Assembly (NCBI GenBank): GCA_942490705.1
Contig: CALNXY010000002.1
Span: 103,980-167,979 of the forward strand
DNA length: 64,000 nt
Direction of reading: 5' to 3'
Origin: an uncultured Caldilineaceae bacterium
GTDB taxonomy: Bacteria; Chloroflexota; Anaerolineae; Caldilineales; Caldilineaceae
Of this stretch, positions 1-64,000 are shown in pieces; positions within the stretch are counted from its first letter, which is position 1; the number at the start of each line of letters is the position of its first letter. The position numbers were made by a program, and so were the translations under genes. The notes beneath the pieces were generated by a model that searched no databases, was not told the origin of the DNA, and saw only the letters and a list, made by a program, of their open reading frames with translations.

Positions 1-42
1 AGAATGTAGAGGCTGCGGCGCAGTAGTGCGGATACGGTTGTA

Positions 43-69
43 GGGAGGTGGGGAAGTAGGGAAGTAGGG
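43..69 (+). other. G-quadruplex-type motif (GGG-N4-GGGG-N5-GGG-N5-GGG)
   Basis: The sequence GGGAGGTGGGGAAGTAGGGAAGTAGGG read directly. It includes an AAGTAGGG x2 direct repeat at 54..69. Confidence 0.4.
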
Positions 70-99
70 TATCAAGACTTTAGCGAGTCAGAAGAACCA

Positions 100-131
100 C
101 CCTACTCCCCCACAACCCTACTGCCCCACAA
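100..131 (+). repeat. Tandem 16-bp C-rich direct repeat (CCCTACTNCCCCACAA x2)
   Basis: Positions 100..115 and 116..131 differ at one position. The repeat is partly complementary to the G-rich block at 37..70. Confidence 0.6.
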
Positions 132-171
132 CCCCCTCGCCCCACTCCTCGACCCTGTACGGAGTTCAACC

Positions 172-1221
172 ATGTCTGAATCAATCATCGACATCAGCAG
201 GCGCTTCTTTACCGAGATTGTCGAGCCTATTCTGGCCGACCAGTTTCCCGATGAGCTGGCTGCCGGCGCGTTTGGCGTCTTTGGTCACGGCTCCGAGGCG
301 CTGCGCATGGACGATGAGTACTCCAGCGATCATCACTGGGGATTGCGAATCGACGCCCTTTTTCCCGACGAGATCTACGAGCTTCGGGGCGAAGAGATGC
401 GCGACGCCGTCAGCGCTCGTCTGCCGGCGGAGTTCGAAGGCCATTCGCTGCGACAGGCTCATGTCGCCGGGTCGGGTTTCGCGCCGGAGAGTCGGCAGGC
501 TTTTTTGCAGCGAACAATCGGCCTGGATCATGCGCCCGAAACCTATGCCGAGTGGCTGCAGATTCCGGAAGAAGATATCATTCACGTCATCAACGGTGAG
601 GTCTGGCGTGATGACACGGATGAGTTCCGCAAGGTACGGACGACGTTGGCCGCCTACTATCCGGAGCCGGTCCGCCTGCGCCGCATCGCCCACTGGTGCC
701 GCTACTATTCCGGCATGGGCGCCTACGCGCTGCAGCGCGCCATTTTGCGCGACAATGAGTATTACGCCAACATCACCTTCACGCGGGCGATTCGTTTGGC
801 CGTCCAACTGGCCTTTCTCCTCGAACGACGCTACTTTCCCTACGACAAGTGGACGTACGCACGCTTCACGGAACTGCCGCGCCTGGCCGCACCCATGCAG
901 CCGCTGGTAGATGAGGCCGTCAAGCTCTCTACGCCTTGGGAACGTAAACTCGAGTTGTTGAATGAAATCTCTGATGTGCTCGACGCATTCATGGTTGCGG
1001 ATGGCGTGATTCAGCCACACGAACCCTTCGCAGCGTCGCCTACCTCCGGCTATCGTGTGTTGGAGCATGCTTACGCTGAAATCATCCACGGCCTGGCTGA
1101 TGACCTCAAGCCCATTGTGCCGATCTGGGACCAGATTCATTTTGAGTCGTTTCACAGTCAATTTGTGGATCGTATCGAGTTGGAGACTTGGGATCGGATG
1201 ATACTGTTGAAAAATGATTAG
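172..1221 (+). CDS. DUF4037-like domain protein, function unknown
   Basis: 349-aa ORF filling the interval. The longer antisense ORF 181..1317 looks like a GC shadow. N-terminal GVFGHGSE...DEYSDHHWG pattern recalls DUF4037/nucleotidyltransferase-associated proteins (from memory, no search). Confidence 0.55.
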   Translation: MSESIIDISRRFFTEIVEPILADQFPDELAAGAFGVFGHGSEALRMDDEYSSDHHWGLRIDALFPDEIYELRGEEMRDAVSARLPAEFEGHSLRQAHVAGSGFAPESRQAFLQRTIGLDHAPETYAEWLQIPEEDIIHVINGEVWRDDTDEFRKVRTTLAAYYPEPVRLRRIAHWCRYYSGMGAYALQRAILRDNEYYANITFTRAIRLAVQLAFLLERRYFPYDKWTYARFTELPRLAAPMQPLVDEAVKLSTPWERKLELLNEISDVLDAFMVADGVIQPHEPFAASPTSGYRVLEHAYAEIIHGLADDLKPIVPIWDQIHFESFHSQFVDRIELETWDRMILLKND

Positions 1222-1239
1222 CGCGTAGCGCGCACGAGT

Positions 1240-2247
1240 TTGATGAATTTGGACTACAAAACTATGAATGGTAAAGAACGGATCCTCGCGACCATCAACC
1301 GTCAGCCGGTGGATCAAACGCCGCTCGACTGCATGCTCTATCAGAAACAGTTTGTCGAACTGCTCGCCGAGGCCTATGGCCCCCGTGAGCAGTTTTTAGA
1401 TGAATTCAACATCGACGTCTTTGCCGGCTTCGTCCCCTACCCCAACCAGTTTGGCCGCAAGCTCGACATCGATGAACTGGCCGATGCCGACCTGGGTGAT
1501 CCGACCGACCGCAGGTGGGTGGCCCACGAAGATTGGAACCCTGATTTTGCCGGCGTCAACGTCGTCGAAGCGGTCGATTGGTATGGCGACAAGCGGGCGA
1601 TTCGCGCCCACCTTTGGGGCATTGTGGAGGGGACGAGCACCTTCCTCGGTATCGAAAACTGTTGGCGCTATCTGGCCGAGCAACCGGCACTCATGACCGC
1701 CTTTTTTGACCGCTATGCCGACTGGCTCTGCGGTTTGGTCGATAGCTGCGTCGACAGCGGCGTTGATCTCGTTACGCTCTCCGACGATTGGGGCAGCAAT
1801 GGCACGATGCTCTTTTCGCCGCGCATGTGGCGTCGCATGATCCGTCCCTACACGGAACGCGTTGTCCAGCACGCCGAGAGCCGCAACTGCCCGGTGATGC
1901 TCCACAGCGATGGCTACATCATGCAGATCATGCCCGATGTCGTGGAAATGGGCTTTGCCATGCTCCATCCTGTGCAGGAAAGCTCCGGCATGGATCCGCA
2001 GACGATCAAGGACGAGTACGGCGACAAGTTCGTCATCTATGGCGCACTGGATGTCGTAGACGGGCTCTACAAATACGAAGGTGAAGAACTGGACGAGTAC
2101 ATCACACAGCGCTTCCAGGTTTATGCGCCGGGCGGCGGTTTTGTCTTCTGTACCGGCCACTTCGTGCAGCCGGACGTACCGCCCGAGCGGCTGGTGCGCG
2201 CCTATACGTTAGCCAATCAACTCGCGCAACAGTATGGTACCCAATGA
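1240..2247 (+). CDS. Uroporphyrinogen decarboxylase (URO-D) family protein, MtaA/CmuA-like
   Basis: 335-aa ORF. N-terminal ...RILATINRQPVDQTPLD... and C-terminal ...GGGFVFCTGHFVQPDVP... are typical of the URO-D fold family. The stop overlaps the next start (ATGA at 2244-2247), suggesting translational coupling. Confidence 0.7.
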   Translation: MMNLDYKTMNGKERILATINRQPVDQTPLDCMLYQKQFVELLAEAYGPREQFLDEFNIDVFAGFVPYPNQFGRKLDIDELADADLGDPTDRRWVAHEDWNPDFAGVNVVEAVDWYGDKRAIRAHLWGIVEGTSTFLGIENCWRYLAEQPALMTAFFDRYADWLCGLVDSCVDSGVDLVTLSDDWGSNGTMLFSPRMWRRMIRPYTERVVQHAESRNCPVMLHSDGYIMQIMPDVVEMGFAMLHPVQESSGMDPQTIKDEYGDKFVIYGALDVVDGLYKYEGEELDEYITQRFQVYAPGGGFVFCTGHFVQPDVPPERLVRAYTLANQLAQQYGTQ

Positions 2248-4370
2248 CGGACGAACTCGCGCCGCTGCAGCAGGCCGTTTGGATCGGCTCCAGCCATCCG
2301 TTTGATCTGCATGAAGTTTATCTCTGCTTTCGTTCGCCAGTCATCACGCTTTCTTCCGTTCTGCCCGCAGCGGCCGACCTGCTGATCTCCGGCGACAGTC
2401 GCTACAAGCTCTGGGTGAATGGTCGCTTTGTCGCCCGCGGTCCCGAACGCTGCTACCCCTTTCAGCAAGCAATTGATCGGCTTGACCTCCTCCCTTTTCT
2501 GCAGCCCGGCGAAAATCGTCTCGCGGTTCAGCTCTATCAACCAGGCTATTCCCACTTCTCGTATCTGCATCGCGGCGCTGCTGGTCTGATTGCCGCGTTC
2601 GTCTGCGATGGCGAGACGCAGCTGGTCACGGATACGGGATGGCGCGTGCGGCGCGACCCATCATGGTCGTCGCAGACTGAGCGCATCTCCATCTACGGCA
2701 GTGGCGTGGAACTGCGCGATTACCACCTGACCGACGACTGGCTGGAGTCGGCCTATAACGACGCAAGCTGGGAGCAGGCGCGCGTGGTTGCCCTGCCCGG
2801 CATGAGTCCTTGGCCAGGCTTCCAACCGCGCACCATGCCGTTACTCAATGAACGTAATGAGCCGCTATTGCCCACAGCAAGCCGGCGCGGCCCCGCGTCT
2901 CAAGATGCGGATCCTCACGCTGCTCTACGCAATGGATGGTTCGCAGCGGAAGCGGCCCCTGTCGACTGTGACGACGATGGCTGGATTGCCGCTACGCTTG
3001 CTGCGGACGAAGCCGGCTATTGGCTCTGCGACCTCAGACGGAGCCACACGTGTCAGGGTGTCATGTCGGTGCGTGGCGCAAGCGGGCACGAGACAGTGCG
3101 CATTAGCTATGCTGAAAAAATACGTGATGGCGAGCTGGTCATTTCCGACCCGGCAACCTACTGTCGCGTGCGCATGACCGATCTCTTTCATCTCCGTCCC
3201 GGCGATCAGGCGGTGGCCACGTTTGCCCTGCGCGGCGGGCGCTATCTGATTTTTCAGCTCGAAGGGCCTTGCGATCCCGGTCTGGAACTGCGCCTGAGTG
3301 TACGGGTGAGCGAATATCCGCTTGAGCGCTCCAAACCCCTTCCGCCAGATGGGCGTATCGCCTTTGATGATCCTATTCTGTCAGATGTCGCCACCATGTG
3401 TGAAGCGACGCTTGCCGCCTGCCTACAGGACAGCTTCATCGATTGCGGCTGGCGCGAAAACTCGCAGTGGCTGGGCGACGCCCTCCCGCAAGCGCTCATC
3501 CTTGCAGCCATCAGCGACGACGTGCGCCCCCTGCGCAAGGCGATTACCATGGCTGCGGCCGGCGCCTACCCTGACGGCATCCTGCCCAGCATCCTGCCGG
3601 GTGAAGTCCATGCCTATGCCGTGCTTGACTATAACTTTGTCTGGGTGGAATTGCTGACGCTCTATCTCAAGCTAACCGGTGATCGGGAGCTGGTCATGCA
3701 GCTTTGGCCGACCCTGGCGCGCATGCTCGATCGCTTTGACGCCGATGTCGCCAGCGATCAGCTGATTCGCAGCCAGCCCGGCCGGCGGCTCTTTCTGGAT
3801 TGGGCGCCCCTTTCGCGTGCGGAACCCAATGCACTCTACAATTTGCGCTACCTCCATGCGCTGCAACTGTCCGTCACCCTGGCGCGCAGTCTGGCCGGTT
3901 GTGACGTCGAAGCGATGCTCTGGTCATCGCGTGTTCAGCTCTTGCAGCAGGCCATCGTCGCCACCTTTTGGCAGGATGAGCGCTGGCTTGATGATCCCGC
4001 AGGGACGACTTTCTCGCAGCACAGCGCAGCCTTCGCCCTGCTGACCGACTTGACGCCCTCTGCCTCTGTCGCCGCGCAGTTGGATGCGCTTGCCGCCCGG
4101 TCACTCGATCCCGATGATGAGGCCCGCCCGGATCAGATGGTGTTGGCCAGCCCCTTCATGCATCACTATGTCTTCGAAGCGCTGCGCAAACATGGCCGTG
4201 ATAGGGCTGTCCTCAACATTATTCGCCTGCGCTGGGGGCGGTGGACTGAAGCCGGCTACCCGACGACGTGGGAGAACTGGAACGTTGATTTTCCAGACGG
4301 CTCCCAAAGCCATGCATTTTCTGCGCATCCGCGCTATCATTTAGCAGAGATTGTTAAGTCCGCGGGCTGA
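2244..4370 (+). CDS. Alpha-L-rhamnosidase-like glycoside hydrolase (GH78-like, six-hairpin)
   Basis: 708-aa ORF. The SGDSRYKLWVNGRFVARGP segment resembles the bacterial rhamnosidase N-terminal domain. IDCGWRENSQWLGDA resembles the GH78 DCPxR(D/E)ERxGWxGD catalytic-domain motif. Neighbouring rhamnose genes support the call. Confidence 0.6.
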   Translation: MTDELAPLQQAVWIGSSHPFDLHEVYLCFRSPVITLSSVLPAAADLLISGDSRYKLWVNGRFVARGPERCYPFQQAIDRLDLLPFLQPGENRLAVQLYQPGYSHFSYLHRGAAGLIAAFVCDGETQLVTDTGWRVRRDPSWSSQTERISIYGSGVELRDYHLTDDWLESAYNDASWEQARVVALPGMSPWPGFQPRTMPLLNERNEPLLPTASRRGPASQDADPHAALRNGWFAAEAAPVDCDDDGWIAATLAADEAGYWLCDLRRSHTCQGVMSVRGASGHETVRISYAEKIRDGELVISDPATYCRVRMTDLFHLRPGDQAVATFALRGGRYLIFQLEGPCDPGLELRLSVRVSEYPLERSKPLPPDGRIAFDDPILSDVATMCEATLAACLQDSFIDCGWRENSQWLGDALPQALILAAISDDVRPLRKAITMAAAGAYPDGILPSILPGEVHAYAVLDYNFVWVELLTLYLKLTGDRELVMQLWPTLARMLDRFDADVASDQLIRSQPGRRLFLDWAPLSRAEPNALYNLRYLHALQLSVTLARSLAGCDVEAMLWSSRVQLLQQAIVATFWQDERWLDDPAGTTFSQHSAAFALLTDLTPSASVAAQLDALAARSLDPDDEARPDQMVLASPFMHHYVFEALRKHGRDRAVLNIIRLRWGRWTEAGYPTTWENWNVDFPDGSQSHAFSAHPRYHLAEIVKSAG

Positions 4371-4440
4371 CAGGAGACTCACAATTCCCTGTACAGTTGT
4401 GCCTCAGAATCGAATTGACATAACACAAAGGATTGAGAAA

Positions 4441-5220
4441 ATGGAATCACTACTTCAAGAACTGGTTACCATGTCCCATACGCTGGGCGATCCGGCCAAG
4501 GAACAGGTGATTTTGGGCGAGGGGAATACTTCCGCCCGGATTGACAACGAAGCTTTCTACGTCAAGGCGAGCGGCTATAGTTTGCCCGTGATTGGGGAAG
4601 AAGGCTTTGTGCGCGTCAATTTTCAGGCCGCGCTCGACCTGATGGAGCAGGAAGGGTTGAGTGATATGGAAGTGAAAGAAGCATTGCTGGCGGCGACGGT
4701 CGACAACCCCAAGCAGCTCTGGCCGTCAGTCGAGACCACTTTCCATGCGCTCTGCCTGACGCTCGGCGAGGCTGCCTTTGTCGGTCACACGCACCCGATC
4801 GACGTCAACGGGCTGCTCTGCTCCGTCAATGCAGAGGAAGCCTTCGCCATGCCCCTCTTTCCTGACCAGATTGTGGTCTGCGGCCCCGCTCCTGCCTTTG
4901 TGCCCTATGTCGATCCCGGCATCACCCTCGCCAACGCAATTCGCGAGGCCATGATGCGCTTTGGCGATACCTATAACATGCCGCCCAAGGTGATTGTGCT
5001 CCAGAATCATGGCATGATCGCGCTGGGCAAGTCAGCACAAGAGGTTGCCAGCATCACGGCTATGTTTACCAAGACCGCGCGTACACTACTTGGCGCGTAT
5101 GCGGCCGGCGGTCCAAATTTCATGACGCAGGAGAATGTAGACCGCATCTTCTCGCGGCCGGACGAGCACTATCGACAGCGGGTGCTGGGTCTGACGGTTG
5201 ACTCACCCGGTGATGCCTGA
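4441..5220 (+). CDS. Class II aldolase/adducin family protein, rhamnulose-1-phosphate aldolase-like (RhaE-type)
   Basis: The ORF 4351..5220 was trimmed to the ATG at 4441 (MESLLQ), which follows an AAGGA-like RBS. GEGNTSAR...VKASG and the GHTHP metal-binding motif are typical of class II aldolases and of the aldolase half of RhaEW. Confidence 0.7.
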   Translation: MESLLQELVTMSHTLGDPAKEQVILGEGNTSARIDNEAFYVKASGYSLPVIGEEGFVRVNFQAALDLMEQEGLSDMEVKEALLAATVDNPKQLWPSVETTFHALCLTLGEAAFVGHTHPIDVNGLLCSVNAEEAFAMPLFPDQIVVCGPAPAFVPYVDPGITLANAIREAMMRFGDTYNMPPKVIVLQNHGMIALGKSAQEVASITAMFTKTARTLLGAYAAGGPNFMTQENVDRIFSRPDEHYRQRVLGLTVDSPGDA

Positions 5221-5298
5221 TTTGCACTGTTCCTGCAGCCAATTCTTCTCGAAACACGACCGAATTCTGCGACCAAATCTCGATTAAAGGAGCATCTA

Positions 5299-6540
5299 AT
5301 GAATCACAAAGCAGCTTACGAAATCCTAGCGGAAGCGCTTGAAATGCAAGGCATCGACGTTGAGTCGGTCAAGGCCGCATTGAAAGCCCAGCATATTGAA
5401 ACGCCTTCCTGGGGCTACGCCAATTCGGGCACGCGCTTTAAGGCCTTTGCCTGGCCCGGCGCAGCCACGACCACGCGTGAGAAGATCGACGACGCCGCCA
5501 TGGTCCATAAAATGACCGGCATTGCGCCCAGCGTGGCCGTGCACATTCCCTGGGACAAGCCGGAGGATGGCGACTACGACGCCTTCAGCCAATACGCCCA
5601 AGAGCAGGGCGTGGCGATTGGCGCAGTCAACCCCAATGTCTTTCAGGATGACGAATACCGCCTCGGCTCGCTGGGCAGTCCGGACCCTGGCGTGCAGGAG
5701 CAGGCGCTCGATCACATTCTCGAATGCTGCATGATCATGGAGAAGCTGCACAGCGACGCCCTGAGCCTCTGGTTCGCCGACGGCACCAACTATGCCGGTC
5801 AGGACTCACTGCGCGGGCGCAAGCGTCGCTTCGAACGTCATCTCAAAACCGTCTATGGGCATCTGCCCCCCGACAGCCGCATGCTCATCGAGTACAAGTT
5901 TTTTGAACCGGCTTTCTACAGCACCGATTTGCCCGACTGGGGCACTGCCTATGCCTGGGCGCTCAAGTGCGGGCCCCAGGCTCAGGTGCTGGTTGACTTG
6001 GGGCATCACGCCCAGGGCGTCAACATCGAACAGATCGTCGCCTTCCTATTGGATGAAGGCCGGCTGGGCGGCTTCCACTTCAACAATCGCAAATATGCCG
6101 ATGATGACCTGATCGTGGGCAGCGTCAATCCCTATGAACTCTACCTGATTTATGCGGAGTTGGCGGGTGCTGAACTTGGCGATGATGAGCCGGCCAAGAC
6201 TACGGCTCAGAATGTGGCCTACATGCTCGACCAGTGCCACAACATCGAGGGCAAGCTGGCGCCCATCATCTATTCGGTGATCAACTGCCAGGAAGCGTAC
6301 GCCAAGGCGCTCTGCCTGCCCCGTGGGCAACTTCAGGCTGCCCAAGAGGGTGGCGAGGTGCTGCTGGCCCATGAGATCATGACCGACGCCTTCCGCACCG
6401 ATGTGCGACCGCTGCTGATGCAGGTACGCGAAGAGTTGGGCGCGCCCACCGATCCGCTTGCCGCCTATCGCAGCAGCGGGTATGAGGAGAAGATTCTCAA
6501 AGAGCGTGGGGTGAAGGACGCGAGCGGCGGCTTCCAGTAG
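5299..6540 (+). CDS. rhaI: L-rhamnose isomerase, RhaI type (xylose-isomerase-like TIM barrel)
   Basis: 413-aa ORF with AAAGGAG upstream. The N-terminus ...[18 protein letters not shown]... and overall length match the non-enterobacterial L-rhamnose isomerase family as I remember it. Confidence 0.75.
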
Positions 6541-6558
6541 CCACCAGCATAAGATGGG

Positions 6559-6607
6559 GTGCATGCGAGTCCGATGATGATCCGCCTGCCAGTGGGCTCG
6601 CATGCAC
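6559..6607. terminator. Perfect 11-bp inverted repeat between convergent genes (candidate bidirectional terminator or protein-binding site)
   Basis: GTGCATGCGAG (6559..6569) pairs with CTCGCATGCAC (6597..6607) across a 27-nt loop. There is no flanking U-tract. Confidence 0.35.
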
Positions 6608-6612
6608 TACGA

Positions 6613-6648
6613 TTTCGGAGAAAACCATGATTTCGGAGAAAATCATGA
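6613..6648. repeat. Tandem 18-bp direct repeat x2
   Basis: TTTCGGAGAAAACCATGA / TTTCGGAGAAAATCATGA, 17 of 18 identical, in the rhaI/DSD1 convergent spacer. Confidence 0.7.
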
Positions 6649-6747
6649 CCTCTCCTGGCCATGAAGCCTTTCGGATGATGACGCCAGCGTAGCCCCGTGT
6701 GCAGCACGTTCCGGGCGCTCAGTTTTTGCGCAGCGCTTGTAAGCCGG

Positions 6748-7836
6748 CTAGCGAATCTTACCGCGTGCCAGGATTGGCCAAACTGCCTCGACCACGTCAT
6801 TGCGCATGGCGTATAGATTGTCGTGCAGAACGACCGTAGTGTCTCCGTAACCGGGAACGAAATCAAAACGGTCGCCCACCTCGATCGAATCGTTCTCTTC
6901 TGTCAATGTGATGATGCCGTGTTCGGCTGACAAGACCATGTCATCTACATTCGGAATGCCGATGGGCGCCGGCGTGTTGATCCAACGCGGCAACGTCTTA
7001 AACCCGGCATCAACGATGATGCGGGTGGGTGCTGGGCAGCTGGTCACTGCGCTATGGACAAAAAGGGCCTGACGAGTTGCAACCTTCCAACCGCGATAGG
7101 TCATATCATTGAAGACTGCAGCCCCGGCCTCGATTTCAGTTATCCCGGGTTCTCGCGCCGTCATGACAAATGTTCCGCTACCGCCACAGCTGAGGATGTC
7201 AATCTCTATCCCTGCCTGCCGGCACAAATCGGCGCTCTCACGCAGTTGCCCAATCGCTTCGCTGATTGCCTGCCGCTTGGCAGACGGATCTTCGATGCCT
7301 AGCGTATGCCCTTCCCAGGTCATGAGGCCGCGCAGCTGTAGGCCAGGATAAAGGGCAATCGCTTCTGCCAGGGCAAGGGTCGCCGCCCCGGGCTGCACAC
7401 CCGCTCGGTCCATGCCCGTATTGACCTCGATTACCACTCCAATCAGAACATTGTGGGCCAAGGCGCTTGCGTTCAATCCGGCTAACGTGGCCGTGCTGTC
7501 AATGGCCACCTTTACATCGGTCGTGCGACAGAGGCTTGCCAGGCGAGCATACTTACGCTCCCCCACGATCTGATTGGCGATCAGCATGTCGCGTACCCCG
7601 GCAGCGGCCATCACCTCGGCCTCTCCCAGCTTGGCGCAGGTCAGCCCTATGGCGCCGGCGCGAAGGAGCATGTGGGCAATGGCTGGAACCTTGATCCCTT
7701 TAATATGCGGTCGCCAGTTGACGCCATTTTCGCGAAAATAGGCGGCGAGCTGGGCGATATTCTCCTCCAGCGCATCCAGATCCACCCACAAGAACGGCGT
7801 GTCAACCTCTGACTTATTCAGACCAACTTCGCTCAC
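6748..7836 (-). CDS. DSD1-family PLP enzyme (D-serine dehydratase-like / D-threonine aldolase-like, alanine-racemase N-terminal fold)
   Basis: 362-aa ORF. The WRPHIKGIK segment carries the candidate PLP lysine. The C-terminal ...GDRFDFVPGYGDTTV... resembles the D-serine dehydratase-like domain. Confidence 0.7.
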   Translation of the reverse strand: MSEVGLNKSEVDTPFLWVDLDALEENIAQLAAYFRENGVNWRPHIKGIKVPAIAHMLLRAGAIGLTCAKLGEAEVMAAAGVRDMLIANQIVGERKYARLASLCRTTDVKVAIDSTATLAGLNASALAHNVLIGVVIEVNTGMDRAGVQPGAATLALAEAIALYPGLQLRGLMTWEGHTLGIEDPSAKRQAISEAIGQLRESADLCRQAGIEIDILSCGGSGTFVMTAREPGITEIEAGAAVFNDMTYRGWKVATRQALFVHSAVTSCPAPTRIIVDAGFKTLPRWINTPAPIGIPNVDDMVLSAEHGIITLTEENDSIEVGDRFDFVPGYGDTTVVLHDNLYAMRNDVVEAVWPILARGKIR

Positions 7837-7851
7837 AGTGTAGCTCCTCGC

Positions 7852-8868
7852 TTACGCGTCCAGGAGACGCATTGCATTCCAGTAGAAGATATCGTTGATC
7901 TGGCTTCTGGCCAATTTGAGACGCCAGCACGCCAACCGCAATGCCCGCAATGACTCCAACCCGATCAGCACGGGCTGCAGTGTCGCGTGCTTTTCGTCCA
8001 AATCGAGTTCATCATGATATATCCAATGAAACGAGTCGCCAATGGCCACACAGCGGCCGCGCAGGTGGCTGACGGGGAAATCGGTGCCGTACAGAAGGCG
8101 CTCATGGCCCATGACATCGACGATTGCCTCGAACGCCCCCGCTTCGGTGACCGCAGACGTGTCGAACCAGACATTTTGTAAGCCCCGTAGGCTGTGGATG
8201 CCCTCGATCGTATGCCAGGGATTGAAGCCGCGGGCCGCATGAGCCAGAATGAGACGCATGTTGGGGTACCGCTCGCAGGAGCGTCGAATGGCGGCCTGGT
8301 TCATCGGATCGGCCAAGGCTCGATCACGCACCATATGGAGCGTAACCGTCAGCCCTTCCTGGTGTGCGAACTGCATCTGTGCTTCCGGTAGATAGGCTTC
8401 GATCGGCGCTTCAAAGGTCGGACCATTCACTTCTGCCATGGTGTGATAGCATTTTAACCCGACCATCCGCTCTCCGCTGAGGCCGGCCTTGATCGTGTCC
8501 GGGTCGTCGCTCGGCGCGATAACCAACTGGCCGAAACAGCGACGCCGAAAGGCCTCATCGATCTCTGGGGAATCAATTTCTGCACGGACGAAGGCATTGT
8601 TGCCCGCTCGATCCCCGAGAAAGGCCAGTCCGAAAAAGAGTCCACCCTTGGTCCGACCCTCCGGGTGCAGCCAGTCCATATAGCGATGATAGGCCGTCAT
8701 GTCGAGTCTCTCGGGCATCTTTGCGAGACTTGACGGCACGTTGCCGTCAGGGTAATGGACATGGGCGAAGAGGTGAGCGTGAGCGTCGAAAATTTGGTCC
8801 GGTAGAAAATCGGCTAAATCGCGTCTGTAGAATTCACGGTCTGCTGCATTCTGTTGCCAAATCGGCAT
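7852..8868 (-). CDS. Amidohydrolase_2 family metal-dependent hydrolase (lactonase/decarboxylase-type)
   Basis: 338-aa ORF with DAHAHLF (HxH), LAHAARG and GTDFPV motifs typical of the COG3618/COG2159 amidohydrolases. Confidence 0.65.
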   Translation of the reverse strand: MPIWQQNAADREFYRRDLADFLPDQIFDAHAHLFAHVHYPDGNVPSSLAKMPERLDMTAYHRYMDWLHPEGRTKGGLFFGLAFLGDRAGNNAFVRAEIDSPEIDEAFRRRCFGQLVIAPSDDPDTIKAGLSGERMVGLKCYHTMAEVNGPTFEAPIEAYLPEAQMQFAHQEGLTVTLHMVRDRALADPMNQAAIRRSCERYPNMRLILAHAARGFNPWHTIEGIHSLRGLQNVWFDTSAVTEAGAFEAIVDVMGHERLLYGTDFPVSHLRGRCVAIGDSFHWIYHDELDLDEKHATLQPVLIGLESLRALRLACWRLKLARSQINDIFYWNAMRLLDA

Positions 8869-8871
8869 GGC

Positions 8872-9951
8872 TTATTTGCTCCATGCATCTGTCAGGACGC
8901 GCACCCAATTGCCGTGGGCAATGGCGGCGATATCGTGCTCGTCGTAGCCGCGCGCGCGCAGCAGATTGGGGATACGTTGCAGATCAGCGATCGTATCCAG
9001 GTCCTTGGGTGATTGTTCACGTCCAAAGCCGCCGTCCAAATCGCTGCCGATGGCGGCGTGGCGGCTGTTGCCCGCCAGCTGGCAGACATAGTCGATGTGA
9101 TCGACAACGGTATCGAGCGTCACGTCTGCGTTGTCATGATCCAGGCCAGACCAGTCGGGTTTCAGCATCCACGCATCAAACGCGGCGCCGATGACGCCGC
9201 CCCGGGCGATGATTGCCCGTAGTTGATCATCGCTGAACTGACGTTGATTAGGCACCAGGGCGCGACAGTTGTTATGAGAAGCCAATACGGCTCCATGATA
9301 ATGCTCCAACGCTTCCCAAAACGCTTGATCCGACAGATGGGTCAAATCAAGCAAGACGCCCAAGCGATCCATCTCGCGCAGCAGCGGCGGACCGAGGTCG
9401 GTCAGACCAAGCTCGGTCCCGGTTCCGCCCGCGTAGCGTCCGGGGCCGTAATGGGTCGGTCCAAGCAGCCGTAGCCCCAGTTCCCACCACTCGGCCAACT
9501 GATCCGGTGTCAAAATCGGATCGGCCCCCTCCATACTCAGGACGAATCCCAATGGCGGCGCCGGAGCCGACAGATCCTGCCCCGCCTCCCATTCTCGCCA
9601 TGCATCCATGTGGGTCGCAAGCCCTGCGCCCTCTTCAACGATACGAATGTGCCCCATCTGTGCGAGCGCACGATAGTAGGCGAGCTGACCGCGTGCGATG
9701 CCAAATGACTGCGCAGGCGCCGCAAAGTCGACATGGGCCACCGGGCGTCCGGTAGAGCGCGCCAGCAGGGTCGCAAAGGAGAGCGCAACCCTGCCCTGGC
9801 GCATCTCCGGCAAGGCCACGGTGTTGACGCCACGGCCTTTGCCCTCCATCGCCTGTTCTTGCGTACGGATCGTGTAGACTGACTCCAGCAGATTGCGATT
9901 CCACTGCAGTGCATTCCATGCGAGATCGAGATGAGCATCAATAAGCAGCAT
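8872..9951 (-). CDS. Membrane (renal-type) dipeptidase, peptidase family M19
   Basis: The ORF 8872..10095 was trimmed to the internal ATG at 9951 (MLLIDAHLDLAWN), which removes the overlap with the upstream SDR gene. Motifs IDAHLD, ASHNNCRAL..NQRQFSDDQL and GSDLDGGFG fit M19. Confidence 0.75.
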   Translation of the reverse strand: MLLIDAHLDLAWNALQWNRNLLESVYTIRTQEQAMEGKGRGVNTVALPEMRQGRVALSFATLLARSTGRPVAHVDFAAPAQSFGIARGQLAYYRALAQMGHIRIVEEGAGLATHMDAWREWEAGQDLSAPAPPLGFVLSMEGADPILTPDQLAEWWELGLRLLGPTHYGPGRYAGGTGTELGLTDLGPPLLREMDRLGVLLDLTHLSDQAFWEALEHYHGAVLASHNNCRALVPNQRQFSDDQLRAIIARGGVIGAAFDAWMLKPDWSGLDHDNADVTLDTVVDHIDYVCQLAGNSRHAAIGSDLDGGFGREQSPKDLDTIADLQRIPNLLRARGYDEHDIAAIAHGNWVRVLTDAWSK

Positions 9952-10024
9952 GACAGAGCAACCTCCGGTTGTCGCGAATCGTTTTCGAGCGGCTATTGTC
10001 CGCTTGAAAAATGCCTGCCCACAG

Positions 10025-10828
10025 CTACCAGGCAGTCCAGCCACCGTCGACGAGGATATTCTGCCCGGTGATGTAGCTGCCGGCATCACTAGCAAGGAGC
10101 ACCGTCACCCCCTTTAGCTCTTCAGGCAGCCCCATGCGTCTCAGAGGAACTCTGGTTTCAAGTCCCTCGATAAAGTCTGGCATGCCTTCCTTTACCCGTT
10201 GCGACGGAAATGGACCCGGGCTGATGGTGTTTACCCGAATACCGTCAGCGGCCCAATAGGCGGCAAGGTGCCGCGTCAGGTGCACAATGCCGCCTTTGAG
10301 GCCGTGATAGGTGGGCGGGCTGTTGATCTCTTGATCGATGTAAGCATCGGGATAGCTGGCCACGACGCCGTACATGCTGCCGATATTGATGATCGAACCG
10401 GAGGCCTGTCGCTCGCGTAGATGAAAAACAACCTCTCGCGCCAGCATGAAATAGGCCGTTACACCGGTGTGGTAGGCGCTGTCGAAGTCGGCTGCAGTGG
10501 CCGTGTCAATGCTTGGCGCGGTGCCGCCGTAGGCATTGTTTATGAGAATGTCGATACGTGACGTGCGCTCGACGATTCCCGCGACCAGCGCTGGAATGGA
10601 GTCGGTGTCGTTCTGTTCAAACTCCAGACCGAAATGACCATTCCCCGGTAGCGTCGCGGCAAACTCGGCAGCCTGCGCGGCCGATCGACTGGTAGCGACG
10701 ACGCGCGCGCCGGCTTCAGCCAGGGCGCGGCTCATGGCCGACCCGAGCCACCCTGCCGCGCCGGTGACGACGGCAACTCTACCATGCAAATTAAAGAGAT
10801 CATGGATCGAACGTTCGTTGGTCTGCAT
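10025..10828 (-). CDS. Short-chain dehydrogenase/reductase (SDR)
   Basis: 267 aa. VVTGAAGWLGSA cofactor motif, NNAY, and an S...YxxxK-type region (YHGLKGG). Confidence 0.85.
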   Translation of the reverse strand: MQTNERSIHDLFNLHGRVAVVTGAAGWLGSAMSRALAEAGARVVATSRSAAQAAEFAATLPGNGHFGLEFEQNDTDSIPALVAGIVERTSRIDILINNAYGGTAPSIDTATAADFDSAYHTGVTAYFMLAREVVFHLRERQASGSIINIGSMYGVVASYPDAYIDQEINSPPTYHGLKGGIVHLTRHLAAYWAADGIRVNTISPGPFPSQRVKEGMPDFIEGLETRVPLRRMGLPEELKGVTVLLASDAGSYITGQNILVDGGWTAW

Positions 10829-10863
10829 AGACTTGCTCCTTCGTTCCCAGTCTTTGCTCTGTG

Positions 10864-11658
10864 CTACTCGTCCGCGTCCGGGATGCGCAAGCCAAGCACA
10901 TAGCCGCCGTCCACACGCAATGTCGCGCCGGTGATATAGTCTGCTTCATCACTGGCGAGAAACGCCACAGCGTTGCCGATATCTTCGGGCGTGCCAAGCC
11001 GTTGCCACGGCATGCGCTTGGCTCCGGCGCGAATCTCTTCGTCGGTGGCAAAGGCGCGTTCGCCCGGCGTGTCGATCCAGCCTGGGTTGATGATATTGAC
11101 ATTGACGTGATTGCCGGTCAATTCTGCCGCCAACGTCGCGCCAAAATGATTGATCGCAGCCTTGGACATGTTGTAGGCCGCGCTGGTCGGTACCGCCAAC
11201 TCGGCATGCACTGAACTGATGAGCACGATCTTGCCGGCACTGCGACCGCGCTGCTCTTGCTCTACCATTTGGCGTGCCGCAAACTGGCAGGTATGAAAGA
11301 CGCCGAACTGGCTGACGGCAACCGTGCGCTCGACGCCGGCCCAATCTGCCTCAACAACAGGTTCACGTACCGAGACCGCGGCATTGGCGACGGCTATGTC
11401 AATTCGCCCAAAATGCTCTACGGTTCCGGCAACCATTGCCTCCACCGCACTGCGATCGGCAACATCTGCGCGCCAGAGGAGCGCGCGGCGACCGAGGGCA
11501 GCGACGGCATCAGCAACTTCCTGGGCTTCCTCGGGATGGGTACGATAGTGGACAACAACATCGGCCCCGTCTGCGGCAAGGCGGAGTGCGATACCGCGCC
11601 CAATTCCACGCGAAGCGCCTGTGACGAGTGCGATTCGACCGTCAAAACGATTTGTCAT
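10864..11658 (-). CDS. Short-chain dehydrogenase/reductase (SDR)
   Basis: The ORF was trimmed to MTNRFDGRIALVTGASRGIGRG (ATG at 11658). It has the classical TGxxxGIG motif, NAA, and YNMSKAA (YxxxK). Confidence 0.85.
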   Translation of the reverse strand: MTNRFDGRIALVTGASRGIGRGIALRLAADGADVVVHYRTHPEEAQEVADAVAALGRRALLWRADVADRSAVEAMVAGTVEHFGRIDIAVANAAVSVREPVVEADWAGVERTVAVSQFGVFHTCQFAARQMVEQEQRGRSAGKIVLISSVHAELAVPTSAAYNMSKAAINHFGATLAAELTGNHVNVNIINPGWIDTPGERAFATDEEIRAGAKRMPWQRLGTPEDIGNAVAFLASDEADYITGATLRVDGGYVLGLRIPDADE

Positions 11659-11692
11659 ACGATCCCTTTCCAATGAAGGCGAATAGAGATGC

Positions 11693-11711
11693 TGGTCTGG
11701 TAATAGGACCA
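11693..11711. promoter_or_regulatory. Operator-like imperfect palindrome TGGTCTGGTAATAGGACCA
   Basis: It lies 35 nt upstream of the minus-strand SDR operon start. Its reverse complement begins TGGTCCTAT, the same 9-mer as the site at 16762. Confidence 0.4.
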
Positions 11712-11872
11712 CTATGCCACATGGGTCAAATCAATGTCAATCCGCAAAAAATCATGCGGACGTTTGGTGTGAAACCGGGGACGCTCTGCTTGGTGACAGT
11801 CATTTCCCGGGGGGACAAGTTCCGTTTGGGGCGGCCCCCAAAATGGGGCAAATCGCTGGAAAATCGCGCCCA

Positions 11873-11901
11873 TTGACACTTGTCTGGTATTGCGGTACTG
11901 T
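11873..11901 (+). promoter_or_regulatory. Sigma-70-type promoter for the aminotransferase operon
   Basis: TTGACA (11873..11878), 17-nt spacer, TACTGT (11896..11901). It sits about 100 nt upstream of the ATG at 12008. Confidence 0.5.
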
Positions 11902-11912
11902 AACCGTACCAG
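11884..11912. promoter_or_regulatory. Operator-like nested palindrome CTGGTA-N17-TACCAG (inner GGTAC-N7-GTACC)
   Basis: Read directly. It overlaps the spacer and -10 of the promoter above. The GGT..ACC half-sites fit GntR/FadR-type operators. Confidence 0.4.
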
Positions 11913-12007
11913 TGTTGATGCTCGCTTGTTTTCATTGCACTCGATTGGTGAGTTGGATCAGCCTGTTTGTGACTACCCCGCGTGCAATTTTTGATAAGAG
12001 ACTGGCC

Positions 12008-13369
12008 ATGGCGGTGCAATCCATGAATCACTTGACAGATTATCCCGATGTCAGCGGTTCCTTAGCCGCCTATGCCAAAGCGGGGCGACTGATTCCGGGT
12101 TGGACGCAACTGATTAGTCGGCGCGCTGATCAGTTCGCCAATGGCGTTAGCCCCATCTATGCGCAGCGCGCCAAGGGGTCCCGTTTTGTCGACGTGGATG
12201 GGAACGAATACATTGATTGGGTGAACGCCGTTGGCGCCATTATTCTCGGCCACGCCGATGATGTGGTTGACGGCGCTGTGAAAGAGCAGATTGACCGCGG
12301 TAGCCTCTATACGCTCAACAGCCTCCTGGAGATTGAACTCGCTGAAGAATTGGTTGCGACCATCCCCAGCGCAGAGATGGTGCGCTACACCAAAGGAGGG
12401 GGCGAAGCGTGTGCGGTTGCAATCCGTATCGCCCGCGGCATAACGGGACGCGACAAAGTGCTCGTTTGCGGCTATCACGGCTGGCACGATTGGTATCAGG
12501 CCGCAAATTTTGGCGTCGATCCCGACAGCGGCGCCTACCCCTTTGCCGGCATTGAACCGACTGGCGTCCCCCGAGCGTTGGCAGATACGGTCCTCCCCTT
12601 TTCGTACGGCAATCTCGACATGCTCAAGCGCGTGCTCCTGGAAAATCGCGGCGAGGTCGCCGCGATCATGATGGAGCCTGCCCGTTCCGAACTCCCGCCG
12701 CCCAGCTATCTTGAAGGCGTACAGTCGTTGGCCGGCGAGCACGGCGTCATCCTGATCTTCGACGAAGTTTCCTGTGGCTGGCGGCTCGCAATTGGCGGCG
12801 TGCAGCAGGCGGTAGGCGTTACGCCGGACATGACGGTCGTGGCCAAGGCGATGTCAAACGGCTATGCAATGGGCGCCGTGGTCGGCGCACGGAGGGCCAT
12901 GGCGCCCGCCGCCAGAATGTTCATTTCCAGCTCGTACTGGAGCGACAATATTGGGCTGGCTGCGGCGCTCACAACGATTCGTGAGCTCAAGCGGCGCGAT
13001 GCCGAGGCTCGCTTTCGCGAGATTGGTGAACTGCTGCGTACCGCGCTGAACGATGCCCTTACCGCAGCCGGTCTTGCCGGCGCATGCGTTGGGCTATATA
13101 CCAATCCCTATCTGCAAATCACGCTGCCGGACGATAGCTTGCGGCCCAAAGTGAATACCCTCTTCGTGCAGGAAATGGCGCGGCGCGGCATTCACTGTCT
13201 GCCATCGTTCAAGGCCACGCTCGCACATACGCCGCGTGATATCGAGCAGACAGCGGCCGCGGCCTACGAGACGTTTCGCATTATTCGCCACGGTCTTGAA
13301 GCCGAGCGACTGGATGATCTGCTGGTTGCCGATCTGAAGAAAGAACCCTTTCGTCGTCAGGTACGCTGA
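12008..13369 (+). CDS. Class-III (HemL-like) PLP aminotransferase/aminomutase family protein
   Basis: The ORF 11714..13369 was trimmed to the ATG at 12008, because the upstream 98 codons overlap a promoter-like region. GYHGWHDWY, DEVSCGWR and VVAKAMSNGY (candidate PLP Lys) are typical of glutamate-1-semialdehyde aminomutase-like enzymes. Confidence 0.8.
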   Translation: MAVQSMNHLTDYPDVSGSLAAYAKAGRLIPGWTQLISRRADQFANGVSPIYAQRAKGSRFVDVDGNEYIDWVNAVGAIILGHADDVVDGAVKEQIDRGSLYTLNSLLEIELAEELVATIPSAEMVRYTKGGGEACAVAIRIARGITGRDKVLVCGYHGWHDWYQAANFGVDPDSGAYPFAGIEPTGVPRALADTVLPFSYGNLDMLKRVLLENRGEVAAIMMEPARSELPPPSYLEGVQSLAGEHGVILIFDEVSCGWRLAIGGVQQAVGVTPDMTVVAKAMSNGYAMGAVVGARRAMAPAARMFISSSYWSDNIGLAAALTTIRELKRRDAEARFREIGELLRTALNDALTAAGLAGACVGLYTNPYLQITLPDDSLRPKVNTLFVQEMARRGIHCLPSFKATLAHTPRDIEQTAAAAYETFRIIRHGLEAERLDDLLVADLKKEPFRRQVR

Positions 13370-13391
13370 AGCGCGATGGGACGATATCCTC

Positions 13392-14336
13392 GTGAAGAAC
13401 TCCAAAACACGTTATCCGCAAGCGATCCTTGTCTCCTGCGAAATTCCATGGGATGGGAGCGAGGCGTTGCTGGAAGATGTCTTTCGGCGTGAGGTGCGCC
13501 ATGTGTTGGCTCACTTTTCTCACCTCTATATCTTTGGCACCGCCGGTGAAGGCTATGCTGTCGACATGGCACGCTTTCGGCGGATAGTTGAGATTTTCTA
13601 CGCTGAAACCCGAGGAACCGGCGTCCATCCCATGGTCGGCGTTATTGGACTATCGACGGCAAATGTGGTCGAGCGACTTGCGCATGCGTATGCCGTCGGA
13701 TTTCGCACCTTTCAAATCTCACTGCCGGCATGGGGAGCGCTCAATGATCATGAATTGATGACCTTCTTTACCGATGTCTGCGGCTCGTTTCCAGCGGCAA
13801 ATTTCTTACACTACAACCTTCCCCGTGCGCAGCGCGTATTGACCGGCTCCGACTATCGCCGTCTTGTCGACGCAGTCCCCAACTTGGTGGCGACCAAGAA
13901 TACCGGTGGCGGTATCGCGAGGGCGACCGACCTCATGCGCAATGTGCCCGAGCTTCAGCACTTTTTTGGCGAAGCGAACTTTCCCTTTGGCTGCATGGAG
14001 GGCGAGTGCTCGTTGCTCGCATCGCTCGGGCCGATGACGCCGCAGAAGGTCTGGGCCTTTTTTGATGCCGGTCGTGCAGGCCGTTGGGACGAATGCTTCC
14101 GGCTGCAAAAGGGGCTACGCGATCTCCAGGGCAACGTGCTTGGGCCATTGTTTAGCCAACCACATCGATATATGGACGGCGCTTATGACAAAGTCCTCAA
14201 GCGTCTGGGCGGATTCGAGGAGATGCCGCTGAGTCTGCTTTCGCCCTATCAAGGTGTCAGTGAAGAAGCGTATCAGGAGTGCCGTGACATATTGTATACG
14301 CAGTACCCGGATTGGATCGCGTCCGATTTGGCGTGA
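13392..14336 (+). CDS. DapA/N-acetylneuraminate-lyase family (class I pyruvate aldolase-like) protein
   Basis: 314 aa with a GTG start. FGTAGEG (GTTGE-like) and VATKNTGG (candidate Schiff-base Lys) resemble the DHDPS/NAL family, but the sequence is divergent. Confidence 0.65.
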   Translation: MKNSKTRYPQAILVSCEIPWDGSEALLEDVFRREVRHVLAHFSHLYIFGTAGEGYAVDMARFRRIVEIFYAETRGTGVHPMVGVIGLSTANVVERLAHAYAVGFRTFQISLPAWGALNDHELMTFFTDVCGSFPAANFLHYNLPRAQRVLTGSDYRRLVDAVPNLVATKNTGGGIARATDLMRNVPELQHFFGEANFPFGCMEGECSLLASLGPMTPQKVWAFFDAGRAGRWDECFRLQKGLRDLQGNVLGPLFSQPHRYMDGAYDKVLKRLGGFEEMPLSLLSPYQGVSEEAYQECRDILYTQYPDWIASDLA

Positions 14337-14466
14337 CCCGTCTACGCACGATCAGCGAAAAAAGCCAGGGCATCGTCTCACGCGACGCGTCCAGGCGCTA
14401 TCTCCCATCAGTTGTCCGCCTCATGGTCGTCCGTATCGGATCCGCCATCATAAGATTGGGAAACTC

Positions 14467-15246
14467 ATGCAAAAAAGCCGAATTCTTCAGAAACTGCGTA
14501 GTGGAAAGACAACGCTGACCACGAGCAATAGTGCATATACATCCCCGCGCATTGCCGAAATGGTCGGGCTGCTCGACTTCGACGCTCTTTGGATTGACAT
14601 GGAGCATCAAGACTACGACTACAACCAGGTTTTCAACATGGCTTTGGCCTGTCGTGCCACCGGCCTTGACCCACTGGTTCGCATCCGCAAGGGTGATTAT
14701 TGGTCGTATTCACGGGCCTTTGAAGCGGGCGCCATCGGCATTATGGTGCCCCACTGCAAGTCCGGCGAGGAGGCCAAACAGATCGCCCGCGCTTCGCGTT
14801 TTTCGCCGTTGGGCATGCGCGGGCTGGATGGGGTCGAAGCGAGTGCGGATTATGGACTGGCGCCCATGGCTGAGTACATGGCTCATGCCAATCAAGAGAC
14901 CTTTGTTGTCGTACAGATCGAAGATGCGGAAGCAGTGGAGGACATCGATGCCATTGCCGCCACTGAAGGCATTGACGTGCTCTTCATTGGGCCGGCCGAT
15001 CTGAGCCAGAGCTTCGGCATTCCGCTGCAGATCGATCATGCGCTGATGCGGACGGCAGCCGCGCGCGTGGCCGAAGCCGCGGCTCGGCATGGCAAGTGGT
15101 GGGGCATCCCTGTAGCGACCGCACAACAGGGGGCCGAATACTATGAACTCGGCGCGCGTTTTCTTGCTTCGGGATCGGCCATCAGCATTCTTCGCCAAGG
15201 CTATATGGCGCTGCGGTCAGACTTTGATGAATTGCTGCAGCGCTGA
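14467..15246 (+). CDS. HpcH/HpaI family aldolase (2-keto-3-deoxy-acid aldolase type)
   Basis: The ORF 14254..15246 was trimmed to the ATG at 14467 (MQKSRILQKLRSGK). ...FDALWIDMEH..., VRIRKGD, MVPHCKSGEEA and FSPLGMRG are characteristic of HpcH/HpaI/RhmA aldolases. Confidence 0.8.
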   Translation: MQKSRILQKLRSGKTTLTTSNSAYTSPRIAEMVGLLDFDALWIDMEHQDYDYNQVFNMALACRATGLDPLVRIRKGDYWSYSRAFEAGAIGIMVPHCKSGEEAKQIARASRFSPLGMRGLDGVEASADYGLAPMAEYMAHANQETFVVVQIEDAEAVEDIDAIAATEGIDVLFIGPADLSQSFGIPLQIDHALMRTAAARVAEAAARHGKWWGIPVATAQQGAEYYELGARFLASGSAISILRQGYMALRSDFDELLQR

Positions 15247-15267
15247 TTCACGAATGGAGGGGGCCTC

Positions 15268-16410
15268 ATGAGTATTGGTTCAACTCACGCCGAACAACGG
15301 CAACAGACCCATCAATTGTTGCGTGCGCATGACATCAACACTGCACTCTTTTCTAACCCCCATTCGGTCGCGTGGCTAACCGGATTTGCAGCGCCGGTGC
15401 AGTTGGGCCCTAATCCATTTGCAGGCGGTCCGCCATTGCTCTGGTATGAGAACGGTCACTTCATCTTGTTGATTCTCGATGGATTGATGGGCATGACTGG
15501 CGCGCTTGGCGATGCCCCGGACTGTCAAGTTATTGCCTATCCCGGCTATACCATTGCACAACCGCTTGACAGTCCTGACGGTCTGCGCAGGGCACTGCGA
15601 AACGCGATGGGGCCGCACCGTGGTGCAATGCCGATCGGTGTCGAGACACAGACTCTGCCGGTTGCGCTGGCAGACGTACTCACCGATGCCGGGCGGGCTA
15701 GACCTGTGGCAATCGACGGCTGGCTCGATGCGCTGCGAATGGTCAAGACCGATGAGGAACTGGCTACGTTGCGCGCCAATTTTGCGCAAACCGACCTCGG
15801 CCATCGGGTTGCGCGGAAGGCCGTGCGATCCGGTCAGCGCGAGATCGACGTGTGGACCGAGATTCATGGCGCGATTGAGCGGGCTGCCGGCCATCGCGTA
15901 CCACTGGGCAACGATTGCGTGGTCAATACCCGCCAGGCCAATATTGGCGGCTGGCCGGAGGCGACTAGGCTTGGGCCGCAGGATTCGATGATCATCGATC
16001 TGAGCACGATAGATCAGGGCTATTGGAGTGATAGCTGCGCAACGTATTATGCGGGTGACCCTACTCCCGAACAGCGCACCGCCCATCAGCTTGTTGCTGA
16101 TGCCCTTGACTATGCCGTCAGCCTGGTACGTCCTGGGGTTAAGGCCAATACCATAGACCGAAAAACGCGTTCCTTCATTGTCGACGCAGGTTATCCCGAC
16201 TATCCCCATCATACTGGCCATGGCGTTGGTGTGAGCGGACACGAGGAGCCGCGCATTGTGCCCTACAATGAACAGGTGCTGGAGGAAGGCATGGTGATCA
16301 TGTTGGAACCTGGGATCTACCTGCCGGGCGAGATCGGCGTGCGGCTCGAGGACGCGCTGCTCGTCACTGCAGATGGCGCGGAAATCTTGACCAAGCACGA
16401 CAAATTATAG
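15268..16410 (+). CDS. M24 family metallopeptidase (Xaa-Pro dipeptidase/creatinase-like)
   Basis: 380 aa. HHTGHGVGVSGHEEP, MLEPGIY and VRLEDALLV are metal-ligand motifs of the pita-bread fold. Confidence 0.8.
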   Translation: MSIGSTHAEQRQQTHQLLRAHDINTALFSNPHSVAWLTGFAAPVQLGPNPFAGGPPLLWYENGHFILLILDGLMGMTGALGDAPDCQVIAYPGYTIAQPLDSPDGLRRALRNAMGPHRGAMPIGVETQTLPVALADVLTDAGRARPVAIDGWLDALRMVKTDEELATLRANFAQTDLGHRVARKAVRSGQREIDVWTEIHGAIERAAGHRVPLGNDCVVNTRQANIGGWPEATRLGPQDSMIIDLSTIDQGYWSDSCATYYAGDPTPEQRTAHQLVADALDYAVSLVRPGVKANTIDRKTRSFIVDAGYPDYPHHTGHGVGVSGHEEPRIVPYNEQVLEEGMVIMLEPGIYLPGEIGVRLEDALLVTADGAEILTKHDKL

Positions 16411-16733
16411 CGCGAGTCATTGTCTGCCGGCACAATGCCACGGACATCCTTACGCTTCGTCAACCGTAGAAGAAGTCGTTGAAAAGTCTGCGCTCCCGCT
16501 CTGACGGCGGTCGCGGACTCAAGTTTACCCCTGAAGGAGTCTCTTGCCATCCGCCTCCTTTCACGACTGTTGAGAAGCCCGGCCCTTCAAAATGGGGGCA
16601 TGTCAGATTCGGGGCGAAACGTGCCGTAGCCGCGCCACGGGCGCTCCGAGTGACCGAAATGGCCTGGATTGTCCCCGGCGCGTGCCATCTCGCCCTCAGC
16701 GCGAAATGCCTCCCTCTTCCAAAAAAAGGCTCG

Positions 16734-16762
16734 TTGACATATCTACAGGTGCGTGGTATTTT
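16734..16762 (+). promoter_or_regulatory. Sigma-70-type promoter of the GntR/FadR regulator gene
   Basis: TTGACA (16734..16739), 17-nt spacer, TATTTT (16757..16762). It sits about 80 nt upstream of the ATG at 16841. Confidence 0.55.
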
Positions 16763-16780
16763 GGTCCTATAAGAGTACCA
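16762..16780. promoter_or_regulatory. Operator-like imperfect palindrome TGGTCCTATAAGAGTACCA (candidate autoregulatory site)
   Basis: 14 of 19 positions are self-complementary. It overlaps the -10/+1 region of the regulator's promoter. Confidence 0.45.
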
Positions 16781-16840
16781 CTGGGGAATCTGCCCACTTT
16801 GGCCGCCATCGTTGATTCTTAGGAACACGATCTGTACGCA

Positions 16841-17554
16841 ATGCTGAAACCACTTGCGCGCGAAACACTGACTGTCCAGGCAACCGATACGCTGCGGCGC
16901 TTCATTTTGACAGAGGAACTCGGTGCTGGGTTCCAACTACCTAGCGAACGCGAGTTGAGTGAGATCCTCTCGGTAAGCCGCAACATCGTGCGCGAGGCGC
17001 TCAGCGTTCTGGTCGCGGAGAAACTGATTGTTAAGCGCGCAGGGCGGGGAATCTTTGTCACAGATTTTGACCGCTCCGCAATCATGCCCAAGATCGCGTT
17101 GACGGTCGACTATGACGGCCAGGATCTCAGTGCGCTGGCGGAAGCACGTGCTGTGGTTGAGCTTGGCGCCGTGGACTTGATGACCGAACGGATTCGGGCA
17201 GACCAATTTGCTGCGCTCACAGCCATCAACAAGTCGCTGGCGGAGAACCTGAGCACCGGGCGCAGTACCATCAGGTACGATATCGACTTCCACACAGTAT
17301 TGTTCGAATCGACCCACAATGCGGTGATCATTGATCTGATTCCATTACTGGTTGAGTTTTTTCGCCTATCGGTGATGCACCGGCCAATGACGATTCTACA
17401 CAACGCCGAGCGAATCATCGATGAACATCAACGCATTATCGATGCACTGAAGAGCAAAGAGCCGGCCGCAGTGCGCGACGCCCTGGTTACGCATCTGTAC
17501 CCAACGGATATCTCTGCGCCCGAGTCCGCGTGGCTAGCCATTGCTAACGAGTAA
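16841..17554 (+). CDS. GntR family transcriptional regulator, FadR subfamily
   Basis: 237 aa. It has an N-terminal winged HTH (LPSERELSEILSVSRNIVREAL) and an all-helical FCD-type C-terminal domain. Confidence 0.85.
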   Translation: MLKPLARETLTVQATDTLRRFILTEELGAGFQLPSERELSEILSVSRNIVREALSVLVAEKLIVKRAGRGIFVTDFDRSAIMPKIALTVDYDGQDLSALAEARAVVELGAVDLMTERIRADQFAALTAINKSLAENLSTGRSTIRYDIDFHTVLFESTHNAVIIDLIPLLVEFFRLSVMHRPMTILHNAERIIDEHQRIIDALKSKEPAAVRDALVTHLYPTDISAPESAWLAIANE

Positions 17555-17688
17555 TCCTTCGCGTCCTTTTACGTTCACTCATGCAGACGATAATCTGTTT
17601 GACCTCTAGACGGATCTCTTTGCTATGAGCTGATATCCGACCGGCACGCCGTACAACCACCTATCATTTGAACGACTGGAGAGGCGCA

Positions 17689-18612
17689 ATGACGATGATT
17701 CGCGGGATCTTGCCCGCGCTGCTCACACCCATGAATGAGGATGGGTCGGAGGTTAACTATGGGGCGTTGTCGGGACTGGTCGAGCGCCATCTGGCAGCAG
17801 GCGTTGACGGCTTCTTCGTCTGTGGTGGATCGGGCGAGGGGCTGCTGTTGCGGCCCGAAGAGAGGCGTGCGATTCTCGGAAATGTTGTGGAACAGGTCGG
17901 TGATCGGGCAGTGATCATTGCCCACGTAGGTGCAATGGCAACGCAAGATGCCGTGGCGCTGGCTGCCCACGCTGCAAGCTTGAATGTAGCCGCCATCGCC
18001 GCGGTCCCGCCGATCTACTTTCGGGTAGACGATGACGCCCTTTGTGAACACTACCGCCTGATCGGTGATGCCGCACCCCGTACGCCCCTATGGGTCTACC
18101 AAATTCCAAGTGCAACCGGCGTCAATATCAACATGACCAAAATGACGCGGCTGCTTGAGACCGGCAACGTCTCCGGGATAAAGTATTCGTCCTACGATCT
18201 TTATGACATGGCCAACATACTGGCGCTGCCCCAGTCCGTCAATGTGCTGTCGGGCTTTGATGAAGTACTGGTTGCCGCGCTCAGCATGGGCGCACACGGC
18301 GCCATCGGCAGTACGTACAACGTGTTGCCTACGACCTTTGTCCGCCTCTATCGGACAGCGCAGGCCGGTGACTGGGCCGAGGCGCAAGCCCTGCAAAAGC
18401 GTGCCAATCGCGTCATTCAGGCACTCTTGACAGCCCCATTGATGGCTGGACTGAAGGCAATCCTAACCGATCAGGGGATTCCCTGTGGCGTCCCGCGGCG
18501 ACCAATTCCTGCACTCGATGCGGAAACGATCCGGGCGTACCTGCAACGGGTCAATGCGGCTGGGCTGAGCGATTTGGAGGCTGAGTCACGCCAACTCATC
18601 GCAACGCCATGA
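17689..18612 (+). CDS. DapA/N-acetylneuraminate lyase family protein
   Basis: The ORF was trimmed to the ATG at 17689, which follows GGAGAGG. GILPALLTPM, CGGSGEG, YQIP and GIKYSS (Schiff-base Lys context) are typical of NAL/DHDPS enzymes. Confidence 0.8.
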   Translation: MTMIRGILPALLTPMNEDGSEVNYGALSGLVERHLAAGVDGFFVCGGSGEGLLLRPEERRAILGNVVEQVGDRAVIIAHVGAMATQDAVALAAHAASLNVAAIAAVPPIYFRVDDDALCEHYRLIGDAAPRTPLWVYQIPSATGVNINMTKMTRLLETGNVSGIKYSSYDLYDMANILALPQSVNVLSGFDEVLVAALSMGAHGAIGSTYNVLPTTFVRLYRTAQAGDWAEAQALQKRANRVIQALLTAPLMAGLKAILTDQGIPCGVPRRPIPALDAETIRAYLQRVNAAGLSDLEAESRQLIATP

Positions 18613-18755
18613 TCGATGGATGACGCGTATTGACTGGCCCATCCGCCGGTGGCTTTTTGTTCAAATAGGTTGACCGCACGTGAAAGGGATGGCACTTGCG
18701 TCGCGGAATGATTACGCTGTACAGACTATTGTTCGTTTGATCAACAAGGAGATGC

Positions 18756-20147
18756 ATGATGAAGATTCGCGCACCAATTGTTGGACTATTTGTGCTGATG
18801 CTGTTCCTGCTTGCGGGCTGCACTGCGCCGGCGGCGGCCCCTGCTCCCGCGGCCGACGCTGATGCGGAAGTCAGTGAGGAAATGATGGATGAAGAGGTCA
18901 CGCTCGTCTACTGGGCCGATCCGCGCTTCCAGTTTGTCCAGGGCCTGGAAGACGAAACCCAAGAAGTTGGTGACTATGAGCAGATTCTGGCCGAGCGCTT
19001 CATGGAGATGCATCCCAACGTCACGATTGAGGTTGAGACGCTGGCTTGGGAAGAGCTGTCCACCAAGGTCGCGGCTGCCATCGCTGCCGGCGCAGCCCCG
19101 GATGTGCTTAAGGATTACCTGGGTCGTACCTCTGCTTACGCCAATCAAGGCTTGCTGGAGCCGTTGCAGGACGCAATCCCTGCAGAAGAGTATGAAGATT
19201 ACCTGCCGAGCCTGGTTGACCTCTATACCATCAACGATGAGTTACACGGTCTGCCCCTCTTCTTCTGGGTAACGCACATGTATGGCAATCAGGCCCCCTT
19301 TATGGAAGCCGGCGCCGAAGCGCTCCTGCCCGATAGCGAAACAGGCGCCTGGACTTTCGAACAGTTCGAAGAGGCGATGGCGGCAATGGCCGTTGCCGAC
19401 GAACGCTGGCCGGTGGGTCTCCAGGTCGGGAGTGAGCAGGGTGACTACAATGTGCTTGGTTTCTTCTGGGGTATGGGGGCAGAACTCTATGAAGACGGCG
19501 ACTACACCCGTAGCGCACTCAACAGCCCGGAAGGCGTCGCTGCGCTAACGAAGCTAGTCGAATGGTACGATGCTGGATATATCATTCCTGGCGCCACGAC
19601 CATGATTGGCGAGGATGTCAATAATGCGATGTACCTTGGACAGTCCGTCATCGCGGGCGGAGGCCTGAGTTCGCTGCCCGTTGCCGAAGCCGCCCAACAG
19701 GAAGGCCGCGTCACCGTCGATTGGGATCCGTTTATTTCGCTTTATCCTTCTGCTGAGGGCGTTTCGTCGGGCGGCATGGCGGCAGGTCCAACGGGCGCAG
19801 TCGTCTTCAAGCAGGATGATCCGGTCAAGCGTGAGTGGGCCATCGAATTCGCCCGCTTCCTGGCGTCTCCGGAACTGCAGGTCGAATATGCCGTCAATTC
19901 CAACCAGTTTCCCTCGCGCCTTTCCGTGCCGAACCCGTTCGAAGGCAACCCTGATTTCACCCGTGTCAATGCCTGGATTCAAGAGCATGGTGTTGAAGAC
20001 ATGGGTCTGAGTTCGCCAACCTATGCTGAGGTACGCGTGCTATTGCAGCCGGAACTGCAAGCCGCGTTGCTCGGCGCCAAAACGCCTGAAGAGGCGTTGG
20101 CCGACTACGAAGAAAAAGCGAATGCCGTCTTGGCAAGAGATCAGTAG
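18756..20147 (+). CDS. ABC transporter extracellular solute-binding lipoprotein (family 1, CUT1 sugar type)
   Basis: 463 aa. AAGGAG RBS. Signal peptide with lipobox LLAGC followed by an Ala/Pro/Glu-rich linker. It lies directly upstream of two MalF/MalG-type permease genes. The start could be 18759. Confidence 0.85.
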   Translation: MMKIRAPIVGLFVLMLFLLAGCTAPAAAPAPAADADAEVSEEMMDEEVTLVYWADPRFQFVQGLEDETQEVGDYEQILAERFMEMHPNVTIEVETLAWEELSTKVAAAIAAGAAPDVLKDYLGRTSAYANQGLLEPLQDAIPAEEYEDYLPSLVDLYTINDELHGLPLFFWVTHMYGNQAPFMEAGAEALLPDSETGAWTFEQFEEAMAAMAVADERWPVGLQVGSEQGDYNVLGFFWGMGAELYEDGDYTRSALNSPEGVAALTKLVEWYDAGYIIPGATTMIGEDVNNAMYLGQSVIAGGGLSSLPVAEAAQQEGRVTVDWDPFISLYPSAEGVSSGGMAAGPTGAVVFKQDDPVKREWAIEFARFLASPELQVEYAVNSNQFPSRLSVPNPFEGNPDFTRVNAWIQEHGVEDMGLSSPTYAEVRVLLQPELQAALLGAKTPEEALADYEEKANAVLARDQ

Positions 20148-20165
20148 TTACGATCCACGCATAGA

Positions 20166-20209
20166 CTGTGGGAGGCGGTCGAAGCGGCATGCATTGCCGC
20201 CTCCCACAG
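20166..20209 (+). promoter_or_regulatory. Intercistronic stem-loop after the solute-binding-protein gene
   Basis: A perfect 13-bp stem, CTGTGGGAGGCGG / CCGCCTCCCACAG, with an 18-nt loop, 19 nt after the stop at 20147. No U-tract follows. Confidence 0.6.
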
Positions 20210-20310
20210 ATTGCTGAAACATTCGCCCGCGTGAATAGCGGACGATCCCTCCGTACTGGCAATTTGCCTGAGTTCATGGTTGACGAACGAATCAGGAGTC
20301 TTCCCTCGCC

Positions 20311-21192
20311 ATGACAACGCTCATTAATGAAATCTGGAAAGAGCGCTGGGCCTATCTTTTTTTGCTGCCGGCGCTGATTCCATTCTTTGCGTTTATACTC
20401 TGGCCTCTGATGGCGGGGCTGCGGCTGAGCCTCTATGACGCGCAGCTGGTGGACCGGACCTTTATCGGTTTTGGCAACTTCGTCGAGCTTGCCAACGATG
20501 AAGCGTTTCGAATGGCAGTTAGAAATACCTTCTTCTTCGTGCTCGGCGTCGTGCCGGTGACCGTAACGCTCTCGCTCTTCCTGGCGCTTGTGATTTTCCC
20601 CATGCGTTCGGGCGCGCAAGGCTTTTTTCGCATGGCCTTCTATCTGCCTGTGGTTGCGTCGGGCGTGGTGTTGACGATGGTCTGGCTCTACATCTTCAAT
20701 CCGACTTACGGCTTGCTCAATTATCTATTGAGTCTGATCGGCATCGAACGCATCGCATGGCTCGGACTGATTGAGACCGCGTTGCCGTCCCTGGCCATTG
20801 TGGTGATCAGCTGGACGATTGGGGTTCCGGTCATTCTTTTTATTGCCGGTCTCGCCGGCATCCCTGAATCGCTCTACGACGCCGCCCAGATCGATGGCGC
20901 CAATGCCCTGCAGGAGCTCTGGTATGTGACCTTGCCGCTCTTGCGCCCGACAGTTCTTTTCATTTTGGTGACCCAAACGATTGGCGTCTTTCAAGTCTTC
21001 GTTGTTGTACTCCTAATGACCAGGGGGGGACCGGCAAATTCCACCCAGACCATCGTCTATCGAATCTATGAAACGGCGTTCACGTTCTTTCGCTTTGGCT
21101 ATGCATCTGCCATGGGTGTTGTATTGTTACTTATCGTGAGCATTGTTGCTGCGGCGCAGTTCAAGCTACTTGGTGAAGAGGTTCAATACTAA
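20311..21192 (+). CDS. Carbohydrate ABC transporter permease (MalF-like)
   Basis: 293 aa with six predicted TM segments and an EAA-type loop (DAAQIDGANALQELWYVTLPLLRP). Confidence 0.9.
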   Translation: MTTLINEIWKERWAYLFLLPALIPFFAFILWPLMAGLRLSLYDAQLVDRTFIGFGNFVELANDEAFRMAVRNTFFFVLGVVPVTVTLSLFLALVIFPMRSGAQGFFRMAFYLPVVASGVVLTMVWLYIFNPTYGLLNYLLSLIGIERIAWLGLIETALPSLAIVVISWTIGVPVILFIAGLAGIPESLYDAAQIDGANALQELWYVTLPLLRPTVLFILVTQTIGVFQVFVVVLLMTRGGPANSTQTIVYRIYETAFTFFRFGYASAMGVVLLLIVSIVAAAQFKLLGEEVQY

Positions 21193-21193
21193 G

Positions 21194-22102
21194 ATGGCAG
21201 AAAATTCCACGAGTGGAGCGATACCGAGCGTACCGGAAGCCGCATATCCGGATTCCAAACGAAGTCTGTGGTCATGGGCTGGCCGAGGCTTCTGGCTCCT
21301 GACCGTCCTGGCGACCATTTTGCTTGCACTCCTCTCACTGCTCCCACTCTACTGGATGATCATCGGGTCCTTCAAAATTCAGACAAACGCAATGGCCGTG
21401 CCGCCAGAATTCTGGCCGTCAAACCCGACGCTTGAGAACTGGGAACGGCTGCTTTTCGGCAGCAGCCCCACGTGGCGCTGGTTCGCAAATAGCTTCGTCG
21501 TTGCCTCACTGTCAGCTATGTTTGCCGTCTTGACCAGTGCCCTGGCCGGGTATTCGTTTGGCAAGAAGGTATTTCCTGGGCGCAATTTTCTCTTTTGGCT
21601 GATCATTATCACGATGATGCTCCCCAAACAGATCTCGCTCATTCCGCTCTTTATTCTGATGCGCAGACTTGATTGGTTTAACACTTATCAGGGGCTGATT
21701 GTGCCATGGGTTGCCTATCCTTTTGGGATCTTTCTCTTCAAGCAATATATGCAGTCCATCCCCAGTGAGTTGCTCGATGCTGCGCGCATAGATGGCGCCG
21801 GCGAGTTGCGCACCTTCTTCGGCATTGTGCTTCCCCTCTCTAAACCGGCGGTTGGCGCACTGGCGATCTTTGCCTTTGTCGCGGCCTGGAATGATTTTCT
21901 TTGGCAGTTGATTCTGGTCACAAAAGAGACCATGTTTACGCTGCCGGTAGGCGTCTCCAAATTGGTTAGCTCGCTGACCAGCTTCAATCTGGGCCTGGCT
22001 ATGGCCGGCGCAACGTTCGCTTTTGTCCCGATGCTCATCGTCTTTCTGCTCTTCCAAGATTACTTTGTCAAAGGCATTACGCTCGGCGGCGTTAAGGGGT
22101 AG
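21194..22102 (+). CDS. Carbohydrate ABC transporter permease (MalG-like)
   Basis: The ORF was trimmed to the ATG at 21194, immediately after the previous stop. EAA loop: DAARIDGAGELRTFFGIVLPLSKP. Confidence 0.9.
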   Translation: MAENSTSGAIPSVPEAAYPDSKRSLWSWAGRGFWLLTVLATILLALLSLLPLYWMIIGSFKIQTNAMAVPPEFWPSNPTLENWERLLFGSSPTWRWFANSFVVASLSAMFAVLTSALAGYSFGKKVFPGRNFLFWLIIITMMLPKQISLIPLFILMRRLDWFNTYQGLIVPWVAYPFGIFLFKQYMQSIPSELLDAARIDGAGELRTFFGIVLPLSKPAVGALAIFAFVAAWNDFLWQLILVTKETMFTLPVGVSKLVSSLTSFNLGLAMAGATFAFVPMLIVFLLFQDYFVKGITLGGVKG

Positions 22103-22108
22103 AGACCG

Positions 22109-23059
22109 ATGATCTATCGTACACTGGGACGAACCGGGCTGCGCGTCTCTGCGCTGGGACTGGGCACCGTCGAACTCGGTTTGGACTATGGGATCGATGC
22201 CCCGGGCGACTTCGGTCGCCCGACGGAATCGGACGCCATTCGGCTTGTCCACGCTGCGCTGGATGCCGGAATTAGCTTTGTCGATACCGCGCGCGCCTAT
22301 GGCGAGAGTGAACGCATACTCGGCCTTGCGCTTGCCAGGCGCCGTGCGGATGTAGTGATTGCCACCAAGGTTGATCCGCGTCGCGCCGATGGCAGCGTGC
22401 TGGAAGGCAATGCATTGCGGCGCTTCATGCAAGAGTCGCTGCAGACCAGCCTGCGGCTTCTCGGCACGGACTATGTCGACGTTTGGATGTTGCACAGCAT
22501 GGACGCTGCGCTCTTGCGCCAGAACGAGATTGTCGCTGAGGTTTTCGACGATGCGCGTCGGCGCGGTCAAATTGGGTGGACCGGCGCGTCTTTCTATGGC
22601 GTGGAGCTGCCCGAAGCAGCACTCAAGCATGATCTCTTCGACGTCATGCAGGTCACTTACTCCGTGCTTGATCAACGACTGAATGAACGGGTATTTCCCC
22701 TGGCCGCCGAGCAGAACGTCGGGATCGTCGTGCGTTCGATCTTGCTCAAAGGCGCCCTGACCGAGCGCGCCGAGCACCTCCCCCCCCGCCTAGAATTGTT
22801 ACGGACACGTTCACGGGAGTTCCGTGCATTATTGACGGCATCCAACGACGAGATGACTCCGGCCCAGGGGGCCATTCTCTTTGGTCTGGCCAATCCGCAT
22901 ATTGATACAGTTCTTGTCGGTGTTCGCACCGAAGCGGAGCTTGCAGAGGATGTTTCCGCCATGGAGATGCAGCTCTCCCCGCAGGAACTAACTGAGCTTC
23001 AAACGCTTGCGGTCGATGATGAATCCTTATTGGATCCCAGCACTTGGGGGCTTCCCTAA
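22109..23059 (+). CDS. Aldo/keto reductase
   Basis: 316 aa. LGRTGLRVSALGLGT, DTARAYG and DVWMLH motifs. Confidence 0.85.
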   Translation: MIYRTLGRTGLRVSALGLGTVELGLDYGIDAPGDFGRPTESDAIRLVHAALDAGISFVDTARAYGESERILGLALARRRADVVIATKVDPRRADGSVLEGNALRRFMQESLQTSLRLLGTDYVDVWMLHSMDAALLRQNEIVAEVFDDARRRGQIGWTGASFYGVELPEAALKHDLFDVMQVTYSVLDQRLNERVFPLAAEQNVGIVVRSILLKGALTERAEHLPPRLELLRTRSREFRALLTASNDEMTPAQGAILFGLANPHIDTVLVGVRTEAELAEDVSAMEMQLSPQELTELQTLAVDDESLLDPSTWGLP

Positions 23060-23200
23060 CCTGTTGCGCCCCCTGGGCAGGACTGGGCTATTGCCGACTG
23101 ATCGTTCGGCATTGGCAACTTCTTCAAGCTTGGCGCCATGCTGCCTGTTCTTGCTCTCGCTTCCACTATTGCCTGTTCTTGTTCCGGTTTAGGAGAATCT

Positions 23201-24268
23201 GTGGCTAACTATCGTAGCCTTGAGTGGCGGGGCGACTCGGTCCGAATGTTGGATCAGCGCCGGCTGCCTCACGAAACCGTCTATATCGACTTAGTCGACT
23301 ACACCGCCATTGCCGACGCGATCCGCACGATGGTCATTCGTGGCGCGCCGGCCATTGGTGCGGCCGCTGCCTATGCGATGGCGCTGACTGCAGCGCGCAG
23401 CGAAGCGCCTGACATGGTGACATTGCGCGCAGAGTTGACGGAGGCCGCCACAGTGCTACGCGCTGCACGGCCCACGGCAGTGAACCTTTTCTGGGCGCTC
23501 GACCGCATGCAGACTGCCATTGCTGATGAATCGCTTGCGACGCCTGACGATCTACGTGCCGCGGCGCTGCGTGCCGCCGAGGCAATCGCTGTCGACGATG
23601 TTTGGACCAATCGTCAAATCGGTCTCAACGCCATGGAACTCGTCCCCGATCCGGCGACGATCATCCATCACTGCAATACCGGCAGTCTTGCCACTGTTGA
23701 CTATGGCACGGCATTGGGCGTCATTCGTACAGCCCATGAGCAGGGCAAGGATATCCATGCCTACCTCGATGAGACCCGCCCCCGCCTGCAGGGCGCCTCG
23801 CTCTCGGCCTGGGAACTGCTTCAACTTGGCGTGCCTCATACAGTGATTGTCGACGGCGCATCGGGTCACATTATGCGGACAGTGGGGGTAGATCTTTGCG
23901 TCGTGGGATGCGACCGCGTCGCGGCCAATGGCGATACGGCCAACAAGATCGGCACCTATAACCTGGCGCTGGTCGCCAGTGCCCATGGCGTGCCTTTCTA
24001 TGTGGCTGCGCCAACTTCGACCATCGATCTCGCTACGCCGAGTGGCGATGACATCGAAATCGAGGAGCGTCCTGCGGCTGAAGTCAGCCATATTGGGACT
24101 ACACAGGTGACGCCGGCCGGGGCCAACGTAGCCAATCCGGCGTTTGACGTCACGCCGGCCCGGTACATTACCGCCATCATCACCGAAATGGGGATTGCCT
24201 ATCCGCCCTATGCAGAGAGCCTGGCGGAGATGGTCGCCAGCGCACACAGACGCCACGCCGAGGCGTAG
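23201..24268 (+). CDS. mtnA: S-methyl-5-thioribose-1-phosphate isomerase
   Basis: The ORF was trimmed to the GTG at 23201, which lies 5 nt after [33 protein letters not shown] and [18 protein letters not shown] are hallmark MtnA/eIF-2B-like motifs. Confidence 0.85.
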
Positions 24269-24309
24269 CGTGGCGGCATGGAGAGACCGCGCAATCCACG
24301 TTGTTTCGT

Positions 24310-24330
24310 CGGATCTGGCTGATCCGTTTT
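24310..24330 (+). terminator. Weak intrinsic terminator after mtnA
   Basis: CGGATC-TGGCT-GATCCG followed by TTTT. The stem is only 6 bp. Confidence 0.35.
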
Positions 24331-24340
24331 CGGCCAATCC

Positions 24341-26491
24341 CTATACAAAAATCATAACGGTGGCAATCAGCATCGCTGTCAAGACCACTGGCCAGAAGAG
24401 CGCCTTGGCGATCAAATTGTTGCCGAAGCGGACGATGGCGTAGTTCGGGCGATTGACCACAAAGAAGGTGTTAATCGCCACAAAGATGACCATCAGATAG
24501 AGCAGGAGATAGAAGTATTCGAGGTAGGTGAGTCCAATCGCAGCGGCGCTCTCCCTCAGGGCCGTATGCATGACCGCAATGACGAAGAAGAGCGCGGCGG
24601 TGTAGCTGAGCGCGGTCACGATCTCATCCGATTCGTCCGGCTTGCGGTCGCTGAGCACAAAGGCAAAGATCATCATGGCCGCGACCAGGGCCGGCAGCAA
24701 GAAGGCAATGAAGGGACCCAGGAAGCGCCGTCGCGAGTCGATGCCATAGGTCAACTCGGGCAGATCGCGTGTGGGGCGGTTGAGTATGCCGAGGTTGGTG
24801 CCGTAATCGACTTCGATGAAGCGGAAAGCTGAACCCGTAATCAGCCAGTCGCGGATTGAGACGGTGCTGTCCAAACCCGGCAGGAAGGTGGGCGTCGTGA
24901 CCTCGTAGGAGCCGAAATCCGGCGTCAGGATAATGTTACGCTGCATGTCCAAGGGCATGAGGCGCAGGCTGATTTCGTGACTATCGAAGGGATACTTGGT
25001 TGGATCGAAGCTTTGCTTCAGGGCTGCATTGATGCTCCACACAATCAACGTTTCGGTTTTGCGTTCTTCACGCAGCACTTCTTCGACCTGCATTGGTTCA
25101 TCGATCAACTGAGGTAGCGTGAAGCCGCCCGTGAGTTCCTCTCCTTCGACCTGGGGCACACGCTGCCACACAAACCCATTGATGACGACCGACGTCGCAT
25201 CAGGATAGCGTACAGACTGGAGGAGGACCCCGGTTGGAATCTGAATTGGCTCCTCGATGCCACGCGCCTCAAATTCACTATTCAAGTTGTCAAGGTAGCC
25301 GGCCAAACTTGCCTGATTTGAAATCGCGATGCCGTCACGCGCTACGTAGGTGCGCGCCAGGACGATAATGGCAACGATCATGATGGCTGCGATGATGGAG
25401 TAGGCGATCGAGGTGATCCATAGGCTGCGGGTGGTTGCGTTGGTCGCCCCGGCAAAGATTGCTACGAGGAGCGCCACCAAGAGGCCGCCTGTCAAGAGGA
25501 TGATCGTCAACCAGCGTAAGTGAACGCTGGCATCCAAGGCATACTCGCTTTGACTCAGTTCGACCGCCAGCGCCCAGCCCGGCGCAGCGACCGGCGTAAA
25601 GAAATCCCAGACCTCGACTTCCCCTTGGGGCTCGACGCGCTCCAGCGTGACGGTCTCACCCTGTAGCGAACGCTCCGCAGCGTCAACCAGCAGGGGATCG
25701 TCCACAAACTGTGGACTGTCGTAAAACGTTGTCGTTGCCACAAATTCGGGCACCGGGTGGGCAAGCCAGGTACCGGATTGGTTCATGAGCAAACCAAAGC
25801 CGGTTTGGCCCAGTTCCAGCCCGTCGACAAGTGCATCTACACCCTCAAGCGAGAAGTCGAGCGCCACAACGCCCGCAACATCATCGCTGTCCGGGGCAAA
25901 AAAGGGCGCCCCGTACTCGATCAGAACCTGATTGGCGCCAGCGGCCAAGAAGGGCTCTTGCCACATAGGACCATTCTCGATGGGATCAAGGTACCAGCCG
26001 GTTTGGGGCGCCTCCGGATCATCGCCCGGTGGTTGCGTATAGTCGTAGCGAGACTGCCGAATGTCCGCCACGATTTCGCCATCTTCATCACGGTAGAGAT
26101 AGATCACATGCAGGCGGTTGTCGGATGGAAACGCGTCAGGTGCAAAGGCCGCTGAGATGCCGTAGAGGTCTGGTCGTTCTTCGATCAGCGTGCGCAAGCG
26201 GCTTTCAATTGCCGCGTCGTCGAACGGCAGGGCGCCGCTCGATAAGTCATCGGCCAACGCTTCGGTGATCTCCATCGCTGAGCCGAAGGTCACATCAAGC
26301 TCTGCGGCCGCTCTGGATACCTCAGCTTGTGCATCGTTGAACGCTGCTACCGTCGACGCCCGAAGCGTATTGATGAATTGGATGATGAAGAAAATGAGCA
26401 GGGCGGCCAAAAGCGCGCTCAACCCAATGAGAACAAATTGCGCAATTCGTCGCGCGCGGTTTGTCTTGGTCGTTTCTGTATCGAATGGCAT
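24341..26491 (-). CDS. Double-Cache sensor domain fused to a pentameric ligand-gated ion channel (pLGIC/Cys-loop-like) homolog
   Basis: 716 aa. Order: TM; about 280 aa periplasmic Cache-like region (...YGISAAF..., WYLDP, ...VVALDFSL...); a TM hairpin; a beta-rich ectodomain with KYPFDSHEISLRL (equivalent to the Cys-loop FPFDxQ motif, at 24983..24994); then RRRF-preM1 and four TM helices (M1 with conserved Pro, M2-M4). Confidence 0.7.
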   Translation of the reverse strand: MPFDTETTKTNRARRIAQFVLIGLSALLAALLIFFIIQFINTLRASTVAAFNDAQAEVSRAAAELDVTFGSAMEITEALADDLSSGALPFDDAAIESRLRTLIEERPDLYGISAAFAPDAFPSDNRLHVIYLYRDEDGEIVADIRQSRYDYTQPPGDDPEAPQTGWYLDPIENGPMWQEPFLAAGANQVLIEYGAPFFAPDSDDVAGVVALDFSLEGVDALVDGLELGQTGFGLLMNQSGTWLAHPVPEFVATTTFYDSPQFVDDPLLVDAAERSLQGETVTLERVEPQGEVEVWDFFTPVAAPGWALAVELSQSEYALDASVHLRWLTIILLTGGLLVALLVAIFAGATNATTRSLWITSIAYSIIAAIMIVAIIVLARTYVARDGIAISNQASLAGYLDNLNSEFEARGIEEPIQIPTGVLLQSVRYPDATSVVINGFVWQRVPQVEGEELTGGFTLPQLIDEPMQVEEVLREERKTETLIVWSINAALKQSFDPTKYPFDSHEISLRLMPLDMQRNIILTPDFGSYEVTTPTFLPGLDSTVSIRDWLITGSAFRFIEVDYGTNLGILNRPTRDLPELTYGIDSRRRFLGPFIAFLLPALVAAMMIFAFVLSDRKPDESDEIVTALSYTAALFFVIAVMHTALRESAAAIGLTYLEYFYLLLYLMVIFVAINTFFVVNRPNYAIVRFGNNLIAKALFWPVVLTAMLIATVMIFV

Positions 26492-26670
26492 GCAGGCCGC
26501 TTTCTGACTGAAGGCGTAGGTCAGTAACTGCTTTACACCTTCGAGTTATTGGTTGATCGAATCGTACGGTTCTATACTGTCTCACGTCTCAAAAACGAGT
26601 CATGATGCTGCTGACAGGCTTGTTGCCGGTTAGCCCACGTGAGAGAAACGCTTTGGCGGGAGATCAGTTC

Positions 26671-27786
26671 ATGAAAAGTGACGCAGCCTCTCAGGCAAAA
26701 TTGACCGGCGATGACGGCCTTGACGTCGATGTCGTCGTGATTGGCGCAGGACCGATCGGCCTGGAAGTGGCCGTCGGTTTGAAGGAGGCGGGCATAAACT
26801 ACCGCCATTTTGACGCCAATCAGATCGGCCACACCATGACGTGGTGGCCGCGCAACACTCACTTCTTTAGTACCACAGAACGTCTGGCGATTGCCGGCGT
26901 GCCGATCCAAAATAACCATCAGCAGCGTATCACGGGCGAAGACTATCTCGCCTATCTGCGCAGCGTTGTGGAGCAATTTGATCTGCGCATCGAGAGCTAC
27001 GAGCCGGTCACGAGGCTCGTGCGGACAGCTACGGGCTTTGTGCTGGAGTCAGAATCGCAACATGGTCGCCGCGTTACTTCGTGTCGTCAAGTCGTCATGG
27101 CGATTGGTGACATGCACTGGGCCAATCAGCTTCGCATTCCCGGTGAAGACTTGCCCCATGTCTCCCACTACTTCCGCGATCCGCATGACTATTTTCGTAA
27201 GCGGCTGCTCGTCGTCGGCGGCAAGAATTCTGCCGTGGAGGCTGCACTGCGCTGTTGGCGTGCCGGTAGCCGGGTGACGATGAGCTACCGGCGTGAGCAG
27301 TTCGATCCACAGCGGGTCAAGCACTGGCTGCTGCCCGACCTCGAAGCTCAGTTCGAAGCCGGTACGATTGGCTTCCTGCCCAGTACTGTACCGGTTGAAA
27401 TTACGTCCGACGCTGTCTGGCTTCAGCCTCTTGATGACGCAGGCGAGCCGAGTGGCGAAATCCTGCGCCATGCAACCGACTTTGTCCTGCTGGCAACCGG
27501 CTTTCGCGGTGACCAGAGTCTTTTGGCCATGGCGGGCGTGACGCTGGAGGGCGAGAACCGCGTACCGGTCTTTGACCCTGCGACCATGGAAACGAATGTG
27601 CCCGGTCTCTATCTGGCCGGCACGGTCGCTGCCGGCGTCCAGCAGCGCTACACGCTCTTCATCGAGAATTGCCACGAACACGCCGGCAAGATTGTGCAGG
27701 CGATTAGCGGCACGTGGCCATCACGTATTGGTACGGTTGCGGCACGCACCTACGCGCTGCCTTTTGAACAGATCGCTGCGAACTGA
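26671..27786 (+). CDS. FAD/NAD(P)-binding pyridine nucleotide-disulfide oxidoreductase, YpdA-like
   Basis: [13 protein letters not shown] (GxGxxG) lies near the N-terminus if the ATG at 26671 is used; the longest ORF starts at 26602. A second dinucleotide motif is [12 protein letters not shown]. Resembles thioredoxin-reductase-like YpdA proteins. Confidence 0.65.
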
Positions 27787-27843
27787 GACCGTAGACGATC
27801 CGTGAAACGCAAAGAACCCGACCGCGTCTTCACGCGTCACGGT

Positions 27844-28635
27844 TTACCCAAAGTCCATCAGATCCGGATCGGGCGCGCCCATGATATTATAGCCGCCATC
27901 CACGTAGAGGACTTCACCCGTAATCCCGGTGGCCCAATCGCTGAGCAGAAAGCGGCCGGCGTCACCGACGTTGCTCTGATCCACGTTGCCCATGGGCGCC
28001 ACTTCGCCCACATACTTGATACTCTTGCGGATGCTGCCAACACCCGACGCGGCAAGCGTGCGGATGGGACCGGCGCTGATGGCGTTGACGCGAATCTGCT
28101 CCTTGCCCAAATCCCAGGCTAGATACCGTACCGTCGACTCCAGGGCTGCCTTGGCGACGCCCATGACGTTATAGTTCGGGGTCACTTTTTCCGCGCCGTA
28201 GTAGGTCATTGTCAAGATGCTGCCGCCATCGGGCATGATCGCTCGGGCGCGTTGGGCAAGCGCAATCAGGCTGTAGCAGCTAATGTCGAGTGCAGTCTTG
28301 AAGCCGTCACGGCTGGTGTTGATGAAGCGGCCGGTTAACTCCTCGCGCGGGGCAAAGGCAACGGCATGGACGAGAAAATCGATGCTGCCAAAGGTGTCTG
28401 CCGCTTTGGCAAAAACCGCGTCGATGGCGGCATCGTCAGTCACGTCGCACTCTTCAACAAAGGGGCTGTTGACGCTTGCGGCCAGCGGATCCACCCGCTT
28501 CTTCAGGATTTCGCCGGCATAGCTAAAGCCAAGCGTTGCGCCTTCTTCATGCAAGGCCTCGGCGATCCCCCAGGCAATCGAATTCTTGTTGGCGACCCCA
28601 AAGATCAGGCCTTTTTTCTCTTGGAAAAGCCCCAT
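27844..28635 (-). CDS. fabI: Enoyl-[acyl-carrier-protein] reductase (NADH)
   Basis: 263 aa. [35 protein letters not shown] and [10 protein letters not shown] are classical FabI motifs. Confidence 0.9.
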
Positions 28636-28935
28636 ATTGCACTCCTTATGCGATGATTCTTTTGCGCCAGGCGCTCATAGATCGTTGGTTTCACGGCCAC
28701 GGTAGATGTGAGGGATTTGACGGCGGAAACCCGCCGTATCCGGCGCCTGCCGAGGTCCCCGTTCCTGCCTCTCGGAACTTATCCGCTAAAGGCCGAAAAA
28801 AAAGGGTGCATCCCATTTCGGGCGGCGGTCTATGAACGACCTGATCGATTTCTCTAGAGCGGCCACCCAAATGTGGTATGCAGCCGAAAAAAATTGACAC
28901 TTTACAAGAAAGCAAAGCTGTGATATTCTGGCATA

Positions 28936-29007
28936 AGCTCCGCTCAATATTGCGTTGTGGCTCAGCCACGTTCGGGGGAAGCGCAATGTTGAGCGGACTC
29001 TTTTTGT
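28936..29007 (+). ncRNA. Candidate small RNA (promoter-like element plus terminator-like hairpin, with no associated ORF)
   Basis: TTTACA (28901..28906), 17 nt, then TGaTATTCT extended -10 (28921..28929). A 15-bp stem follows, CCGCTCAATATTGCG (28940..28954) / CGCAATGTTGAGCGG (28982..28996), enclosing an inner GTGGC-TCA-GCCAC hairpin. The sequence ACTCTTTTTG follows the stem. Confidence 0.3.
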
Positions 29008-29128
29008 CTCGGCTCTTTCTCTTGCCTAGACGTTTCTTCTCCCAGTTCCCAGCTTTCCATGCAACTCTATGATCATGACACCTGTGGGGCAAGACCTTCC
29101 GCTGGCAGTGCCAGTCGGGATCGTCCAG

Positions 29129-30358
29129 TTAACCGACCACACGTAGAAATTTGCGCTTGCCGACCTGCACGATCTGCTCGTCTTCTGCCGGCTCAATTCC
29201 TTGCTGCGGATCGGTGACTGGCTCGCCGTCCAGCCGCACGCCGCCCTGCTGAATCAGCCGTCGGCCTTCACCCTTGCTCTTGGTAACCCCCGCTGCCACC
29301 AGCACATCCAGGAGGCTGGTCGGTTCGCTGAGCGAGAAGCTGGGCGCATCACTTGGTGCGCTGCCTTCGTGCATACGCTTGGCATCCTCTGCCGCTTGAT
29401 TGGCGGCATCTTCACCGTGAAAGATGCTCACGATTTCCCAGGCAAGACGATGTTTGAGCGTGCGCATGTCAATTTCGCCCGCTTCGACCTGGCCAAAAAG
29501 CTCGTCGATCTCCTGCTGATCCCAACGCGTCACCAATTCAGCATAATTGCGCATAGCCGAATCGGGCACGTTCAATACTTTGGTGAAGATAACGCCAGGC
29601 GGTTCGTCGATGCCGATGGAATTGCCCGTCGACTTGCTCATGCGCAAATCGCCATCAGTGCCGACCAAAATGGGAAAGGTCAACACGGTTTGAGGACGCT
29701 GGCCAAAGTGCTCCATGAGCTTGCGGCCGGCCATGAGGTTGAAGAGCTGATCCGTACCGCCGATCTGCAAATCCGTTTCCAGCGCCACAGCATCGTAGCC
29801 CTGCATGAGGGCATAGAAAAACTCGTGGAGCCAAATGGCGTCATTCTGCTCGTAGCGCTTGCTGAAGTTGTCGCGCGCCAGGAACTGCTGCACCGTGAAA
29901 TTACTCGCCAGTCCGACCACGTCCGTGAAGCTTAATTCTTGAAGCCACTCATGGTTGTAGCGAACTTCGGTCTTGTCTTGATCAAGGACGCGCCAGGCCT
30001 GGTCGGTGTAGGTCTTGGCCTTAACCAGCGCATCATCCAGCGTCTGCTGATTGCGCGCGCTTTCCTTGTCACTGGGGTCGCCGATGATGCCGGTAAAGCT
30101 GCCGATTAGGAAGATGGCTTGGTGGCCCAGGTCTTGAAACTGGCGCAGCTTACGCATGGAAATGGTATGACCCAGATGCAGGTCTGGCGAAGACGGATCA
30201 TAGCCGCAATAGATACGCAAGGGAACGCCGCTGTCGTAACTCTTCTGGAGCCGATCACGTAGCTCGGCTTCCATATTCTTGTACGTTTGCTCGTCACCGA
30301 AGTCCACACCGCGCATGAGAATGCGCAGTTGCTCTTCTACCGGTAGAAAATCGGCCAT
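29129..30358 (-). CDS. tyrS: Tyrosine--tRNA ligase
   Basis: The ORF was trimmed to the ATG at 30358 ([11 protein letters not shown]). It has a HIGH-type motif (PDLHLGHT), a KMSKS-type motif (RMSKSTGN) and a C-terminal S4-like domain. Confidence 0.9.
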
Positions 30359-30528
30359 CAGTTCTCTCCAGACTGCTTGCTTTGTCAATGAATTGCAGCG
30401 ATGCATCATACCTGAATTAGCATGACGGGTCAACGTATCCCCGCGCTCGGCAGGAATTCACAAGTTGGGCAGGGGGGCGCGGGTGCGGCCGTTTGCTGCC
30501 TGCGTTTTGCTGCGGGTACAATGGCGCC

Positions 30529-32127
30529 ATGGCTTGGTTCAAGCGCCGCAGGCGCGCACCATCGGAAACTGAAGAATCACCCTTTGATGGGCAGGCAGCG
30601 CAGCCGCGCCCGCCTGTCGAGCCGGCCACGACCTCGGGCAAGCAGGTAGAGTGGCAATTTGGCCATGACGATTGGCCCGAATGGATGGCCGAATCGTACG
30701 CAGCCGCGCCGCTGGCTGGTGAACGCTACTTCTATCCCATGAACGAGCCGGCCGCCGCAGCGCCTGGCGGTTCTATCGCCAATCCCGAAGATGCTGATCT
30801 AATTGAGGGCAACGCGGCCGGGATGGTCGTCTGGTCCGCGGCTGCCGCGACCTCCCACTCGGAATTGAGACGACTGACGGACGCCTTCCGCGGGCCGGGC
30901 GCTATCCAACGAGTAGAGGCCGTCCGTCGCGCGCTCGACCGGGCGCTGGAGCAGTGGTGGGCCGAAAGCACATTGCCCGCCAGCGGATTGCTGCGTGACG
31001 GTCTGCTTGTGCTGGAGGCTGGGCATGATCTGGACGAGAGCCAGCGATCGCTTTTGCTGCGCACGGCCACTGCCTATGATCGGGGCATTCTGACCGCATT
31101 GCATCATCAGACTGATCCGGAGCGAACGGCCTATATTCTTGCGGAGGCCATCACTTCGCCGACAATCGATCTGCCGCTTGAGCGAATTCAGACGTTGGCC
31201 TATGAGGATCCCCTCGGCGAGGCCTGGTTGCCCTATCTGCAACATGAATTAGTGGCCTATGCCGAAATTACGCCGGCCTATGACGAGTTGGCCATGGCCG
31301 CTTTGCGCCTTGATGCCAAAAAACCAGCGGTCCTGCCTCGGGCACGGCCAAGTGCTTCCCCGGCGCCCGAATCTATCCAGCCGCCGCCGGTGGCGCGCCG
31401 GTGGGTACGCCTGCTTCTGGCGCTGCTGGCATTCGTCTTGGTTGTGACGCTGCTGCTTGGTGATCAATTCCGTGGGCGTATGCGTGACGTGATCGAAGTA
31501 GGCGGCGGCACCTATTCGTTGCGCAACGTTGACGGAACCGAGCGCGTCGTGGCGCTGGATCCTTACGTGATTGACCGTTTCGAGGTTGGGGTGGCCGACT
31601 ATCGACGCTGTTATGCGGCCGGCGCCTGCGTCTGGCCGCGCGAGACCGCCAGTGTAACCCGACCTGACTACCTGACCAACCGCACGTACGACCGCTACCC
31701 CATGATTAACGTGGATTGGGCCGCGGCGACTGCATATTGCGAGTGGGCCGGGATGCGTCTGCCGAGCGAAGATGAATGGCAGGCGGCTGCATCGTACGCG
31801 CCGGCCACCGCACGCGCCTATCGTTACCCGTGGGGGGATACCTTTCAGCCGCAGGTGACCAATAGCCTGGAGGGTGGCCAGGGCGACACCACGGTGGTCG
31901 GGTCCTACCAGCCTAGCGGCAATAGCCCCATGGGCATGGCCGATGCAGCCGGAAATGTGGCTGAGTGGACGTCGACCACCGCCACCGGCGATCCGAGCAT
32001 TTATCGCACCAAAGGCGGCTCCTTCGCTGACGGTGCCGACTATCTGCAACCCCAGGTTGTTCAAAGCCTGCCCGCAGCCAATCAACATGACTGGTTGGGC
32101 TTTCGCTGCGCCGCATCCCCGCAATAG
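30529..32127 (+). CDS. Membrane-anchored formylglycine-generating-enzyme (SUMF1/FGE-sulfatase) domain protein
   Basis: Start taken at MAWFKRRRR (30529); the longest ORF starts at 30493. About 280 aa N-terminal region, one TM (WVRLLLALLAFVLVVTLLLG), then the FGE domain (FEVGVADYRRC..., MINVDWAAATAYCEWAGMRLPSEDEW, NVAEWT, RGGSF, GFRCA). Confidence 0.75.
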   Translation: MAWFKRRRRAPSETEESPFDGQAAQPRPPVEPATTSGKQVEWQFGHDDWPEWMAESYAAAPLAGERYFYPMNEPAAAAPGGSIANPEDADLIEGNAAGMVVWSAAAATSHSELRRLTDAFRGPGAIQRVEAVRRALDRALEQWWAESTLPASGLLRDGLLVLEAGHDLDESQRSLLLRTATAYDRGILTALHHQTDPERTAYILAEAITSPTIDLPLERIQTLAYEDPLGEAWLPYLQHELVAYAEITPAYDELAMAALRLDAKKPAVLPRARPSASPAPESIQPPPVARRWVRLLLALLAFVLVVTLLLGDQFRGRMRDVIEVGGGTYSLRNVDGTERVVALDPYVIDRFEVGVADYRRCYAAGACVWPRETASVTRPDYLTNRTYDRYPMINVDWAAATAYCEWAGMRLPSEDEWQAAASYAPATARAYRYPWGDTFQPQVTNSLEGGQGDTTVVGSYQPSGNSPMGMADAAGNVAEWTSTTATGDPSIYRTKGGSFADGADYLQPQVVQSLPAANQHDWLGFRCAASPQ

Positions 32128-32181
32128 ACTTGTTGGCTTGAATGGCCGCCGCCGGCGAGCGCTGGCGCCTGGAATCTGTTC

Positions 32182-32209
32182 TTGCCTCACTAGAGATCTA
32201 TGCTACAAT
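32182..32209 (+). promoter_or_regulatory. Sigma-70-type promoter upstream of the cysQ-like gene
   Basis: TTGCCT (32182..32187), 16-nt spacer, TACAAT (32204..32209). Confidence 0.5.
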
Positions 32210-32273
32210 GGCACCCGCTTTCTTTGCTGACTCCCACTGCACGCCAGACTGACTATTCTTTATTGGACGTTGC

Positions 32274-33167
32274 ATGAATCTTGCGGACGGGAATAATTCT
32301 ATGTCTCAATCGTTAACTAACACCCTCGATTTGACCGCAGAAGCCGAATTCGCCATTCAATTGGCGCGTGAAGCCGCGACAATCGTTACTACGTACTACG
32401 TTGGTTCTGCCGAGGTTTCCTACAAGGCGCCGGGCGATCCGGTGACAGAGGCCGACAATGCCGCCAATGAGCATATCGTCAGCCGTATTGAAGCCGCCTA
32501 TCCCGACGACGGCATCCTCTCCGAGGAGTCGAAGGACAACCAGCGCCGTCTTGAGAAGGAACGCGTTTGGATCGTCGATCCGCTGGACGGCACCAAGGAA
32601 TTCATTGCCCGCAATGGCGAATTCTCCATCATGATCGGCCTGGCAATCGGTGGCAAGGCCGTGCTGGGCGTCGTCATGCAACCTGATCCGGGGCTGCTCT
32701 ATGTAGGCGGTCATGGGCTGGGCGCTTTCCTGTACGAAGGCGATGAGCAAGTTGCGCTCGCCGTGAGTGATGTGGATCAACTCAGCAAGATGGTGGTCGT
32801 CAGCAGCCGCAGCCATCGGCCGCAAATCGTTGATAAGATGCGCAAGGCTCTGCGCATCACCTCGGAGCGGGTAAGTGGCAGCGTGGGACTGAAGGTCGGT
32901 CTCATAGCCCGCCAACTGGCCGATATCTACGTCCATCCCAGCCCCGGCTGTAAGGAGTGGGACCTTTGCGCCCCCTGCGCACTGCTGGAGTCCGCCGGGG
33001 GCGTCATGACCGACTGTTGGGGAAATGAACTTGTCTTCAACAAGAAGGACGTGCGCGCCCACAATGGCGTCGTGGCCACCAACGGTACGCGTCACGATGA
33101 AATTATTGCCGCCGTGTCGCGCATCTGTGAGGAGTTTGGCTACAACGAGGATGACGGCTTCTGGTAG
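32274..33167 (+). CDS. Inositol monophosphatase / 3'(2'),5'-bisphosphate nucleotidase (CysQ-like) family protein
   Basis: 297 aa; an alternative start is at 32301. Motifs: ILSEES, WIVDPLDGTKEF, WDLCA. Confidence 0.8.
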   Translation: MNLADGNNSMSQSLTNTLDLTAEAEFAIQLAREAATIVTTYYVGSAEVSYKAPGDPVTEADNAANEHIVSRIEAAYPDDGILSEESKDNQRRLEKERVWIVDPLDGTKEFIARNGEFSIMIGLAIGGKAVLGVVMQPDPGLLYVGGHGLGAFLYEGDEQVALAVSDVDQLSKMVVVSSRSHRPQIVDKMRKALRITSERVSGSVGLKVGLIARQLADIYVHPSPGCKEWDLCAPCALLESAGGVMTDCWGNELVFNKKDVRAHNGVVATNGTRHDEIIAAVSRICEEFGYNEDDGFW

Positions 33168-33230
33168 AGTCAGTTTTGCTCACATTGTACAAGTATCAGA
33201 GGCGCCGCCGGCCTGACGGCAAGTGACCAA

Positions 33231-33292
33231 CGCCCTGACCGCAAACCAGCCCGGGCCGAGAGCTCGATAGTGGTGCGGTCGGGCGTTTTTTT
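33231..33292 (+). terminator. Intrinsic terminator after the cysQ-like gene
   Basis: CGCCCTGACCGCA pairs with TGCGGTCGGGCG (one bulged T) across a long loop, followed by TTTTTTT (33286..33292). Confidence 0.6.
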
Positions 33293-33339
33293 GTGTGGTC
33301 AGCGTTTGGCAGGCGTCTGCCGTGCGCGCCGGACGCCGT

Positions 33340-33368
33340 GTGACAGGCCGGGCAAAGCGTGCTATGAT
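33340..33368 (+). promoter_or_regulatory. Sigma-70-type promoter of the hydrolase pair
   Basis: GTGACA (33340..33345), 17-nt spacer, TATGAT (33363..33368) with TG at the extended -10 position. Confidence 0.55.
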
Positions 33369-33377
33369 GCGGGCCAC

Positions 33378-33408
33378 GCGAGGTGCTAACTTGCACCTCG
33401 CAATTTTA
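33378..33408 (+). promoter_or_regulatory. 5'-proximal stem-loop in the hydrolase leader
   Basis: GCGAGGTGC-TAACTT-GCACCTCGC (9-bp perfect stem) followed by AATTTTA. It starts about 5-10 nt after the predicted +1. Confidence 0.45.
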
Positions 33409-33483
33409 CCTTGAAGACTGGCTGCATCACGCGCATGATTGTCTGCGCGAAACCCGTCAATACCCAAGCTAGAGGAACTGGCA

Positions 33484-36400
33484 ATGGCCCGGCCACTCTT
33501 TGATTCGCCTACCATCTACGGCTTGCACGACCCAGGTGGCGAGCAGATCTTGCTCGACGCCGGTCGGTCCGGATGGATTCTTTTTACGGAAGAGATTGGT
33601 CAAGATCCTGCTGATGAGAGCGGGCGAGATTATCGCGCTTACAGTTCGCAAAACCTTGGCGTGATCGTGCGCCTCAATCACGGCTACTTTCCACGCGGGA
33701 CGATTCCAACCAGTGATCGCTATGCTGAGTTTGCCCAGCGCTGCGCTAACTTTGTTGCCAACAGCCTGGGCGCAAAGATCTGGATCATTGGCAACGAAAT
33801 GAACTACGATATCGAGCGCCCCCGCTACAGCGCCCAGCCCGCGTTGGATGCGGAGACCGAGGCGTCCGTCAAAGATATCACCTATGGTGAATTGACGCGG
33901 GAAGGCTGGAACGCGTTCCTCCAGATGATCAGTGGCGGCATGGGCGATGCCGAGCTCGGGCGTCCGGTACCGCCGGTGACGCCGCCCGTGGCACGGCCGC
34001 CTCAAGCCTCGCCAGTACCGCCCGATCCTGACGACCCGTTCTACCAGAGCCTGCCGACGCGTTTTAGTGCGTTGCGCACAGAAGCGGAAGCCGACGCCGA
34101 TAACGAAACCGCGCAATTGGCCACGCCAAGCTACGTCGAAGTGATCACGCCGCAGAAGTATGCCGACTGTTTCCGCCGCTGCCGCGAAGCGATTCTGAGC
34201 GTGCCCGGCCATGCCAGTGATCAGGTACTCGTCGGTGCGGTGGCGCCCTGGAATAATCAGACCAGCTATCCCGGCAATGAGCGCGGCGATTGGGTGGCTT
34301 ACCTGACCGACACGCTCGAACTGCTTGGCCCTGATGGCCTGGACGGCGTTGCGCTCCACACCTACACACATCAGGCTGACCGCAATTTGATCTACGACGA
34401 ACGTAAGATGGACCCGCCCTTTACTGATCGCCATTACGAATTTCGCGCCTATCGTGACTTCATGGCCGGTATTCCCGAGGCGATGCGCCATCTGCCCGTC
34501 TACATCACTGAGACCAATCAGGACGTGACCTGGCTCAATCAGAATATCGGCTGGGTCCAGGCTGCCTATGGCGAGATCAACTACTGGAACGAACAACCCG
34601 GAAACCAGCAAATTCGCGCCTTGATTCTCTACCGCTGGCCGCGGATCGATATGTGGTATATCGAGGGCAAAGAGGGCGTGATTGAAGATTTCCGCCGGTC
34701 GCTGCCGCCGGATTACACCTGGACAGCAAGCGTTCCGCCGCCGGCAGACTATGGCGAGGGCGACATCCTGGCAACGCGCGACATCGTCAATCTCCGGCGC
34801 ACGCCCGGCTATTTCAATCAAGCGCCGGGTGATGTGATTGTTGCGCTGCCGGAAGGCACGCTCGTCCGCGTGACGGCCGACGCCTATGCCGAAGCGGATG
34901 GATTGACATGGTGGTCGGTTGGATCTGCAGAGCAAAACATCCAGGGTTGGATGGCCCAATCCGATCCCCAGGGTATCCCGTTGGTGCGGCTCGTCGAGCG
35001 GCGTATATCGGGTGGGCCTGACGGTGAATTGGGCGTCGGTTCCTTGGCAGTTACGTTGACGACGGTGCGCCTGCGGAAGTCGCCCGGCTATGTGGGTAAG
35101 CCGCCCGACGATACGATTATGGCCGTGGCGCCGGACACCAGCGTTGCGGTTGCCGACGGGCCGGCAACAATGGACGGCCTAACGTGGTGGGAGGTCCGCG
35201 GCCTTGAGTCTGACGGAACGCTCTTCGCTGGATGGATGGCTGAGACGGCGCCCAACGGCGTTAGGCTGCTGGAAGAGACCGGTGAAATCGAGCGGCCCGA
35301 CATTGGCCTGCCGAGCATTGATGACGACAAATTTGCGGTTGGCGACCAGGTTGTAACCCTCGATTTCGTTCGCTTTCGCCGTACGCCCGGTTACGTAGAC
35401 AAGCAACCGGACGATGTACTGGCCGATTTGCTCCCTGGTGCCGCTGGTCCGGTGCTGGATGGACCACGCCGGCGCGATGAGCTGGTTTGGTGGCAGCTGC
35501 GTATGCCGCTGCCCGACGGCGGCAATGCCGACGGCTGGGCGGCCGAAAGTGCGCCGAACGGTGTGGAGCTATTGGCGCTCGACGACGAGGGCGGTTCCGG
35601 CCAGATCGGCGCCTTCGCCCCGGGCGACGCAGCCATGACGCAGGACGTTGTGCGTTTCCGCATGACGCCCGGTTACGTCGACAAAGAAGCGAGTGACATT
35701 ATCGCCGACGTACCGACCGGCACCGTCGTCACTGTCGTGGCCGGGCCGGAAACCAAAGACGAGCTTGTCTGGTGGCAGGTCGACGCCCCAGTCTCCGGGC
35801 AAATGAAGCGCGGATGGATGGCTGAGACCGCACCCAGCGGCGCGACCTTGCTGGCGCCTTTCGATGGGGCGCTTCCCGGTACGGGTGACTATCAACCCGG
35901 TGAGTTGATCCAGGCCGCGACGGCGGTACGCGTACGTCGCACCCCGGGCACTGAAGGCAAACCAGCGGATGACGTCCTTGGCGATTTTGAGCCGTTGGCA
36001 ACCCTCAATGTGATCGAAGGCCCGGTCAGCCAGGACGGACTGTCGTGGTACCGGGTTGGCGGTATTTCGCTGCGCGTGGCCGAGGTGGTCGGCTGGGTGG
36101 CCGAGGTCGCGCCCAACGGCGTGAGGCTTCTGCAACGTGCGCCGAAATTGCCCGGCACCGATATCCCGAATTTGAGTATGGGGCTGGCATTGGCCATGCC
36201 CTTCCGGGGCGATTTTGGGATCGCCCAACTGTGGGCCGAAAACCCACCGATCTATGGCCAAATTCACTACGACGGCGTGCCGCTCAAAGGGCACAACGGC
36301 ATCGATTTTCTCACGCCTACGGGCACAGACTTGCAAGCTGTAGACGATGGTGTCGTTGCCGAGGCCGTTTACGAAGACCCCAGCGGCTTGGGTAATTATG

Positions 36401-36768
36401 TATTGGTGCATCATGCTTGGGGTGAGTCGATTTATGCCCATCTCAACGACATCGGGGTCGTCACTGGCCAGGCCGTGAGCCGCGGTCAACTCTTGGGTCA
36501 TTCGGGTAGCACCGGCTTTAGCAATGGGCCGCATCTGCACTTCGCCATCCGCATCAACCCCTACGTGCGTACCGATGGCTGGGGAGGCTATTCGGATCCA
36601 TTGCCCTACCTGCCACGCACCGCCGTGCACCTACCCGACTATGTCTTGCCGCCCGAGCAGCGTCGGCCTGTGCCCCAAGGACAGGCTATATCTCCGGGTC
36701 ACACACCGCTACCCGCTTCGTTTGCGCCAGGTATGGCTCCCGACCGGCCCGGCGTTCGCCGGCCCTAG
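33484..36768 (+). CDS. Multi-domain cell-wall hydrolase: N-terminal glycosidase-like domain, five SH3b-like repeats, C-terminal M23 (LytM-type) metallopeptidase
   Basis: Start taken at the ATG at 33484 (MARPLFDS), matching the paralog's N-terminus. N-terminal domain motifs are IGNEMN and VYITETN. Five repeats of about 85 aa have the pattern (V/L)R(L/F)R.(T/S)PGY...D(G/E)L.WW...GW.AE.AP.G..LL. The M23 motifs are HNGIDF and GSTGFSNGPHLHF. Confidence 0.8.
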   Translation: MARPLFDSPTIYGLHDPGGEQILLDAGRSGWILFTEEIGQDPADESGRDYRAYSSQNLGVIVRLNHGYFPRGTIPTSDRYAEFAQRCANFVANSLGAKIWIIGNEMNYDIERPRYSAQPALDAETEASVKDITYGELTREGWNAFLQMISGGMGDAELGRPVPPVTPPVARPPQASPVPPDPDDPFYQSLPTRFSALRTEAEADADNETAQLATPSYVEVITPQKYADCFRRCREAILSVPGHASDQVLVGAVAPWNNQTSYPGNERGDWVAYLTDTLELLGPDGLDGVALHTYTHQADRNLIYDERKMDPPFTDRHYEFRAYRDFMAGIPEAMRHLPVYITETNQDVTWLNQNIGWVQAAYGEINYWNEQPGNQQIRALILYRWPRIDMWYIEGKEGVIEDFRRSLPPDYTWTASVPPPADYGEGDILATRDIVNLRRTPGYFNQAPGDVIVALPEGTLVRVTADAYAEADGLTWWSVGSAEQNIQGWMAQSDPQGIPLVRLVERRISGGPDGELGVGSLAVTLTTVRLRKSPGYVGKPPDDTIMAVAPDTSVAVADGPATMDGLTWWEVRGLESDGTLFAGWMAETAPNGVRLLEETGEIERPDIGLPSIDDDKFAVGDQVVTLDFVRFRRTPGYVDKQPDDVLADLLPGAAGPVLDGPRRRDELVWWQLRMPLPDGGNADGWAAESAPNGVELLALDDEGGSGQIGAFAPGDAAMTQDVVRFRMTPGYVDKEASDIIADVPTGTVVTVVAGPETKDELVWWQVDAPVSGQMKRGWMAETAPSGATLLAPFDGALPGTGDYQPGELIQAATAVRVRRTPGTEGKPADDVLGDFEPLATLNVIEGPVSQDGLSWYRVGGISLRVAEVVGWVAEVAPNGVRLLQRAPKLPGTDIPNLSMGLALAMPFRGDFGIAQLWAENPPIYGQIHYDGVPLKGHNGIDFLTPTGTDLQAVDDGVVAEAVYEDPSGLGNYVLVHHAWGESIYAHLNDIGVVTGQAVSRGQLLGHSGSTGFSNGPHLHFAIRINPYVRTDGWGGYSDPLPYLPRTAVHLPDYVLPPEQRRPVPQGQAISPGHTPLPASFAPGMAPDRPGVRRP

Positions 36769-36780
36769 ATCAGAGCAGCT

Positions 36781-39700
36781 ATGGCGCGACCCCTGTTTGA
36801 TTCCGAATACATCTTTGGTATCCATGAGCCCGGCGGCGAGCAGCACATGCTGGCGGCGGGTCATCCTGGCTGGATTCTCTTTTCTGAGGCAGTCGGCCAC
36901 GATCCTCAAGACCGCAGCGGTGTGGACTTCTCATCGTATAGCGAGCAGGGCCTGGGCGTGATCTGCCGAATCAACAACGGCTACGAACCCGACGGTACGA
37001 TTCCGCATAGCTCGCTCTACGAGCAATTTGCGCGCCGCGTCGCCAACTTCGTTGCGACGAGCCGCGGCTGTCACATCTGGATGCTCGGCAACGAGATGAA
37101 CTACGCTGCCGAGCGCCCGGGCATCGTGATTGATTGGACGCGCCACAATACGACCCGCGGCGGTGCGCCTGAGATTGCCGACCCCATGCGCCGTGGCGTT
37201 GGCGTCCGCTTCAACGCATTGCCCGATCGCAGCACCGAGATTCGTACGACGCGGGGCGCGATTGTAAGTTCCGGCGAATTGATCACGCCAGAACGCTACG
37301 CACGCTGCTACCGCCTCTGTCGCGACGCCATCCATCGCTTACCCGGTCACGAAGCGGATCAGGTGCTCGTCGGTGCGGTGGCGCCGTGGAACACACAGAC
37401 GATTTATCCCGGCAATGCCAACGGCGACTGGATCCAATACTTTCGAGATATCTTGCAGATGCTCGGCCCGGAGCAGTGCGACGGTTTTGGGCTGCACGCC
37501 TACACCCACGCGGATGAGGCTGAGCGAATTGCCAGCGAGACCAAATTAGCCACGCCTTTTCAGCACTATCACCAAGAGTTTCACGTCTATCGCGATTTCT
37601 TGCAGGCAGTGCCGCCTTCCATGCGCCATCTGGCTGCCTACATGGTGGAGGCAGGCCCGACTGAGCCGTGGATCGATACCAATACGGGGTGGGTTCAACG
37701 AGCCTACGCGGACGTGGCCGAATGGAACGCCACGCCCGAGAATCAACAAATTCGAGCCGTAATTCTCTATCGCTGGCCCCGGGTCGATCGCTGGTTTATT
37801 GACGGCAAGTCCGGCGTCATCGAGGATTTCCAGGCGGCGTTGGCTCATCCCTACCGCTGGAGTGGGGGCGAGGCGACCGAAACGCCGCCGGCGCCCGTGG
37901 CCGAAGCGCTTGCACCGCCATACCGTGTCGCCTGGCTCGATGATCGCTTCCCTGAGCATCTGCTGGTTGGCGAGACGATCACCGTGCCGCTCACCTTGCG
38001 CAATGAAGGTCGTGAAGCGTGGGATTGGGGAGGCGGTAATCCCTTCCGCCTCGGCTATCACTACTACCGTAACCGCCGGCGCTTGCCCCTGCCGGCTGCG
38101 CTCGATCTGCGCACAGATATCCCCAATGACGTGCCGCCCGGCGCTACCGTCACGGTCGACGTGCGCATCGCCTTGCCCGAAGCCCCGGGTAACTACACGC
38201 TGGAGCTCGATCTGATTCAGGAGGGCGTGGGTTGGCTCAAAGATCAAGGCTCGCCGGTGCTGACGCGCTGGCTTACTGTCGAAGATACGCGCCCATCGCC
38301 TGCTGCAAATGGCGATGCCCCGCATGCAGAAGATGGACAAACCAGTGGGCTGGTGCCGCTCTTCAAAGACGTGAGCGCGGTGTTGCCGCGCTCTGGCGTT
38401 GCCTATGCGCGTCGCAGCCTCGATCAGGTCCGCTATCTCGTCATTAGTCATACGGGCGTCGATCCGCGGGTGCGCCTGGACGCCCTGGCCCAATCTCATT
38501 TGCGTCATGGCTATCCAGGCATAGCCTATGACTTTGTCATCGACCAGACGGGGCAGATATTGCGCGTCTCGCAATTGGAAGAGGTGGCTGAACCGCGTCA
38601 ACCCTGGTCATTGCAGGGTGTGAACATCGGCATGTTGGGGAATTTCAGCCATGATCCGCCGCCTTTGGCGCAGATTGATGCAGCCAGCCGCCTCTGTGCA
38701 TGGCTGGCCCAAAATCTTACGCTGGCGCCGGACGCAATCGTTGGACTGGGCGAGCTTACCCGCGGCGAGAGCCCCGGCCGTACTTTCTATCAGGGTCCCC
38801 AATGGCAGGCGCTGTTGCGGCGTCAGGTGCAACTCCACCTGGCCGTCCTTGGCCGGGGGGCAGAGGAGAGCAGGGCCAATGCGTTAGACGAGGAACGCAG
38901 CGCCTGGGCGACAGAAAAACAGGCACTGGAAGCGGAACTGAACCAGGCGCAAGCAGCGGTGCGCAGGCTGGAAGCGCTGCGCGAGCAGCTTCAGTTGGAG
39001 ACGGCCGATCTACGGCGACAATTTGAGGCGAAGCCTGAATCCATGGAGGGGCGGCCCCTGATCCGCAACGTCAGCGATTCACTGCCGCGTGATCCGGCCC
39101 GTTATCGCTTGCGCAGGGGGGATGACGTGCGCAGCGTCATTATCAACCACAGCGGCGCGCCGGCCGATTTGCCCCTTACCAAGATTGCCGAGCGTCATAT
39201 GCCCGACTGGCCCGGTATTCTCTTCGATTTTTGTATTGAACCGCAGGGCATGATCTTGCAAACCCAGCCGCTTGATGAAGTAGCGGACTCACCTCAGCCT
39301 TACGTTTCTCAAGCGATCAATGTGGCCTTTCTGGGCGATTTTGGTGATGATCTACCCACCAACGAGCAACTCTATGCCGGCGGTCAGCTCATCGCCTGGC
39401 TCTTGCGCCGCTATCCTCACCTCTCGATCGATGCCATCAAAGGCTTGAGCGAGGTGACAGATCATGAGTCGCCTGGCGAACAGTGGCTGCAGGGCGTGGG
39501 GTGGCGCGATGAATTGTTGGCCAACGTGCGACGGGCCGGCGGTCTGATTGACCCCAGCGAGACCGAGCAGGCGCTCCGCGCTGAAACGGAAGAATTGACG
39601 CGCCGTCTGCAAGTGTCGGAGCGGAACAATCAGGCTCTGCAGGAGCAGCGTCGCCGTCTGCACGAGGAGAATCAGGCATTACAAACGCAGGTCGCTGCAC

Positions 39701-40590
39701 CCGCACCGGCGACACGCCGCATCGTCGTGCCCCGGCCTGCGCTGCGTGACATCGCCGACAGGCTGCCCCGGCACCCGACAAGCCAATACCCGCAGCGGTC
39801 GCTCAATCAGATTACCCATCTGGCCGTCCACCACACCGCAACCCTGCGTACCGTCGGCCCCATGCGCATTGCCGAAATGCACGTGAATGCCGATCCCAGC
39901 CGCGGCAAAGAGGCCTGGCCCGGTATTGGCTATCACTACTATATTCATGCCGACGGCAATATCGATCAGACCAATCCATTAGAAAACGCGGCCTTCCATG
40001 TTTACCGGCACAATGGCTATACGGCCGGCATTGCCTTTGCCGGCAGCTTCATGAATGGCTCGACGCCCACTTCGGCCCAACTTCGTTCCGGCGCGCATCT
40101 GCTCGCCTGGCTGATGCAAGAATTGGACATCCCGCTGGCGCGCGTTTGGGGACATCGAGAGTTCCCCGATAATGTCACCGTCTGTCCGGGCAGTGAGTGG
40201 ACCGGCGGCAAGCGCTGGCGTGATGAACTATTCGAGCAGATCGAGCAGATTCAAAACGGAATCGGTATCAAAAGCGTGCGTCATTACCTGCTCTTCTGGC
40301 AGCGACCCTATCCCGGCCCGTTGGCACAGCGTGACTACATCAACGCCGTTGGATACGTGGCGCGCTTCCGCCCCACGGTAGGGTTCAGCCCGGAAGACGC
40401 TCGACAAGCGGAATACGTGACAATTGTGGGGGGGCAGTCGGGTGTTCCCGCTGCTATTGAGCAGATGCTGCGCGACAGCGGCTGTAAGGTTGAGCGCATC
40501 GCCGGGCGCGATGATGAGGAAACTGGCCGGATGCTGGCCGAGCTGGTGCGGCTGGATCGTCGCTTCCGTACCTTTGATGTAGATTTCTAA
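36781..40590 (+). CDS. Multi-domain cell-wall hydrolase: paralogous glycosidase-like domain, Ig-like domain, three amidase_2 (PGRP-type) modules separated by coiled coils, C-terminal cell-wall-binding-like domain
   Basis: 1269 aa, beginning 12 nt after the previous stop. The N-terminal roughly 350 aa align with the preceding gene (MARPLFDS..., GNEMNY, VLVGAVAPWN, ILYRWPR.D.W). The third amidase module keeps HHT...GHREF...CPG; modules 1 and 2 have L and S at the latter two positions. Heptad-like Q/E/R/L-rich linkers join the modules. Confidence 0.8.
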   Translation: MARPLFDSEYIFGIHEPGGEQHMLAAGHPGWILFSEAVGHDPQDRSGVDFSSYSEQGLGVICRINNGYEPDGTIPHSSLYEQFARRVANFVATSRGCHIWMLGNEMNYAAERPGIVIDWTRHNTTRGGAPEIADPMRRGVGVRFNALPDRSTEIRTTRGAIVSSGELITPERYARCYRLCRDAIHRLPGHEADQVLVGAVAPWNTQTIYPGNANGDWIQYFRDILQMLGPEQCDGFGLHAYTHADEAERIASETKLATPFQHYHQEFHVYRDFLQAVPPSMRHLAAYMVEAGPTEPWIDTNTGWVQRAYADVAEWNATPENQQIRAVILYRWPRVDRWFIDGKSGVIEDFQAALAHPYRWSGGEATETPPAPVAEALAPPYRVAWLDDRFPEHLLVGETITVPLTLRNEGREAWDWGGGNPFRLGYHYYRNRRRLPLPAALDLRTDIPNDVPPGATVTVDVRIALPEAPGNYTLELDLIQEGVGWLKDQGSPVLTRWLTVEDTRPSPAANGDAPHAEDGQTSGLVPLFKDVSAVLPRSGVAYARRSLDQVRYLVISHTGVDPRVRLDALAQSHLRHGYPGIAYDFVIDQTGQILRVSQLEEVAEPRQPWSLQGVNIGMLGNFSHDPPPLAQIDAASRLCAWLAQNLTLAPDAIVGLGELTRGESPGRTFYQGPQWQALLRRQVQLHLAVLGRGAEESRANALDEERSAWATEKQALEAELNQAQAAVRRLEALREQLQLETADLRRQFEAKPESMEGRPLIRNVSDSLPRDPARYRLRRGDDVRSVIINHSGAPADLPLTKIAERHMPDWPGILFDFCIEPQGMILQTQPLDEVADSPQPYVSQAINVAFLGDFGDDLPTNEQLYAGGQLIAWLLRRYPHLSIDAIKGLSEVTDHESPGEQWLQGVGWRDELLANVRRAGGLIDPSETEQALRAETEELTRRLQVSERNNQALQEQRRRLHEENQALQTQVAAPAPATRRIVVPRPALRDIADRLPRHPTSQYPQRSLNQITHLAVHHTATLRTVGPMRIAEMHVNADPSRGKEAWPGIGYHYYIHADGNIDQTNPLENAAFHVYRHNGYTAGIAFAGSFMNGSTPTSAQLRSGAHLLAWLMQELDIPLARVWGHREFPDNVTVCPGSEWTGGKRWRDELFEQIEQIQNGIGIKSVRHYLLFWQRPYPGPLAQRDYINAVGYVARFRPTVGFSPEDARQAEYVTIVGGQSGVPAAIEQMLRDSGCKVERIAGRDDEETGRMLAELVRLDRRFRTFDVDF

Positions 40591-40630
40591 CTTACTGGAT
40601 CAGCGTACCGACCCTCAAAGGATTGCTGCT

Positions 40631-41494
40631 GTGTCACCTGCCGGCTCATTTCTGACCGAACCACATGCTCTGGGCTCCGCCTATCCAGTCAGCCTGCCCG
40701 ACTTTCAGGGTCCGCTTGATCTGCTGCTGCAGCTGATCGAGAAGGATGAACTTGACATAAATGAGGTGAGTCTGGTCGCTGTGACAGATCAGTATCTTCA
40801 GACGATTGAAGCCATGGACGAAGAGCTGGAGCCGGGAGGGCTGGCCGATTTTCTGGTAATCGCTTCTCGATTGCTCTACATAAAGTCGCGCACGCTGTTG
40901 CCCAAAGCGCCTATGGATGATGAAGAGGAAGAGGAAGATAGCGCTGACGCACTGATCCGTCAGCTGCTGGAATATCGTCTCTTTAAGGAGGTGGCAGGGC
41001 AGTTGCGAACACGCGAGGAGGAAGGACTGCGCGCCTATGTGCGTTTGGCGCCTCGACCGGAACTAGAGCGCCGGTTGGATCTCTCCGATGTGGACATGGA
41101 TAAGCTGCAACGGGCGTTGCGGCGCGCTTTGGCCCGCATTCCCTCAGATCCGCCCATGCCATCGGTCAAGACCTATCCGATTACCGTCGCCGAACAGATC
41201 GATAACGTGCGCAGCTATATCTTCAGTGCCCAACGTCGTCAACAGGGCGCAGGTGAAGGGGTGAGTTTTACCGAGTTGCTCAGTCGAAACCAGACGCGCG
41301 TCGAAGTGATCGTAACGTTCCTGGCTGTCCTTGAACTCATCAAGCAGCGGGAACTGCTGGCCGAGCAGACGAATACCTTTGGCGAGATCATGCTCCAGGC
41401 GGCCCCGCGTGAAAGCGAAGAGGAAGTGGAGGATCCGATGGACGAACCCGTCGGAGGTCAGTCCGATGCCGCGTCAGAGTCAGAATCGCGCTGA
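40631..41494 (+). CDS. scpA: Segregation and condensation protein A
   Basis: 287 aa with a GTG start. FQGPLDLLLQLIEKDELDINEVSLVAVTDQYL is the hallmark ScpA kleisin N-terminus. The C-terminal winged-helix region is VTFLAVLELIKQ. Confidence 0.85.
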   Translation: MSPAGSFLTEPHALGSAYPVSLPDFQGPLDLLLQLIEKDELDINEVSLVAVTDQYLQTIEAMDEELEPGGLADFLVIASRLLYIKSRTLLPKAPMDDEEEEEDSADALIRQLLEYRLFKEVAGQLRTREEEGLRAYVRLAPRPELERRLDLSDVDMDKLQRALRRALARIPSDPPMPSVKTYPITVAEQIDNVRSYIFSAQRRQQGAGEGVSFTELLSRNQTRVEVIVTFLAVLELIKQRELLAEQTNTFGEIMLQAAPRESEEEVEDPMDEPVGGQSDAASESESR

Positions 41495-41512
41495 TGTTGT
41501 AGGCTACCTGCC

Positions 41513-42514
41513 TCAGCGCCGCCGGCGCAGCCGCAGGTAGGAACCGCCCAAAACCCCAGCTCCGCCCAAACTTAACCCGCCCAGGAAAAGCAGCATCGCT
41601 GGTGAACCGCTCGTTGCCGTTGCCACGTTCAGTTGCGTCGCGCCAAAGCCACCGACAGGCGTCACGGTAGGCAGGGGCGTCCACGTCGCCGTGGGCGTAA
41701 ACGTAGGTGAGGGGGTGGCAGTAGGCGTTGGCGAGGGCGTGGCCGTCGGTGACGGCGTCGGTGACGGCGTTTCTGTTGGGGTTGGCGTTGCAGTAGGGAC
41801 CTCAGTTGGAATGACCGCGGCCGCAGCCACCTCGACCGGAGGCGGCGGTTCCGGGGTTGCGGTTGGCGGCACTTCCACCTGCGGCGCACTCTCGTCCGGA
41901 TAGAGGGCGAGGGCATCGACAAAGATCAGATTGTCACCCGTGCTGCGCGGATGGTCGACGAGGAAAAAGACCGTTATGGTTTCCCCCAATGCGCGGGCTT
42001 TGACGTCGATATTCACGTCGGGCGGCGGATAGTTGAGGATACGGCCTTCTCCCCAGTGCATAGGACCCCAGATGACAGTCGGTGCGTTGGGGTCCGTGCC
42101 GCCGGTGGGATCGATACCGAGCTGGCGGCCAAAGGTTTCGGGCGCATTGGGCGCTCCCCAGGCGAGGCTGGCGCGATAGCCGGCCCCTGGCGTCACGGCA
42201 ACCTGGGTATGAATGCCTGCCTTGAAGGTGCCGCCAATGCTGCGGATCATCAGGCTGGGCGCGCCCCAAAAGGTGTCGTGGTGAGAGCTAAAGTTGGGGT
42301 CGCCCTCCAGAACAAACTCCGTCCAGCCATTGGGTATTTCACGGGGCGGGCTGCCGCTAAATCCGCTCATATCGCAGACGGATTGGGGAATTACGTTGGG
42401 TGGATTACATGGCTCTGACGCGAAGACTCTCTGTGGCCAGAGCAGCAGGGCCGTTATCCAAATGAAGGACCCGATCATCAAGATACGGGTCAACGAAGAT
42501 AGATCTCTTTTCAT
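41513..42514 (-). CDS. Secreted protein of unknown function with Pro/Thr linker and C-terminal hydrophobic anchor
   Basis: The ORF was trimmed to the ATG at 42514 (MKRDLSS...). Order: signal-peptide-like segment (IGSFIWITALLLWPQRVFA), about 200 aa globular region, about 70 aa PT-rich linker, then GSPAMLLFLGGLSLGGAGVLGG followed by LRLRRRR. Confidence 0.6.
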   Translation of the reverse strand: MKRDLSSLTRILMIGSFIWITALLLWPQRVFASEPCNPPNVIPQSVCDMSGFSGSPPREIPNGWTEFVLEGDPNFSSHHDTFWGAPSLMIRSIGGTFKAGIHTQVAVTPGAGYRASLAWGAPNAPETFGRQLGIDPTGGTDPNAPTVIWGPMHWGEGRILNYPPPDVNIDVKARALGETITVFFLVDHPRSTGDNLIFVDALALYPDESAPQVEVPPTATPEPPPPVEVAAAAVIPTEVPTATPTPTETPSPTPSPTATPSPTPTATPSPTFTPTATWTPLPTVTPVGGFGATQLNVATATSGSPAMLLFLGGLSLGGAGVLGGSYLRLRRRR

Positions 42515-42737
42515 AGCCAACAGTATAGCCCTCTGCAACGGCAACGACAAAATTTGAAGCAAAACCGACATTGACAACCGGTGCATTCTGGGCCAAACTA
42601 TTGTCTTGAGGCGATGAAGAATGAGCGCCTGCCAGTCGCCATCGGCAACTCGGCCGTGCTTCGCCACACGCAAGATAGATCAGAACACGTGCAATCGATA
42701 CGCTGCAACGTTTCAAGCGCCCAATATCCATACCAAC

Positions 42738-42768
42738 GCCGACCTTCAGTGAGGTCGGCCTACTTTTT
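42738..42768 (+). terminator. Terminator-like hairpin directly upstream of the thrC-like start
   Basis: GCCGACC-TTCAGTGA-GGTCGGC followed by CTACTTTTTG. It ends 15 nt before the GTG at 42784. Confidence 0.4.
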
Positions 42769-42783
42769 GAGGATGCCGAAACT

Positions 42784-43908
42784 GTGATTTTCTTCTGCCC
42801 CACCAGTGATTTTCGCGGCGAGGCTGGGCGTCGACCGCTACGCTGCCCGCTAACAGGAGATCCCCTCGAATTTGGCGAACTGCCCCGCTTTGATCCCGAG
42901 TTGATTGAGCCGATGGCGCCGGGCCTCTGGCGCTACGGCGCCATGCTTCCGGTCGTTGCGGAAGGACGTGAACCGATTACCTTGGGTGAGGGATGGACGC
43001 CGCTGGTCCAAGACACCTGGTATGGCCAACCGGTCCACTGGAAGATGGACGCGATGATGCCAACGGGCAGCTTCATGGACCGCGGTGTGAGCGTCATGGT
43101 GAACTGGCTGGCGGGCATGCCCGACGTCCATCGCCTGGTGGAGGATTCCAGCGGCAATGCCGGCGCCAGCCTGGCTTGCTACGCTGCACGGGCGCGCATG
43201 GATGCCTGCATCTTCGTCCCCGAGCGGACGCCTGCGCCCAAGAAGGCGCAAATATTGACCTATGGCGCCGATCTTGTGGCGCTGCCGGGCTCACGCGCCA
43301 GCGCCGCGCAGGCCGCGTTCAACGACACCCGCTATGACCGCTATAGCGCCTATGCCTCCCATGCCTGGCAGCCTTCTTGGTTGTTAGGACAGATGACGTG
43401 CGCATGGGAGATGTGGGAACAGCTTGGGCGCCGTGCACCTGATTGGGTCATCTCACCGACCGGTCATGGCGGCACGCTTCTGGGCATCTGGCGCGGCTTT
43501 CAGAAATTGCTTGCTGCCGGCTTGATTGATCATTTGCCGCGTCTCGTCGCCGTCCAGGCCGAACCATATGTGCCTTTCTACGAAGCCTTTCACAACGGCT
43601 GGGATCGCTGCCGACCGGTACAGGTCGCTACTGAAACCGTCGCTGAAGCCATTGCCATCAGCAATCCGATCCGCGACGCAACGTTGCTTTCGGCGCTGTC
43701 ACGTTCTCAGGGCACGGTCGTGGCTGTGAATAATGATGAGATTCTGGCTGCACAGGACCGGCTCGCCACCCACGGCATCTTTGTCGAATTGACCAGCGCC
43801 ACGGTGGCGGTTGCATTGGAAAAGCTGCGCTCGGAGATTGGTCCAGATGATCTGGTGACCGCCATAATGATGGGACACGGTCTTAAGAACCCGCCAATTG
43901 AGGTGTGA
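42784..43908 (+). CDS. Threonine synthase-like PLP-fold protein with the canonical Schiff-base Lys replaced by Met
   Basis: 374 aa with a GTG start. It carries MPTGSFMDRG where the family has PTGSFKDRG, plus SSGNAGASLACYAARA and GHGLKNP. The ATG codon at 43075..43077 occupies the Lys position. Confidence 0.7.
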   Translation: MIFFCPTSDFRGEAGRRPLRCPLTGDPLEFGELPRFDPELIEPMAPGLWRYGAMLPVVAEGREPITLGEGWTPLVQDTWYGQPVHWKMDAMMPTGSFMDRGVSVMVNWLAGMPDVHRLVEDSSGNAGASLACYAARARMDACIFVPERTPAPKKAQILTYGADLVALPGSRASAAQAAFNDTRYDRYSAYASHAWQPSWLLGQMTCAWEMWEQLGRRAPDWVISPTGHGGTLLGIWRGFQKLLAAGLIDHLPRLVAVQAEPYVPFYEAFHNGWDRCRPVQVATETVAEAIAISNPIRDATLLSALSRSQGTVVAVNNDEILAAQDRLATHGIFVELTSATVAVALEKLRSEIGPDDLVTAIMMGHGLKNPPIEV

Positions 43909-44025
43909 TCGTGCATCTTATTGCCCGGATCCGCAACCGGTTCGGTTTCGCATAGAGCATCAATAAGTGCTATCATCTCCTTATCGTCAATGATCTCACT
44001 GCAGCCCTGGATTTGAGAAACCGAC

Positions 44026-44820
44026 ATGCAGCCAGACTTTTCTGAACCGATCTACCTGGAACAGCAGTTGGGCGTCCGTGTTCAGGACAGAAAACTACTT
44101 GCCCAGGCCTTTACCCATCGCAGCGTCCTCAACGAAGTGGCAGATGACTCAGTGGTTGACAACGAGCGTCTCGAGTATTTGGGTGATGCTGTGTTGGAAC
44201 TGATTGTCAGTGAATATCTCTTCGAGAAGTTCCCGACGCATTCTGAAGGTGAATTGACCCGACTTCGTTCGATTCTGGTGCGACGCGAGACCTTGGCCAT
44301 CGTGGCCCAGAAGTTTCAGCTTGGGGAATCACTGCGGTTGGGAAAGGGAGAAGAGGAGAGCGGCGGGCGTCAGCGTTCAGCAACCCTGTGCGCCGTCTTC
44401 GAGGCTGTAATCGGCGCAATTTTCGTGGATCAAGGAATCGAGACCAGCCGCAATGTCGTACTCGAACTGCTGGATGACGAAATCCAGCAGCTGACCAGCA
44501 ACTCGACGACCAAAGACCCCAAGAGTCGGCTGCAGGAGTACGTTCAGAGCACCTTTGGCGAAACGCCCCGCTATAAGACCGTCTCCAGCAGCGGGCCCGA
44601 CCATGCCAAACGGTTCGTGCAAACGGTGAATGTGGCCAAGAAGCCCGTTGGGGTCGGCCAAGGGTTGAGCAAGCAGGAGGCAGCCCAGGCTGCGGCCTCG
44701 CTCGCCCTGGTACGTTTGAACCAGCAGGCCCCGGAGTATGTCCCCGATGAACCGCTGGAGGAGAGTTTTACGCTACCTCCGGTGGCCGAGATCTGGGCGC
44801 TGGCGCTGCCCAAAGAGTAA
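44026..44820 (+). CDS. rnc: Ribonuclease III
   Basis: 264 aa. ERLEYLGDAVLE signature and a C-terminal dsRBD (...GPDHAKRF...GQGLSKQEAAQAAA). Confidence 0.9.
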   Translation: MQPDFSEPIYLEQQLGVRVQDRKLLAQAFTHRSVLNEVADDSVVDNERLEYLGDAVLELIVSEYLFEKFPTHSEGELTRLRSILVRRETLAIVAQKFQLGESLRLGKGEEESGGRQRSATLCAVFEAVIGAIFVDQGIETSRNVVLELLDDEIQQLTSNSTTKDPKSRLQEYVQSTFGETPRYKTVSSSGPDHAKRFVQTVNVAKKPVGVGQGLSKQEAAQAAASLALVRLNQQAPEYVPDEPLEESFTLPPVAEIWALALPKE

Positions 44821-44834
44821 GCGAAGCGCTGTGC

Positions 44835-47800
44835 CTACATCTGCACGAGGCCCTCGATTTCCCTGACCTCGTCGCCGCCTTGACCGTCCGCCTGGACGAT
44901 CTTTTCGTCTTCCAGCTTCAAACTAATCACTTTACTCACGCCGTCGTTGCCCATGGTGACGCCGTAGATGGCGTTGGCCCCTTCAAGCGTCCGCCGATTG
45001 TGAGTAACGATAATGAACTGCGTGTCGGCGCTCAACTCGTCCTCCACCGTCTGCCGGAAGCGATCGACGTTGGCTTCATCCAGGGCCGCATCCACTTCGT
45101 CCAGTACGCAGAATGGCGTGGGGCTCACGCGCAGGATAGCAAAGATCAGCGCGCAGGCGGACAGCGCCCGCTCACCGCCGGACAGGAGTGCGAGGCTCTG
45201 GGGACGCTTGCCGGGCGGGCGGGCGATAATTTCAATGCCCGTCTCGGTGATGTTGTCCGGTTCAGTAAGCACGAGCTTAGCGGTGCCGCCATTGAAGAGT
45301 AGTTTGAAGAAGTGTTCGAATTGAATCGAAACTGCCTTGAAGGTTCGATCCAGCTCCACTTCCATCAGGTCATCCAGTTCACGAATGACTTTGCGCAAAT
45401 CGCGCGCCGCGGCCTCAAGGTCTTCCGACTGGCTGATTAAGAAGCCATGGCGTTCAGCGGCCTCTTCGTATTCGCGTGGCGCTTCCGGATTGACGTTGCT
45501 GACCCGGCTGAGGCGTGCGCGCATCTCCCGCACTTCACTCTCCAAGCCGTCGGGCAACTCTTTGACGACGGGCAACTCCTCCACGAAGGTTGCCAGGGGC
45601 AGAGGCGGTTGATAGGCGACATCGTCGCTTTCTTCAAGCGTTACAAGACCCAAATCATGCTCGATTTCGCGATGGAGTTGAGCAATCGTATCCTCGGCAC
45701 GCTGGCGTTGCAGTTGCGCATGATTCCAGGAAGATTCATCGTTGCGCAGCAACTGCTGAAGCGTCCGTTCGCGCTTCTCCTCATCGGCCTGATTGCGTTC
45801 GAGTGCAGCGAGCTCGGTTTCGGCCGGTTCGATTTCCTGGCGCAATCCGTTGATCTTGGTGCTGAGTTCATCCTCTTGTTCGTCGAGCCGACCGATCTGC
45901 TCTTGAAGCTGCTCGGATTCGGCGCCCAACTCCACAATGCGCCGCTCCTTGGCCGCAATTTGGTCGACGATGCTCTGGCGGTTGCGGCGCTGGTTTTCCA
46001 ACAAGGTCTGTTGACTGCGCAGATGGCCCTGGGCTTCGGCCGCGGCGGCACGCAAGTCCGCCAGCTGGCGTAGCAGTTCGTCGAGGCCGGCCTGGGCCAC
46101 GTCACTCTCGGCTACCTCCAATTCAGTCGCGTTGCTTTGCCGGACGGTCGCCAACTCGGCAAGACGCAGGTTGAGCGCCGCTTCTCGCTCATCCAATCGA
46201 GTTAATTCTTCCATCGTCTGGCCAAGTCGCTCTGTCTGCCATTGTACAGCCTGGAGCGCCCGATCGTGTTGGCGCCGCAATGCTTCAATCTGCTGATTTT
46301 GCTGGCGTTCTGCACGTGCCAAGTCGGCCAGTGTCTGTTGCGTCTGCTGGATCTGCAGTTGATTCGCTTCAATCTCAGCTGCAATCGATGCGCAGCGCGT
46401 GGCTGCTTCGCCGGCTGCCTCGGATGCGCGTTCGACTTGCGCCGGCAGTTCGCGCAGTTCTCGTTCCCGCGCCAAGATGGAATCATCGCGACGACTGCGG
46501 TCGCTGCCGCCGGTGACGGAGCCGCCCGGACGGATGATCTCGCCGGCGAGGGTGACAACAGTCGGTCGTGACCCTTTCGTATGCGCGTCAAGTGCACGCC
46601 GCGCCGCATGTAGGTCTTCAGCTACCCAAACGCGCCCCAGCAGTTGAGCCACAGCATCGCTGATCGTTGCGTCGAAGGTGACCAGATCGGCGGCGTTGCC
46701 CAAAATGCCGGCTGAATTCGGCGCAGGTATGCCGGGCAAAAGATGGAGACGGTCTAGAGGTAGAAAGGTCGCTCGCCCCTGGCCGCCCTGCTTGAGGCGG
46801 TCGATTGCGGCTTGGGCCGTTCGCCAGTCACGGGTCACGATGTTTTGCATGGCGCCGCCCAGTGCTGTCTCAATGGCTTTGTCCAGGTGAGAGGGCACAT
46901 GAAGCATGGCTGCCACAGTGCCCAGCACGCCCGCAAGCTGGGCCTCTCCGCTTTGTGCGCTCTGAAGAATCGTTCGTACGCCGCTGGCATAGCCGGCGCC
47001 CTCATCGTGCAAGCGCTGCAGTAGATCCAGGCGTGTCTGCAGGCGATCAACTGCTCGGTCTGCATCCTGGCGCGCTTTCTCAGCGCTCGCTAGCTCTTGC
47101 TGCCTGCTCGTAATGGCAGGCTCCATGTCTGCAATCGTCGCTTCGAGCGCCGTCACCTCTTCTTCCAGGCGCTGGCGTTCTGCTTCCTGGCCACGTAGCG
47201 CTGATTCATGTTCCTGAGCGCTTGTTGCCGCGGCCTGCTGTGCGCTTTCCTGGGTTTCCGCGTCCTGCGTCAGCTGGGCGCGTCGCTCGGCAAGCTGAGT
47301 CAGGCGGGCGGCGCCTTCAGTCTGTTGACGGGTTGCGTCTTCCAGAACGCTGCGGGCGGCATCCAGCGCATCCTGTAACTGGTTGCGCTCCTCCTGGCGC
47401 TGGGCCAGAACCAACTGTATCGCGTCAACGTCGGCTTGGCGCCGCATCGATTCCTCACGCGCGGCGGTAACCTGTGCAGTCGTCTCTTCAACTCGTGCGG
47501 CCACCGTCTGCTGCTGTAGGTTGAGCGGGGCAAGCTCGCGCTGCATTTCTTCGCGACGGGATTGGTTTTGGCGCTGCCGCTCTCGTGCAACGGCCAATTC
47601 GCGGCTGGCGCTTTCGGCCGCTTGGTGGAGTCCGCTGCTCTTGCCATGCAGCCCGCCAAGTTGCTCGCGCAATTCGCTCTGACGCGTGCGAAGCACCTCG
47701 ATGCGTCCTGCCATGTTGTTCAGCGCTTGCTGACGTGTCACCACGCTCTGCTGAAACTTTTTTTCTTCACTGTTAAATCGTTCCAGTTGGGCAATCGCAT

Positions 47801-48506
47801 CATGCCAGCGGAAACCATACCAAACCCGCAGCAATCCGCGCAGGTCATTGGCAATTTGCTCACGCTCGTAGGCCCGATCCGCCTGGCGTTTCAAATATTT
47901 GAGACGCGGGCTGAGCTCCGCCACGATGTCCTGGACGCGGGTAAGATTTTGCTGGGTGGCATCCAATCGGCGCAGGGTCGTCCTGCGTTTGAGCTGATAA
48001 CCGGTGATGCCGGCCGCTTCCTCAAAGAGCGCGCGTCGCTCTTCCGGTGCGAGGCTGAGTACCTTGTCGATTAACCCCTGGCCGATCAACGCATACGTAC
48101 GCTTACCAAGTCCGGTCTGGGCCAGCAGCTCGGTGATGTCCATGAGGCGCACGCGCTGACCGTTGATGAGGTACTCATTGTCGCCATCGCGATAGGCGCG
48201 GCGGGTGATTTCGAGTTCCTCGTAGTCAATCGGGATTTCGCCGCTCCGATTGTCAAGCGTCAAGCTGACTTCGGCCATCCCCAGCCGCGCCTTCTTGTCG
48301 CTACCGGAGAAGATTACGTCGCTGGTCTTCTTTGAACGCAGGAGGCTGAAGCTCTGCTCGCCCAGGCACCAACGGACGGCGTCGACGATGTTGCTCTTCC
48401 CCGAACCATTGGGACCGACCACAGCCGTGATGCCAGGGTCGAAGACGAATTCAGTTTTTGTGGCAAAGGTTTTGAACCCTTGGATAACGACTCGTTTGAT
48501 GCGCAT
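44835..48506 (-). CDS. smc: Chromosome segregation protein SMC
   Basis: 1223 aa. Walker A (GPNGSGKSN), long coiled coils, a hinge, and a C-terminal LSGGE...[11 protein letters not shown]. Confidence 0.95.
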
Positions 48507-48771
48507 AAAGAGATTATTCGGTGCGATGGCGATGTTCGTGCAATCGATTGGGCGGTACCTGCGGATAACGCTGATTCGCGCAATTGCGCGGTCGGAAGCC
48601 GAGCCTGGCTATGGCATAAGGTCGCGGCAACCACCCAACGTATGAAGCCAGCGCCGGTTGAGCCTGTCGAAATCAAGCGGGTTGGCACCGGCTCGGTTAG
48701 CTTCGACTCGCTCAGTCCAAGCAGGCTTCTTCGGTGTTGCTGCCCCACTCACCAGCTTGAGTCCAAGCCGC

Positions 48772-49515
48772 TTACCCGTTGACAAAAAGGCTGCGCCAAG
48801 GGCCGGGCAGCATATATTCGAGCAATAGCGCCAGAATGAGCATGCCCAAGGATGCCAGCAGAAGCGTCCTGCGTTGCGTCCAAATTCGCGCAGGCGACCA
48901 GTTCCCTGTCCACATGGGTTCAGCAAAGAGCGCGACAAAGCCGATGAACGCAGCAATGCGCAGCATGGCCCATGGGAAAAATACGACCAATGCAAAGACT
49001 CCCTGATCCAAGTTGGCCAGCAGTTTGCCGCTCACGAATGCGGTCTGATTGACGGTTTGCAGCAGCGTCCAAATACCAATTAGGCCGCCGCTCACGTATG
49101 AACCTGCGGTCACGGCCAGGAATGCGATCAATCTCGCCAAGGGCGTCGTTTGCTCGGTTCCCGGATAGGCTACATCCGTGTAGAGCCATTCGAGCGTAGA
49201 CGTGCTCAGATCGAAACCGTCGCGGATTGCTCCGTCAATGCGATCGCCGGCAGCGTATGCCACCCAGCCGATCACGAGCGCCTGCGTCAACACCCAGAGC
49301 ACCAGCATCCTGAGGGTGACGCCCATGGCGTCCGCGCCACCTGCAGAGCCCGTACGCAGCGCCACGCCGAGGAGAATCGTCAGGGTCACGCTCTGTAGCA
49401 GAATCAGTAAAAACGCCTGGCCGAAGAAGGCCGGAATAACTGTGGTTAGGATGGCAAAGACGCCGACCGCTGCCAGAAAGAGCGGATCGCGCGCCACGCT
49501 ATACTCAGAGTTCAT
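48772..49515 (-). CDS. Integral membrane protein, function unknown
   Basis: 247-aa ORF with about six hydrophobic segments. No motif recognised. Confidence 0.5.
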   Translation of the reverse strand: MNSEYSVARDPLFLAAVGVFAILTTVIPAFFGQAFLLILLQSVTLTILLGVALRTGSAGGADAMGVTLRMLVLWVLTQALVIGWVAYAAGDRIDGAIRDGFDLSTSTLEWLYTDVAYPGTEQTTPLARLIAFLAVTAGSYVSGGLIGIWTLLQTVNQTAFVSGKLLANLDQGVFALVVFFPWAMLRIAAFIGFVALFAEPMWTGNWSPARIWTQRRTLLLASLGMLILALLLEYMLPGPWRSLFVNG

Positions 49516-49753
49516 GCGGGTTGCAACCCTTTTTCAGCGGCTCGTTTGGCCCAACGCTCGAGCCTGGAGATTATATCACCGGCCAATCGTCTGACCTAAC
49601 ATACGTCTTTCCAAGTGTGCATACCAGGTTGGGGGGTACTCTAGCACAAGCGACCAGTTCGCTCGCGTACCGCCCTCCAAAATGAAATGCGCCCTCTTTC
49701 TCTACGGGCAGGATGGCTCACTTGGCGGGTCACCAGGATGAGCGTCATTTCCC

Positions 49754-49788
49754 ACAAAAAAGAGGCGCCCGAACGAGCGGGCGCCTCT
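49754..49788 (-). terminator. Intrinsic terminator of the Rieske-cytochrome b-cytochrome c operon
   Basis: On the minus strand: AGAGGCGCCC-GCTCGTTC-GGGCGCCTCT (10-bp perfect stem) followed by TTTTTG, 20 nt after the cytochrome c stop. Confidence 0.8.
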
Positions 49789-49807
49789 AGACTGATTGGG
49801 GACGTTG

Positions 49808-50785
49808 CTACTGTGTCAACAGCCAGTCGACCAAACCCTGCAATTCTTCTTCCGTCATCTGCTCTGCCAGGTTGGCGGGCATGATGTTGGCGTTGTAGCC
49901 AGTATTCACGTAGTCGTTGGGATTGACGATACTGTTCGTAACGTAGGTCTCAGCATCTTGCCCATCGATACGGGTCGGCGCATTCTCTGCCAGGTTACCC
50001 AGATGCGGACCCACAGGCCCACGGTTGCTGTCCGTTTGGTCCTCATCCAGATTGTGACAGCCCACACAGCCCATGGTGTTGAACAGCGTCTCCGGATCGC
50101 GTGGTTCGTCGCTCGCAACTGCGTCGCCCTCAGCCGGCGGCGGAGCTTCCACGCCGTCGATCGAGTAGTTTACGGCGCCGGCAGCCTCTGCCGCGGCAAT
50201 GGCCTCTTCCAGCTTCATGTCATACCCCGGTTCGTCAGGGTTGTAGGGAAGCTGCTTGGAAAGCGCATCCTGATAGAAGATCCACGGATCTTCTTCCGGC
50301 GTTTGGGCCAAGGCTTCCGCTTCCCAATTCTTGACAAAGAGCACCAGATGATCAATCTGATCCGGGCGGAGGGGACCGCCAAACTCATTGCCCCAGGTTG
50401 GCATAATGTTGACCCACTGCGTGTCGGTCTTTGTCGGTCGACCAGCGTGTAGCGTCAACGCAATGTATTGATCCATCGTGCCAGACCAGCCCACGTCGTC
50501 CAGGCGTTGGGTGAAGTAGTAGCGACTGTTGAGCGCTGGCGCCACGTTTGGCGCCAGGCCCTTGCCATTGCCAGCATGACAGGAGGCGCAGTTGCCATAG
50601 AAGAGCTCGGCGCCCAACTCGATACTGCGTCCATCCCAACTCGCTGTCTGCGCTTCCATTCTCGGCGTTTCGATCATGCCCTGAAAGAGTATGATCGCCA
50701 GCGTGAGCAAGATGAACAGGGTGGCCAGACCGATCTTAGCGATGGGTGATCTGACGTAGAGAAAGTCATACCAAGGTTTACGCAT
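49808..50785 (-). CDS. Membrane-anchored diheme c-type cytochrome (bc-complex cytochrome c subunit)
   Basis: 325 aa. N-terminal TM anchor and two CxxCH motifs (CASCH, CVGCH). It follows the cytochrome b gene by 6 nt. Confidence 0.8.
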
Positions 50786-50791
50786 GATACC

Positions 50792-52486
50792 TTATTGCTC
50801 CTCTGCCGCATCCGTGAGGAAGCTGAAGTCCTTGAAGCCGTACTCTTCCCAGTACAGAGAATCCTGGTGCAGGAAGAAGTGGCGTTCAAACGTGTTATCC
50901 AGGCCAGTCCCATCCTGCCAGAAAACTTCCCAATTCAGACGCTTCAACTCAGGCTGCTCCTGGGTAACGGTCAGGATGCCATACGCCTCATTGAAATCCG
51001 GATCGGCCCTGTCCCACGTCTTAAGGCTGAGCTCGAACTCATGTAGAATATCATGCATGTTTTCAGAACAGCGTGGCAGCATGACGCTGATCACAGGAAT
51101 GCGAGACCAGACCTGGACCGGAATCGGGCAGGGCTCAGGTACAAAGATTTCGGATGGATGCAGCCGTGAATCGTAGATGCCGTTGGGCACCTCACTATAG
51201 CCGACTTCACGCACCAGGCCTGCCCCTTCTTCAGGCATCAATTCCTGGACAACTTCCACCGCCGGGCCGGCCTGGGCCGCGTACTGGGGCGTGCCCATGT
51301 AGCTCAGGATAATCATCACGACGCCGGCGACGATGCCGCTGATGATCGCAACGCGGCGATCCTTGGCACGGCGGCTCGGATTGGGATCCAGGTAGGGGAT
51401 CGCCATGAGTAAGACCAGCAGCACCCCGGGTATAACCACGCCGGCTATGGTCTTGTCGGCAATCTTTAGTAAGCCTTGCAGCCAGTAGAAGTACCAGGGC
51501 GCCACCGTGTGCAGGGGGGTGACCTGGGGATTGGCAATCGTTTCCAGCGGCGCTGTGAAGAAGAAGGTCGCGGCCAGGACCATGAAAGCCGAGAAGCCGA
51601 TCAGGAACGCTGCCTCATCGATCATGACATCAGGCAGGAAGTAGACGCGACGGTCAGCAGGCACCTTATTGGCCGTGTCCTGGCCCACTTCTTCCTCTTG
51701 CGCCGGCAAGCTGATGCCGAAGTGCACAACCTTGTAGTAGTGCACGAAGAAGAAAAGAAAGAGCACAAGCGGCAGGAAGAGCACATGGAGCAGATAGAAG
51801 CGCAGGAGTCCGTTCGCGCCAATATCCGGCGCGCCGCGTGCGAGTAAGTTAACCGTCTCACCCACAATGGCCGGCGGCACCGCTTCGGCCATGGACGTAC
51901 CAATCGTCACCGCCCAGAAGGCAAGCTGATCCCACGGCAGAAGGTAGCCCGAAAAGCTAAGAAAGAGGGTGAGCACCAGAAGAATTACGCCCGTGAACCA
52001 GGTAAACTGGCGGGGCGGTTTATAACTGCCTGTCAAGTAAGTACGGACCATATGTAAGGTAACGATGGCCACCATCGCTTCCGCACCGAGACGATGCAGG
52101 TCACGCATGAATTGGCCAAACGGGACATTGCTTAGAATGTTGAGCATGTCTGCGTAGGCGCGTTCAGGCGATGGTGCGTACCAAATCATCAGGTACATGC
52201 CCGTAACGACCTCAAAGAAGAAAATGTAGGTCGATAACAGGCCGAGGCGGAACGTGTGTGTAAAGCGCGTTACGCTCTCATGGTAATACGAAGGTTTGAT
52301 GTGAAGTAAGAAGGTTTCTGAGTGTGGCTTCAGCCGCGGATTCGGTCGGCCGGGCGCCTCACCGCGCAGCATGCCGCGGAACTCGCCAGCGCTGATGCCC
52401 GCGGTAATCCGCGTAAAGACATCATCCGCCGCGCTTCCCGCACTCTGCAGAAATCCCTTCTTTTCAACATCGGGTTGAACAGCCAT
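50792..52486 (-). CDS. Cytochrome b (b6 plus subunit-IV-like regions fused) with a C-terminal soluble extension
   Basis: The ORF was trimmed to the ATG at 52486, which follows GGAG. It has multiple TM helices with conserved His (..[12 protein letters not shown].., ..[10 protein letters not shown]..) and PWYFYW (a PEWY-like motif). The last roughly 164 aa are non-hydrophobic. Confidence 0.85.
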
Positions 52487-52583
52487 TGGAACTCCGTTTC
52501 TTTCCCAGACCAATTAGTTTCTACGAAGCCATCAACAGTGAAATGCTTCTCAGAAGTTTACAACCAGTTGTCGAGTAGGTAAT

Positions 52584-53504
52584 TTAGGCAGGAGCCTTGG
52601 CCGGCGAGTCTGCGGCCGGCTCGCCATTGACGCGCGCACCGGTATCCACCACAAATTCGCCATTTTCTTCCGTAATCACGAAATGATCGAGCGAACGGGG
52701 GGCAGGACCTTCAATGAAATAACCTTCACGCGTGAACTTTGAGCCATGACATGGGCACTCAAAGCTGTTGTTTTCACCAACCCATTTATAAAGGCAGCCT
52801 AGATGGGTACAGACCATGTAGATCGCCTTAGGGCCCTCGCCCTCGATATTGACCCACCAGAATTTGCCGGCGCTCTCTGCAATCGGCGCAGCGTCTGCAG
52901 GCGGGACGCTGGTGGTCGGTCCCATGTAGAATTTGCCGCCAAATTCGCCAGCCTGGAAGCGCGGATACATGAAGAAGAATGTAACGACGCCAGTCTGCAA
53001 GAGAAGCAGGCCCATGGCGCCGCCCCAGGCGTAGGTTATGAATTCGCGCCGATTCATTTGGCGCGTCTCGTACTGGGCTTCGGTCAGGCTCTCCTTGGGG
53101 CGGAAGACGGAGGCGGTTGCAGCGGAAGCGGGTATAGCAATGCTAGCACCATTACCGTTAATCAACACTTCGCCATTTGAAGCAGAGGCGACAGCAACAT
53201 GGTCATTCTCTGCAGTCGCTGCTGCCAGCTTATCCGTAACGTCATCTGCATCTGCCTCAACGGTCACCGCTTTCACATCAGCGCTATCCGTATCGATCGC
53301 CGCAACAACCGTCTCACCGGCTTCGGTTTCAGCCACGGCGACAACGGTTTCAGCCTTGTCTGGTGTGCTAGTTGAAGCTCCTGAAGCAGACTCAGCTCTA
53401 GCAGCCGCGGCCTGATTCTTTTTTGCCGCTTCCTGCGCCTTCTTCTTCAGTTCTGCGATGCGATTCGCCCGTTCGTCGCCGCTCAGGTCGGAGATATTTG
53501 CCAT
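52584..53504 (-). CDS. Rieske [2Fe-2S] subunit of a menaquinol:cytochrome c reductase-like complex
   Basis: [10 protein letters not shown] and CPCHGSKF cluster-binding boxes. A twin-arginine motif (NRREFITYA) precedes the TM. A GAAGGAG RBS precedes the ATG at 53504. An alternative internal start at 53057 would remove a 149-aa acidic/Ala-rich extension. Confidence 0.8.
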
Positions 53505-53635
53505 ATGGGTCCGGTCTCCTTCAAGTAGTTCCGGTCGCGGTCAAATGATGCGCAGTTGCGTACGTTGTACTGCTTTTGACCGCCACGATGAGTAGTACGG
53601 GGACAATTGTCTGCCAGACTACAATTGGTTGTCGA

Positions 53636-53664
53636 CTATAGCACACGCCTTTGGCATTGTCAAA
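53636..53664 (-). promoter_or_regulatory. Near-consensus sigma-70 promoter of the Rieske/cytochrome bc operon
   Basis: The minus strand reads TTGACA (53664..53659), 17-nt spacer, TATAGT (53641..53636). Confidence 0.65.
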
Positions 53665-53825
53665 ATTATCACAAACTTTCAGACCCTACAATTTGCGACC
53701 GAATTGAACCCATATTAGCGCCATTTTTGGACGGAGTTCGTGGGGATTGTTCCATTATTCACAATAGCTGTGGAATCAACTTTGACATCAGCGAGGCGTA
53801 GTCGGCTGGTCTTGGCCAAACGCAC

Positions 53826-53883
53826 AGCGTGAAGTGCAAGGCAATGCGCCATTGAGTGCAGGATACGCCTTGCACTTCACGCT
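53826..53883 (-). terminator. Long perfect hairpin downstream of valS (candidate terminator)
   Basis: A 17-bp perfect stem, AGCGTGAAGTGCAAGGC / GCCTTGCACTTCACGCT, with a 24-nt loop, 37 nt after the valS stop. The U-tract is weak (GTGCGTTTGG). Confidence 0.5.
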
Positions 53884-53919
53884 GGATGCTTTACGAAGCG
53901 TCAGAGTTGCATCAAACGT

Positions 53920-56634
53920 CTATAGCGCACCCAATTGCTCCGCCACTTGGGTGCGCAGCAGCTCAAGCTCACGCTTGCGATCCTGCTCGCGCTGGACGAC
54001 CTCGGGCGGGGCCTTGCCGGTGAAGCCGGGGTTACTGAGCATGCCGTCAATTCGCTTGAGCTGCTTGTCGACATTCGCGAGCTCCTTTTCCAGACGCTTG
54101 CGCTCTGCCTCCAGGTCGACCATGCCGGCCAGGGGTAGAAAGACAGTAATACCGCCGGCCGTCACGGCTGCAGCTTTGGCCGGGGCTTCCTCGCTCGAGG
54201 TCAAGATTGCCTGATCACGGTCGATGCGGGCGAGGCTTGCAAGCAGGGGGATGTTCGCTTCAATTAGCGGCGCGTATTCCCTTGCGTTGAATTGGGCCAC
54301 GATGCGACGAGCCGGCTCCACGTTGTATTCGCTGCGCACATTGCGAATGGCGCGTACGATTTCCTGCATCCGTTCGAAACGATCGGCAGCCGCCTCATCG
54401 AGCTCTCCCGCTTCTGCGGGCCAGTAGGCCAGCATCAGGGCGGTCTCTTCTTCGGCCATGCCGGGTAAGTTTTGCCAGATGGCTTCGGTGACAAAGGGCA
54501 TAAACGGATGCAAAAGTCGCAGGCTCTGCTCCAGCACATGCGCCAACACCTGTCGCGTTGCTTGGGCCTCTTCCGGCGTGCCGTCATACAGCCGCACCTT
54601 CGCGGCTTCGATGTACCAGTCGCAATATTCATTCCAGAGAAATTCGTAGAGCTGGCGGCCGGCTTCGCCCAATTGCCAGGACTCGATCAGGCGTGTCGTC
54701 TCGCTGGCCACCACGGCCAGACGATGGAGGATCCAACGATCGGCCAGCGATCGTTCTGCCTCAGGCGGCAACGCATAGGTGGTCGCGAAGCGATTTTCGC
54801 CGGCATCAAGCGGCATTTCGGCATCGTCCAGGTTCATGATGACAAAGCGAGCTGCGTTCCAGATCTTGTTGGCGAAGTTGCGATTCGCCTCGATTCGGTT
54901 TGCACTTAACTTCATGTCATTGCCTGGTGTACCGCCCGTCAGCAGTGTGAAACGCAGTGCATCCGTGCCATATTGCTGGATCAAGTCGAGCGGGTCGAGC
55001 ACGTTGCCCAGGCTCTTGCTCATCTTGCGCCCGCTCTCGTCGCGCACCAGGCCATGAAGGTAGACCGTGTGGAAGGGCGCCTCACCGGTGAACTTCATGC
55101 CCATCATAATCATGCGCGCCACCCAGAAGAAAAGAATATCGTAACCCGTCTCCATGACCGATGTCGGATAATAGGTAGCCAGATCTTCTGTCCGATTGGG
55201 CCAGCCGAGCGTACTGAAGGGCCAGAGTCCGCTGCTAAACCACGTATCCAGCACGTCCGGGTCCTGTTCGAGCGCCACGGTTGTGCCATAGTGGACGATG
55301 GCTTGCTCCATGGCTTCGCTCTCGCTACGGGCCGCAAACGCGTGGCCGTCCGGACCATACCAGATGGGAATGCGATGACCCCACCAGAGTTGGCGACTGA
55401 TGCACCAATCTCGGATATTTTCCAGCCAGTGAAAGTAGACTTTTTCAAAGCGCTCCGGGACGATTTGAATGCGACCGTCACGCACCGCTTCTAAGGCGGG
55501 TTCGGCCAGGGGCTGCATACGCACGAACCACTGCGTGCTGATCAAGGGCTCAATAATCTCGCCGCCCCGCTGCGAGCGAGGCACGCGCAACGTGTAATCG
55601 TCGCTCTTGATCGTCAGGCCGGCTGCTTCCATATCGGCCCAGAGCTGCTCGCGTGCGGCAAAGCGATCGAGCCCCACGTATGGACCCGCCTCTTCGTTCA
55701 GGGTGGCGTCCTTGTTCATAATGTTGATGATCGGGAGGTGGTGACGCTGACCGATCTCGTAGTCGTTGGGATCATGGCCGGGCGTGATCTTGAGCGCGCC
55801 GGTGCCGAACTCCCGATCCACGTATTCGTCGGCGATGATTGGGATCTTCCGCCCCAGAATGGGCACAACCACCTTGCGCCCGATCATGGCTTGGTAGCGC
55901 TCGTCATCAGGATGGACGGCCACCGCCGTGTCGCCCAAGATGGTCTCGGGCCGCGTCGTGGCTACGGAGACATACTCGTCGCCGTCGGCGAGCTGATATT
56001 TAAAGAAGTAGAGCTTGCCTGGCTCCTCGCTGTACTCCACTTCCAGATCCGAGACTGCAGTTTGCAGGCTGGGTGACCAGTTGACGAGGTAAGTGTCCCG
56101 GTAGATCAGGCCTTCATTGTAGAGCGAAATGAACGCGTTGAGGACCGCATCACTCAGGCCGTCGTCGAGCGTGAAACGCTCACGCTTCCAGTCGCACGAG
56201 ATGCCCATGCGCTTCTGCTGCGCCGTGATTCGGCTGTGGTATTCGTCTTTCCAATCCCACACCTCCTGCACAAAGCGGTCACGCCCGATTTCCAACCGGC
56301 TTGTGCCCTGCTGCTCCAGCTTGCGCTCCACCACACTCTGGGTGGCAATCCCCGCGTGATCCGTGCCCGGAACCCACAGCGTCGGCCGACCCGTCATGCG
56401 GTTGTAGCGGATCAGCAGATCCTCGATGCTGCTGGTGATGGCATGGCCCAGATGAAGCGCACCGGTCACGTTGGGCGGCGGCATGGAGATGACGAATGGC
56501 TGTGCGTCTGCGCGGACCTGACCGAGTTCGATTTGCGCTTCGGGGCGGAAGAAGCCGTGGTGTTCCCACCACTCGTAAAGCTCCTCTTCAACTTTCAGGT
56601 GTTCATATGCCTTGGGCATGGCTGTATCGGGCAT
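53920..56634 (-). CDS. valS: Valine--tRNA ligase
   Basis: 904 aa. HIGH-type (PNVTGALHLGHA) and KMSKS motifs, a CP1 editing domain and a C-terminal coiled coil. It is preceded by a Val-specific T-box leader. Confidence 0.95.
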   Translation of the reverse strand: MPDTAMPKAYEHLKVEEELYEWWEHHGFFRPEAQIELGQVRADAQPFVISMPPPNVTGALHLGHAITSSIEDLLIRYNRMTGRPTLWVPGTDHAGIATQSVVERKLEQQGTSRLEIGRDRFVQEVWDWKDEYHSRITAQQKRMGISCDWKRERFTLDDGLSDAVLNAFISLYNEGLIYRDTYLVNWSPSLQTAVSDLEVEYSEEPGKLYFFKYQLADGDEYVSVATTRPETILGDTAVAVHPDDERYQAMIGRKVVVPILGRKIPIIADEYVDREFGTGALKITPGHDPNDYEIGQRHHLPIINIMNKDATLNEEAGPYVGLDRFAAREQLWADMEAAGLTIKSDDYTLRVPRSQRGGEIIEPLISTQWFVRMQPLAEPALEAVRDGRIQIVPERFEKVYFHWLENIRDWCISRQLWWGHRIPIWYGPDGHAFAARSESEAMEQAIVHYGTTVALEQDPDVLDTWFSSGLWPFSTLGWPNRTEDLATYYPTSVMETGYDILFFWVARMIMMGMKFTGEAPFHTVYLHGLVRDESGRKMSKSLGNVLDPLDLIQQYGTDALRFTLLTGGTPGNDMKLSANRIEANRNFANKIWNAARFVIMNLDDAEMPLDAGENRFATTYALPPEAERSLADRWILHRLAVVASETTRLIESWQLGEAGRQLYEFLWNEYCDWYIEAAKVRLYDGTPEEAQATRQVLAHVLEQSLRLLHPFMPFVTEAIWQNLPGMAEEETALMLAYWPAEAGELDEAAADRFERMQEIVRAIRNVRSEYNVEPARRIVAQFNAREYAPLIEANIPLLASLARIDRDQAILTSSEEAPAKAAAVTAGGITVFLPLAGMVDLEAERKRLEKELANVDKQLKRIDGMLSNPGFTGKAPPEVVQREQDRKRELELLRTQVAEQLGAL

Positions 56635-56704
56635 TGCGTTCCTCTACCGTCTCTCATGGTACGACCTGCTGTAGGATGAAGTGCGAGCCGTATCGGTTCT
56701 GTGA

Positions 56705-57042
56705 AAATTGCCAAAAAAAAAGAAAGAAAACAAAAAGTCGCTTCTCGACAAGGACGAAGCGACTCCGCGGTACCACCTTGTTTGCTGATCGAGGCAGATC
56801 GTTTCATTGTCGATATCAAAATGATGCCGACATCTTTCTATATGAAACTGACTTGCCTGAACAACCGTCTCAACGCTGTAACGGGCTGACCCGGACGAAG
56901 TTACTCCCTTTCACTCCATCAACCTTCCCGGCGACTTCTCTGCGGTGCTGATGATCGAAGCTCCCAGCCATGGCCTCGACTCTCTGACATCGACCTTCAG
57001 ATACTCTTCCGGTGCACTGTTATTTACCGTATTCAAACGCTT
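56705..57042 (-). promoter_or_regulatory. T-box riboswitch leader (Val, GUC specifier) controlling valS
   Basis: The minus strand contains, in canonical order: AGAGAG box (56985..56980), specifier context GAA-GUC-G (GUC at 56935..56933), F-box CCGTTA (56884..56879), T-box GGTGGTACCGCG (56777..56766), and a terminator AGTCGCTTC-loop-GAAGCGACT plus TTTTTGTTTTC (about 56765..56711). Confidence 0.9.
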
Positions 57043-57048
57043 GAGGGG

Positions 57049-57077
57049 AGTATACACGGCGCCGGATGGCATGTCAA
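57049..57077 (-). promoter_or_regulatory. Near-consensus sigma-70 promoter driving the T-box leader/valS
   Basis: The minus strand reads TTGACA (57077..57072), 17-nt spacer, TATACT (57054..57049). Confidence 0.7.
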
Positions 57078-57323
57078 AAGCAGCGGCTGAGCGTCGAATA
57101 ATTGGAGGGATCATGTGCCCTGTGGATAGGCGCTTAGCGTAGGATATTTGAGCGGAGAACGTCCGTTATCTACGGGCTTTGCTCGTTTTGGCCAGGATTC
57201 TGGACGTAGGTAAACGGTCCGGGTTCTGTCACGCTCTAATCATTTTTCTTTAATGAAAGGGAAGTATGATGGGCCGAGCGTGTCGAGTTCGCTGCGCTAT
57301 GACATGAAAGGAAGGATTGCGAA

Positions 57324-58007
57324 ATGAGTTATCAGACTGCGACCAACGAGTTCGGCGTACAGCATGCCAGCCAGCTGAATCCCTGGATGGTCTCCATGAA
57401 TGGAGGGAGCGCCGCCGTTGCCGACCTGAGTCAGACAATTCATGCCGCGCGCTTGGGCGATGAATCCGCCTTTGCTGCTCTGGTCTATCAATACCAGGCG
57501 TCAGCCGAGCGAGTGGCGCAACACATCCTGCGTACGGAAGAGGCCGCAGCTGATGCGGTACAGGATGCCTTGATCAAGGCTCACCGCGCCATGCCGCGCT
57601 TCGAGGACGGAAACTTTCGCTCCTGGTTGCTGCGCATCGTTACCAATACCTGCTACGATCACCTGCGCCGGCAAAAGCGACGTATGGCAATGAGCCTGGA
57701 TGAGCTCATTGACGATACCGGACTTGAATTGCCGGCCAAGAACGAAGAAGAGACAATCAATCCGGAGTTTGTGACCATCCACCGGGAAAGCATGGATCAT
57801 TTGCTTGCCAAGATCGACGAGCTGCCGGCGTGGCATCGTAACGTAGTATTGCTGGTCGACGTCCACGGTTACGACTATGCCGAAGCCGCTGAATCGCTTC
57901 AATTGCCGCTGGGTACGGTCAAGTCACGCTTGAGCCGCGCCCGTGCCGCCCTTCGCGACAGTCTCACAGAAGCCGGGCTCGTTCCGGCCCATCTGGCGCC
58001 CCAATAA
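57324..58007 (+). CDS. ECF-type RNA polymerase sigma-70 family factor
   Basis: 227 aa with an AGGAAGGA RBS. Region 2 is ..DALIKAHRAMPRFEDGNFRSWLLRIVTNTCYDHLRR... Region 4 is the HTH ..YAEAAESLQLPLGTVKSRLSRAR... Confidence 0.85.
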   Translation: MSYQTATNEFGVQHASQLNPWMVSMNGGSAAVADLSQTIHAARLGDESAFAALVYQYQASAERVAQHILRTEEAAADAVQDALIKAHRAMPRFEDGNFRSWLLRIVTNTCYDHLRRQKRRMAMSLDELIDDTGLELPAKNEEETINPEFVTIHRESMDHLLAKIDELPAWHRNVVLLVDVHGYDYAEAAESLQLPLGTVKSRLSRARAALRDSLTEAGLVPAHLAPQ

Positions 58008-58010
58008 GGC

Positions 58011-58065
58011 GGTGAGAGGGAGGGATGATCAGACGGCAATGGCGCCCCATTTCTCCTTTCTCACC
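58011..58065. terminator. Hairpin between the convergent sigma-factor and GNAT genes
   Basis: GGTGAGAGGGAG pairs imperfectly with CTCCTTTCTCACC (7 + 4 bp with a bulge). Confidence 0.3.
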
Positions 58066-58073
58066 CCCTCTGT

Positions 58074-58886
58074 TTATTCACGCTCCGCCAACCAAACCGA
58101 TCGCCAGTGGCCCACGCTGACAAAGCCGAGCTTGCGATAGACCGCGCCCGCAGCCGGCGTCTCCCAATAGAGAATCGGCTGCTTGCCATCATCCAATAAG
58201 GACTGACAGAGGGCCGAGCAGACGGCCTGGCTCAGCCCGCGGCCGCGCGCGTCAGGCGGCGTGTAGACACCGCCGATCATGGCCAGGTTGGCCGTCTCGG
58301 CATTGGTGAGCGCAACCGAGATGATGGCGTCTGCTTCTTCGGCCACAAAAATGCGCGTATCGTGCAGCGGGCGCTCGATCGTAGCGGCGCTGCGGCGCAT
58401 CGATCCCGCACCCTCATACAGCGTAAGCAAAGCGCTGAGATCCCCGGCAACGGCCTGACGCACGCGCACCGCTGCGGGGGCCAGCTGCGGCCGGAATGCG
58501 GGGGCGTCGAGCTGCATGAGTTCTTCCTCGCTCACCTTGACTGCTTGGTAGCGGGTCAGCCAGGGGAGGAGTGAAGCGATGCCACCAGGGTTGTCCTGCA
58601 GCCGCTCGGCCGTTATCGTGTGCTGTTCCAAGGTTGCCGCCAGTGCGGCCCAGTCGGCATCAGGCGTGCCGAAGAGCGCCCAACCGCTCATGTAGCGATT
58701 GAGTACGGCGCGCAGCGCACCGTCTTCCCCAAAATCGCCCCAAAATTGGCACAAGCTTTTCCCGAAGCCAAGCGCCTCCAAATTGCCCAACAGATAGAGA
58801 TTCATGGCCGGCTGCTGCGAAAGCAGGGCCACCGTTGCGCGTCGATCTGCCTCACTGAGTTCTCTGATCACGCCATTCCCTCTCAC
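58074..58886 (-). CDS. GNAT family N-acetyltransferase
   Basis: 270 aa. The C-terminal acetyl-CoA binding pattern (..ARGRGLSQAVCSAL..) is typical of GNAT. The start overlaps the upstream gene's stop by 4 nt. Confidence 0.7.
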   Translation of the reverse strand: MRGNGVIRELSEADRRATVALLSQQPAMNLYLLGNLEALGFGKSLCQFWGDFGEDGALRAVLNRYMSGWALFGTPDADWAALAATLEQHTITAERLQDNPGGIASLLPWLTRYQAVKVSEEELMQLDAPAFRPQLAPAAVRVRQAVAGDLSALLTLYEGAGSMRRSAATIERPLHDTRIFVAEEADAIISVALTNAETANLAMIGGVYTPPDARGRGLSQAVCSALCQSLLDDGKQPILYWETPAAGAVYRKLGFVSVGHWRSVWLAERE

Positions 58887-59764
58887 CCATTCGCAGATTC
58901 TTCATCAAACGCCCAGTGACCAGGTCCATGCTGCTCCAGGTAGCGATCAATCGCGGCGGCCATGTCGTCCGCGGCGTCGCGCGGTTGGCGACGCATCCAG
59001 ACGCCGAAATCGCTCGTCCAGGGATCGCCGGTCATGAGGGTGCGCAGCGTCAGGCGTGACATGGGGGCGCCGGCTTCGTTCAGACCAGATTCTGTGTAGG
59101 CAATGGGGATAACGCTGTGGTCATACTCGACTTGACAGAAGGTTGGTTGCCACCGTGGGGCGTCCGCAGACTTCTCCAGATCCAGAAGTACGTACTGAGC
59201 CCGAGCGTCACCATTATACGGCAACCCGACCGCGCCGGGGTTGATAATGCGCCAATCGTCGACCTGCCGATCAAGCGGACGATGGGTGTGACCGCAGATA
59301 ACTACCGGTTCCGTTACACCCGCCAGTGCATCGCGCGCCGCGTCATCCGACATAGCCGGATAGAAACCCACGTGGGGATTGCCCGGCACGCCATGGACGA
59401 GGAAAATCGGCGGCGCACCGTCAAAGCGGATGTGCATGGTTTCAGGCAACGTGCGGATAGCGGCCAGGTGCTCGCAGCGCAGATGCTCTTGCGTCCACCA
59501 GAGAATGGGGAAGCGATGTCGTTCGGTAAAGGGCCACCAGTTGTCGGATGTATTGATGACGCCCACGACCAATTCGTGATTGCCCTGAATGGCGGGCCAA
59601 CCCAAGTCGTCAACCAGGTCCATCACTTCATTGTTCCAGGGGCAGCGATTGATCTGGTCGCCGGCAAGAAAGACTGCATCGGGCGACTGGGTCTTCAGGT
59701 GAGCGAGCGCCGCTTCAAACGCGGGCAGATTGCCGTGGATGTCGGCCAGAAAGGCGACACGCAT
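58883..59764 (-). CDS. Metallophosphoesterase family protein
   Basis: 293 aa. Motifs: DIHGN, GDQINR, GNHE, GHTH. Confidence 0.8.
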   Translation of the reverse strand: MRVAFLADIHGNLPAFEAALAHLKTQSPDAVFLAGDQINRCPWNNEVMDLVDDLGWPAIQGNHELVVGVINTSDNWWPFTERHRFPILWWTQEHLRCEHLAAIRTLPETMHIRFDGAPPIFLVHGVPGNPHVGFYPAMSDDAARDALAGVTEPVVICGHTHRPLDRQVDDWRIINPGAVGLPYNGDARAQYVLLDLEKSADAPRWQPTFCQVEYDHSVIPIAYTESGLNEAGAPMSRLTLRTLMTGDPWTSDFGVWMRRQPRDAADDMAAAIDRYLEQHGPGHWAFDEESANG

Positions 59765-59770
59765 AGGAGT

Positions 59771-60745
59771 TTAGACCTTGCTATTGTGAAGCGGATCGAG
59801 CGCGCGCACCACCTTGTCGCGCTTGGTGGCCGCGAGGTAGGCGCCGAAGGTGTCTTCCATACTGCTGTCGGGATCGTAGCCGTTGTGATAGGCCCAGCGG
59901 AAAAAGGTGATGATTTCCGATTGCGCCGTGACCACTTCCCAGTAGAAGAGTTGGCTGATGACACCGCCCGCCTCCATCATGCCCGTGGTTTCGAAGGCTT
60001 CGAGCGTGGGGCGCCTGTCGTATTCGACCTGATGATGGGTCACACGCCAGCCGCCCGGTTCTTCATGTTCCGGCACGTCGCTGAGGATGGCAAACTGGGC
60101 GCGACAGTCGCCGTTGAGCGGAAGCCCCGCGCTCCCCGGGTTGACGATATGCCATTGCCGGCGCAGGCCATTTGACTTGCCCGTGAAGAAGTCCCAGTGG
60201 GGCATAGAATCGAGCAACTCGGTCGGGTCGTCGTTCCAGCGTACATGGCGGTCGATCTGCACGTGGGTATGGGCAGAAACGAGCGTGGCCTCGGGCAGCT
60301 CTTTGATCTCGTCGACGATTTTTTCCTCCGGCTGGCCATTGTAGAAGCCGACCCGATTGCGTCCGGGCACGCCGTGGGCCACTCGTATGGGCTGCGTGCC
60401 GGGAAAGTAAAGCGTGCGCTCGTCGGGCAGCGCGGCCAGATAGTTGCCACTGGCAGGATCGAGATGGTCTACGAGCCAGTGGAGTTGCCCCCAACGCGAG
60501 CTGTCGTCTGCATTGGGCACGGCGCGCTCGGTGCCCCAGTCCAAATAGTAGAACTCGTGGTTGCCGCGCACGACAAGCCAGTCGAGCTTCCGTACTGTAG
60601 CGACAACTTCCGGGCTAAAGGGAGTGCCATTGATCAAATCGCCATTGAGGATCACGCAGTCGGGCTGCAGGCGCTCCAATTCAGTGCGCACGGCCTCCAA
60701 GGCCGGCAAATTCCCGTGGATGTCAGCAAGTACAGCAATATTCAT
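59771..60745 (-). CDS. Metallophosphoesterase family protein (paralog of the downstream gene)
   Basis: The ORF was trimmed to the ATG at 60745 (MNIAVLADIHGN). Motifs: DIHGN, NGDLING, GNHE, AHTH. The architecture matches 58883..59764. Confidence 0.8.
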   Translation of the reverse strand: MNIAVLADIHGNLPALEAVRTELERLQPDCVILNGDLINGTPFSPEVVATVRKLDWLVVRGNHEFYYLDWGTERAVPNADDSSRWGQLHWLVDHLDPASGNYLAALPDERTLYFPGTQPIRVAHGVPGRNRVGFYNGQPEEKIVDEIKELPEATLVSAHTHVQIDRHVRWNDDPTELLDSMPHWDFFTGKSNGLRRQWHIVNPGSAGLPLNGDCRAQFAILSDVPEHEEPGGWRVTHHQVEYDRRPTLEAFETTGMMEAGGVISQLFYWEVVTAQSEIITFFRWAYHNGYDPDSSMEDTFGAYLAATKRDKVVRALDPLHNSKV

Positions 60746-61005
60746 TGTCACAGATTCCTGCGCATTGAATCTCACGGGAGTCGTCAGCTGCCGGCCAGAT
60801 TGCTGCTGATTCGGCTGTGCTTCCGTGAGAATGTTCGATGATTGTGTAGTCTACTGGCGGGACTGAGAAAGAACAAATGAGACGGCTAGCTGCCAGGTCT
60901 CCCTGTCGCCATGTTGTGTTCGACCTGTCGCCAATGCTTTGCCATGCTGGGGAGCGCCCTATCTTGTGCCGCTATGACCTGTGCCGCTGTGAAAGGAGCA
61001 GAGCA

Positions 61006-62505
61006 ATGCAACCCTTGAATTGGAAGACGAGTAGGCGCACGCAAAGCACGCACGTAATGGTGGTCCCGGCGGTGGCCTTCATTCTGCTTACGCTGCTTGT
61101 CGCCGGTGTATGTATGGGGGCGCCGTCTCCTGCAAATGATGTCGTCCCCAACTTGATCGGTCCGGTCTATCCACCGCCTGGTGGCATCGATGTCGCCTTT
61201 GCAGGTGAAATGGGCCTTGACAGCGGCATGGTCGTCACCTTTACGAACCCAGATCTGGCGCGCTTTGAACACCTGTACTGGGGACCCATGGATGCGTCCA
61301 GCGTTCAGTTGGCGCTAGACGGCGCCGTTGACGCTGCCGGCGAGACGCTCTCTTTTCGCTCAGGCGAGTCTGATCTGGAAAACGGTGTTGCGGTCTGGCT
61401 GGGCGAAGCAGAGCTCACCTACCTGACGAGCGACTGGCAGACTGAGGTCGTTTCCACGCGGCTCACGATGACGGCCAGCGACGCAGGTGGCCCGTTGATC
61501 ATGACTGCGGGCGCAGACGTGGACCGCGAAGAGAGCGGAGCCGTCCTGGACGTGCCGGGTGACTACCGAATCAATCTGTTGATGTCCGTCTATTTCGATG
61601 GAGCATGGCAGCCGGCAAGCGCAGTCTTCAACGATTTACAGACGCCACAGGATCATCAAGTCATCGCTAATCTCTATGACGCTTTCTTTTTCACGGAAGC
61701 GCCGATCACCGATCTGGCGGCCGATAACAGCGGGCCCACCGCGCTGGGGGAGGTAACCAGGCTGACGGCCACGGTCAGCGGCGGGACAGGAATCAGCTAC
61801 ACGTGGGATCTTGGCGATAGCACGAGTGCGACCACGCCGATTGTCAGTCACATCTATCCGACGGTCGGCATCTATACAGCATCCGTGACTGCCTCCAACA
61901 CCGCGAGTCTGAGCACCGTGGCAACGATCGTCGTCGTGGAAGAGCCGATTAGCGGCTTAACTGCGTTGGCTACCACGCCCGTTCGCACGGATGAAACGGC
62001 CAGCCTGACGGCAACGGTCAGCGGCGGGAGCAACGTCAGCTATAGCTGGGCATTTGGTGACGGAGACAGCGGGAATGGGACGATGGTGGAGCATCTATAT
62101 GGCACTGCAGGCAGCTACACCGCAACGGTGACCGCCACCAATGCGCTCGGTTCCACCTCGGCGCAGACTTTGGTCGTAGCAGAAGATCCGCTTCTCGATC
62201 TGACTGCGCTCAGCAATTCACCCGTCAAGATCGGCGAGACGGCGTTCTTGTCCGCAACCATTAGCAGCGGCAGCAATGTGACCTATACATGGGATTTTGG
62301 CGATAGTATAAGCGGTGCTGGCGCAAGTGTGAGTCATGAATACGGGGCTATGGGTGCTTATACGGCAACAGTTTCTGCAGAGAATGCGGTCAGTAGCGCC
62401 ACAGCTACAACCGTGGTCGCCGTTGAGCCCTATTGGGTTTATCTGCCAATTGTCTTTGCCGATGGGTTCAGCGAAACACCGATTTTCACTCCGATTCCGT
62501 GGTAG
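61006..62505 (+). CDS. Secreted/membrane-anchored protein with three PKD repeats
   Basis: Start taken at the ATG at 61006, which follows GAAAGGAG. N-terminal TM/signal (VVPAVAFILLTLLVAGVCMGA). Three repeats of about 85 aa have the pattern T..VSGG..(I/V)(S/T)Y.W.(F/L)GD(G/S)...Y...G.YTA.V(T/S)A.N. Confidence 0.8.
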   Translation: MQPLNWKTSRRTQSTHVMVVPAVAFILLTLLVAGVCMGAPSPANDVVPNLIGPVYPPPGGIDVAFAGEMGLDSGMVVTFTNPDLARFEHLYWGPMDASSVQLALDGAVDAAGETLSFRSGESDLENGVAVWLGEAELTYLTSDWQTEVVSTRLTMTASDAGGPLIMTAGADVDREESGAVLDVPGDYRINLLMSVYFDGAWQPASAVFNDLQTPQDHQVIANLYDAFFFTEAPITDLAADNSGPTALGEVTRLTATVSGGTGISYTWDLGDSTSATTPIVSHIYPTVGIYTASVTASNTASLSTVATIVVVEEPISGLTALATTPVRTDETASLTATVSGGSNVSYSWAFGDGDSGNGTMVEHLYGTAGSYTATVTATNALGSTSAQTLVVAEDPLLDLTALSNSPVKIGETAFLSATISSGSNVTYTWDFGDSISGAGASVSHEYGAMGAYTATVSAENAVSSATATTVVAVEPYWVYLPIVFADGFSETPIFTPIPW

Positions 62506-63586
62506 ACCGCTTTGGCGTGAGATAGAGCGTGATTTCGCTGCGGTTGTGAAAGAGTTGTCGCGCGCCCTGAATCTCGTATGCCCGGCTTAGGATCACCGTC
62601 GCCTGGTCAATGAGTTCCTGCCGCTCGTGGGCAGGCAGCTTGAGCGTCATGATCACCCTGCCGGTGGGGTAGAGGCAACGGGCATAGCCAACCATGAGCC
62701 GGGCCGAGTCTCGTGCATCCATGCGCATGTCGTTCACGATGAGGTCGAACTGGTCGGGCTCATCATCCAGATAGGCCTCGGCCGTCGTGCGCAGATGGCG
62801 GACGCGCGCGTCTGCAGTCACCCGCGGATCCAAATCACCCGGATCAATGGCGGTAACGTATTGCTCATGCTGGCGCAGGATGCGGGTCCAACCGCCGGGC
62901 GAGGCGCCCAGGTCCAAGACGACGCCGCGTGGGGGCAACGTTACGTTGAAGACTTCCAACGCTTCCAGCAGCTTGAACTCGGAGCGGCTGATGCGTTCCG
63001 GTTCGCGCGCATAGCGCCGCATGCCGCCCGCCCAATCCGACAGATTATAAAGTGCCGGCGAGATGCCCAGCAGGGCATAGCCGCCGCCCCAATCGGGCAG
63101 GTTGCCCAGTTTGGGCAGATCGGTTAACAAGACCGAGACGATCTGCTCCGGCGTCCGCACGTTGAGGGGGGCGCCCGTCGCATCGGTGATCAGGCCGGAG
63201 AGCAGGCGGTTAACGTCGAATGGTTTGACGTCAGGCATGCCGAGCACGCGAGTCTGCACGGAAAAGGGTAATGTTGGCTCCACGAAGTCGAGCAGATCCG
63301 CTTTCACCGTCTCCGCCAACGTTTCGAGGTTGACTGGTTCGGTTACCATCCATTCTGCCAGCGGCTGTACGGCCATGATCGGCGCGATGTGGCGCACGAA
63401 AATGGGCGGCTCATTGGCCCATTGCGTAGCCAGCACGAAGAAGTCGACCCCATCGACAAGCAACAGGCCCGGCTCCAGCGTTGTGACCACGCGCGCGCCC
63501 GGCGCGGCGGCAGCAAGTTCTGCCTGGGCCAGGTCGATAAAATCAGCATCGGCCGTCAGGCAAAGCGTAGCCGGCAGTGCATCCAT
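62486..63586 (-). CDS. RlmM-like SAM-dependent RNA 2'-O-ribose methyltransferase (THUMP-like N-terminus plus FtsJ-type domain)
   Basis: 366 aa. VLDLGASPGGWT is the FtsJ/RrmJ SAM motif. Length and two-domain layout resemble RlmM. The 3' end overlaps the convergent PKD gene by 20 nt. Confidence 0.65.
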   Translation of the reverse strand: MDALPATLCLTADADFIDLAQAELAAAAPGARVVTTLEPGLLLVDGVDFFVLATQWANEPPIFVRHIAPIMAVQPLAEWMVTEPVNLETLAETVKADLLDFVEPTLPFSVQTRVLGMPDVKPFDVNRLLSGLITDATGAPLNVRTPEQIVSVLLTDLPKLGNLPDWGGGYALLGISPALYNLSDWAGGMRRYAREPERISRSEFKLLEALEVFNVTLPPRGVVLDLGASPGGWTRILRQHEQYVTAIDPGDLDPRVTADARVRHLRTTAEAYLDDEPDQFDLIVNDMRMDARDSARLMVGYARCLYPTGRVIMTLKLPAHERQELIDQATVILSRAYEIQGARQLFHNRSEITLYLTPKRSTTESE

Positions 63587-63595
63587 GAAAGCTCC

Positions 63596-64000
63596 TTACT
63601 CGCTGATATCGCGGCGGATTTGGTCCGCCACGTTGCGCGCCCGTTCGGCGGCATCGCCCACGTGCTCCGAGGCGTCAAGCAATTCCGCCACGTCCGCAAC
63701 CGGCACCCACTCGGTAATGCGCGGGTCGGCGGCCAAGTTTTCGGCGAGCGGGTTGGCCTCGCCATTTTGCAACGCAGCCCAGGCGACGAGGCTCTGCTCG
63801 CGGATCACCTCATGCAGCGTCTGACGGTCGCCGCCGGCCTGCACTGCGGCCATGAGCAGCCGTTCCGTGGCGGCGAAGAGGCCATAGTCGTGCAGGTTGC
63901 GCGCAATGGGCGCCGGCCAGAAGCGCATGCCCTGGACGAGACGCAGCGCGCGTTGCAGCGCTTCATCCGTGACCAGGAAGGACTCGGGGAGCACAAAGCG
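63596..64000 (-). CDS. purB: Adenylosuccinate lyase, C-terminal part (gene runs off the window)
   Basis: The translation (..MRFWPAPIARNLHDYGLFAATERLLMAAVQAGGDRQTLHEVIREQS..) matches the C-terminal region of PurB-type fumarate-lyase-fold enzymes. The reading frame stays open to position 64000. Confidence 0.75.
   Translation of the reverse strand, partial: RFVLPESFLVTDEALQRALRLVQGMRFWPAPIARNLHDYGLFAATERLLMAAVQAGGDRQTLHEVIREQSLVAWAALQNGEANPLAENLAADPRITEWVPVADVAELLDASEHVGDAAERARNVADQIRRDISE

Follow-up and report, generated by a model that had tools for sequence, protein, structure and literature searches.

In a bacterium of the Caldilineaceae (Chloroflexota), 14 genes spanning 16 kb, at positions 6748-23059 of the window (the whole 64,000-nucleotide stretch of DNA analysed here), form a single regulated unit, read here as a catabolic regulon with its own GntR/FCD regulator as presumed repressor. 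Its substrate would be an amino sugar bearing an N-acyl group, or a sialic-acid-like sugar acid of the 2-keto-3-deoxy type yielding one, subjected to oxidative breakdown, a reading that we hold to be evenly poised. The grouping goes beyond chance, because a 29-bp operator is shared by three promoters, the same set occurs rearranged in the loci L136 and L137, and the genes co-occur across related genomes; these observations back the single functional unit proposed by the sequence-only reading. That reading had also seen an oxidative, non-phosphorylative sugar route lacking the usual aldonate dehydratase: the locus has that look, and neither enolase-type nor IlvD-type dehydratases were found within 6748-23059. 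Every gene was recovered at its proposed site and in its proposed family (Pfam, NCBIfam), with the start codons of five genes shifted inward relative to the longest ORF.

Dehydrogenases and hydrolases of the minus operon

The minus operon includes two short-chain dehydrogenases. SDR1 (10864-11658, minus strand), of aldose 1-dehydrogenase type, passes the NCBIfam model NF005559 'glucose 1-dehydrogenase' (224.7, cut-off 215) and reaches 181 bits with the model of the L-rhamnose 1-dehydrogenase Lra1; its start is the ATG at 11658, with GGAAAGGGA upstream. SDR2 (10025-10828, minus strand) is of sugar-acid type (gluconate 5-dehydrogenase/KduD-like; NCBIfam PRK08213, 197 bits, below cut-off), with the gluconate 5-dehydrogenase 1vl8 as best PDB match, and in 22 of 80 loci an orthologue immediately precedes the PLP gene. 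Along with the sugar-type neighbours of orthologues described below, these similarities suggest a sugar character for the locus.

The next gene encodes a 359-aa metallo-amidase of the renal-dipeptidase type (Peptidase_M19, 8872-9951, minus strand; Pfam PF01244, 192 bits), with its start codon placed at MLLIDAHLD and M19 dipeptidases as PDB relatives. We propose that it acts as an N-deacylase for a D-configured 2-acylamino acid; against this, the M19 family is, to our knowledge, documented for dipeptidase activity and not for the removal of N-acetyl groups. The peptidases, previously regarded as misfits, would fit the locus in such a role, with a metallo-amidase (M19, M81/MlrC, AstE/DoeB-like or CE4) standing beside the PLP enzyme across genomes, at a distance of 3 kb or less in 16 of 56 long loci, while in about half of these 56 the surroundings of the PLP gene hold no partner family.

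The Amidohydro_2 metal-dependent hydrolase (338 aa, 7852-8868, minus strand) gave a weak Pfam match (45 bits) and no sequence match in the PDB. Its HxH motif, His178, His210 and Asp263 are invariant, and its AlphaFold2 model (pLDDT 87) was closest in Foldseek to the cog3618 amidohydrolase 4DO7 (TM 0.62/0.72). The gene is missing from L136 and L137, the closest syntenic clusters, and a PHP-type hydrolase occupies its slot in relatives, leaving the enzyme a weak candidate for the lactonase that it was first taken to be.

A distinct PLP enzyme in the place of the aldonate dehydratase

As had been recognised from the letters, a fold-type III PLP enzyme (362 aa, 6748-7836, minus strand; Ala_racemase_N + D-ser_dehydrat, Pfam PF01168 + PF14031) stands in the position of the aldonate dehydratase. 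The label 'DSD1-type' did not hold: within the D-threonine-aldolase/DSD1 superfamily, the protein falls in a distinct Tyr330-x-Asp332 clade, and it matches D-threonine aldolases (4v15, E 1.5e-58) far better than it does D-serine dehydratase (3anu, E 4.6e-13). In the PDB it comes closest to 4v15, 7dib and 6qkb; D-threonine aldolases and 3-hydroxy-D-aspartate aldolase matched at E 1e-58 to 1e-52, and D-threo-3-hydroxyaspartate dehydratase at E 1e-29. Lys46, Tyr330 and Asp332 do not vary among 15 orthologues. Since the nearest solved relatives of this Tyr-x-Asp clade are aldolases, the beta-elimination formerly ascribed to the enzyme by family is not established. The aldolase machinery is likewise not intact, because the first metal ligand, His in aldolases, is replaced by Tyr, and a Gly aligns with His193, the catalytic residue of the Alcaligenes aldolase (His193 and His347 of D-threonine aldolase are both substituted); the second ligand is Asp, as in aldolases. 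Identity is 26-29% with OngC-like deaminases, which have H-x-C, and 34-35% with Rhizobium homologues with His-x-Cys, on par with the aldolases. The cluster of one Rhizobium homologue combines M81-PLP with RidA, RpiR, an SDR and an MFS gene.

With the same locus and substrate class, the PLP enzyme could instead be a retro-aldolase, cutting a 2-amino-3-hydroxy acid between C2 and C3 into glycine and an aldose two carbons shorter. The aldo/keto reductase (AKR) or SDR2 would then reduce or oxidise the aldose, and the pyruvate aldolases would act on other intermediates, e.g. an imported 2-keto-3-deoxy acid or the aminotransferase product. The ranking of PDB matches, in which dehydratases score weaker, speaks for this chemistry, as do the Asp ligand (Cys in the homologues examined from dehydratase or deaminase contexts), the near absence of RidA (1 of ~80 loci with PLP orthologues), an AKR that in L037, L039 and L094 directly adjoins the PLP gene, and a glycine/sarcosine-oxidase-like flavoprotein in some related clusters. 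We nevertheless consider it unlikely in view of the Tyr and Gly replacements and of the equal similarity to the His-x-Cys Rhizobium homologues; moreover, without beta-elimination, neither the window nor L136/L137 would contain a source of the 2-keto-3-deoxy acids on which aldolases of the HpcH type usually act.

Plus-strand enzymes, importer and genomic neighbours

The plus operon begins with a class-III (GSA-aminomutase-like) PLP aminotransferase (AT3) of about 448 aa (about 12023-13369, plus strand, alternative start 12008; Pfam PF00202), related in NCBIfam and the PDB to GSAM, D-phenylglycine aminotransferase and aminoglycoside C-6' aminotransferases. Ten of the 24 family genomes carry an orthologue (69-78% identity), and each of these ten also has the PLP enzyme. 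It is followed by a divergent protein of the DHDPS/NAL superfamily, of class I aldolase or dehydratase type (DapA-like, 13392-14336, plus strand; Pfam PF00701, weak, 42 bits), which shows a GTAGE motif, Tyr141 and a VATKNTGG lysine motif and was not found in L136/L137. A 259-aa HpcH_HpaI, GarL-type class II pyruvate aldolase (14467-15246, plus strand, start codon revised; Pfam PF03328) scores 147 bits with the NCBIfam model of GarL, 137 with HpaI and 95 with 2-keto-3-deoxy-L-rhamnonate aldolase, all below cut-off. The last member, a creatinase/prolidase-fold metallohydrolase (Creatinase_N + Peptidase_M24, 15268-16410, plus strand; Pfam PF00557 + PF01321), is proposed as a second deacylase, and its gene also lies directly upstream of the regulator in L136/L137.

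Downstream of the regulator, an N-acetylneuraminate-lyase-like class I aldolase (NAL; 17689-18612, plus strand) reaches 240.7 bits with NCBIfam PRK04147, below the cut-off of 281, and its top PDB matches are all NALs. It retains Tyr137, Lys165, Asp191, Glu192 and Ser208 of E. coli NanA, with S47/T48 changed to G/S, L142 to A and F252 to M. Pfam and NCBIfam identified a CUT1-type ABC importer (18756..22102, plus strand) comprising an SBP_bac_1/8 binding protein (18756-20147), whose PDB relatives are sugar-binding proteins, and two BPD_transp_1 permeases (20311-21192 and 21194-22102, the latter with a revised start); no ATPase gene was found in the cluster. The AKR, an aldehyde reductase or aldose 1-dehydrogenase (Aldo_ket_red, 22109-23059, plus strand; Pfam PF00248, 161 bits), has orthologues (45-63%) beside the PLP gene or beside AH2 (Amidohydro_2)/AT3/HpcH in other genomes.

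Clusters of homologous PLP enzymes include sugar ABC importers, sugar-acid dehydratases and N-deacylases. Orthologues neighbour CUT1 importers, AP_endonuc_2 proteins, Gfo/Idh/MocA oxidoreductases and galactonate/arabinonate-dehydratase-like enolases. These neighbours bear on a quite unlikely alternative, in which the minus and plus operons degrade D-amino-acid peptides or glyco-peptide conjugates, with M19 and M24 as true peptidases, the PLP enzyme cleaving the freed D-beta-hydroxy amino acid, the class-III enzyme transaminating another, and the NAL/ABC/AKR unit taking the sugar-acid part of the conjugate. The peptidase families themselves, the dipeptidase relatives of the M19 enzyme, and the relation of the aminotransferase to D-phenylglycine aminotransferase are consistent with it; orthologues have M55 D-aminopeptidase, M81/MlrC and Opp-type permeases in their vicinity, and OngC too deaminates D-Ser and D-Thr (PMC9537276). 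By contrast, the importers of the window and of the L040 operon are sugar-type CUT1, both SDRs are of sugar and sugar-acid dehydrogenase types, the enolase-superfamily neighbours resemble sugar-acid dehydratases rather than dipeptide epimerases, and L037 groups NAL-AKR-PLP-SDR-GntR within 5.6 kb with no recognised peptidase.

A shared operator and a reshuffled gene set

The three 29-bp operator copies share 19 invariant positions. Copy 1 (11692-11720) accompanies the minus-operon promoter TTGACA-18-CATAGT (11692..11740, minus strand), copy 2 (11884-11912) a promoter-like TTGACA of the plus operon (11873..11912, plus strand), and copy 3 (16753-16781) the promoter of the regulator gene, TTGACA-17-TATTTT with TG (16734..16781, plus strand). 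In a consensus scan, the two best sigma-70-like sites of the region coincide with operator-bearing promoters; a terminator-like hairpin (6643..6664, minus strand) was also detected just 3' of the minus operon's final gene, between the stop of the PLP enzyme (6748) and the convergent rhaI gene. No further operator copy was found in the 6.6-Mb genome, even at 5 mismatches. Among 1.84 Mb of related loci, seven matches were retrieved at 6 mismatches or fewer, six of them at PLP-operon or regulator promoters in L028, L035, L046 and L104; four other genomes thus carry the operator at orthologous promoters, and L028, L035 and L046 keep it beside the orthologous regulator. Its presumed ligand is the GntR/FadR-subfamily (FCD) regulator (16841-17554, plus strand; Pfam PF00392 + PF07729), whose nearest NCBIfam models, NanR and LldR, both remain below cut-off.

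The gene set was found again, reshuffled, in other Caldilineaceae. L136/L137 present AT3-HpcH-M24-GntR-NAL-SBP-perm-perm-AKR with a convergent SDR-SDR-M19-PLP operon, and L063 carries M24, DapA-like, SDR2, AH2, AT3 and M81 beside the PLP gene. Occurrence is nested across the 24 family genomes (PLP 13; M19 13, of which 11 with PLP; AT3 10; AH2 9; DapA-like 4). The front end is not tied to the core everywhere, since a search of 40 relatives turned up no orthologue of the NAL gene or of the binding-protein gene. Although this and the location of the PLP/M19 and AH2/AT3/HpcH/AKR modules on separate contigs in most family genomes could point to two or three unrelated catabolic modules juxtaposed by chance, without a common pathway, the locus-specific operator at all three promoters and at orthologous ones, the rearranged recurrence of the entire set and the nested occurrence make this very improbable.

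Proposed route and relation to the Ong pathway

In the favoured catabolic-regulon reading, the CUT1 system would import the compound and, if this is a nonulosonate, the NAL-like lyase would release pyruvate, leaving an N-acyl-hexosamine. SDR1 (or the AKR) would oxidise C1 to a lactone, opened spontaneously or by the Amidohydro_2 enzyme to a 2-acylamino-2-deoxy-aldonate, which is chemically an N-acyl-alpha-amino-beta-hydroxy acid. The M19 amidase, OngB-like in role, may then take off the acyl group, and the Tyr-x-Asp PLP enzyme may, like OngC, eliminate the amino group (alpha,beta-elimination) to give a 2-keto-3-deoxy acid. The latter would be split unphosphorylated by the HpcH and/or DHDPS-like enzymes into pyruvate and a small aldehyde, handled by the AKR (or SDR2). 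Through its class-III aminotransferase, HpcH and M24, the plus operon could provide a parallel branch that deacylates and transaminates either a second amino group or the C2 epimer (manno-type, an amino acid of L configuration).

Such chemistry had been presented as undescribed, but PLP-dependent deamination of a 2-amino-2-deoxy-aldonate after N-deacylation is already known for GlcNAc1A: in the Ong pathway of marine bacteria, OngB and OngC turn GlcNAc1A into GlcN1A and then KDG + NH3 (Jiang et al. 2022, PMC9537276). There, the fold-type III PLP enzyme OngC converts D-glucosaminate to the 2-keto-3-deoxy acid after N-deacetylation by OngB, and RidA is essential (PMC9537276). The Caldilineaceae locus differs in its PLP enzyme, of another clade with a Tyr-x-Asp instead of a His-x-Cys or His-x-Asp metal motif, in the M19 amidase standing in place of the D-aminoacylase, and in lacking RidA and a KDG kinase. 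Its three aldolase-like enzymes of pyruvate type, together with its aldo/keto reductase, suggest a non-phosphorylative ending. Rather than an ong cluster, this Caldilineaceae locus is thus most likely a new variant of the Ong-type route.

Gene organisation and regulation of the cluster

The gene content proposed for positions 6748-23059 by the sequence-only reading was borne out by ORF listing and by Pfam/NCBIfam scans, with start codons refined from translation and orthologue lengths. The host is a Caldilineaceae (Chloroflexota) genome of 6.6 Mb. On the minus strand, an operon begins with two SDR genes (SDR1, 10864-11658; SDR2, 10025-10828), continues with an M19 (8872-9951) and an Amidohydro_2 gene (7852-8868), and ends with a fold-type III PLP enzyme of 362 aa (6748-7836); its successive intergenic gaps are 35, 73, 3 and 15 nt, and a terminator-like hairpin lies 3' of it (6643-6664). 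The plus-strand operon encodes a class-III aminotransferase (~12023-13369), a divergent DHDPS-family (DapA-like) protein (13392-14336), HpcH (14467-15246) and M24 (15268-16410) proteins. After a spacer of 430 nt, a GntR/FCD regulator (16841-17554), a NAL-like (N-acetylneuraminate-lyase-like) lyase (17689-18612), the binding protein and two permeases of a CUT1 importer (18756-22102, with the ATPase gene absent from the cluster) and an aldo/keto reductase (AKR, 22109-23059) follow on the same strand. The unit excludes mtnA, the next gene, as well as the rhamnose genes upstream. Within the gntR-NAL-ABC-AKR unit, a terminator-like hairpin directly follows the NAL-like gene (18633-18652) and a strong GC hairpin, already mentioned in the sequence-only reading, follows the binding-protein gene (20166-20209); both may create different transcript levels inside this unit.

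Alignment identified a 29-bp element, STGGYATWKYGGTMCTRTWASMRKACCAS, common to three promoter regions (11692-11720 on the minus strand, 11884-11912 and 16753-16781). In two of them it lies immediately 3' of a TTGACA-17/18-(-10) promoter, these two promoters being the best two sigma-70-like sites within the 18 kb scanned. The whole host genome held no further match to the 29-bp consensus with up to five substitutions allowed; this consensus superseded genome-wide scans for plain TGGT...ACCA half-site clusters, which were too unspecific. Across 1.84 Mb of related loci, seven sites matched at six substitutions or fewer, and all but one are promoters of an orthologous PLP operon or of an orthologous GntR gene (loci L028, L035, L046 and L104 of related genomes), with both promoters carrying the operator 10 kb apart in L028. 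In several genomes, this phylogenetic footprint links the PLP operon with the GntR-NAL-importer unit. The probable binder of the element is the cluster's own FCD regulator, which carries PF00392 and PF07729 (GntR HTH and FCD) and whose regulated promoters display a putative palindromic TGGT...ACCA-type operator, both traits of the FadR subfamily of GntR proteins. We consider it close to shown that the 6748-23059 unit constitutes one regulon.

Comparison with known catabolic systems

The sequence-only reading had described the cluster as an undescribed oxidative amino-sugar pathway centred on PLP-dependent deamination, a key step that has a chemical precedent in OngB and OngC. In the Ong pathway of Pseudoalteromonas prydzensis, GlcNAc1A is converted to GlcN1A by OngB (D-aminoacylase type), then to KDG and NH3 by OngC, and finally to KDG-6-P by KdgK (Jiang et al. 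2022, Nat Commun 13:5899, PMC9537276). In both systems, on the gene-based proposal made here for the Caldilineaceae locus, a 2-acylamino-2-deoxy-aldonate would be handled as an N-acyl-D-amino acid, with a metallo-amidase and then a fold-type III PLP enzyme leading to a 2-keto-3-deoxy sugar acid; both PLP enzymes belong to the alanine-racemase-N/D-ser_dehydrat superfamily, and both clusters combine repressor control with a dedicated importer. However, they share no orthologous component: the PLP enzyme has 362 aa and a Tyr-x-Asp site here, whereas OngC has 415 aa and the syntenic OngC-like deaminases compared display His-x-Cys, M19 stands in place of the D-aminoacylase, a GntR/FCD regulator in place of MurR/RpiR, and a CUT1 ABC importer in place of an SSS symporter with TonB receptors. 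Pfam/NCBIfam scans of the 14 cluster genes revealed no OngB D-aminoacylase-type deacetylase, OngD RidA, KdgK or MurR/RpiR, and the three RidA genes of the host genome are located on other contigs. Found only here are SDR dehydrogenases for intracellular oxidation, three pyruvate-type aldolase-like enzymes, the AKR, the class-III aminotransferase and the M24 hydrolase. The locus thus appears to follow the Ong logic with different components, and would supplement it with oxidation inside the cell, non-phosphorylative cleavage by aldolases, and one further PLP enzyme and amidase. A literature search on glucosaminate dehydratase, galactosaminate and mannosaminate pathways and fitness-based assignments returned only the Ong papers, and no paper that we found assigns a substrate to the Tyr-x-Asp clade or to clusters of this type.

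The cluster also resembles the non-phosphorylative L-rhamnose/L-fucose and archaeal Entner-Doudoroff-type routes through its SDR-type aldose 1-dehydrogenase, possible cog3618-like Amidohydro_2 lactonase, HpcH/DHDPS-type 2-keto-3-deoxy-acid aldolases and aldehyde-handling oxidoreductase, and through the lack of a kinase. Unlike the L-rhamnose/L-fucose routes, and as the sequence-only reading had pointed out, it contains no enolase- or IlvD-type aldonate dehydratase between 6748 and 23059 (Pfam/NCBIfam scans); it holds instead two PLP enzymes and two metallo-amidases, which imply nitrogen-bearing substrates. With canonical nan clusters (NanR-NanA-transporter), it shares the succession of a FadR/FCD-type regulator, a NAL-like gene and a CUT1-type importer, but NanK, NanE, NagA and NagB are absent from the cluster and an oxidative gene set lies downstream instead. 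Elsewhere in the host genome, a NAL paralogue sits beside a BNR_2 gene (contig C3, 370474-374669), a NanE homologue is present (contig C14, 4935-5519) and a weakly similar AT3/HpcH/SDR/CUT1 cluster, AT3 designating the class-III aminotransferase, occupies contig C18 (172871-188245); conventional sialic-acid handling may therefore run in parallel.

A putative third clade of fold-type III PLP enzymes

The PLP enzyme combines the Ala_racemase_N (PF01168, 96 bits) and D-ser_dehydrat (PF14031, 50 bits) domains, and its Lys46, invariant in the 15 orthologues aligned, corresponds to the PLP lysine of PDB 4v15. Its best solved relatives are the D-threonine aldolases and BhcC (4v15, 7dib, 6qkb; E 1e-58 to 1e-52 in a PDB search), with which it shares the two-domain fold-type III architecture and the PLP lysine. 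Two dehydratases are farther away, the one acting on D-threo-3-hydroxyaspartate (1e-29) and chicken D-serine dehydratase (1e-13). Yet the metal-binding His of the aldolases (His347, SHVD in 4v15) is replaced by Tyr (GYGD), and Gly stands at the position of His193 of the Alcaligenes aldolase; three residues before this Gly comes an invariant His177, with an invariant WEGH motif nearby, and the genomic context is of sugar and deacylase type. The enzyme also scores 243.6 bits against the BhcC equivalog NF045642, below its cut-off of 690. Sequence alone is not decisive between beta-elimination and retro-aldol cleavage.

The active site displays Tyr330-Gly-Asp332 instead of the His-x-Asp of aldolases or the His-x-Cys of dehydratases, and this Tyr-x-Asp site, with both residues invariant, occurs in 15 out of 15 orthologues aligned. 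His-x-Cys is found in a syntenic OngC-like gene of a Comamonas plasmid (with KdgK-like, RidA, ABC, 'amino acid deaminase', RpiR and D-aminoacylase genes; 26-27% identity to the PLP enzyme), in a Rhizobium acidisoli homologue, and in Rhizobium/Sinorhizobium 'D-TA family' proteins (34-35% identity). Identity to the Comamonas and R. acidisoli proteins (26-29%) and the GYGD motif facing their SHPC in the alignment rule out that the PLP enzyme is an OngC orthologue. Because its site differs from those of the aldolases and of the His-x-Cys OngC-like and rhizobial homologues, the enzyme would represent a third and large clade, devoid of any characterised member; more than 3,000 database proteins match it at E <= 1e-40. 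RidA was detected near the PLP gene in only one of ~80 loci, and is thus uninformative as a marker of dehydratase chemistry.

Companion enzymes

SDR1 passes the cut-off of NF005559 glucose 1-dehydrogenase (224.7 bits against 215) and remains below that of Lra1 (181 bits), which would make it an aldose 1-dehydrogenase at the family level only; the closest relative of SDR2 is gluconate 5-dehydrogenase. The Amidohydro_2 protein, which the sequence-only reading had called a lactonase, has a Pfam score of just 45 bits and no match in the PDB by sequence, and displays an HxH/His/His/Asp set in which H30, H32, H178 and D263 are invariant. Its structure model (pLDDT 87) yielded 4DO7 and 4DLF as top Foldseek matches, the best being the cog3618 amidohydrolase BmulJ_04915 (4DO7), an L-fucono-1,5-lactonase; a lactonase role is accordingly possible on the modelled fold, but identity is 15% and the E-values are close to those of decarboxylases and LigY. 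In relatives with an M19-PLP operon (L036, L040, L043, L053, L074, L077 and L081), the ~1-kb slot between M19 and PLP genes is occupied by a PHP/CehA-McbA-type metallohydrolase of ~300 aa. The position that Amidohydro_2 takes in the present cluster is thus filled by an unrelated family of hydrolases. Amidohydro_2 mostly accompanies the aminotransferase, with both genes adjacent in four relatives' genomes (G006, G013, G015 and G020). Many Amidohydro_2 orthologues are named 'glutamate-1-semialdehyde 2,1-aminomutase' by JGI, the family of the adjoining aminotransferase, which looks like annotation carry-over or a sign of fused forms.

The aminotransferase is GSAM-like, with relatives including D-phenylglycine aminotransferase and aminoglycoside C-6' aminotransferases. 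Aligned to E. coli NanA (PDB 3lcg, numbering offset 22), the NAL-like lyase keeps Tyr137, Lys165, Asp191, Glu192 and Ser208, with S47/T48 replaced by G/S, L142 by A and F252 by M, and scores under the NanA equivalog cut-offs (PRK04147, 240.7 against 281; TIGR00683, 195.9 against 382). The DapA-like protein retains the GxxGE, Tyr and Lys motifs.

Conservation and genomic context of orthologues

Orthologues of the PLP enzyme are numerous (50-81% identity), mostly in Caldilineaceae and also in Latescibacterota, Gemmatimonadota and some Proteobacteria. L136 and L137, assemblies of the same relative (77% identity), carry the gene set rearranged as AT3-HpcH-M24-GntR-NAL-binding protein-permease-permease-AKR, followed by AFOR and CE7 esterase genes and by a convergent SDR-SDR-M19-PLP group; Amidohydro_2 and the DapA-like gene are missing from this cluster. 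The two extra genes of this closest syntenic cluster encode AFOR, an aldehyde:ferredoxin oxidoreductase of the tungsten type, and AXE1, a CE7 acetyl esterase. They are located between the AKR and the PLP operon in both L136 (13656-16630) and L028 (9182-12156), a hint that the route ends in an aldehyde and that its substrate is O-acetylated. L137 has an intact aminotransferase gene, which is broken into two ORFs in L136. Other arrangements include a Phototrophicaceae locus with M24, DapA-like, DUF455, SDR2, Amidohydro_2, BNR_2, AT3 and M81 genes divergent from the PLP gene, a locus with NAL, AKR, PLP, SDR and GntR genes within 5.6 kb (L037), and one with a CUT1 importer, SDR, M19, PHP-type hydrolase, PLP and AP_endonuc_2 genes on a single strand (L040).

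Among 24 same-family genomes, the genes show a nested distribution, the PLP gene occurring in 13, M19 in 13 (11 of them with PLP too), AT3 in 10, Amidohydro_2 in 9 and the DapA-like gene in 4, counts that are descriptive only because related genomes are non-independent samples. The PLP/M19 module of these relatives is mostly on another contig than their HpcH-AKR-ZnADH-AH2-AT3 module (AH2 being the Amidohydro_2 gene). A search of 40 relatives yielded no orthologue of the NAL gene or of the binding-protein gene, so that the import/lyase front end is variable and the core shared. Directly beside the SDR-SDR-M19-PLP operon of L028 are a PIN/RHH toxin-antitoxin pair and transposase genes of the rve and DDE_Tnp_1 types (282-2889), and none of the four same-genus genomes holds any core cluster gene; taken together, these observations suggest lateral movement of the locus.

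Around the PLP gene, a metallo-amidase recurs whose family varies (M19, M81/MlrC, AstE/DoeB-like, CE4), together with sugar-type neighbours (CUT1 permeases, AKR, Gfo/Idh/MocA, AP_endonuc_2 and galactonate/arabinonate-dehydratase-like enolases) and, in several related clusters, BNR_2 sialidase-like proteins and LegC/PseC-like DegT aminotransferases. These recurrent amidase, sugar-type and BNR_2/DegT neighbours favour an N-acylated amino-sugar acid over free peptides, although in roughly half of the long loci the PLP gene has no such partner nearby.

One 'D-TA family' gene sits in an M81-PLP, RidA, RpiR, SDR and MFS cluster, as on Rhizobium phaseoli plasmid pRphaR620c (L135), where MFS-SDR-RpiR-RidA are divergent from M81-PLP. 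The R. acidisoli homologue, a plasmid-borne 'amino acid deaminase' (L133), has sugar ABC importer and amidohydrolase genes at one end and genes for RidA and for an AstE-like deacylase at the other, beside Gfo/Idh/MocA and AP_endonuc_2 genes. These ong-like but differently built clusters look like further, uncharacterised amino-sugar-acid routes. A large related cluster in genome G013 (L111, contig C13, 1-20000) assembles Gfo/Idh/MocA, GntR, HpcH, AKR, Zn-ADH, AH2, AT3, a sarcosine/glycine-oxidase-like flavoprotein, two BNR_2 sialidase-like proteins, DUF455, a LegC/PseC-like DegT aminotransferase and SDR1, with no recognisable pathway.

Candidate substrates and routes

For the substrate class, we infer with about even chances an amino sugar or amino-sugar acid, with a deacylase step before the PLP step. 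Speculatively, the minus operon would serve an acid D-configured at C2 (gluco/galacto-type), and the AT3-HpcH-M24 operon would act either on the manno-type epimer (L-configured) that a sialic-acid lyase leaves behind or on a second amino group.

A more specific proposal, which we regard as a long shot, is that the regulon degrades a di-N-acylated diamino sugar acid, either a 5,7-diamino nonulosonate (pseudaminic/legionaminic type) or its 2,4-diacetamido-2,4,6-trideoxyhexose core (bacillosamine-like), compounds for which we know of no breakdown pathway. The hexose would be released by the NAL-like lyase and converted to the aldonate by SDR1 and the lactonase, before two acyl groups were taken off by M19 and M24. 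The Tyr-x-Asp PLP enzyme would then remove the 2-amino group, and the class-III aminotransferase (in relatives the LegC/PseC-like DegT enzyme) the 4-amino group, yielding 5-hydroxy-2,4-dioxohexanoate or 2-keto-3-deoxy-rhamnonate. The last steps, by SDR2, HpcH and AKR, would mirror the non-phosphorylative rhamnose pathway. If true, this would give a role to nearly all cluster genes.

Ectoine/hydroxyectoine degradation (DoeA/B/D-like) was rejected on the 26-38 bits of M24 against ectoine hydrolase, the GSAM-like aminotransferase and the wrong transporter and regulator types, and hydroxyproline/collagen-peptide catabolism on the sugar-type importer and the absence of a proline-racemase-like epimerase or aldehyde dehydrogenase. 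The enolase-superfamily genes near orthologues in other genomes are galactonate/arabinonate-dehydratase-like, and not dipeptide epimerases.

Implications

The proposed oxidative handling of an N-acylated amino sugar or sialic-acid-like compound by this regulon would offer a testable reason for the presence of M19, M24 and M81 'peptidases' in sugar clusters. The regulon is compact, with a clean operator, and the effector of its regulator would name the substrate. If true, our reading would also open a large clade of fold-type III PLP enzymes, so far uncharacterised, to functional study for the first time. Oxidative catabolism of an 'amino sugar as D-amino acid' would then not be confined to marine Gammaproteobacteria, but would be a modular scheme that Chloroflexota and, judging by related loci, Latescibacterota, Gemmatimonadota and Rhizobiaceae have reassembled from non-homologous parts.

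Follow-up and report, generated by a model that had tools for sequence, protein, structure and literature searches.

[quoted passage not shown] Cache domains are the commonest extracellular sensors of bacteria and usually signal as dimers. In a 64,000-nucleotide stretch of DNA from an uncultured Caldilineaceae bacterium (hereafter the window, meaning the whole stretch analysed), one gene appears to join both kinds of module in a single polypeptide. This locus raises the question of whether the C-terminal half of the protein truly belongs to the pLGIC superfamily and, if so, how a sensor of this type could act on a channel.

The gene begins with an ATG codon and is listed as one open reading frame encoding 716 aa (Table 1); one ortholog (locus L001) has the same length and is 96% identical. 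As first annotated, it stands between an mtnA-like gene and an oxidoreductase gene, and the expectation that these neighbours would say nothing of a ligand held: an all-vs-all BLAST of the ORFs of 12 loci revealed no neighbour conserved across them, only synteny among close relatives. No promoter or terminator signal near the gene exceeded shuffled expectation, and neither Rfam families nor tRNAs were detected within the window. A role in anti-phage defence was considered and rejected, PADLOC giving no match.

Table 1. Features of the dCache-pLGIC fusion gene and its neighbours, in window coordinates (residues are those of the encoded protein)
Feature	Residues	Coordinates	Strand	Basis
Whole gene, dCache-pLGIC fusion protein, 716 aa	1-716	24341..26491	-	ORF list; stop codon 24341-24343
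Short cytoplasmic N-terminus	1-17	26441..26491	-	Net basic, 4 K/R and 2 D/E (charge count)
TM1, running on as long dCache stalk helix to ~85	18-40	26372..26440	-	Hydropathy peak 3.03
Periplasmic double Cache (dCache_1) sensor	41-320	25532..26371	-	Pfam, PDB matches, Foldseek
TM2, out-to-in helix after Cache	321-346	25454..25531	-	Hydropathy and model helix
TM2-TM3 hairpin turn, cytoplasmic and very short	347-353	25433..25453	-	Gap between model helices
TM3, one conserved helical face	354-381	25349..25432	-	Per-column conservation, 107 family members
Linker, short strand and N-terminal alpha helix (393-409) of ectodomain	382-415	25247..25348	-	Secondary structure, both models
pLGIC-type beta-sandwich ectodomain	416-590	24722..25246	-	hhalign vs GLIC, Foldseek, conservation
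Pro-loop (Cys-loop equivalent), Y-P-F-D	500-503	24983..24994	-	Aligns with GLIC Y-P-F-D and ELIC F-P-F-D
Conserved pre-M1 arginine	R588	24728..24730	-	Aligns with GLIC pre-M1 LRISRQYF
M1, with conserved P600	591-613	24653..24721	-	Model helix
Cytoplasmic M1-M2 loop, acidic	614-621	24629..24652	-	S-D-R-K-P-D-E-S, then D622-E623
M2, presumed pore-lining helix	622-649	24545..24628	-	Model helix
M3, beginning with conserved Y-L-E-Y	656-680	24452..24526	-	Model helix; Y656 and E658 nearly invariant
M4, periplasmic C-terminus, conserved W700-P701	693-716	24344..24415	-	Model helix 693-715; P701 invariant
IF-2B/MtnA-family gene, convergent neighbour		23138-24268	+	
Pyr_redox_3 oxidoreductase, divergent neighbour		26602-27786	+	

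Standard annotation does not pick up the channel half of the protein. The Pfam models Neur_chan_LBD (PF02931) and Neur_chan_memb (PF02932) matched neither the full protein nor its C-terminal half at E<=10, and no pLGIC model of Pfam or NCBIfam matched the protein or 65 of its relatives at E<=0.1. A single-sequence phmmer search of the PDB reached the nAChR alpha7 at only E ~1, though with pre-M1 to M3 correctly aligned, and all 29 PDB matches of a family HMM were pLGICs aligned at the Pro-loop, but only at E ~0.03. Alignment of the family profile to GLIC by hhalign (GLIC sequence checked against PDB entry 2xq3) gave a probability of 86% (E=4.7e-6) and, in a second run, of 97.6% (E=1.4e-11) over 280 columns, in register at beta1, the Pro-loop and pre-M1. 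The fold pointed the same way. With an AlphaFold model of the channel module (residues 384-716; pLDDT 78, pTM 0.69) as query, the best 50 of 900 significant Foldseek matches in the PDB were all pLGICs, covering ~330 of 333 residues with E-values down to 1.8e-12, and structural matches over ~330 residues comprised GLIC, ELIC, sTeLIC and GABA-A (E ~1e-12), while GLIC matched the full-length model with a TMt of 0.70-0.74. The elements expected of the fold, i.e. an N-terminal helix, a ten-strand beta sandwich, an M1-M4 bundle and an extracellular C-terminus, are present in the AlphaFold prediction.

Since these profile-profile and fold tests are positive, we read the silence of Pfam on pLGICs as a sensitivity limit of its models; conversely, because curated models give no match, it is through remote-homology and fold methods that the protein is placed in the superfamily. 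Taken at that level, the results support the C-terminal half as a remote pLGIC homologue with a predicted pLGIC fold. The first-pass annotation, which had recognised such a homolog, would have given it up for want of any match to a pLGIC profile. This test was too strict: the want is real for the Pfam models, but it is overruled by the profile-profile and fold evidence.

The hallmarks read from the sequence at that stage are all in place. In the ectodomain, beta1 carries P-T-G (419-421), G439..W442-Q443 comes next, and the Pro-loop between beta6 and beta7 precedes the pre-M1 segment; the Cys-loop-equivalent motif, KYPFDSHEISLRLMP, spans residues 499-513, and the pre-M1 RRRF lies in S-R-R-R-F at residues 586-590. 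Among 107 family members, P501 is invariant (100%), D503 is kept in 101 (94%) and R588 is Arg in 102 (95%). The proline ascribed to M1 is represented twice, by P593 and by P600 (103/107, 96%), and the three further hydrophobic helices follow. Within M2, R646 is found in 106, H642 in 99 and L634 in 91 (85%) of these members. L634, midway along M2 in the model, is a candidate 9' Leu favoured by the AlphaFold helix limits, whereas the 2004 alignment discussed below places 9' at L628, six residues apart; this ambiguity in the M2 register makes both the lining of the pore and its selectivity filter uncertain. An E-[RK] selectivity rule is given in PMC549065. Here, the acidic M1-M2 loop (D619, E620, D622, E623) suggests cation selectivity, and a P-D-E-P-E-E motif is conserved at this position in Chloroflexota orthologs, although the acidity is not kept across the wider family.

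Hydropathy identified seven transmembrane (TM) segments, and the full-length AlphaFold model (pLDDT 93.3, pTM 0.86) placed helices at residues 7-85 (TM1 and the stalk as one continuous helix), 321-346, 354-381, 591-613, 622-649, 656-680 and 693-715. The basic residues at positions 1-17 agree with the positive-inside rule for a cytoplasmic N-terminus. The topology is self-consistent, with the N-terminus inside, the Cache domain outside, a short cytoplasmic turn, the ectodomain outside and the C-terminus outside, so that the layout proposed at the outset, in which one N-terminal TM, a periplasmic stretch of ~280 aa and a two-helix hairpin put both extracytoplasmic domains on the same side, was recovered by hydropathy and model alike. 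This 3+4 TM arrangement is constant in the family, Cache-less members included, and the conserved face of TM3 consists of W358, S361, S365, I372, I375 and position 376.

By sequence and predicted structure, residues 41-320 form a dCache domain, as had been surmised from their appearance. MCP-like_PDC_1 (PF22673) matched at E=3.4e-10, over the Pfam gathering cut-off, and dCache_1 (PF02743) at E=2.5e-9 with 37.5 bits, under its cut-off of 45, the two matches spanning residues 95-310; the HMM searches proposed for the protein as a whole hence succeeded for its sensor half and failed for its channel half. The PDB dCache sensors 3lic, 9hvj, 9heh, 3lib and PctA were matched by sequence (E ~1e-9), and Foldseek aligned the domain with 3lib, 3li8, 3lic and 9heh at a TMt of 0.73-0.79 (normalised to the target structures), or 0.64-0.79 with PctD and McpX among the targets.

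The pocket of this domain gives indications on its ligand. The AA_motif of dCache_1AA domains comprises Y121, R126 and W128 (YxxxxRxWY) together with Y144 and D173 in PctA numbering (PMC8915833). This motif is not in the Cache domain considered here, which reads E-A-P-Q-T-G-W-Y, without Arg at W-2 and without Tyr at W-7, and an amino-acid sensor was therefore rejected. The nearest Cache structures found by Foldseek were 3LIB, PctD, PacA, McpX and TlpQ, which are amine sensors according to PMC10589655. In the same paper, the AM_motif of dCache_1AM is defined in PctD by R103, D133, W155, F188/Y189, Y206, M215, S217 and D235; the pocket positions W166-Y167, F181, Y193 and D212 of our protein align with the aromatic and Asp positions of 3LIB. 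Because the nearest structures are amine sensors, the aromatic/Asp pocket is kept and the AA_motif Arg is missing, the Cache domain probably recognises an amine-like or cationic molecule rather than a free amino acid.

A word-indexed homolog search had returned 31 relatives, giving the impression of a rare family that an exhaustive profile search dispelled, recovering at least 2,092 clusters at 50% identity. Most clusters are ~700-740 aa long, with the channel module C-terminal and the same architecture as the protein described here, and some relatives carry solute-binding domains fused C-terminal to M4. The natural Cache-less forms are 440 aa long, with a short loop between TM1 and TM2. Where public names were found for family proteins, they read "hypothetical protein".

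Sensor-channel fusions had been said to be predicted by comparative genomics, and this is literally so. With sequences taken from Additional file 2 of Tasneem et al. 2004, the family HMM scored MA1624, Meth2754, Chut2789 and Mdeg1480 at 344-379 bits, against 19.5 for GLIC and 22 for Chut2434. On these scores, the protein is in the "MCP-N+Cache" pLGIC clade of Tasneem et al. 2004; it is a further member of the kind predicted then, correctly identified, and not a new type of system. Its LBD starts at ~384-416, versus 375-377 in the published members. The available text of Tasneem et al. 2004 describes a signal peptide, then extra domains, then the LBD, and in that portion mentions neither the TM2-TM3 hairpin nor the 7-TM layout. 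The searchable literature yielded no functional or structural study of the Cache-fused clade, in agreement with its initial description as uncharacterised. Our results add to the prediction the constant 3+4 TM layout with its conserved TM3 face, a Cache domain without the amino-acid-binding motif and with a pocket akin to amine sensors, the acidic M1-M2 loop, and the relatives with solute-binding domains after M4.

Judging from sequence and models, we consider it fairly probable that the protein is a subunit of a presumably homopentameric, dCache-gated channel of the pLGIC superfamily. Along each subunit, TM1 would anchor the dCache, TM2 would lead back in, and a 7-residue turn and TM3 would lead out again to a GLIC-like ectodomain followed by M1-M4. 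A small molecule, probably cationic or amine-like as argued above, would bind the membrane-distal dCache module; a shift of the stalk and TM2 would then travel via the tight TM2-TM3 hairpin to TM3, which, with its conserved packing face, would run directly into the ectodomain. This hairpin route and/or direct Cache-ectodomain contacts would bias the ectodomain-pore interface (Pro-loop D503, pre-M1 R588, M2 H642 and R646), and the M2-lined pore would open. The intracellular loops span 7-12 residues and a cytoplasmic output domain is absent, leaving ion flux as the only evident output. Signalling would consist of an altered membrane potential or ion content and would address no partner protein, which is consistent with the gene standing alone.

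A different reading, possible though we lean against it, places gating at the canonical inter-subunit site of the ectodomain, the dCache being an accessory that tunes kinetics or captures and concentrates the ligand. The ectodomain is the best-conserved soluble part of the protein (2.30 bits per column vs 1.5-1.6 for the Cache), including an N-T-x-F-G motif in its beta9-beta10 (loop C) region, and by this conservation it could carry the primary agonist site in place of the Cache, although the same conservation may stem from folding, assembly or gating and not from a ligand site. The Cache-less members retain the ectodomain and all seven TMs, so that this core presumably works without Cache. 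The N-terminal domain (NTD) of DeCLIC affects gating kinetics only, and Tasneem et al. 2004 proposed that fused domains assist an initial sensing step, after which ligands are bound by the LBD. Signalling by Cache domains as dimers, a poor fit to five-fold symmetry, weighs against the dCache-gated reading. Against gating at the ectodomain site, the sensor is kept in most of the family, with dCache_1 found in 54 of the 65 members covered by the domain scan, and it is attached by two TM helices and not by a flexible linker, as where Cache is the primary sensor.

Within the preferred, dCache-gated reading, the signal may pass through the membrane itself, with TM1-TM3 as an integral and conserved part of the TM domain of a large "7-TM pLGIC" clade, a proposal that we regard as rather unlikely. 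The TM2 shift would be transmitted by the tight hairpin to TM3, which would pack on the pore-domain helices and pull the ectodomain N-terminus. No such route is known in any characterised pLGIC, and covariation between TM3 and the pore helices (MI-APC on 154 full-length sequences, Neff 135) revealed no contact-level signal, the output being dominated by a clique of subfamily-specific columns. If true, this route would link a type of sensor that normally works as a dimer to a channel with five-fold symmetry, and the natural variants with solute-binding domains after M4 would represent multi-input chemical integrators.

It is improbable that the pLGIC-like module conducts no ions and serves as a scaffold or conformational transducer, or that it senses ions or pH instead of an organic ligand. 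In favour of such readings, the clade has diverged beyond the reach of curated pLGIC HMMs, M2 is strongly hydrophobic (A-A-L-F-F-V-I-A) and includes F635 and F636, both bulky and near-invariant, and W-Q replaces the canonical W-x-D/P motifs of the ectodomain; for ion or pH sensing, precedents exist in GLIC, gated by protons, and DeCLIC, gated by Ca2+ depletion. However, the strong conservation of the gating-interface hallmarks, i.e. the Pro and Asp of the Pro-loop, the pre-M1 Arg, the M1 Pro and the His and Arg at the end of M2, is hard to reconcile with a non-gating role. The short loops and absent cytoplasmic output domain also speak against a pseudo-channel and, in the model-favoured register, the pore positions (E/D, small/polar, L, V) resemble those of an ordinary pLGIC pore. 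Lastly, a fusion of adjacent Cache-sensor and channel genes by sequencing or assembly error has virtually no probability and is refuted by the conservation of a single ORF: in one related contig (L015) the gene is broken into two ORFs, 375 and 250 aa long, but that contig splits mtnA as well and its assembly is therefore frameshift-prone, whereas ten independent Chloroflexota MAGs encode full-length, uninterrupted orthologs of 716-746 aa, hundreds of cluster representatives share the length and layout, and MA1624, Meth2754 and Chut2789 from isolate genomes are 696-709 aa long with an LBD from ~375.

These results bring to light an abundant pLGIC branch, predicted in 2004 and missed by Pfam pLGIC models, and the family HMM could annotate thousands of proteins as putative ligand-gated channels. 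With sensor and channel output joined, such proteins offer a tractable system for the coupling of an accessory sensor domain to pLGIC gating, with relevance to the role of electrical or ionic signalling in non-motile, filamentous Chloroflexota.

Set beside known systems, the protein combines features found separately elsewhere. The proton-gated GLIC of Gloeobacter and the amine-gated ELIC of Erwinia have the same ectodomain and M1-M4 fold (Foldseek E ~1e-11 to 1e-12) and share with it the Pro-loop Y/F-P-F-D, the pre-M1 Arg, the M1 Pro, a short M3-M4 loop and an extracellular C-terminus, at an identity of just 10-18%; they lack a sensor domain and have a signal peptide that is cleaved off and four TM helices, whereas our protein has three more TM helices and a dCache. 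DeCLIC, a Ca2+-sensitive prokaryotic pLGIC from Desulfofustis, has an additional N-terminal domain in the periplasm, a presumed modulator of gating, but there two jelly-roll lobes are joined straight to the ectodomain without TM helices between, unlike the dCache bracketed by TM helices described here. The dCache_1 sensors of chemoreceptors and histidine kinases (3LIB mmHK1S-Z3, 3LIC soHK1S-Z6, PctD, McpX, PctA) have in common with it the TM1-dCache-TM2 cassette, the fold (rmsd ~3.3 A over ~285 columns) and the W-Y, aromatic and Asp pocket positions; their output is a HAMP, kinase or MCP module, while here the cassette continues through a TM hairpin into an ion-channel module as output. Finally, the 2004 clade, composed of MA1624 (Methanosarcina acetivorans), Meth2754 (M. 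barkeri), Chut2789 (Cytophaga hutchinsonii) and Mdeg1480 (Microbulbifer degradans), is close to it in layout (696-709 aa, LBD from ~375) and shares the motifs IPTG, G-Y-x-W-Q, LRQxFDYxxYPFD, PELYFN, H..LR, YLEYFY and LYWP, from which our protein is set apart by its uncultured Chloroflexota origin and by an identity of ~25-35% with typical family members.

The strings quoted in the first-pass annotation were all recovered from the protein, with KYPFDSHEISLRLMP at residues 499-513, SRRRF at 586-590 and prolines in M1, and the gene lies, as stated there, between an MtnA-family gene and an oxidoreductase. Behind a basic N-terminus, hydropathy analysis delineated seven hydrophobic segments (residues ~18-40, 326-348, 356-380, 590-613, 622-645, 653-678 and 693-716), three in the N-terminal part (TM1-TM3) and four in the channel module (M1-M4). 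The window also holds a sugar-type ABC transporter operon, whose linkage to the channel gene is not kept in other genomes, with an aldo/keto reductase located after the putative permease ORFs and upstream of the MtnA-family gene. The 544-aa FGE-sulfatase protein has an N-terminal half rich in proline and alanine and a single, central hydrophobic segment.

Features of the channel gene and its surroundings (window coordinates)
Feature	Position	Strand	Remarks
dCache-pLGIC ORF (target)	24341-26491	minus	716 aa, ATG start
IF-2B/MtnA-family gene	23138-24268		convergent with target
Pyr_redox_3 oxidoreductase	26602-27786		divergent from target
Sugar-type ABC transporter operon	18756-23059	plus	
SBP_bac_1/8 lipoprotein	18756-20147	plus	in the operon
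Two putative permease ORFs	20311-22102	plus	in the operon; permease-like reading
544-aa protein	30493-32127	plus	C-terminal FGE-sulfatase domain (formylglycine-generating-enzyme-like), E=9.8e-33

[quoted passage not shown] Searched alone against the PDB, the sequence reached only the nAChR alpha7 at E ~1, in the correct register from pre-M1 to M3, while an HMM of 16 relatives matched 29 PDB sequences at E ~0.03, every one of them a pLGIC, with the PFDRQ Pro-loop as the aligned region; these sequence-level signals are borderline. In profile-profile comparison (hhalign) with GLIC, whose sequence was confirmed against PDB entry 2xq3, the 16-relative profile aligned over beta1, the Pro-loop and pre-M1/M1 at 86% probability (E=4.7e-6), and a 100-sequence profile reached 97.6% (E=1.4e-11, 280 columns). 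The AlphaFold model of the channel module (pLDDT 78, pTM 0.69) had 900 PDB matches at E≤1e-3, of which the best 50 were all pLGICs (GLIC, ELIC, sTeLIC, GABA-A, nAChR, GlyR) covering ~330/333 residues, and the full-length model aligned to GLIC with a TMt of 0.70-0.74. Hallmark residues were conserved across 107 relatives, including P501 (100%) and D503 (94%) in the Pro-loop, pre-M1 R588 (95%), M1 P600 (96%) and M2 L634 (85%), with H642 and R646 near-invariant at the outer end of M2. Profile-profile comparison, fold and hallmark residues support the proposed identity, and we conclude that residues ~384-716 form a genuine, very divergent pLGIC module.

The N-terminal half is securely a double Cache, as proposed. 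Residues 95-310 matched MCP-like_PDC_1 over its Pfam cut-off (E=3.4e-10) and dCache_1 under its 45-bit cut-off (E=2.5e-9, 37.5 bits), phmmer retrieved histidine-kinase and chemoreceptor dCache sensors from the PDB (E ~1e-9), and the full-length AlphaFold model (pLDDT 93.3, pTM 0.86) superimposed on 3LIB, 9HEH, 3LI8 and 3LIC with TM-scores of 0.73-0.79 (rmsd ~3.3 Å).

A word-indexed search returned only 31 relatives; an exhaustive profile search recovered at least 2,092 clusters (50% identity, E≤1e-3), including 1,155 at E≤1e-30. The best matches are mostly 690-740 aa long with a C-terminal channel module, and dCache_1 is present in 54/65 scanned members. Since the Pfam Neur_chan_LBD and Neur_chan_memb models detected 0/65 sampled members at E≤0.1, these clusters lack any channel annotation, a real blind spot; source names, wherever found, were all 'hypothetical protein'. 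The clade founders were assigned to the pLGIC superfamily in 2004, yet these models miss the sampled members. Chloroflexota MAGs (Chloroflexia, Caldilineaceae, Promineifilaceae, Anaerolineaceae) contain ten unbroken orthologs (716-746 aa), one of which shares 96% identity with the target; Burkholderiales, Saprospiraceae, Vicinamibacterales and Thermomicrobiales are among the further sources with a name. In another relative, 97% identical (locus L015, ENA contig_16675, 4683-6753), gene prediction breaks the gene into two ORFs (375 and 250 aa); a real split was rejected, as the adjoining mtnA is broken as well and the assembly appears frameshift-prone.

A minority of ~440-aa members (L013 from a Thermomicrobiales MAG; P0013-P0032) are devoid of Cache and carry three N-terminal TM helices with short connecting loops ahead of the ectodomain/channel module, so that what stays constant throughout the clade is the 7-TM layout (3+4) rather than the Cache. 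TM3 displays a conserved helical face (W358, S361, S365, I372, I375 and position 376), and covariation gave no contact-level signal for TM3. Three family members, P0061 (1327 aa), P0065 (1501 aa) and P0087 (1566 aa), bear periplasmic solute-binding domains (SBP_bac_5, or Bmp plus ABC_sub_bind) right behind M4, through a seamless junction with neither signal peptide nor additional TM helix. They look like genuine dCache-pLGIC-SBP triple fusions, an arrangement consistent with an extracellular pLGIC C-terminus. A long TPR array precedes the Cache-channel unit in P0063 (1282 aa), and ~470 residues separate TM3 from M1 in P0107 (974 aa), implying a large ectodomain insertion.

In the topology inferred here, the chain starts inside with its N-terminus, exposes the Cache outside, makes a 7-residue turn in the cytoplasm and re-emerges as the ectodomain, which is followed by M1-M4 and an external C-terminus. 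This places both sensor and channel ectodomain on the outer side, in line with the self-consistent arrangement first proposed. As the protein has no cytoplasmic output domain and ORF comparison across 12 loci found no conserved gene neighbour, ion flux is the sole evident output; the neighbours indeed give no clue to the ligand. The acidic M1-M2 loop (D619, E620, D622, E623) suggests a cation-selective channel; the motif PDEPEE is kept in Chloroflexota orthologs, and the loop is variable in the wider family. The M2 register is ambiguous, 9' being L628 by the 2004 alignment and L634 by the model helix limits. The amino-acid AA_motif is absent from the Cache. Amine sensors (3LIB, PctD, PacA, McpX, TlpQ) are structurally closest to it, and it retains their aromatic and Asp pocket positions, a weak hint that the ligand may be cationic. 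Binding could be relayed to the pore via the TM2-TM3 hairpin or via Cache-ectodomain contacts, or the Cache might only modulate an agonist site located in the ectodomain.

The original observation is thus confirmed and its interpretation supported, including the statement that such fusions had been predicted by comparative genomics. Tasneem et al. 2004 (PMC549065) reported prokaryotic pLGICs fused to MCP-N and Cache domains in Methanosarcina, Cytophaga and Microbulbifer, and their supplementary alignment includes MA1624, Meth2754, Chut2789 and Mdeg1480. These four score 344-379 bits against the family HMM, on which GLIC reaches 19.5 bits and the canonical bacterial pLGIC Chut2434 reaches 22 bits; their motifs agree with the family consensus, and the 2004 Cache-pLGICs resemble the target in length (696-709 aa) and LBD start (~375). 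On these sequence grounds, the target is a new member of a clade whose existence was predicted 20 years ago, and a specialist familiar with that study would not find it surprising. It belongs to a kind already predicted, for which the searchable literature yielded no functional study, nor an experimental study of any clade member. The DeCLIC literature presents DeCLIC as the sole NTD-bearing pLGIC with a structure. The target would be a good candidate for structural and functional work. Where the accessible text of Tasneem et al. 2004 has the extra domains come after a signal peptide, with no mention of a hairpin, the target carries a TM hairpin between its Cache and its channel.

Follow-up and report, generated by a model that had tools for sequence, protein, structure and literature searches.

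How two very large modular cell-wall hydrolases that carry no export signal could come to act on a wall is the question raised by a pair of adjacent genes, here called A and B, in a 64,000-nucleotide stretch of DNA from an uncultured Caldilineaceae bacterium, a filamentous member of the Chloroflexota (the window; contig CALNXY010000002.1). A preliminary description of this DNA had reported two ORFs of 1094 and 1269 aa, 12 nt apart behind a promoter-like element, and our coordinates agree with it:

33340–33368, forward strand: promoter-like site upstream of A, GTGACA–17 nt–TATGAT with an extended −10 TG (10 of 12 matches; consensus match only)
33378–33401, forward strand: presumed 5′ leader of A, hairpin with 9-bp stem, from a terminator-like scan
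33484–36768, forward strand: gene A, 1094 aa; GH-A-like domain, five SH3b-like repeats, M23 peptidase, Pro-rich tail
36781–40590, forward strand: gene B, 1269 aa; GH-A-like domain, Ig-like module, two degenerate Amidase_2 modules, one Amidase_2 module predicted to be active, CWB2-like tail
40631–41494, forward strand: scpA (SMC kleisin; SMC_ScpA match, E = 5e-37), 40 nt 3′ of B

The first start in the ORF of A is a TTG at 33439; the ATG at 33484, which gives the 1094-aa protein beginning MARPLFDS, has AGAGGA 7–13 nt upstream. Gene B is in the same frame as A and begins 12 nt after its TAG. The promoter-like site ranks first among six sites in a scan of 32–42 kb. The hairpin and leader matched no Rfam family, and the intergenic length before A varies from 33 to 410 nt across orthologous loci, indicating that the leader is not conserved. 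No terminator-like site was found by the scan between B and scpA, which likely share one transcription unit; A, B, and scpA would then probably all be transcribed from one promoter.

A shared GH-A-like domain

The N-terminal domains of A and B (~370–415 aa) are 46% identical over 429 columns (BLASTP, E = 9e-117).

33484–34728, forward strand: A, N-terminal clan GH-A-like (β/α)8 domain, aa 1–415; Asn104-Glu105 (GNEMN) and Glu343 (YITETN)
36781–37875, forward strand: B, N-terminal clan GH-A-like (β/α)8 domain, aa 1–365; from invariant columns, AF2 model, and Foldseek

Searches of Pfam, NCBIfam, and the PDB gave no sequence match to this domain, and its relatives showed only weak local matches to DUF5722. 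The AF2 model of the B domain (pLDDT 91.3) is a (β/α)8 barrel whose top PDB matches in Foldseek are clan GH-A enzymes (GH26, PslG, GH5, and GH128) at modest TM-scores of 0.45–0.63 and 9–13% identity; the structure search gave no non-hydrolase placement. In B, Asn104-Glu105 follows β4, His239 and Tyr241 lie on β6, Glu290 on β7, and Trp332 after β8. The A domain has a variable Pro-rich insert at about aa 113–215, and its N104, E105, and E343 are each kept in 44 of 44 A-type sequences. GNEMN, whose Asn-Glu follows β4, and the Glu in β7 are invariant in the family. The earlier proposal of a shared clan GH-A-like domain, based on GNEMN and a downstream Glu, is thus supported by a barrel with the Glu pair in the expected places. 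The model and conservation together predict a clan GH-A-type glycanase of an undescribed family, acting as a retaining enzyme with Glu105 as the acid/base and Glu290 (B) or Glu343 (A) as the nucleophile.

The preliminary description had also listed a possible glycosidase among the peptidoglycan-cutting activities of the pair. The barrel and Glu pair favor a glycosidase, whereas cutting of peptidoglycan by this domain found no support. We know of no clan GH-A family that cleaves the peptidoglycan backbone. Signal-bearing relatives carry CBM6, CBM35, F5/8-C, or PA14 modules, and the chains of other relatives already contain a muramidase or GH108, suggesting that a non-peptidoglycan polysaccharide of the wall or matrix is somewhat more likely to be the target than the peptidoglycan backbone.

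Presumed wall-binding repeats and M23 domain of A

34756–36168, forward strand: five tandem SH3b-fold repeats of ~95 aa each; presumed wall binding
36289–36558, forward strand: Peptidase_M23 (LytM-type), E = 5.6e-24; HxxxD (H937, D941) and HxH (H1017, H1019)

The repeats, anchored at residues 435, 528, 629, 723, and 815, share 16 invariant columns and number from 3 to 7 in A orthologues. Pfam SH3_3 matches them weakly (E = 0.023, two of the five repeats), and the closest PDB matches of their AF2 model (pLDDT 86) are the SH3b domains of lysostaphin, ALE-1, and Psm (TM 0.54–0.58). The M23 domain scores highest against the ShyA, MepM, and DipM models, and its motifs are kept in 42–43 of 44 A-type sequences. 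The architecture first read from this gene, five SH3b-like repeats and an M23 domain, therefore stands, with the SH3b fold given by the model and the M23 motifs intact.

One predicted active amidase among the modules of B

37921–38340, forward strand: Ig-like module (NBR1-type, PF16158-like); E = 0.003, 18.6 bits, under the cutoff of 28
38356–38880, forward strand: Amidase_2 module 1, predicted inactive (zinc ligand His2 replaced by Leu656, zinc ligand Cys by Ser664)
38878–39051, forward strand: helical (coiled-coil-like) spacer 1, from composition and weak Pfam coiled-coil matches
39070–39555, forward strand: Amidase_2 module 2, predicted inactive (Leu889 and Ser897 at ligand positions; here also Tyr replaced by Phe815)
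39553–39705, forward strand: helical (coiled-coil-like) spacer 2, from composition and weak WWC1 and KASH_CCD matches
39745–40260, forward strand: Amidase_2 module 3, predicted catalytic (His1018, Tyr1051, His1125, Cys1135)
40261–40587, forward strand: C-terminal CWB2-like module, single copy; presumed wall-polymer binding

Amidase_2 is matched three times in B (E = 4e-44), and the helical spacers between the modules are also present, as had been described; the claim of three amidases narrows to a single predicted active one, module 3. In both module 1 and module 2, two of the three zinc ligands are missing, with His or Cys at these positions in 0 of 46 orthologues. This consistent loss makes it more likely, on sequence grounds, that they are binding modules than enzymes. 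Module 3 retains all four catalytic residues in 46 of 46 orthologues. It contains the best-matching Amidase_2 stretch (residues 1009–1137), and its matches include the solved amidases 6srt and 6ssc, PGRPs, and T7 lysozyme. The spacers (~50–58 aa) are conserved in orthologues, poor in Pro and Gly and rich in helix formers; spacer 1 has a median length of 58 aa across orthologues, with 71% A/E/L/K/Q/R/M and 3% Pro/Gly.

For the reported Ig-like module, the PF16158 match listed above is weak and under the cutoff. PF16158 is annotated (precomputed) in the homologue P0006, and the secreted relatives P0226 and P0218 carry it at the position equivalent to that in B. The tail had been said to resemble a cell-wall-binding repeat. 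It has no Pfam match; a profile of 21 orthologue tails matched the CWB2 modules of Cwp8 (5j6q, E = 2.2e-9) and of SlpA HMW (about 1e-6), in agreement with that reading, with just ~45 of 108 residues of the B tail aligning to CWB2.

No export signal, and relatives outside the membrane

Hydropathy and N-terminal alignment revealed no signal peptide or transmembrane helix in A or B, as previously noted. The maximum 19-aa Kyte–Doolittle values are 1.29 (A) and 1.23 (B), compared with 1.8–2.7 for membrane proteins encoded nearby. An upstream start could add at most 15 aa to A and none to B, leaving no room for a hidden signal, and the N-termini of the family run directly into β1 of the barrel. A Sec-type leader immediately precedes the domain in 14 of 136 representatives, which carry CBM6, CBM35, F5/8-C, PA14, or SH3_3, and in STAND-fused relatives a single transmembrane helix lies between the NTPase and the GH-A-like domain. 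This placement in relatives indicates that the GH-A-like domain acts outside the membrane.

A conserved pair beside scpA

At least 485 relatives, all of them MAG-derived, occur in species-representative genomes. The orthologues number 43 of A type (911–1305 aa) and 46 of B type (1089–1370 aa). Nearly all of the 80 retained loci come from Caldilineales/Anaerolineae (two MAG titles name no phylum), and 33 of the 80 have the A→B tandem. scpA is present at 50 related loci. It lies directly 3′ of B in most B loci, and wherever the B tail was mapped, and the order IMPase-A-B-scpA still holds where ScpA identity has fallen to 44%. A and B are not linked in Litorilinea or in several Anaerolineae. The N-domains cluster by A or B type in 89 of 90 cases, indicating an old duplication. 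The pair is therefore not peculiar to one genome: it is conserved across the order Caldilineales beside this chromosome-segregation gene. The linkage to scpA may not be functional but simply inherited with the gene order. The pair does not belong to an already characterized autolysin family, and its proteins are unnamed in public collections.

Within Chloroflexota, every fusion partner of the domain is wall-related (Amidase_2, M23, LysM, GH108, muramidase PF11860, and SH3_3). Other Chloroflexota relatives join the GH-A module, with or without Amidase_2, to nSTAND1, AAA, WD40, or PD40 proteins of conflict-system type. The flanks of the pair hold housekeeping genes, among them smc and rnc, both lying within 8 kb, and no secretion-system or immunity genes were found near A and B.

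Proposed function

We consider it somewhat better than an even chance that A and B are leaderless, LytA-like hydrolases of the cell's own multilayered wall, used at cell separation or filament breakage; more broadly, the pair is probably a core wall-remodeling or lysis tool. The two proteins are ancient paralogues, modular hydrolases conserved as neighbors on the chromosome, and each would unite a glycanase domain, wall-targeting modules, and a single enzyme directed at peptidoglycan peptides. A would be targeted by its five SH3b repeats, and B by the Ig-like module, the two dead Amidase_2/PGRP-like modules, and the CWB2-like tail. The M23 endopeptidase of A would cut cross-bridges and the one active MurNAc-L-Ala amidase of B would strip stem peptides, so that the pair could open or split the septal or lateral wall; the self-wall target and the timing at division are inferred. 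Since neither protein has an export signal, the wall would most likely be reached by a non-classical, LytA-like route, either by escape from sister cells that lyse in the filament or by another translocation step. Rupture of the cells at the ends of filaments has been proposed for a cultured relative, Litorilinea aerophila (bioRxiv 10.1101/2025.08.19.671072).

The absence of a leader, which extends throughout both the A and the B family, would also fit effectors of sacrificial lysis, stored in the cytoplasm and freed on triggered death to dissolve the dying cell's wall and adjoining septa, whether in a necridium-like filament break or in abortive infection within a multicellular filament. The conflict-system-type fusions point the same way, as effectors that attack peptidoglycan have been described from systems of this type in multicellular bacteria (PMC7159879), as do the DNA-depleted filament ends and membrane remnants of L. 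aerophila, read as cell rupture in the same study, and Bacillus mother-cell lysis by leaderless CwlC-type amidases (PMC6403190). However, the transmembrane helix preceding the hydrolase in STAND-fused relatives puts the domain outside the living cell, not stored inside it; A and B have no sensor or NTPase module; and scpA, smc, and the housekeeping neighbors suggest constitutive rather than emergency use. We regard sacrificial lysis as unlikely. Cytoplasmic turnover of wall precursors or muropeptides in the manner of AmpD would account for the missing signals, and Amidase_2 includes the cytoplasmic AmpD and T7 lysozyme, the latter among the matches of B. This seems very improbable, as the five SH3b repeats, CWB2-like tail, and PGRP-like modules are predicted to bind assembled wall, relatives put the GH-A domain outside the membrane, and M23 endopeptidases have cross-linked peptidoglycan as their substrate.

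Use against other bacteria, as secreted or released lysins that degrade neighbors' walls in predation or competition, is improbable too. Several lytic activities per protein recall bacteriolytic lysostaphin (M23 and SH3b), and predation occurs in some Chloroflexota, Herpetosiphon among them (PMC3368417), but there is no signal peptide and no nearby secretion or immunity gene, the genes form a syntenic core locus, present in single copy and adjoining scpA, and not a variable island, and the evolution of the CWB2-like and degenerate PGRP-like modules follows that of the host lineage. A leaderless modular lysin in which an amidase or M23 domain is joined to SH3b or another wall-binding module is typical of endolysins, and matches to PHROGs endolysin families span the M23 and amidase domains. 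Origin as a domesticated prophage lysis cassette of holin-dependent endolysins is nevertheless hard to credit: a Pfam scan of 21.5–58 kb found no phage or holin gene in ~12–16 kb of flank per side, as had been noted, and the intergenic gaps there are too short for a further gene. The N-domain is unmatched in 50,697 phage genomes and has only distant GH5-like matches in BFVD, module 3 is the only part of B that matches phage lysins (24–36% identity), the base composition of the region agrees with that of its flanks, and the locus is syntenic across an order.

Comparison with known systems

The N-domains share with known clan GH-A enzymes (GH26 lichenase/mannanase, GH39-like PslG, GH5, GH128, and CcsZ) the (β/α)8 fold, Asn-Glu after β4, Glu on β7, and His/Tyr on β6, and are set apart from them by the low identity, the modest TM-scores, and the lack of a matching Pfam or NCBIfam model. 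The division hydrolases of E. coli and Vibrio likewise combine amidases (AmiA/B/C) with M23 factors (EnvC/NlpD; ShyA/MepM) for the septal wall. They are Sec- or Tat-exported or lipoproteins, and their amidases are Amidase_3, whereas A and B are leaderless and B is Amidase_2; EnvC and NlpD are inactive activators, whereas the M23 domain of A retains all metal ligands.

Like A, lysostaphin and ALE-1 combine M23 with SH3b targeting, and the A repeat model matches their SH3b. Lysostaphin, however, is a secreted pre-pro-enzyme used against other staphylococci, with one SH3b C-terminal to M23; A has five divergent SH3b repeats N-terminal to M23, a GH-A domain, and no signal. The B tail matches CWB2 of the Clostridioides difficile proteins Cwp8, SlpA, and Cwp6, the last an amidase with CWB2. 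Cwp19 illustrates that a TIM-barrel glycosidase-like domain with CWB2 can be an autolysin (PMC5765458, PMC6016235); its GHL10 domain is absent from the top 50 Foldseek matches of the N-domain. Cwp proteins carry Sec signals and three tandem CWB2 modules, in contrast to the one copy and missing signal of B.

The functional parallel we propose is LytA of Streptococcus pneumoniae, a leaderless septal Amidase_2 autolysin with C-terminal wall-polymer binding that acts in daughter-cell separation and autolysis (PMC12029793). B shares its Amidase_2 catalytic domain, C-terminal wall-polymer-binding module, and lack of a signal peptide. LytA differs in its size (~36 kDa), its N-terminal amidase, and its choline-binding repeats in place of a CWB2-like tail, and it has no glycosidase domain, degenerate amidase modules, or paired M23 partner. 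As LytA is a precedent for a leaderless autolysin, the missing signal peptide of A and B is not unprecedented; what is previously undescribed is the predicted sugar-cleaving domain common to both.

Layout of the gene pair

Gene A (33484-36768, + strand) encodes a 1094-aa protein composed of a glycosidase-like N-terminal domain, five SH3b-like repeats, an M23 module and a Pro-rich tail, and gene B (36781-40590, + strand) encodes a 1269-aa protein in which a related N-terminal domain is followed by an Ig-like module, three Amidase_2 modules and a cell-wall-binding (CWB2)-like tail. An ORF listing confirmed the two adjacent giant ORFs, 12 nt apart, of the preliminary description. A lies within an ORF spanning 33439-36768 and starts at an ATG at 33484 (MARPLFDS…), with AGAGGA 7-13 nt 5' of this codon; its TAG stop occupies 36766-36768, and 12 nt separate this stop from the ATG of B, in the same reading frame. 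The promoter-like element reported in front of the pair was also recovered, as the best site of its kind within 32-42 kb by consensus match. A consensus scan found no terminator-like sites between A and B or between B and the next gene.

Sequence features upstream of A
about 33240-33292: imperfect GC-rich hairpin with a T-run, 3' of the inositol-monophosphatase (IMPase) gene, judged by eye
33340-33368: promoter-like GTGACA-17-TATGAT with extended -10 TG
33378-33401: hairpin with a 9-bp stem, directly 3' of the promoter-like -10

Neither hairpin matches any Rfam family. At gathering thresholds Rfam gave no match anywhere in the window, and for the leader, permissive thresholds gave nothing above chance level. 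A riboswitch such as ydaO upstream of A was rejected because of this null result and because the intergenic length varies among loci.

At 36766-36783, the TAG and four codons part A from B in frame, and read-through would give a 2367-aa fusion. This arrangement is probably incidental, since the A-B spacing across orthologous loci ranges from 5 to >400 nt.

Genomic neighbourhood

The genes around the pair run TyrRS, a TM/FGE-domain protein, IMPase, A, B, ScpA, a Pro/Thr-rich membrane protein and a PLP enzyme, with RNase III, SMC, cytochrome bc components and ValRS also nearby.

Neighbouring genes and ORFs
21512-22777, - strand: 421-aa ORF without Pfam match
28691-29092, - strand: 133-aa ORF without Pfam match, low GC3 (0.51)
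30493-32127, + strand: TM/FGE protein; cytoplasmic N-terminal half, strong TM helix at about aa 305, external FGE-sulfatase (SUMF1-like) domain
40631-41494: scpA, chromosome segregation
41513-42673, - strand: Pro/Thr-rich membrane protein, 386 aa, without Pfam match
44026-44820: RNase III, within 8 kb of the pair
44835-48506, - strand: smc, within 8 kb of the pair
48772-49515, - strand: 247-aa ORF without Pfam match

The 133-aa ORF may be non-coding. The position of the TM/FGE gene, two genes ahead of A, is shared by 22 loci, and in 21 related loci the gene for the 386-aa protein likewise faces scpA in convergent orientation. The latter protein opens with a hydrophobic segment; a conserved domain of ~190 aa and a long linker rich in Pro and Thr come next, and a TM helix plus RRRR make up the C-terminus, an ending that resembles a sorting signal. 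The scpA, RNase III and smc genes cluster at 40631-48506, no more than 8 kb from the hydrolase genes; a Pfam scan of neighbouring genes showed no scpB directly after scpA.

Predicted fold and catalytic residues of the shared N-terminal domain

The N-terminal 415 aa of A and 365 aa of B are 46% identical (E 9e-117), in agreement with the domain first described as common to both proteins. This domain, hereafter the N-domain (residues numbered as in B), has no match in Pfam, NCBIfam models or PDB sequences, and structure prediction was needed because these sequence searches were empty. An AlphaFold2 (AF2) model built on a 65-member alignment (pLDDT 91.3, pTM 0.90) contains eight β-α units forming a (β/α)8 TIM barrel. 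Residues invariant in the 65 members are Gly59, Gly72, Pro75, Gly96, Trp100, Asn104, Glu105, Asn107, His239, Glu290, Trp297, Trp304 and Arg331, and Arg63, Tyr241 and Trp332 are almost invariant.

In the model, Asn104-Glu105 directly follows strand 99-102, at the C-terminal end of β4, and Glu290 (Glu343 in A) lies within strand 285-293 (β7), the position of the GH-A nucleophile; His239 and Tyr241 are on strand 235-242. The acid/base-type Glu105 is present in all 46 B-type sequences (orthologues of B) and Asn104 in 45 of them, and both are kept in 44/44 A-type sequences. Glu290 is likewise kept in 44/44 A-type and in 44/46 B-type sequences, the other two having Gln.

Foldseek comparison with the PDB returned 117 matches at E<=1e-3, and the best 50 of these 117 are nearly all clan GH-A enzymes. 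They include GH26 lichenase and mannanase (E 6e-8; TM 0.47 query-normalised, 0.62 target-normalised), PslG, GH50, GH35, GH5, GH44 and GH128 enzymes and CcsZ; sequence identity to the PDB matches is 9-13%. The predicted fold and the placement of the putative catalytic residues support the GH-A TIM-barrel assignment proposed from motifs in the preliminary description. The N-domain is a candidate new glycoside-hydrolase family that we could not assign to a described one.

An exhaustive profile search shows the family to be substantial: with clustering at the 50% identity level, 1685 clusters match at E<=1e-3 and 777 of them still at E<=1e-30. A word-indexed search gave 167 relatives, and all those with a named source come from Caldilineae or Anaerolineae. 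Fusion partners among the 167 include Amidase_2, M23, LysM, GH108, the muramidase PF11860 and SH3_3. Three relatives forming an Anaerolineae subfamily (P0078, P0073 and P0108) carry a ribbon-helix-helix (ParG-like PF09274), then LysM, then the GH-A-like domain, without a signal peptide, an odd fusion of a DNA-binding-type fold to wall-binding and glycosidase modules.

Putative wall-binding and peptide-cutting modules of A

The M23 endopeptidase attributed to A is well founded: Peptidase_M23 (PF01551) matches aa 936-1025 with E 5.6e-24 (Pfam), and the zinc motifs HxxxD and HxH are complete (H937, D941, H1017, H1019) and kept in 42-43 of the 44 A-type sequences. The five repeats preceding it are each ~95 aa long with 16 invariant columns, and orthologues of A contain 3-7 copies. 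Profiles of 5 and 34 repeat sequences found no match among PDB sequences, and Pfam SH3_3 matches weakly (E 0.023, 2/5 repeats); fold comparison alone pointed to SH3b. Modelled with AF2 (pLDDT 86), one repeat forms an all-β barrel for which the best PDB folds are SH3b domains, namely those found in lysostaphin, ALE-1, Psm endolysin and NlpC/P60 proteins (TM 0.54-0.58, probability 0.97-1.0, and E 0.04-0.3, which is statistically weak for so small a repeat). Thus five repeats stand as first described, and their SH3b identity is suggested by a weak fold match together with weak sequence evidence.

One predicted catalytic and two degenerate amidase modules in B

Three stretches of B match Amidase_2 (E 4e-44, Pfam). 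In T7 lysozyme, His17, His122 and Cys130 form the zinc triad and Tyr46 is the catalytic tyrosine; these positions were checked in the T7 lysozyme sequence, the three modules were aligned with it, and the corresponding positions were surveyed in 46 orthologues. Module 3 matches solved amidases, and its triad and tyrosine (His1018, His1125, Cys1135, Tyr1051) are each present in 46/46. In modules 1 and 2, the second zinc His is replaced by Leu, Val, Ile, Ala, Met or Phe (His in 0/46) and the zinc Cys by Ser, or by Asn in three module-1 sequences (Cys in 0/46), although both retain the Amidase_2 fold match. The preliminary description of three amidase_2 modules therefore holds for the fold, but the zinc triad and catalytic Tyr are found in module 3 only. 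Because the second His and the Cys ligand are absent in all 46 orthologues, modules 1 and 2, although conserved, can be taken as almost certainly devoid of activity. Non-catalytic PGRPs offer an analogy, which makes muropeptide binding their likely role.

The two spacers of B are conserved as stretches of ~50-58 aa in which helix formers abound and Pro and Gly are scarce, and whose sequences diverge freely in a column-based check. This composition is consistent with coiled coils, as had been suggested for the linkers between the amidase modules. The Ig-like module is weakly PF16158-like and occupies the same position as in relatives that pass the PF16158 threshold.

The C-terminal tail of B has no Pfam match. 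A profile of 21 orthologous tails matched CWB2 repeats of the C. difficile proteins Cwp8 (E 2.2e-9, two repeats matched), SlpA HMW (about 1e-6) and Cwp6 (0.016), with an alignment covering only the second half of the module. The suspected resemblance to a cell-wall-binding repeat was thus borne out, in the form of a single C-terminal CWB2-like module. In Cwp proteins, three tandem CWB2 copies form the binding unit; B has one. Conjecturally, B might trimerise via its helical spacers.

Distribution and conserved gene order

The species scan used one genome per species. The comparisons draw on MAGs throughout, and some of these contain frameshifts. It yielded at least 485 relatives, and the 80 best loci are almost all from Caldilineales/Anaerolineae MAGs (two without informative lineage). 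Mapping of the window's domains on these 80 loci identified 43 A-type ORFs (911-1305 aa) and 46 B-type ORFs (1089-1370 aa) with the complete architecture, and the A→B tandem in 33/80. The IMPase gene lies 5' of the pair in about 30 loci. scpA was found in 50 loci and stands directly 3' of B wherever the B tail could be mapped, even at 44% ScpA identity. Two loci from Litorilinea aerophila MAGs (L054 and L068) keep IMPase-B-scpA, with A located elsewhere. N-domains cluster by type (A vs B) in 89/90 cases, so the A/B duplication is older than the radiation of these species.

The closest of the 80 loci (93% identity) is from the "Chloroflexia" MAG MFD09779.bin.1.15. At this locus (L001:6703-9985) B is intact, and the orthologue of A is split up into one ORF of 283 aa and fragments; a frameshift introduced by long-read assembly is a more probable cause than a true pseudogene. 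The exact A and B proteins are present in public collections, without names.

Conserved absence of a recognisable export signal

Hydropathy and N-terminal alignment revealed no signal peptide or TM helix in A or B, so the reported absence of a Sec, Tat or lipoprotein signal stands. Peak 19-aa Kyte-Doolittle scores are 1.29 for A and 1.23 for B, compared with 1.8 and 2.7 for two neighbouring membrane proteins. An in-frame upstream start with a signal peptide, which would have overturned that claim, was looked for and not found: A has only 15 codons to spare and B none, so a hidden start was rejected. Almost every member of the family begins, right at its initiator Met, with a conserved MxRPLxDS…G.HDPGGE segment running into β1.

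More distant members place the domain differently. A Sec-type leader directly precedes it in 14/136 more distant representatives, and the leader-bearing relatives scanned are fused to CBM6, CBM35, F5/8-type C, PA14, CARDB, NBR1-type Ig or SH3_3. In Chloroflexota relatives where the domain follows nSTAND1, AAA or WD40, one TM helix lies between NTPase and hydrolase. These Sec leaders and TM helices put the domain of these relatives on the outer side of the membrane, so that the family is not intrinsically cytoplasmic; the STAND-NTPase fusions were considered as a sign of cytoplasmic use, and this was rejected because in a hydropathy scan the TM helix separates NTPase from hydrolase. Set against these relatives, the lack of a leader in A, B and most Chloroflexota members stands out as a genuine, unexplained trait of this branch.

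Four of the Chloroflexota fusions (P0177, P0199, P0190 and P0181; 1100-1700 aa), with the domain behind nSTAND1/AAA NTPase, trypsin-like, WD40 or PD40 modules, resemble NLR-like proteins that span the membrane and carry a wall hydrolase on the outside. In P0181 the GH-A-like domain is accompanied by two Amidase_2 modules.

Proposed function and alternatives

Most likely, A and B are hydrolases of the cell's own wall that filamentous Caldilineales conserve as a pair. In each protein, a glycanase of the new GH-A-type family would be combined with multivalent wall anchoring and one peptide-cutting activity, the M23 endopeptidase in A and the amidase in B, and together the two could take apart a wall composed of glycan polymer, peptide cross-links and stem peptides. 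They probably serve to split septa or break filaments, and the linkage to scpA and proximity to smc fit expression with the segregation/division programme. We lean, loosely, towards a non-peptidoglycan wall or matrix polysaccharide as the glycan target of the N-domain, with peptidoglycan the less probable choice, because secreted relatives bear classical polysaccharide-binding CBMs and in other relatives the N-domain is already joined to a GH108 lysozyme or a muramidase. As regards export, pneumococcal LytA is the best-documented parallel. This leaderless Amidase_2 autolysin binds a wall polymer through its C-terminus; during exponential growth it is found in the cytoplasm or at the membrane, its site of action is the septum, and lysis causes or accompanies its release (PMC12029793).

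In a sharper version of the LytA analogy, A and B would be executioners, stockpiled in the cytoplasm, that lyse sacrificed cells for filament fragmentation or infected-cell excision, which would fit their conserved leaderless state. Upon the sacrifice of one cell, the released enzymes would cut through the septal wall and the outer layers shared between cells, and this would break the filament or remove the infected cell. Two further observations speak for this explanation: the module has been captured by STAND-type conflict proteins, a group with described effectors that attack peptidoglycan (PMC7159879), and cell-rupture remnants were seen at L. aerophila filament ends (bioRxiv 10.1101/2025.08.19.671072). 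We nevertheless consider it rather unlikely. We give a similarly low probability to the joint proposition that A and B execute programmed cell-autonomous lysis in multicellular Caldilineae, that the N-domain founds a new GH family for a Chloroflexota wall polymer, and that membrane-spanning STAND NTPase sensors captured the module.

A prophage origin is unlikely, and a recent one was rejected. Phage-endolysin matches are confined to amidase module 3; the N-domain has no match in 50,697 phage genomes and finds only distant GH5-like phage proteins in a viral structure library. The GC content of the pair is like that of its flanks and, as the preliminary description noted, no phage genes or holin occur nearby, in the roughly 12-16 kb scanned on each side, where the neighbours are housekeeping genes and the intergenic gaps are too small for a holin. 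We also regard as unlikely a predatory use of A and B, next to which no secretion-system or immunity gene was seen, and a role in cytoplasmic recycling, since relatives place the N-domain outside the membrane.

Significance and comparison with known systems

The Chloroflexota envelope is poorly understood, and its monoderm vs "neoderm" organization is still debated. To our knowledge, almost nothing is known of division or fragmentation in Chloroflexota filaments, or of the chemistry of their outer layers and septa. We found no description of the pair or the N-domain in the Chloroflexota envelope literature. A and B offer an entry point into this wall biology and a candidate new GH family: they are conserved candidate wall-splitting enzymes with orthologues in the culturable Litorilinea aerophila (in MAGs), and the substrate of the GH-A-type family may reveal a lineage-specific wall polymer. 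Alongside LytA they would also provide a second case of autolysins conserved without a leader, from a phylogenetically distant lineage, which bears on how LytA-like proteins reach the wall. The surprise is moderate, since this is an autolysin-type system built mostly of known modules; it would amount to a new principle only if the pair does serve the lysis of sacrificed cells.

In function, the pair resembles the autolysin LytA, lysostaphin-type enzymes joining M23 to SH3b, the proteobacterial amidase and M23 division hydrolases, and C. difficile Cwp19 and Cwp6 with their CWB2 anchors (PMC5765458, PMC6016235). It differs from known autolysin sets in the undescribed GH-A-type domain that opens both proteins, the two conserved and apparently dead amidase modules on helical spacers and the single CWB2-like tail of B, the conserved leaderless state and the fixed linkage to scpA.
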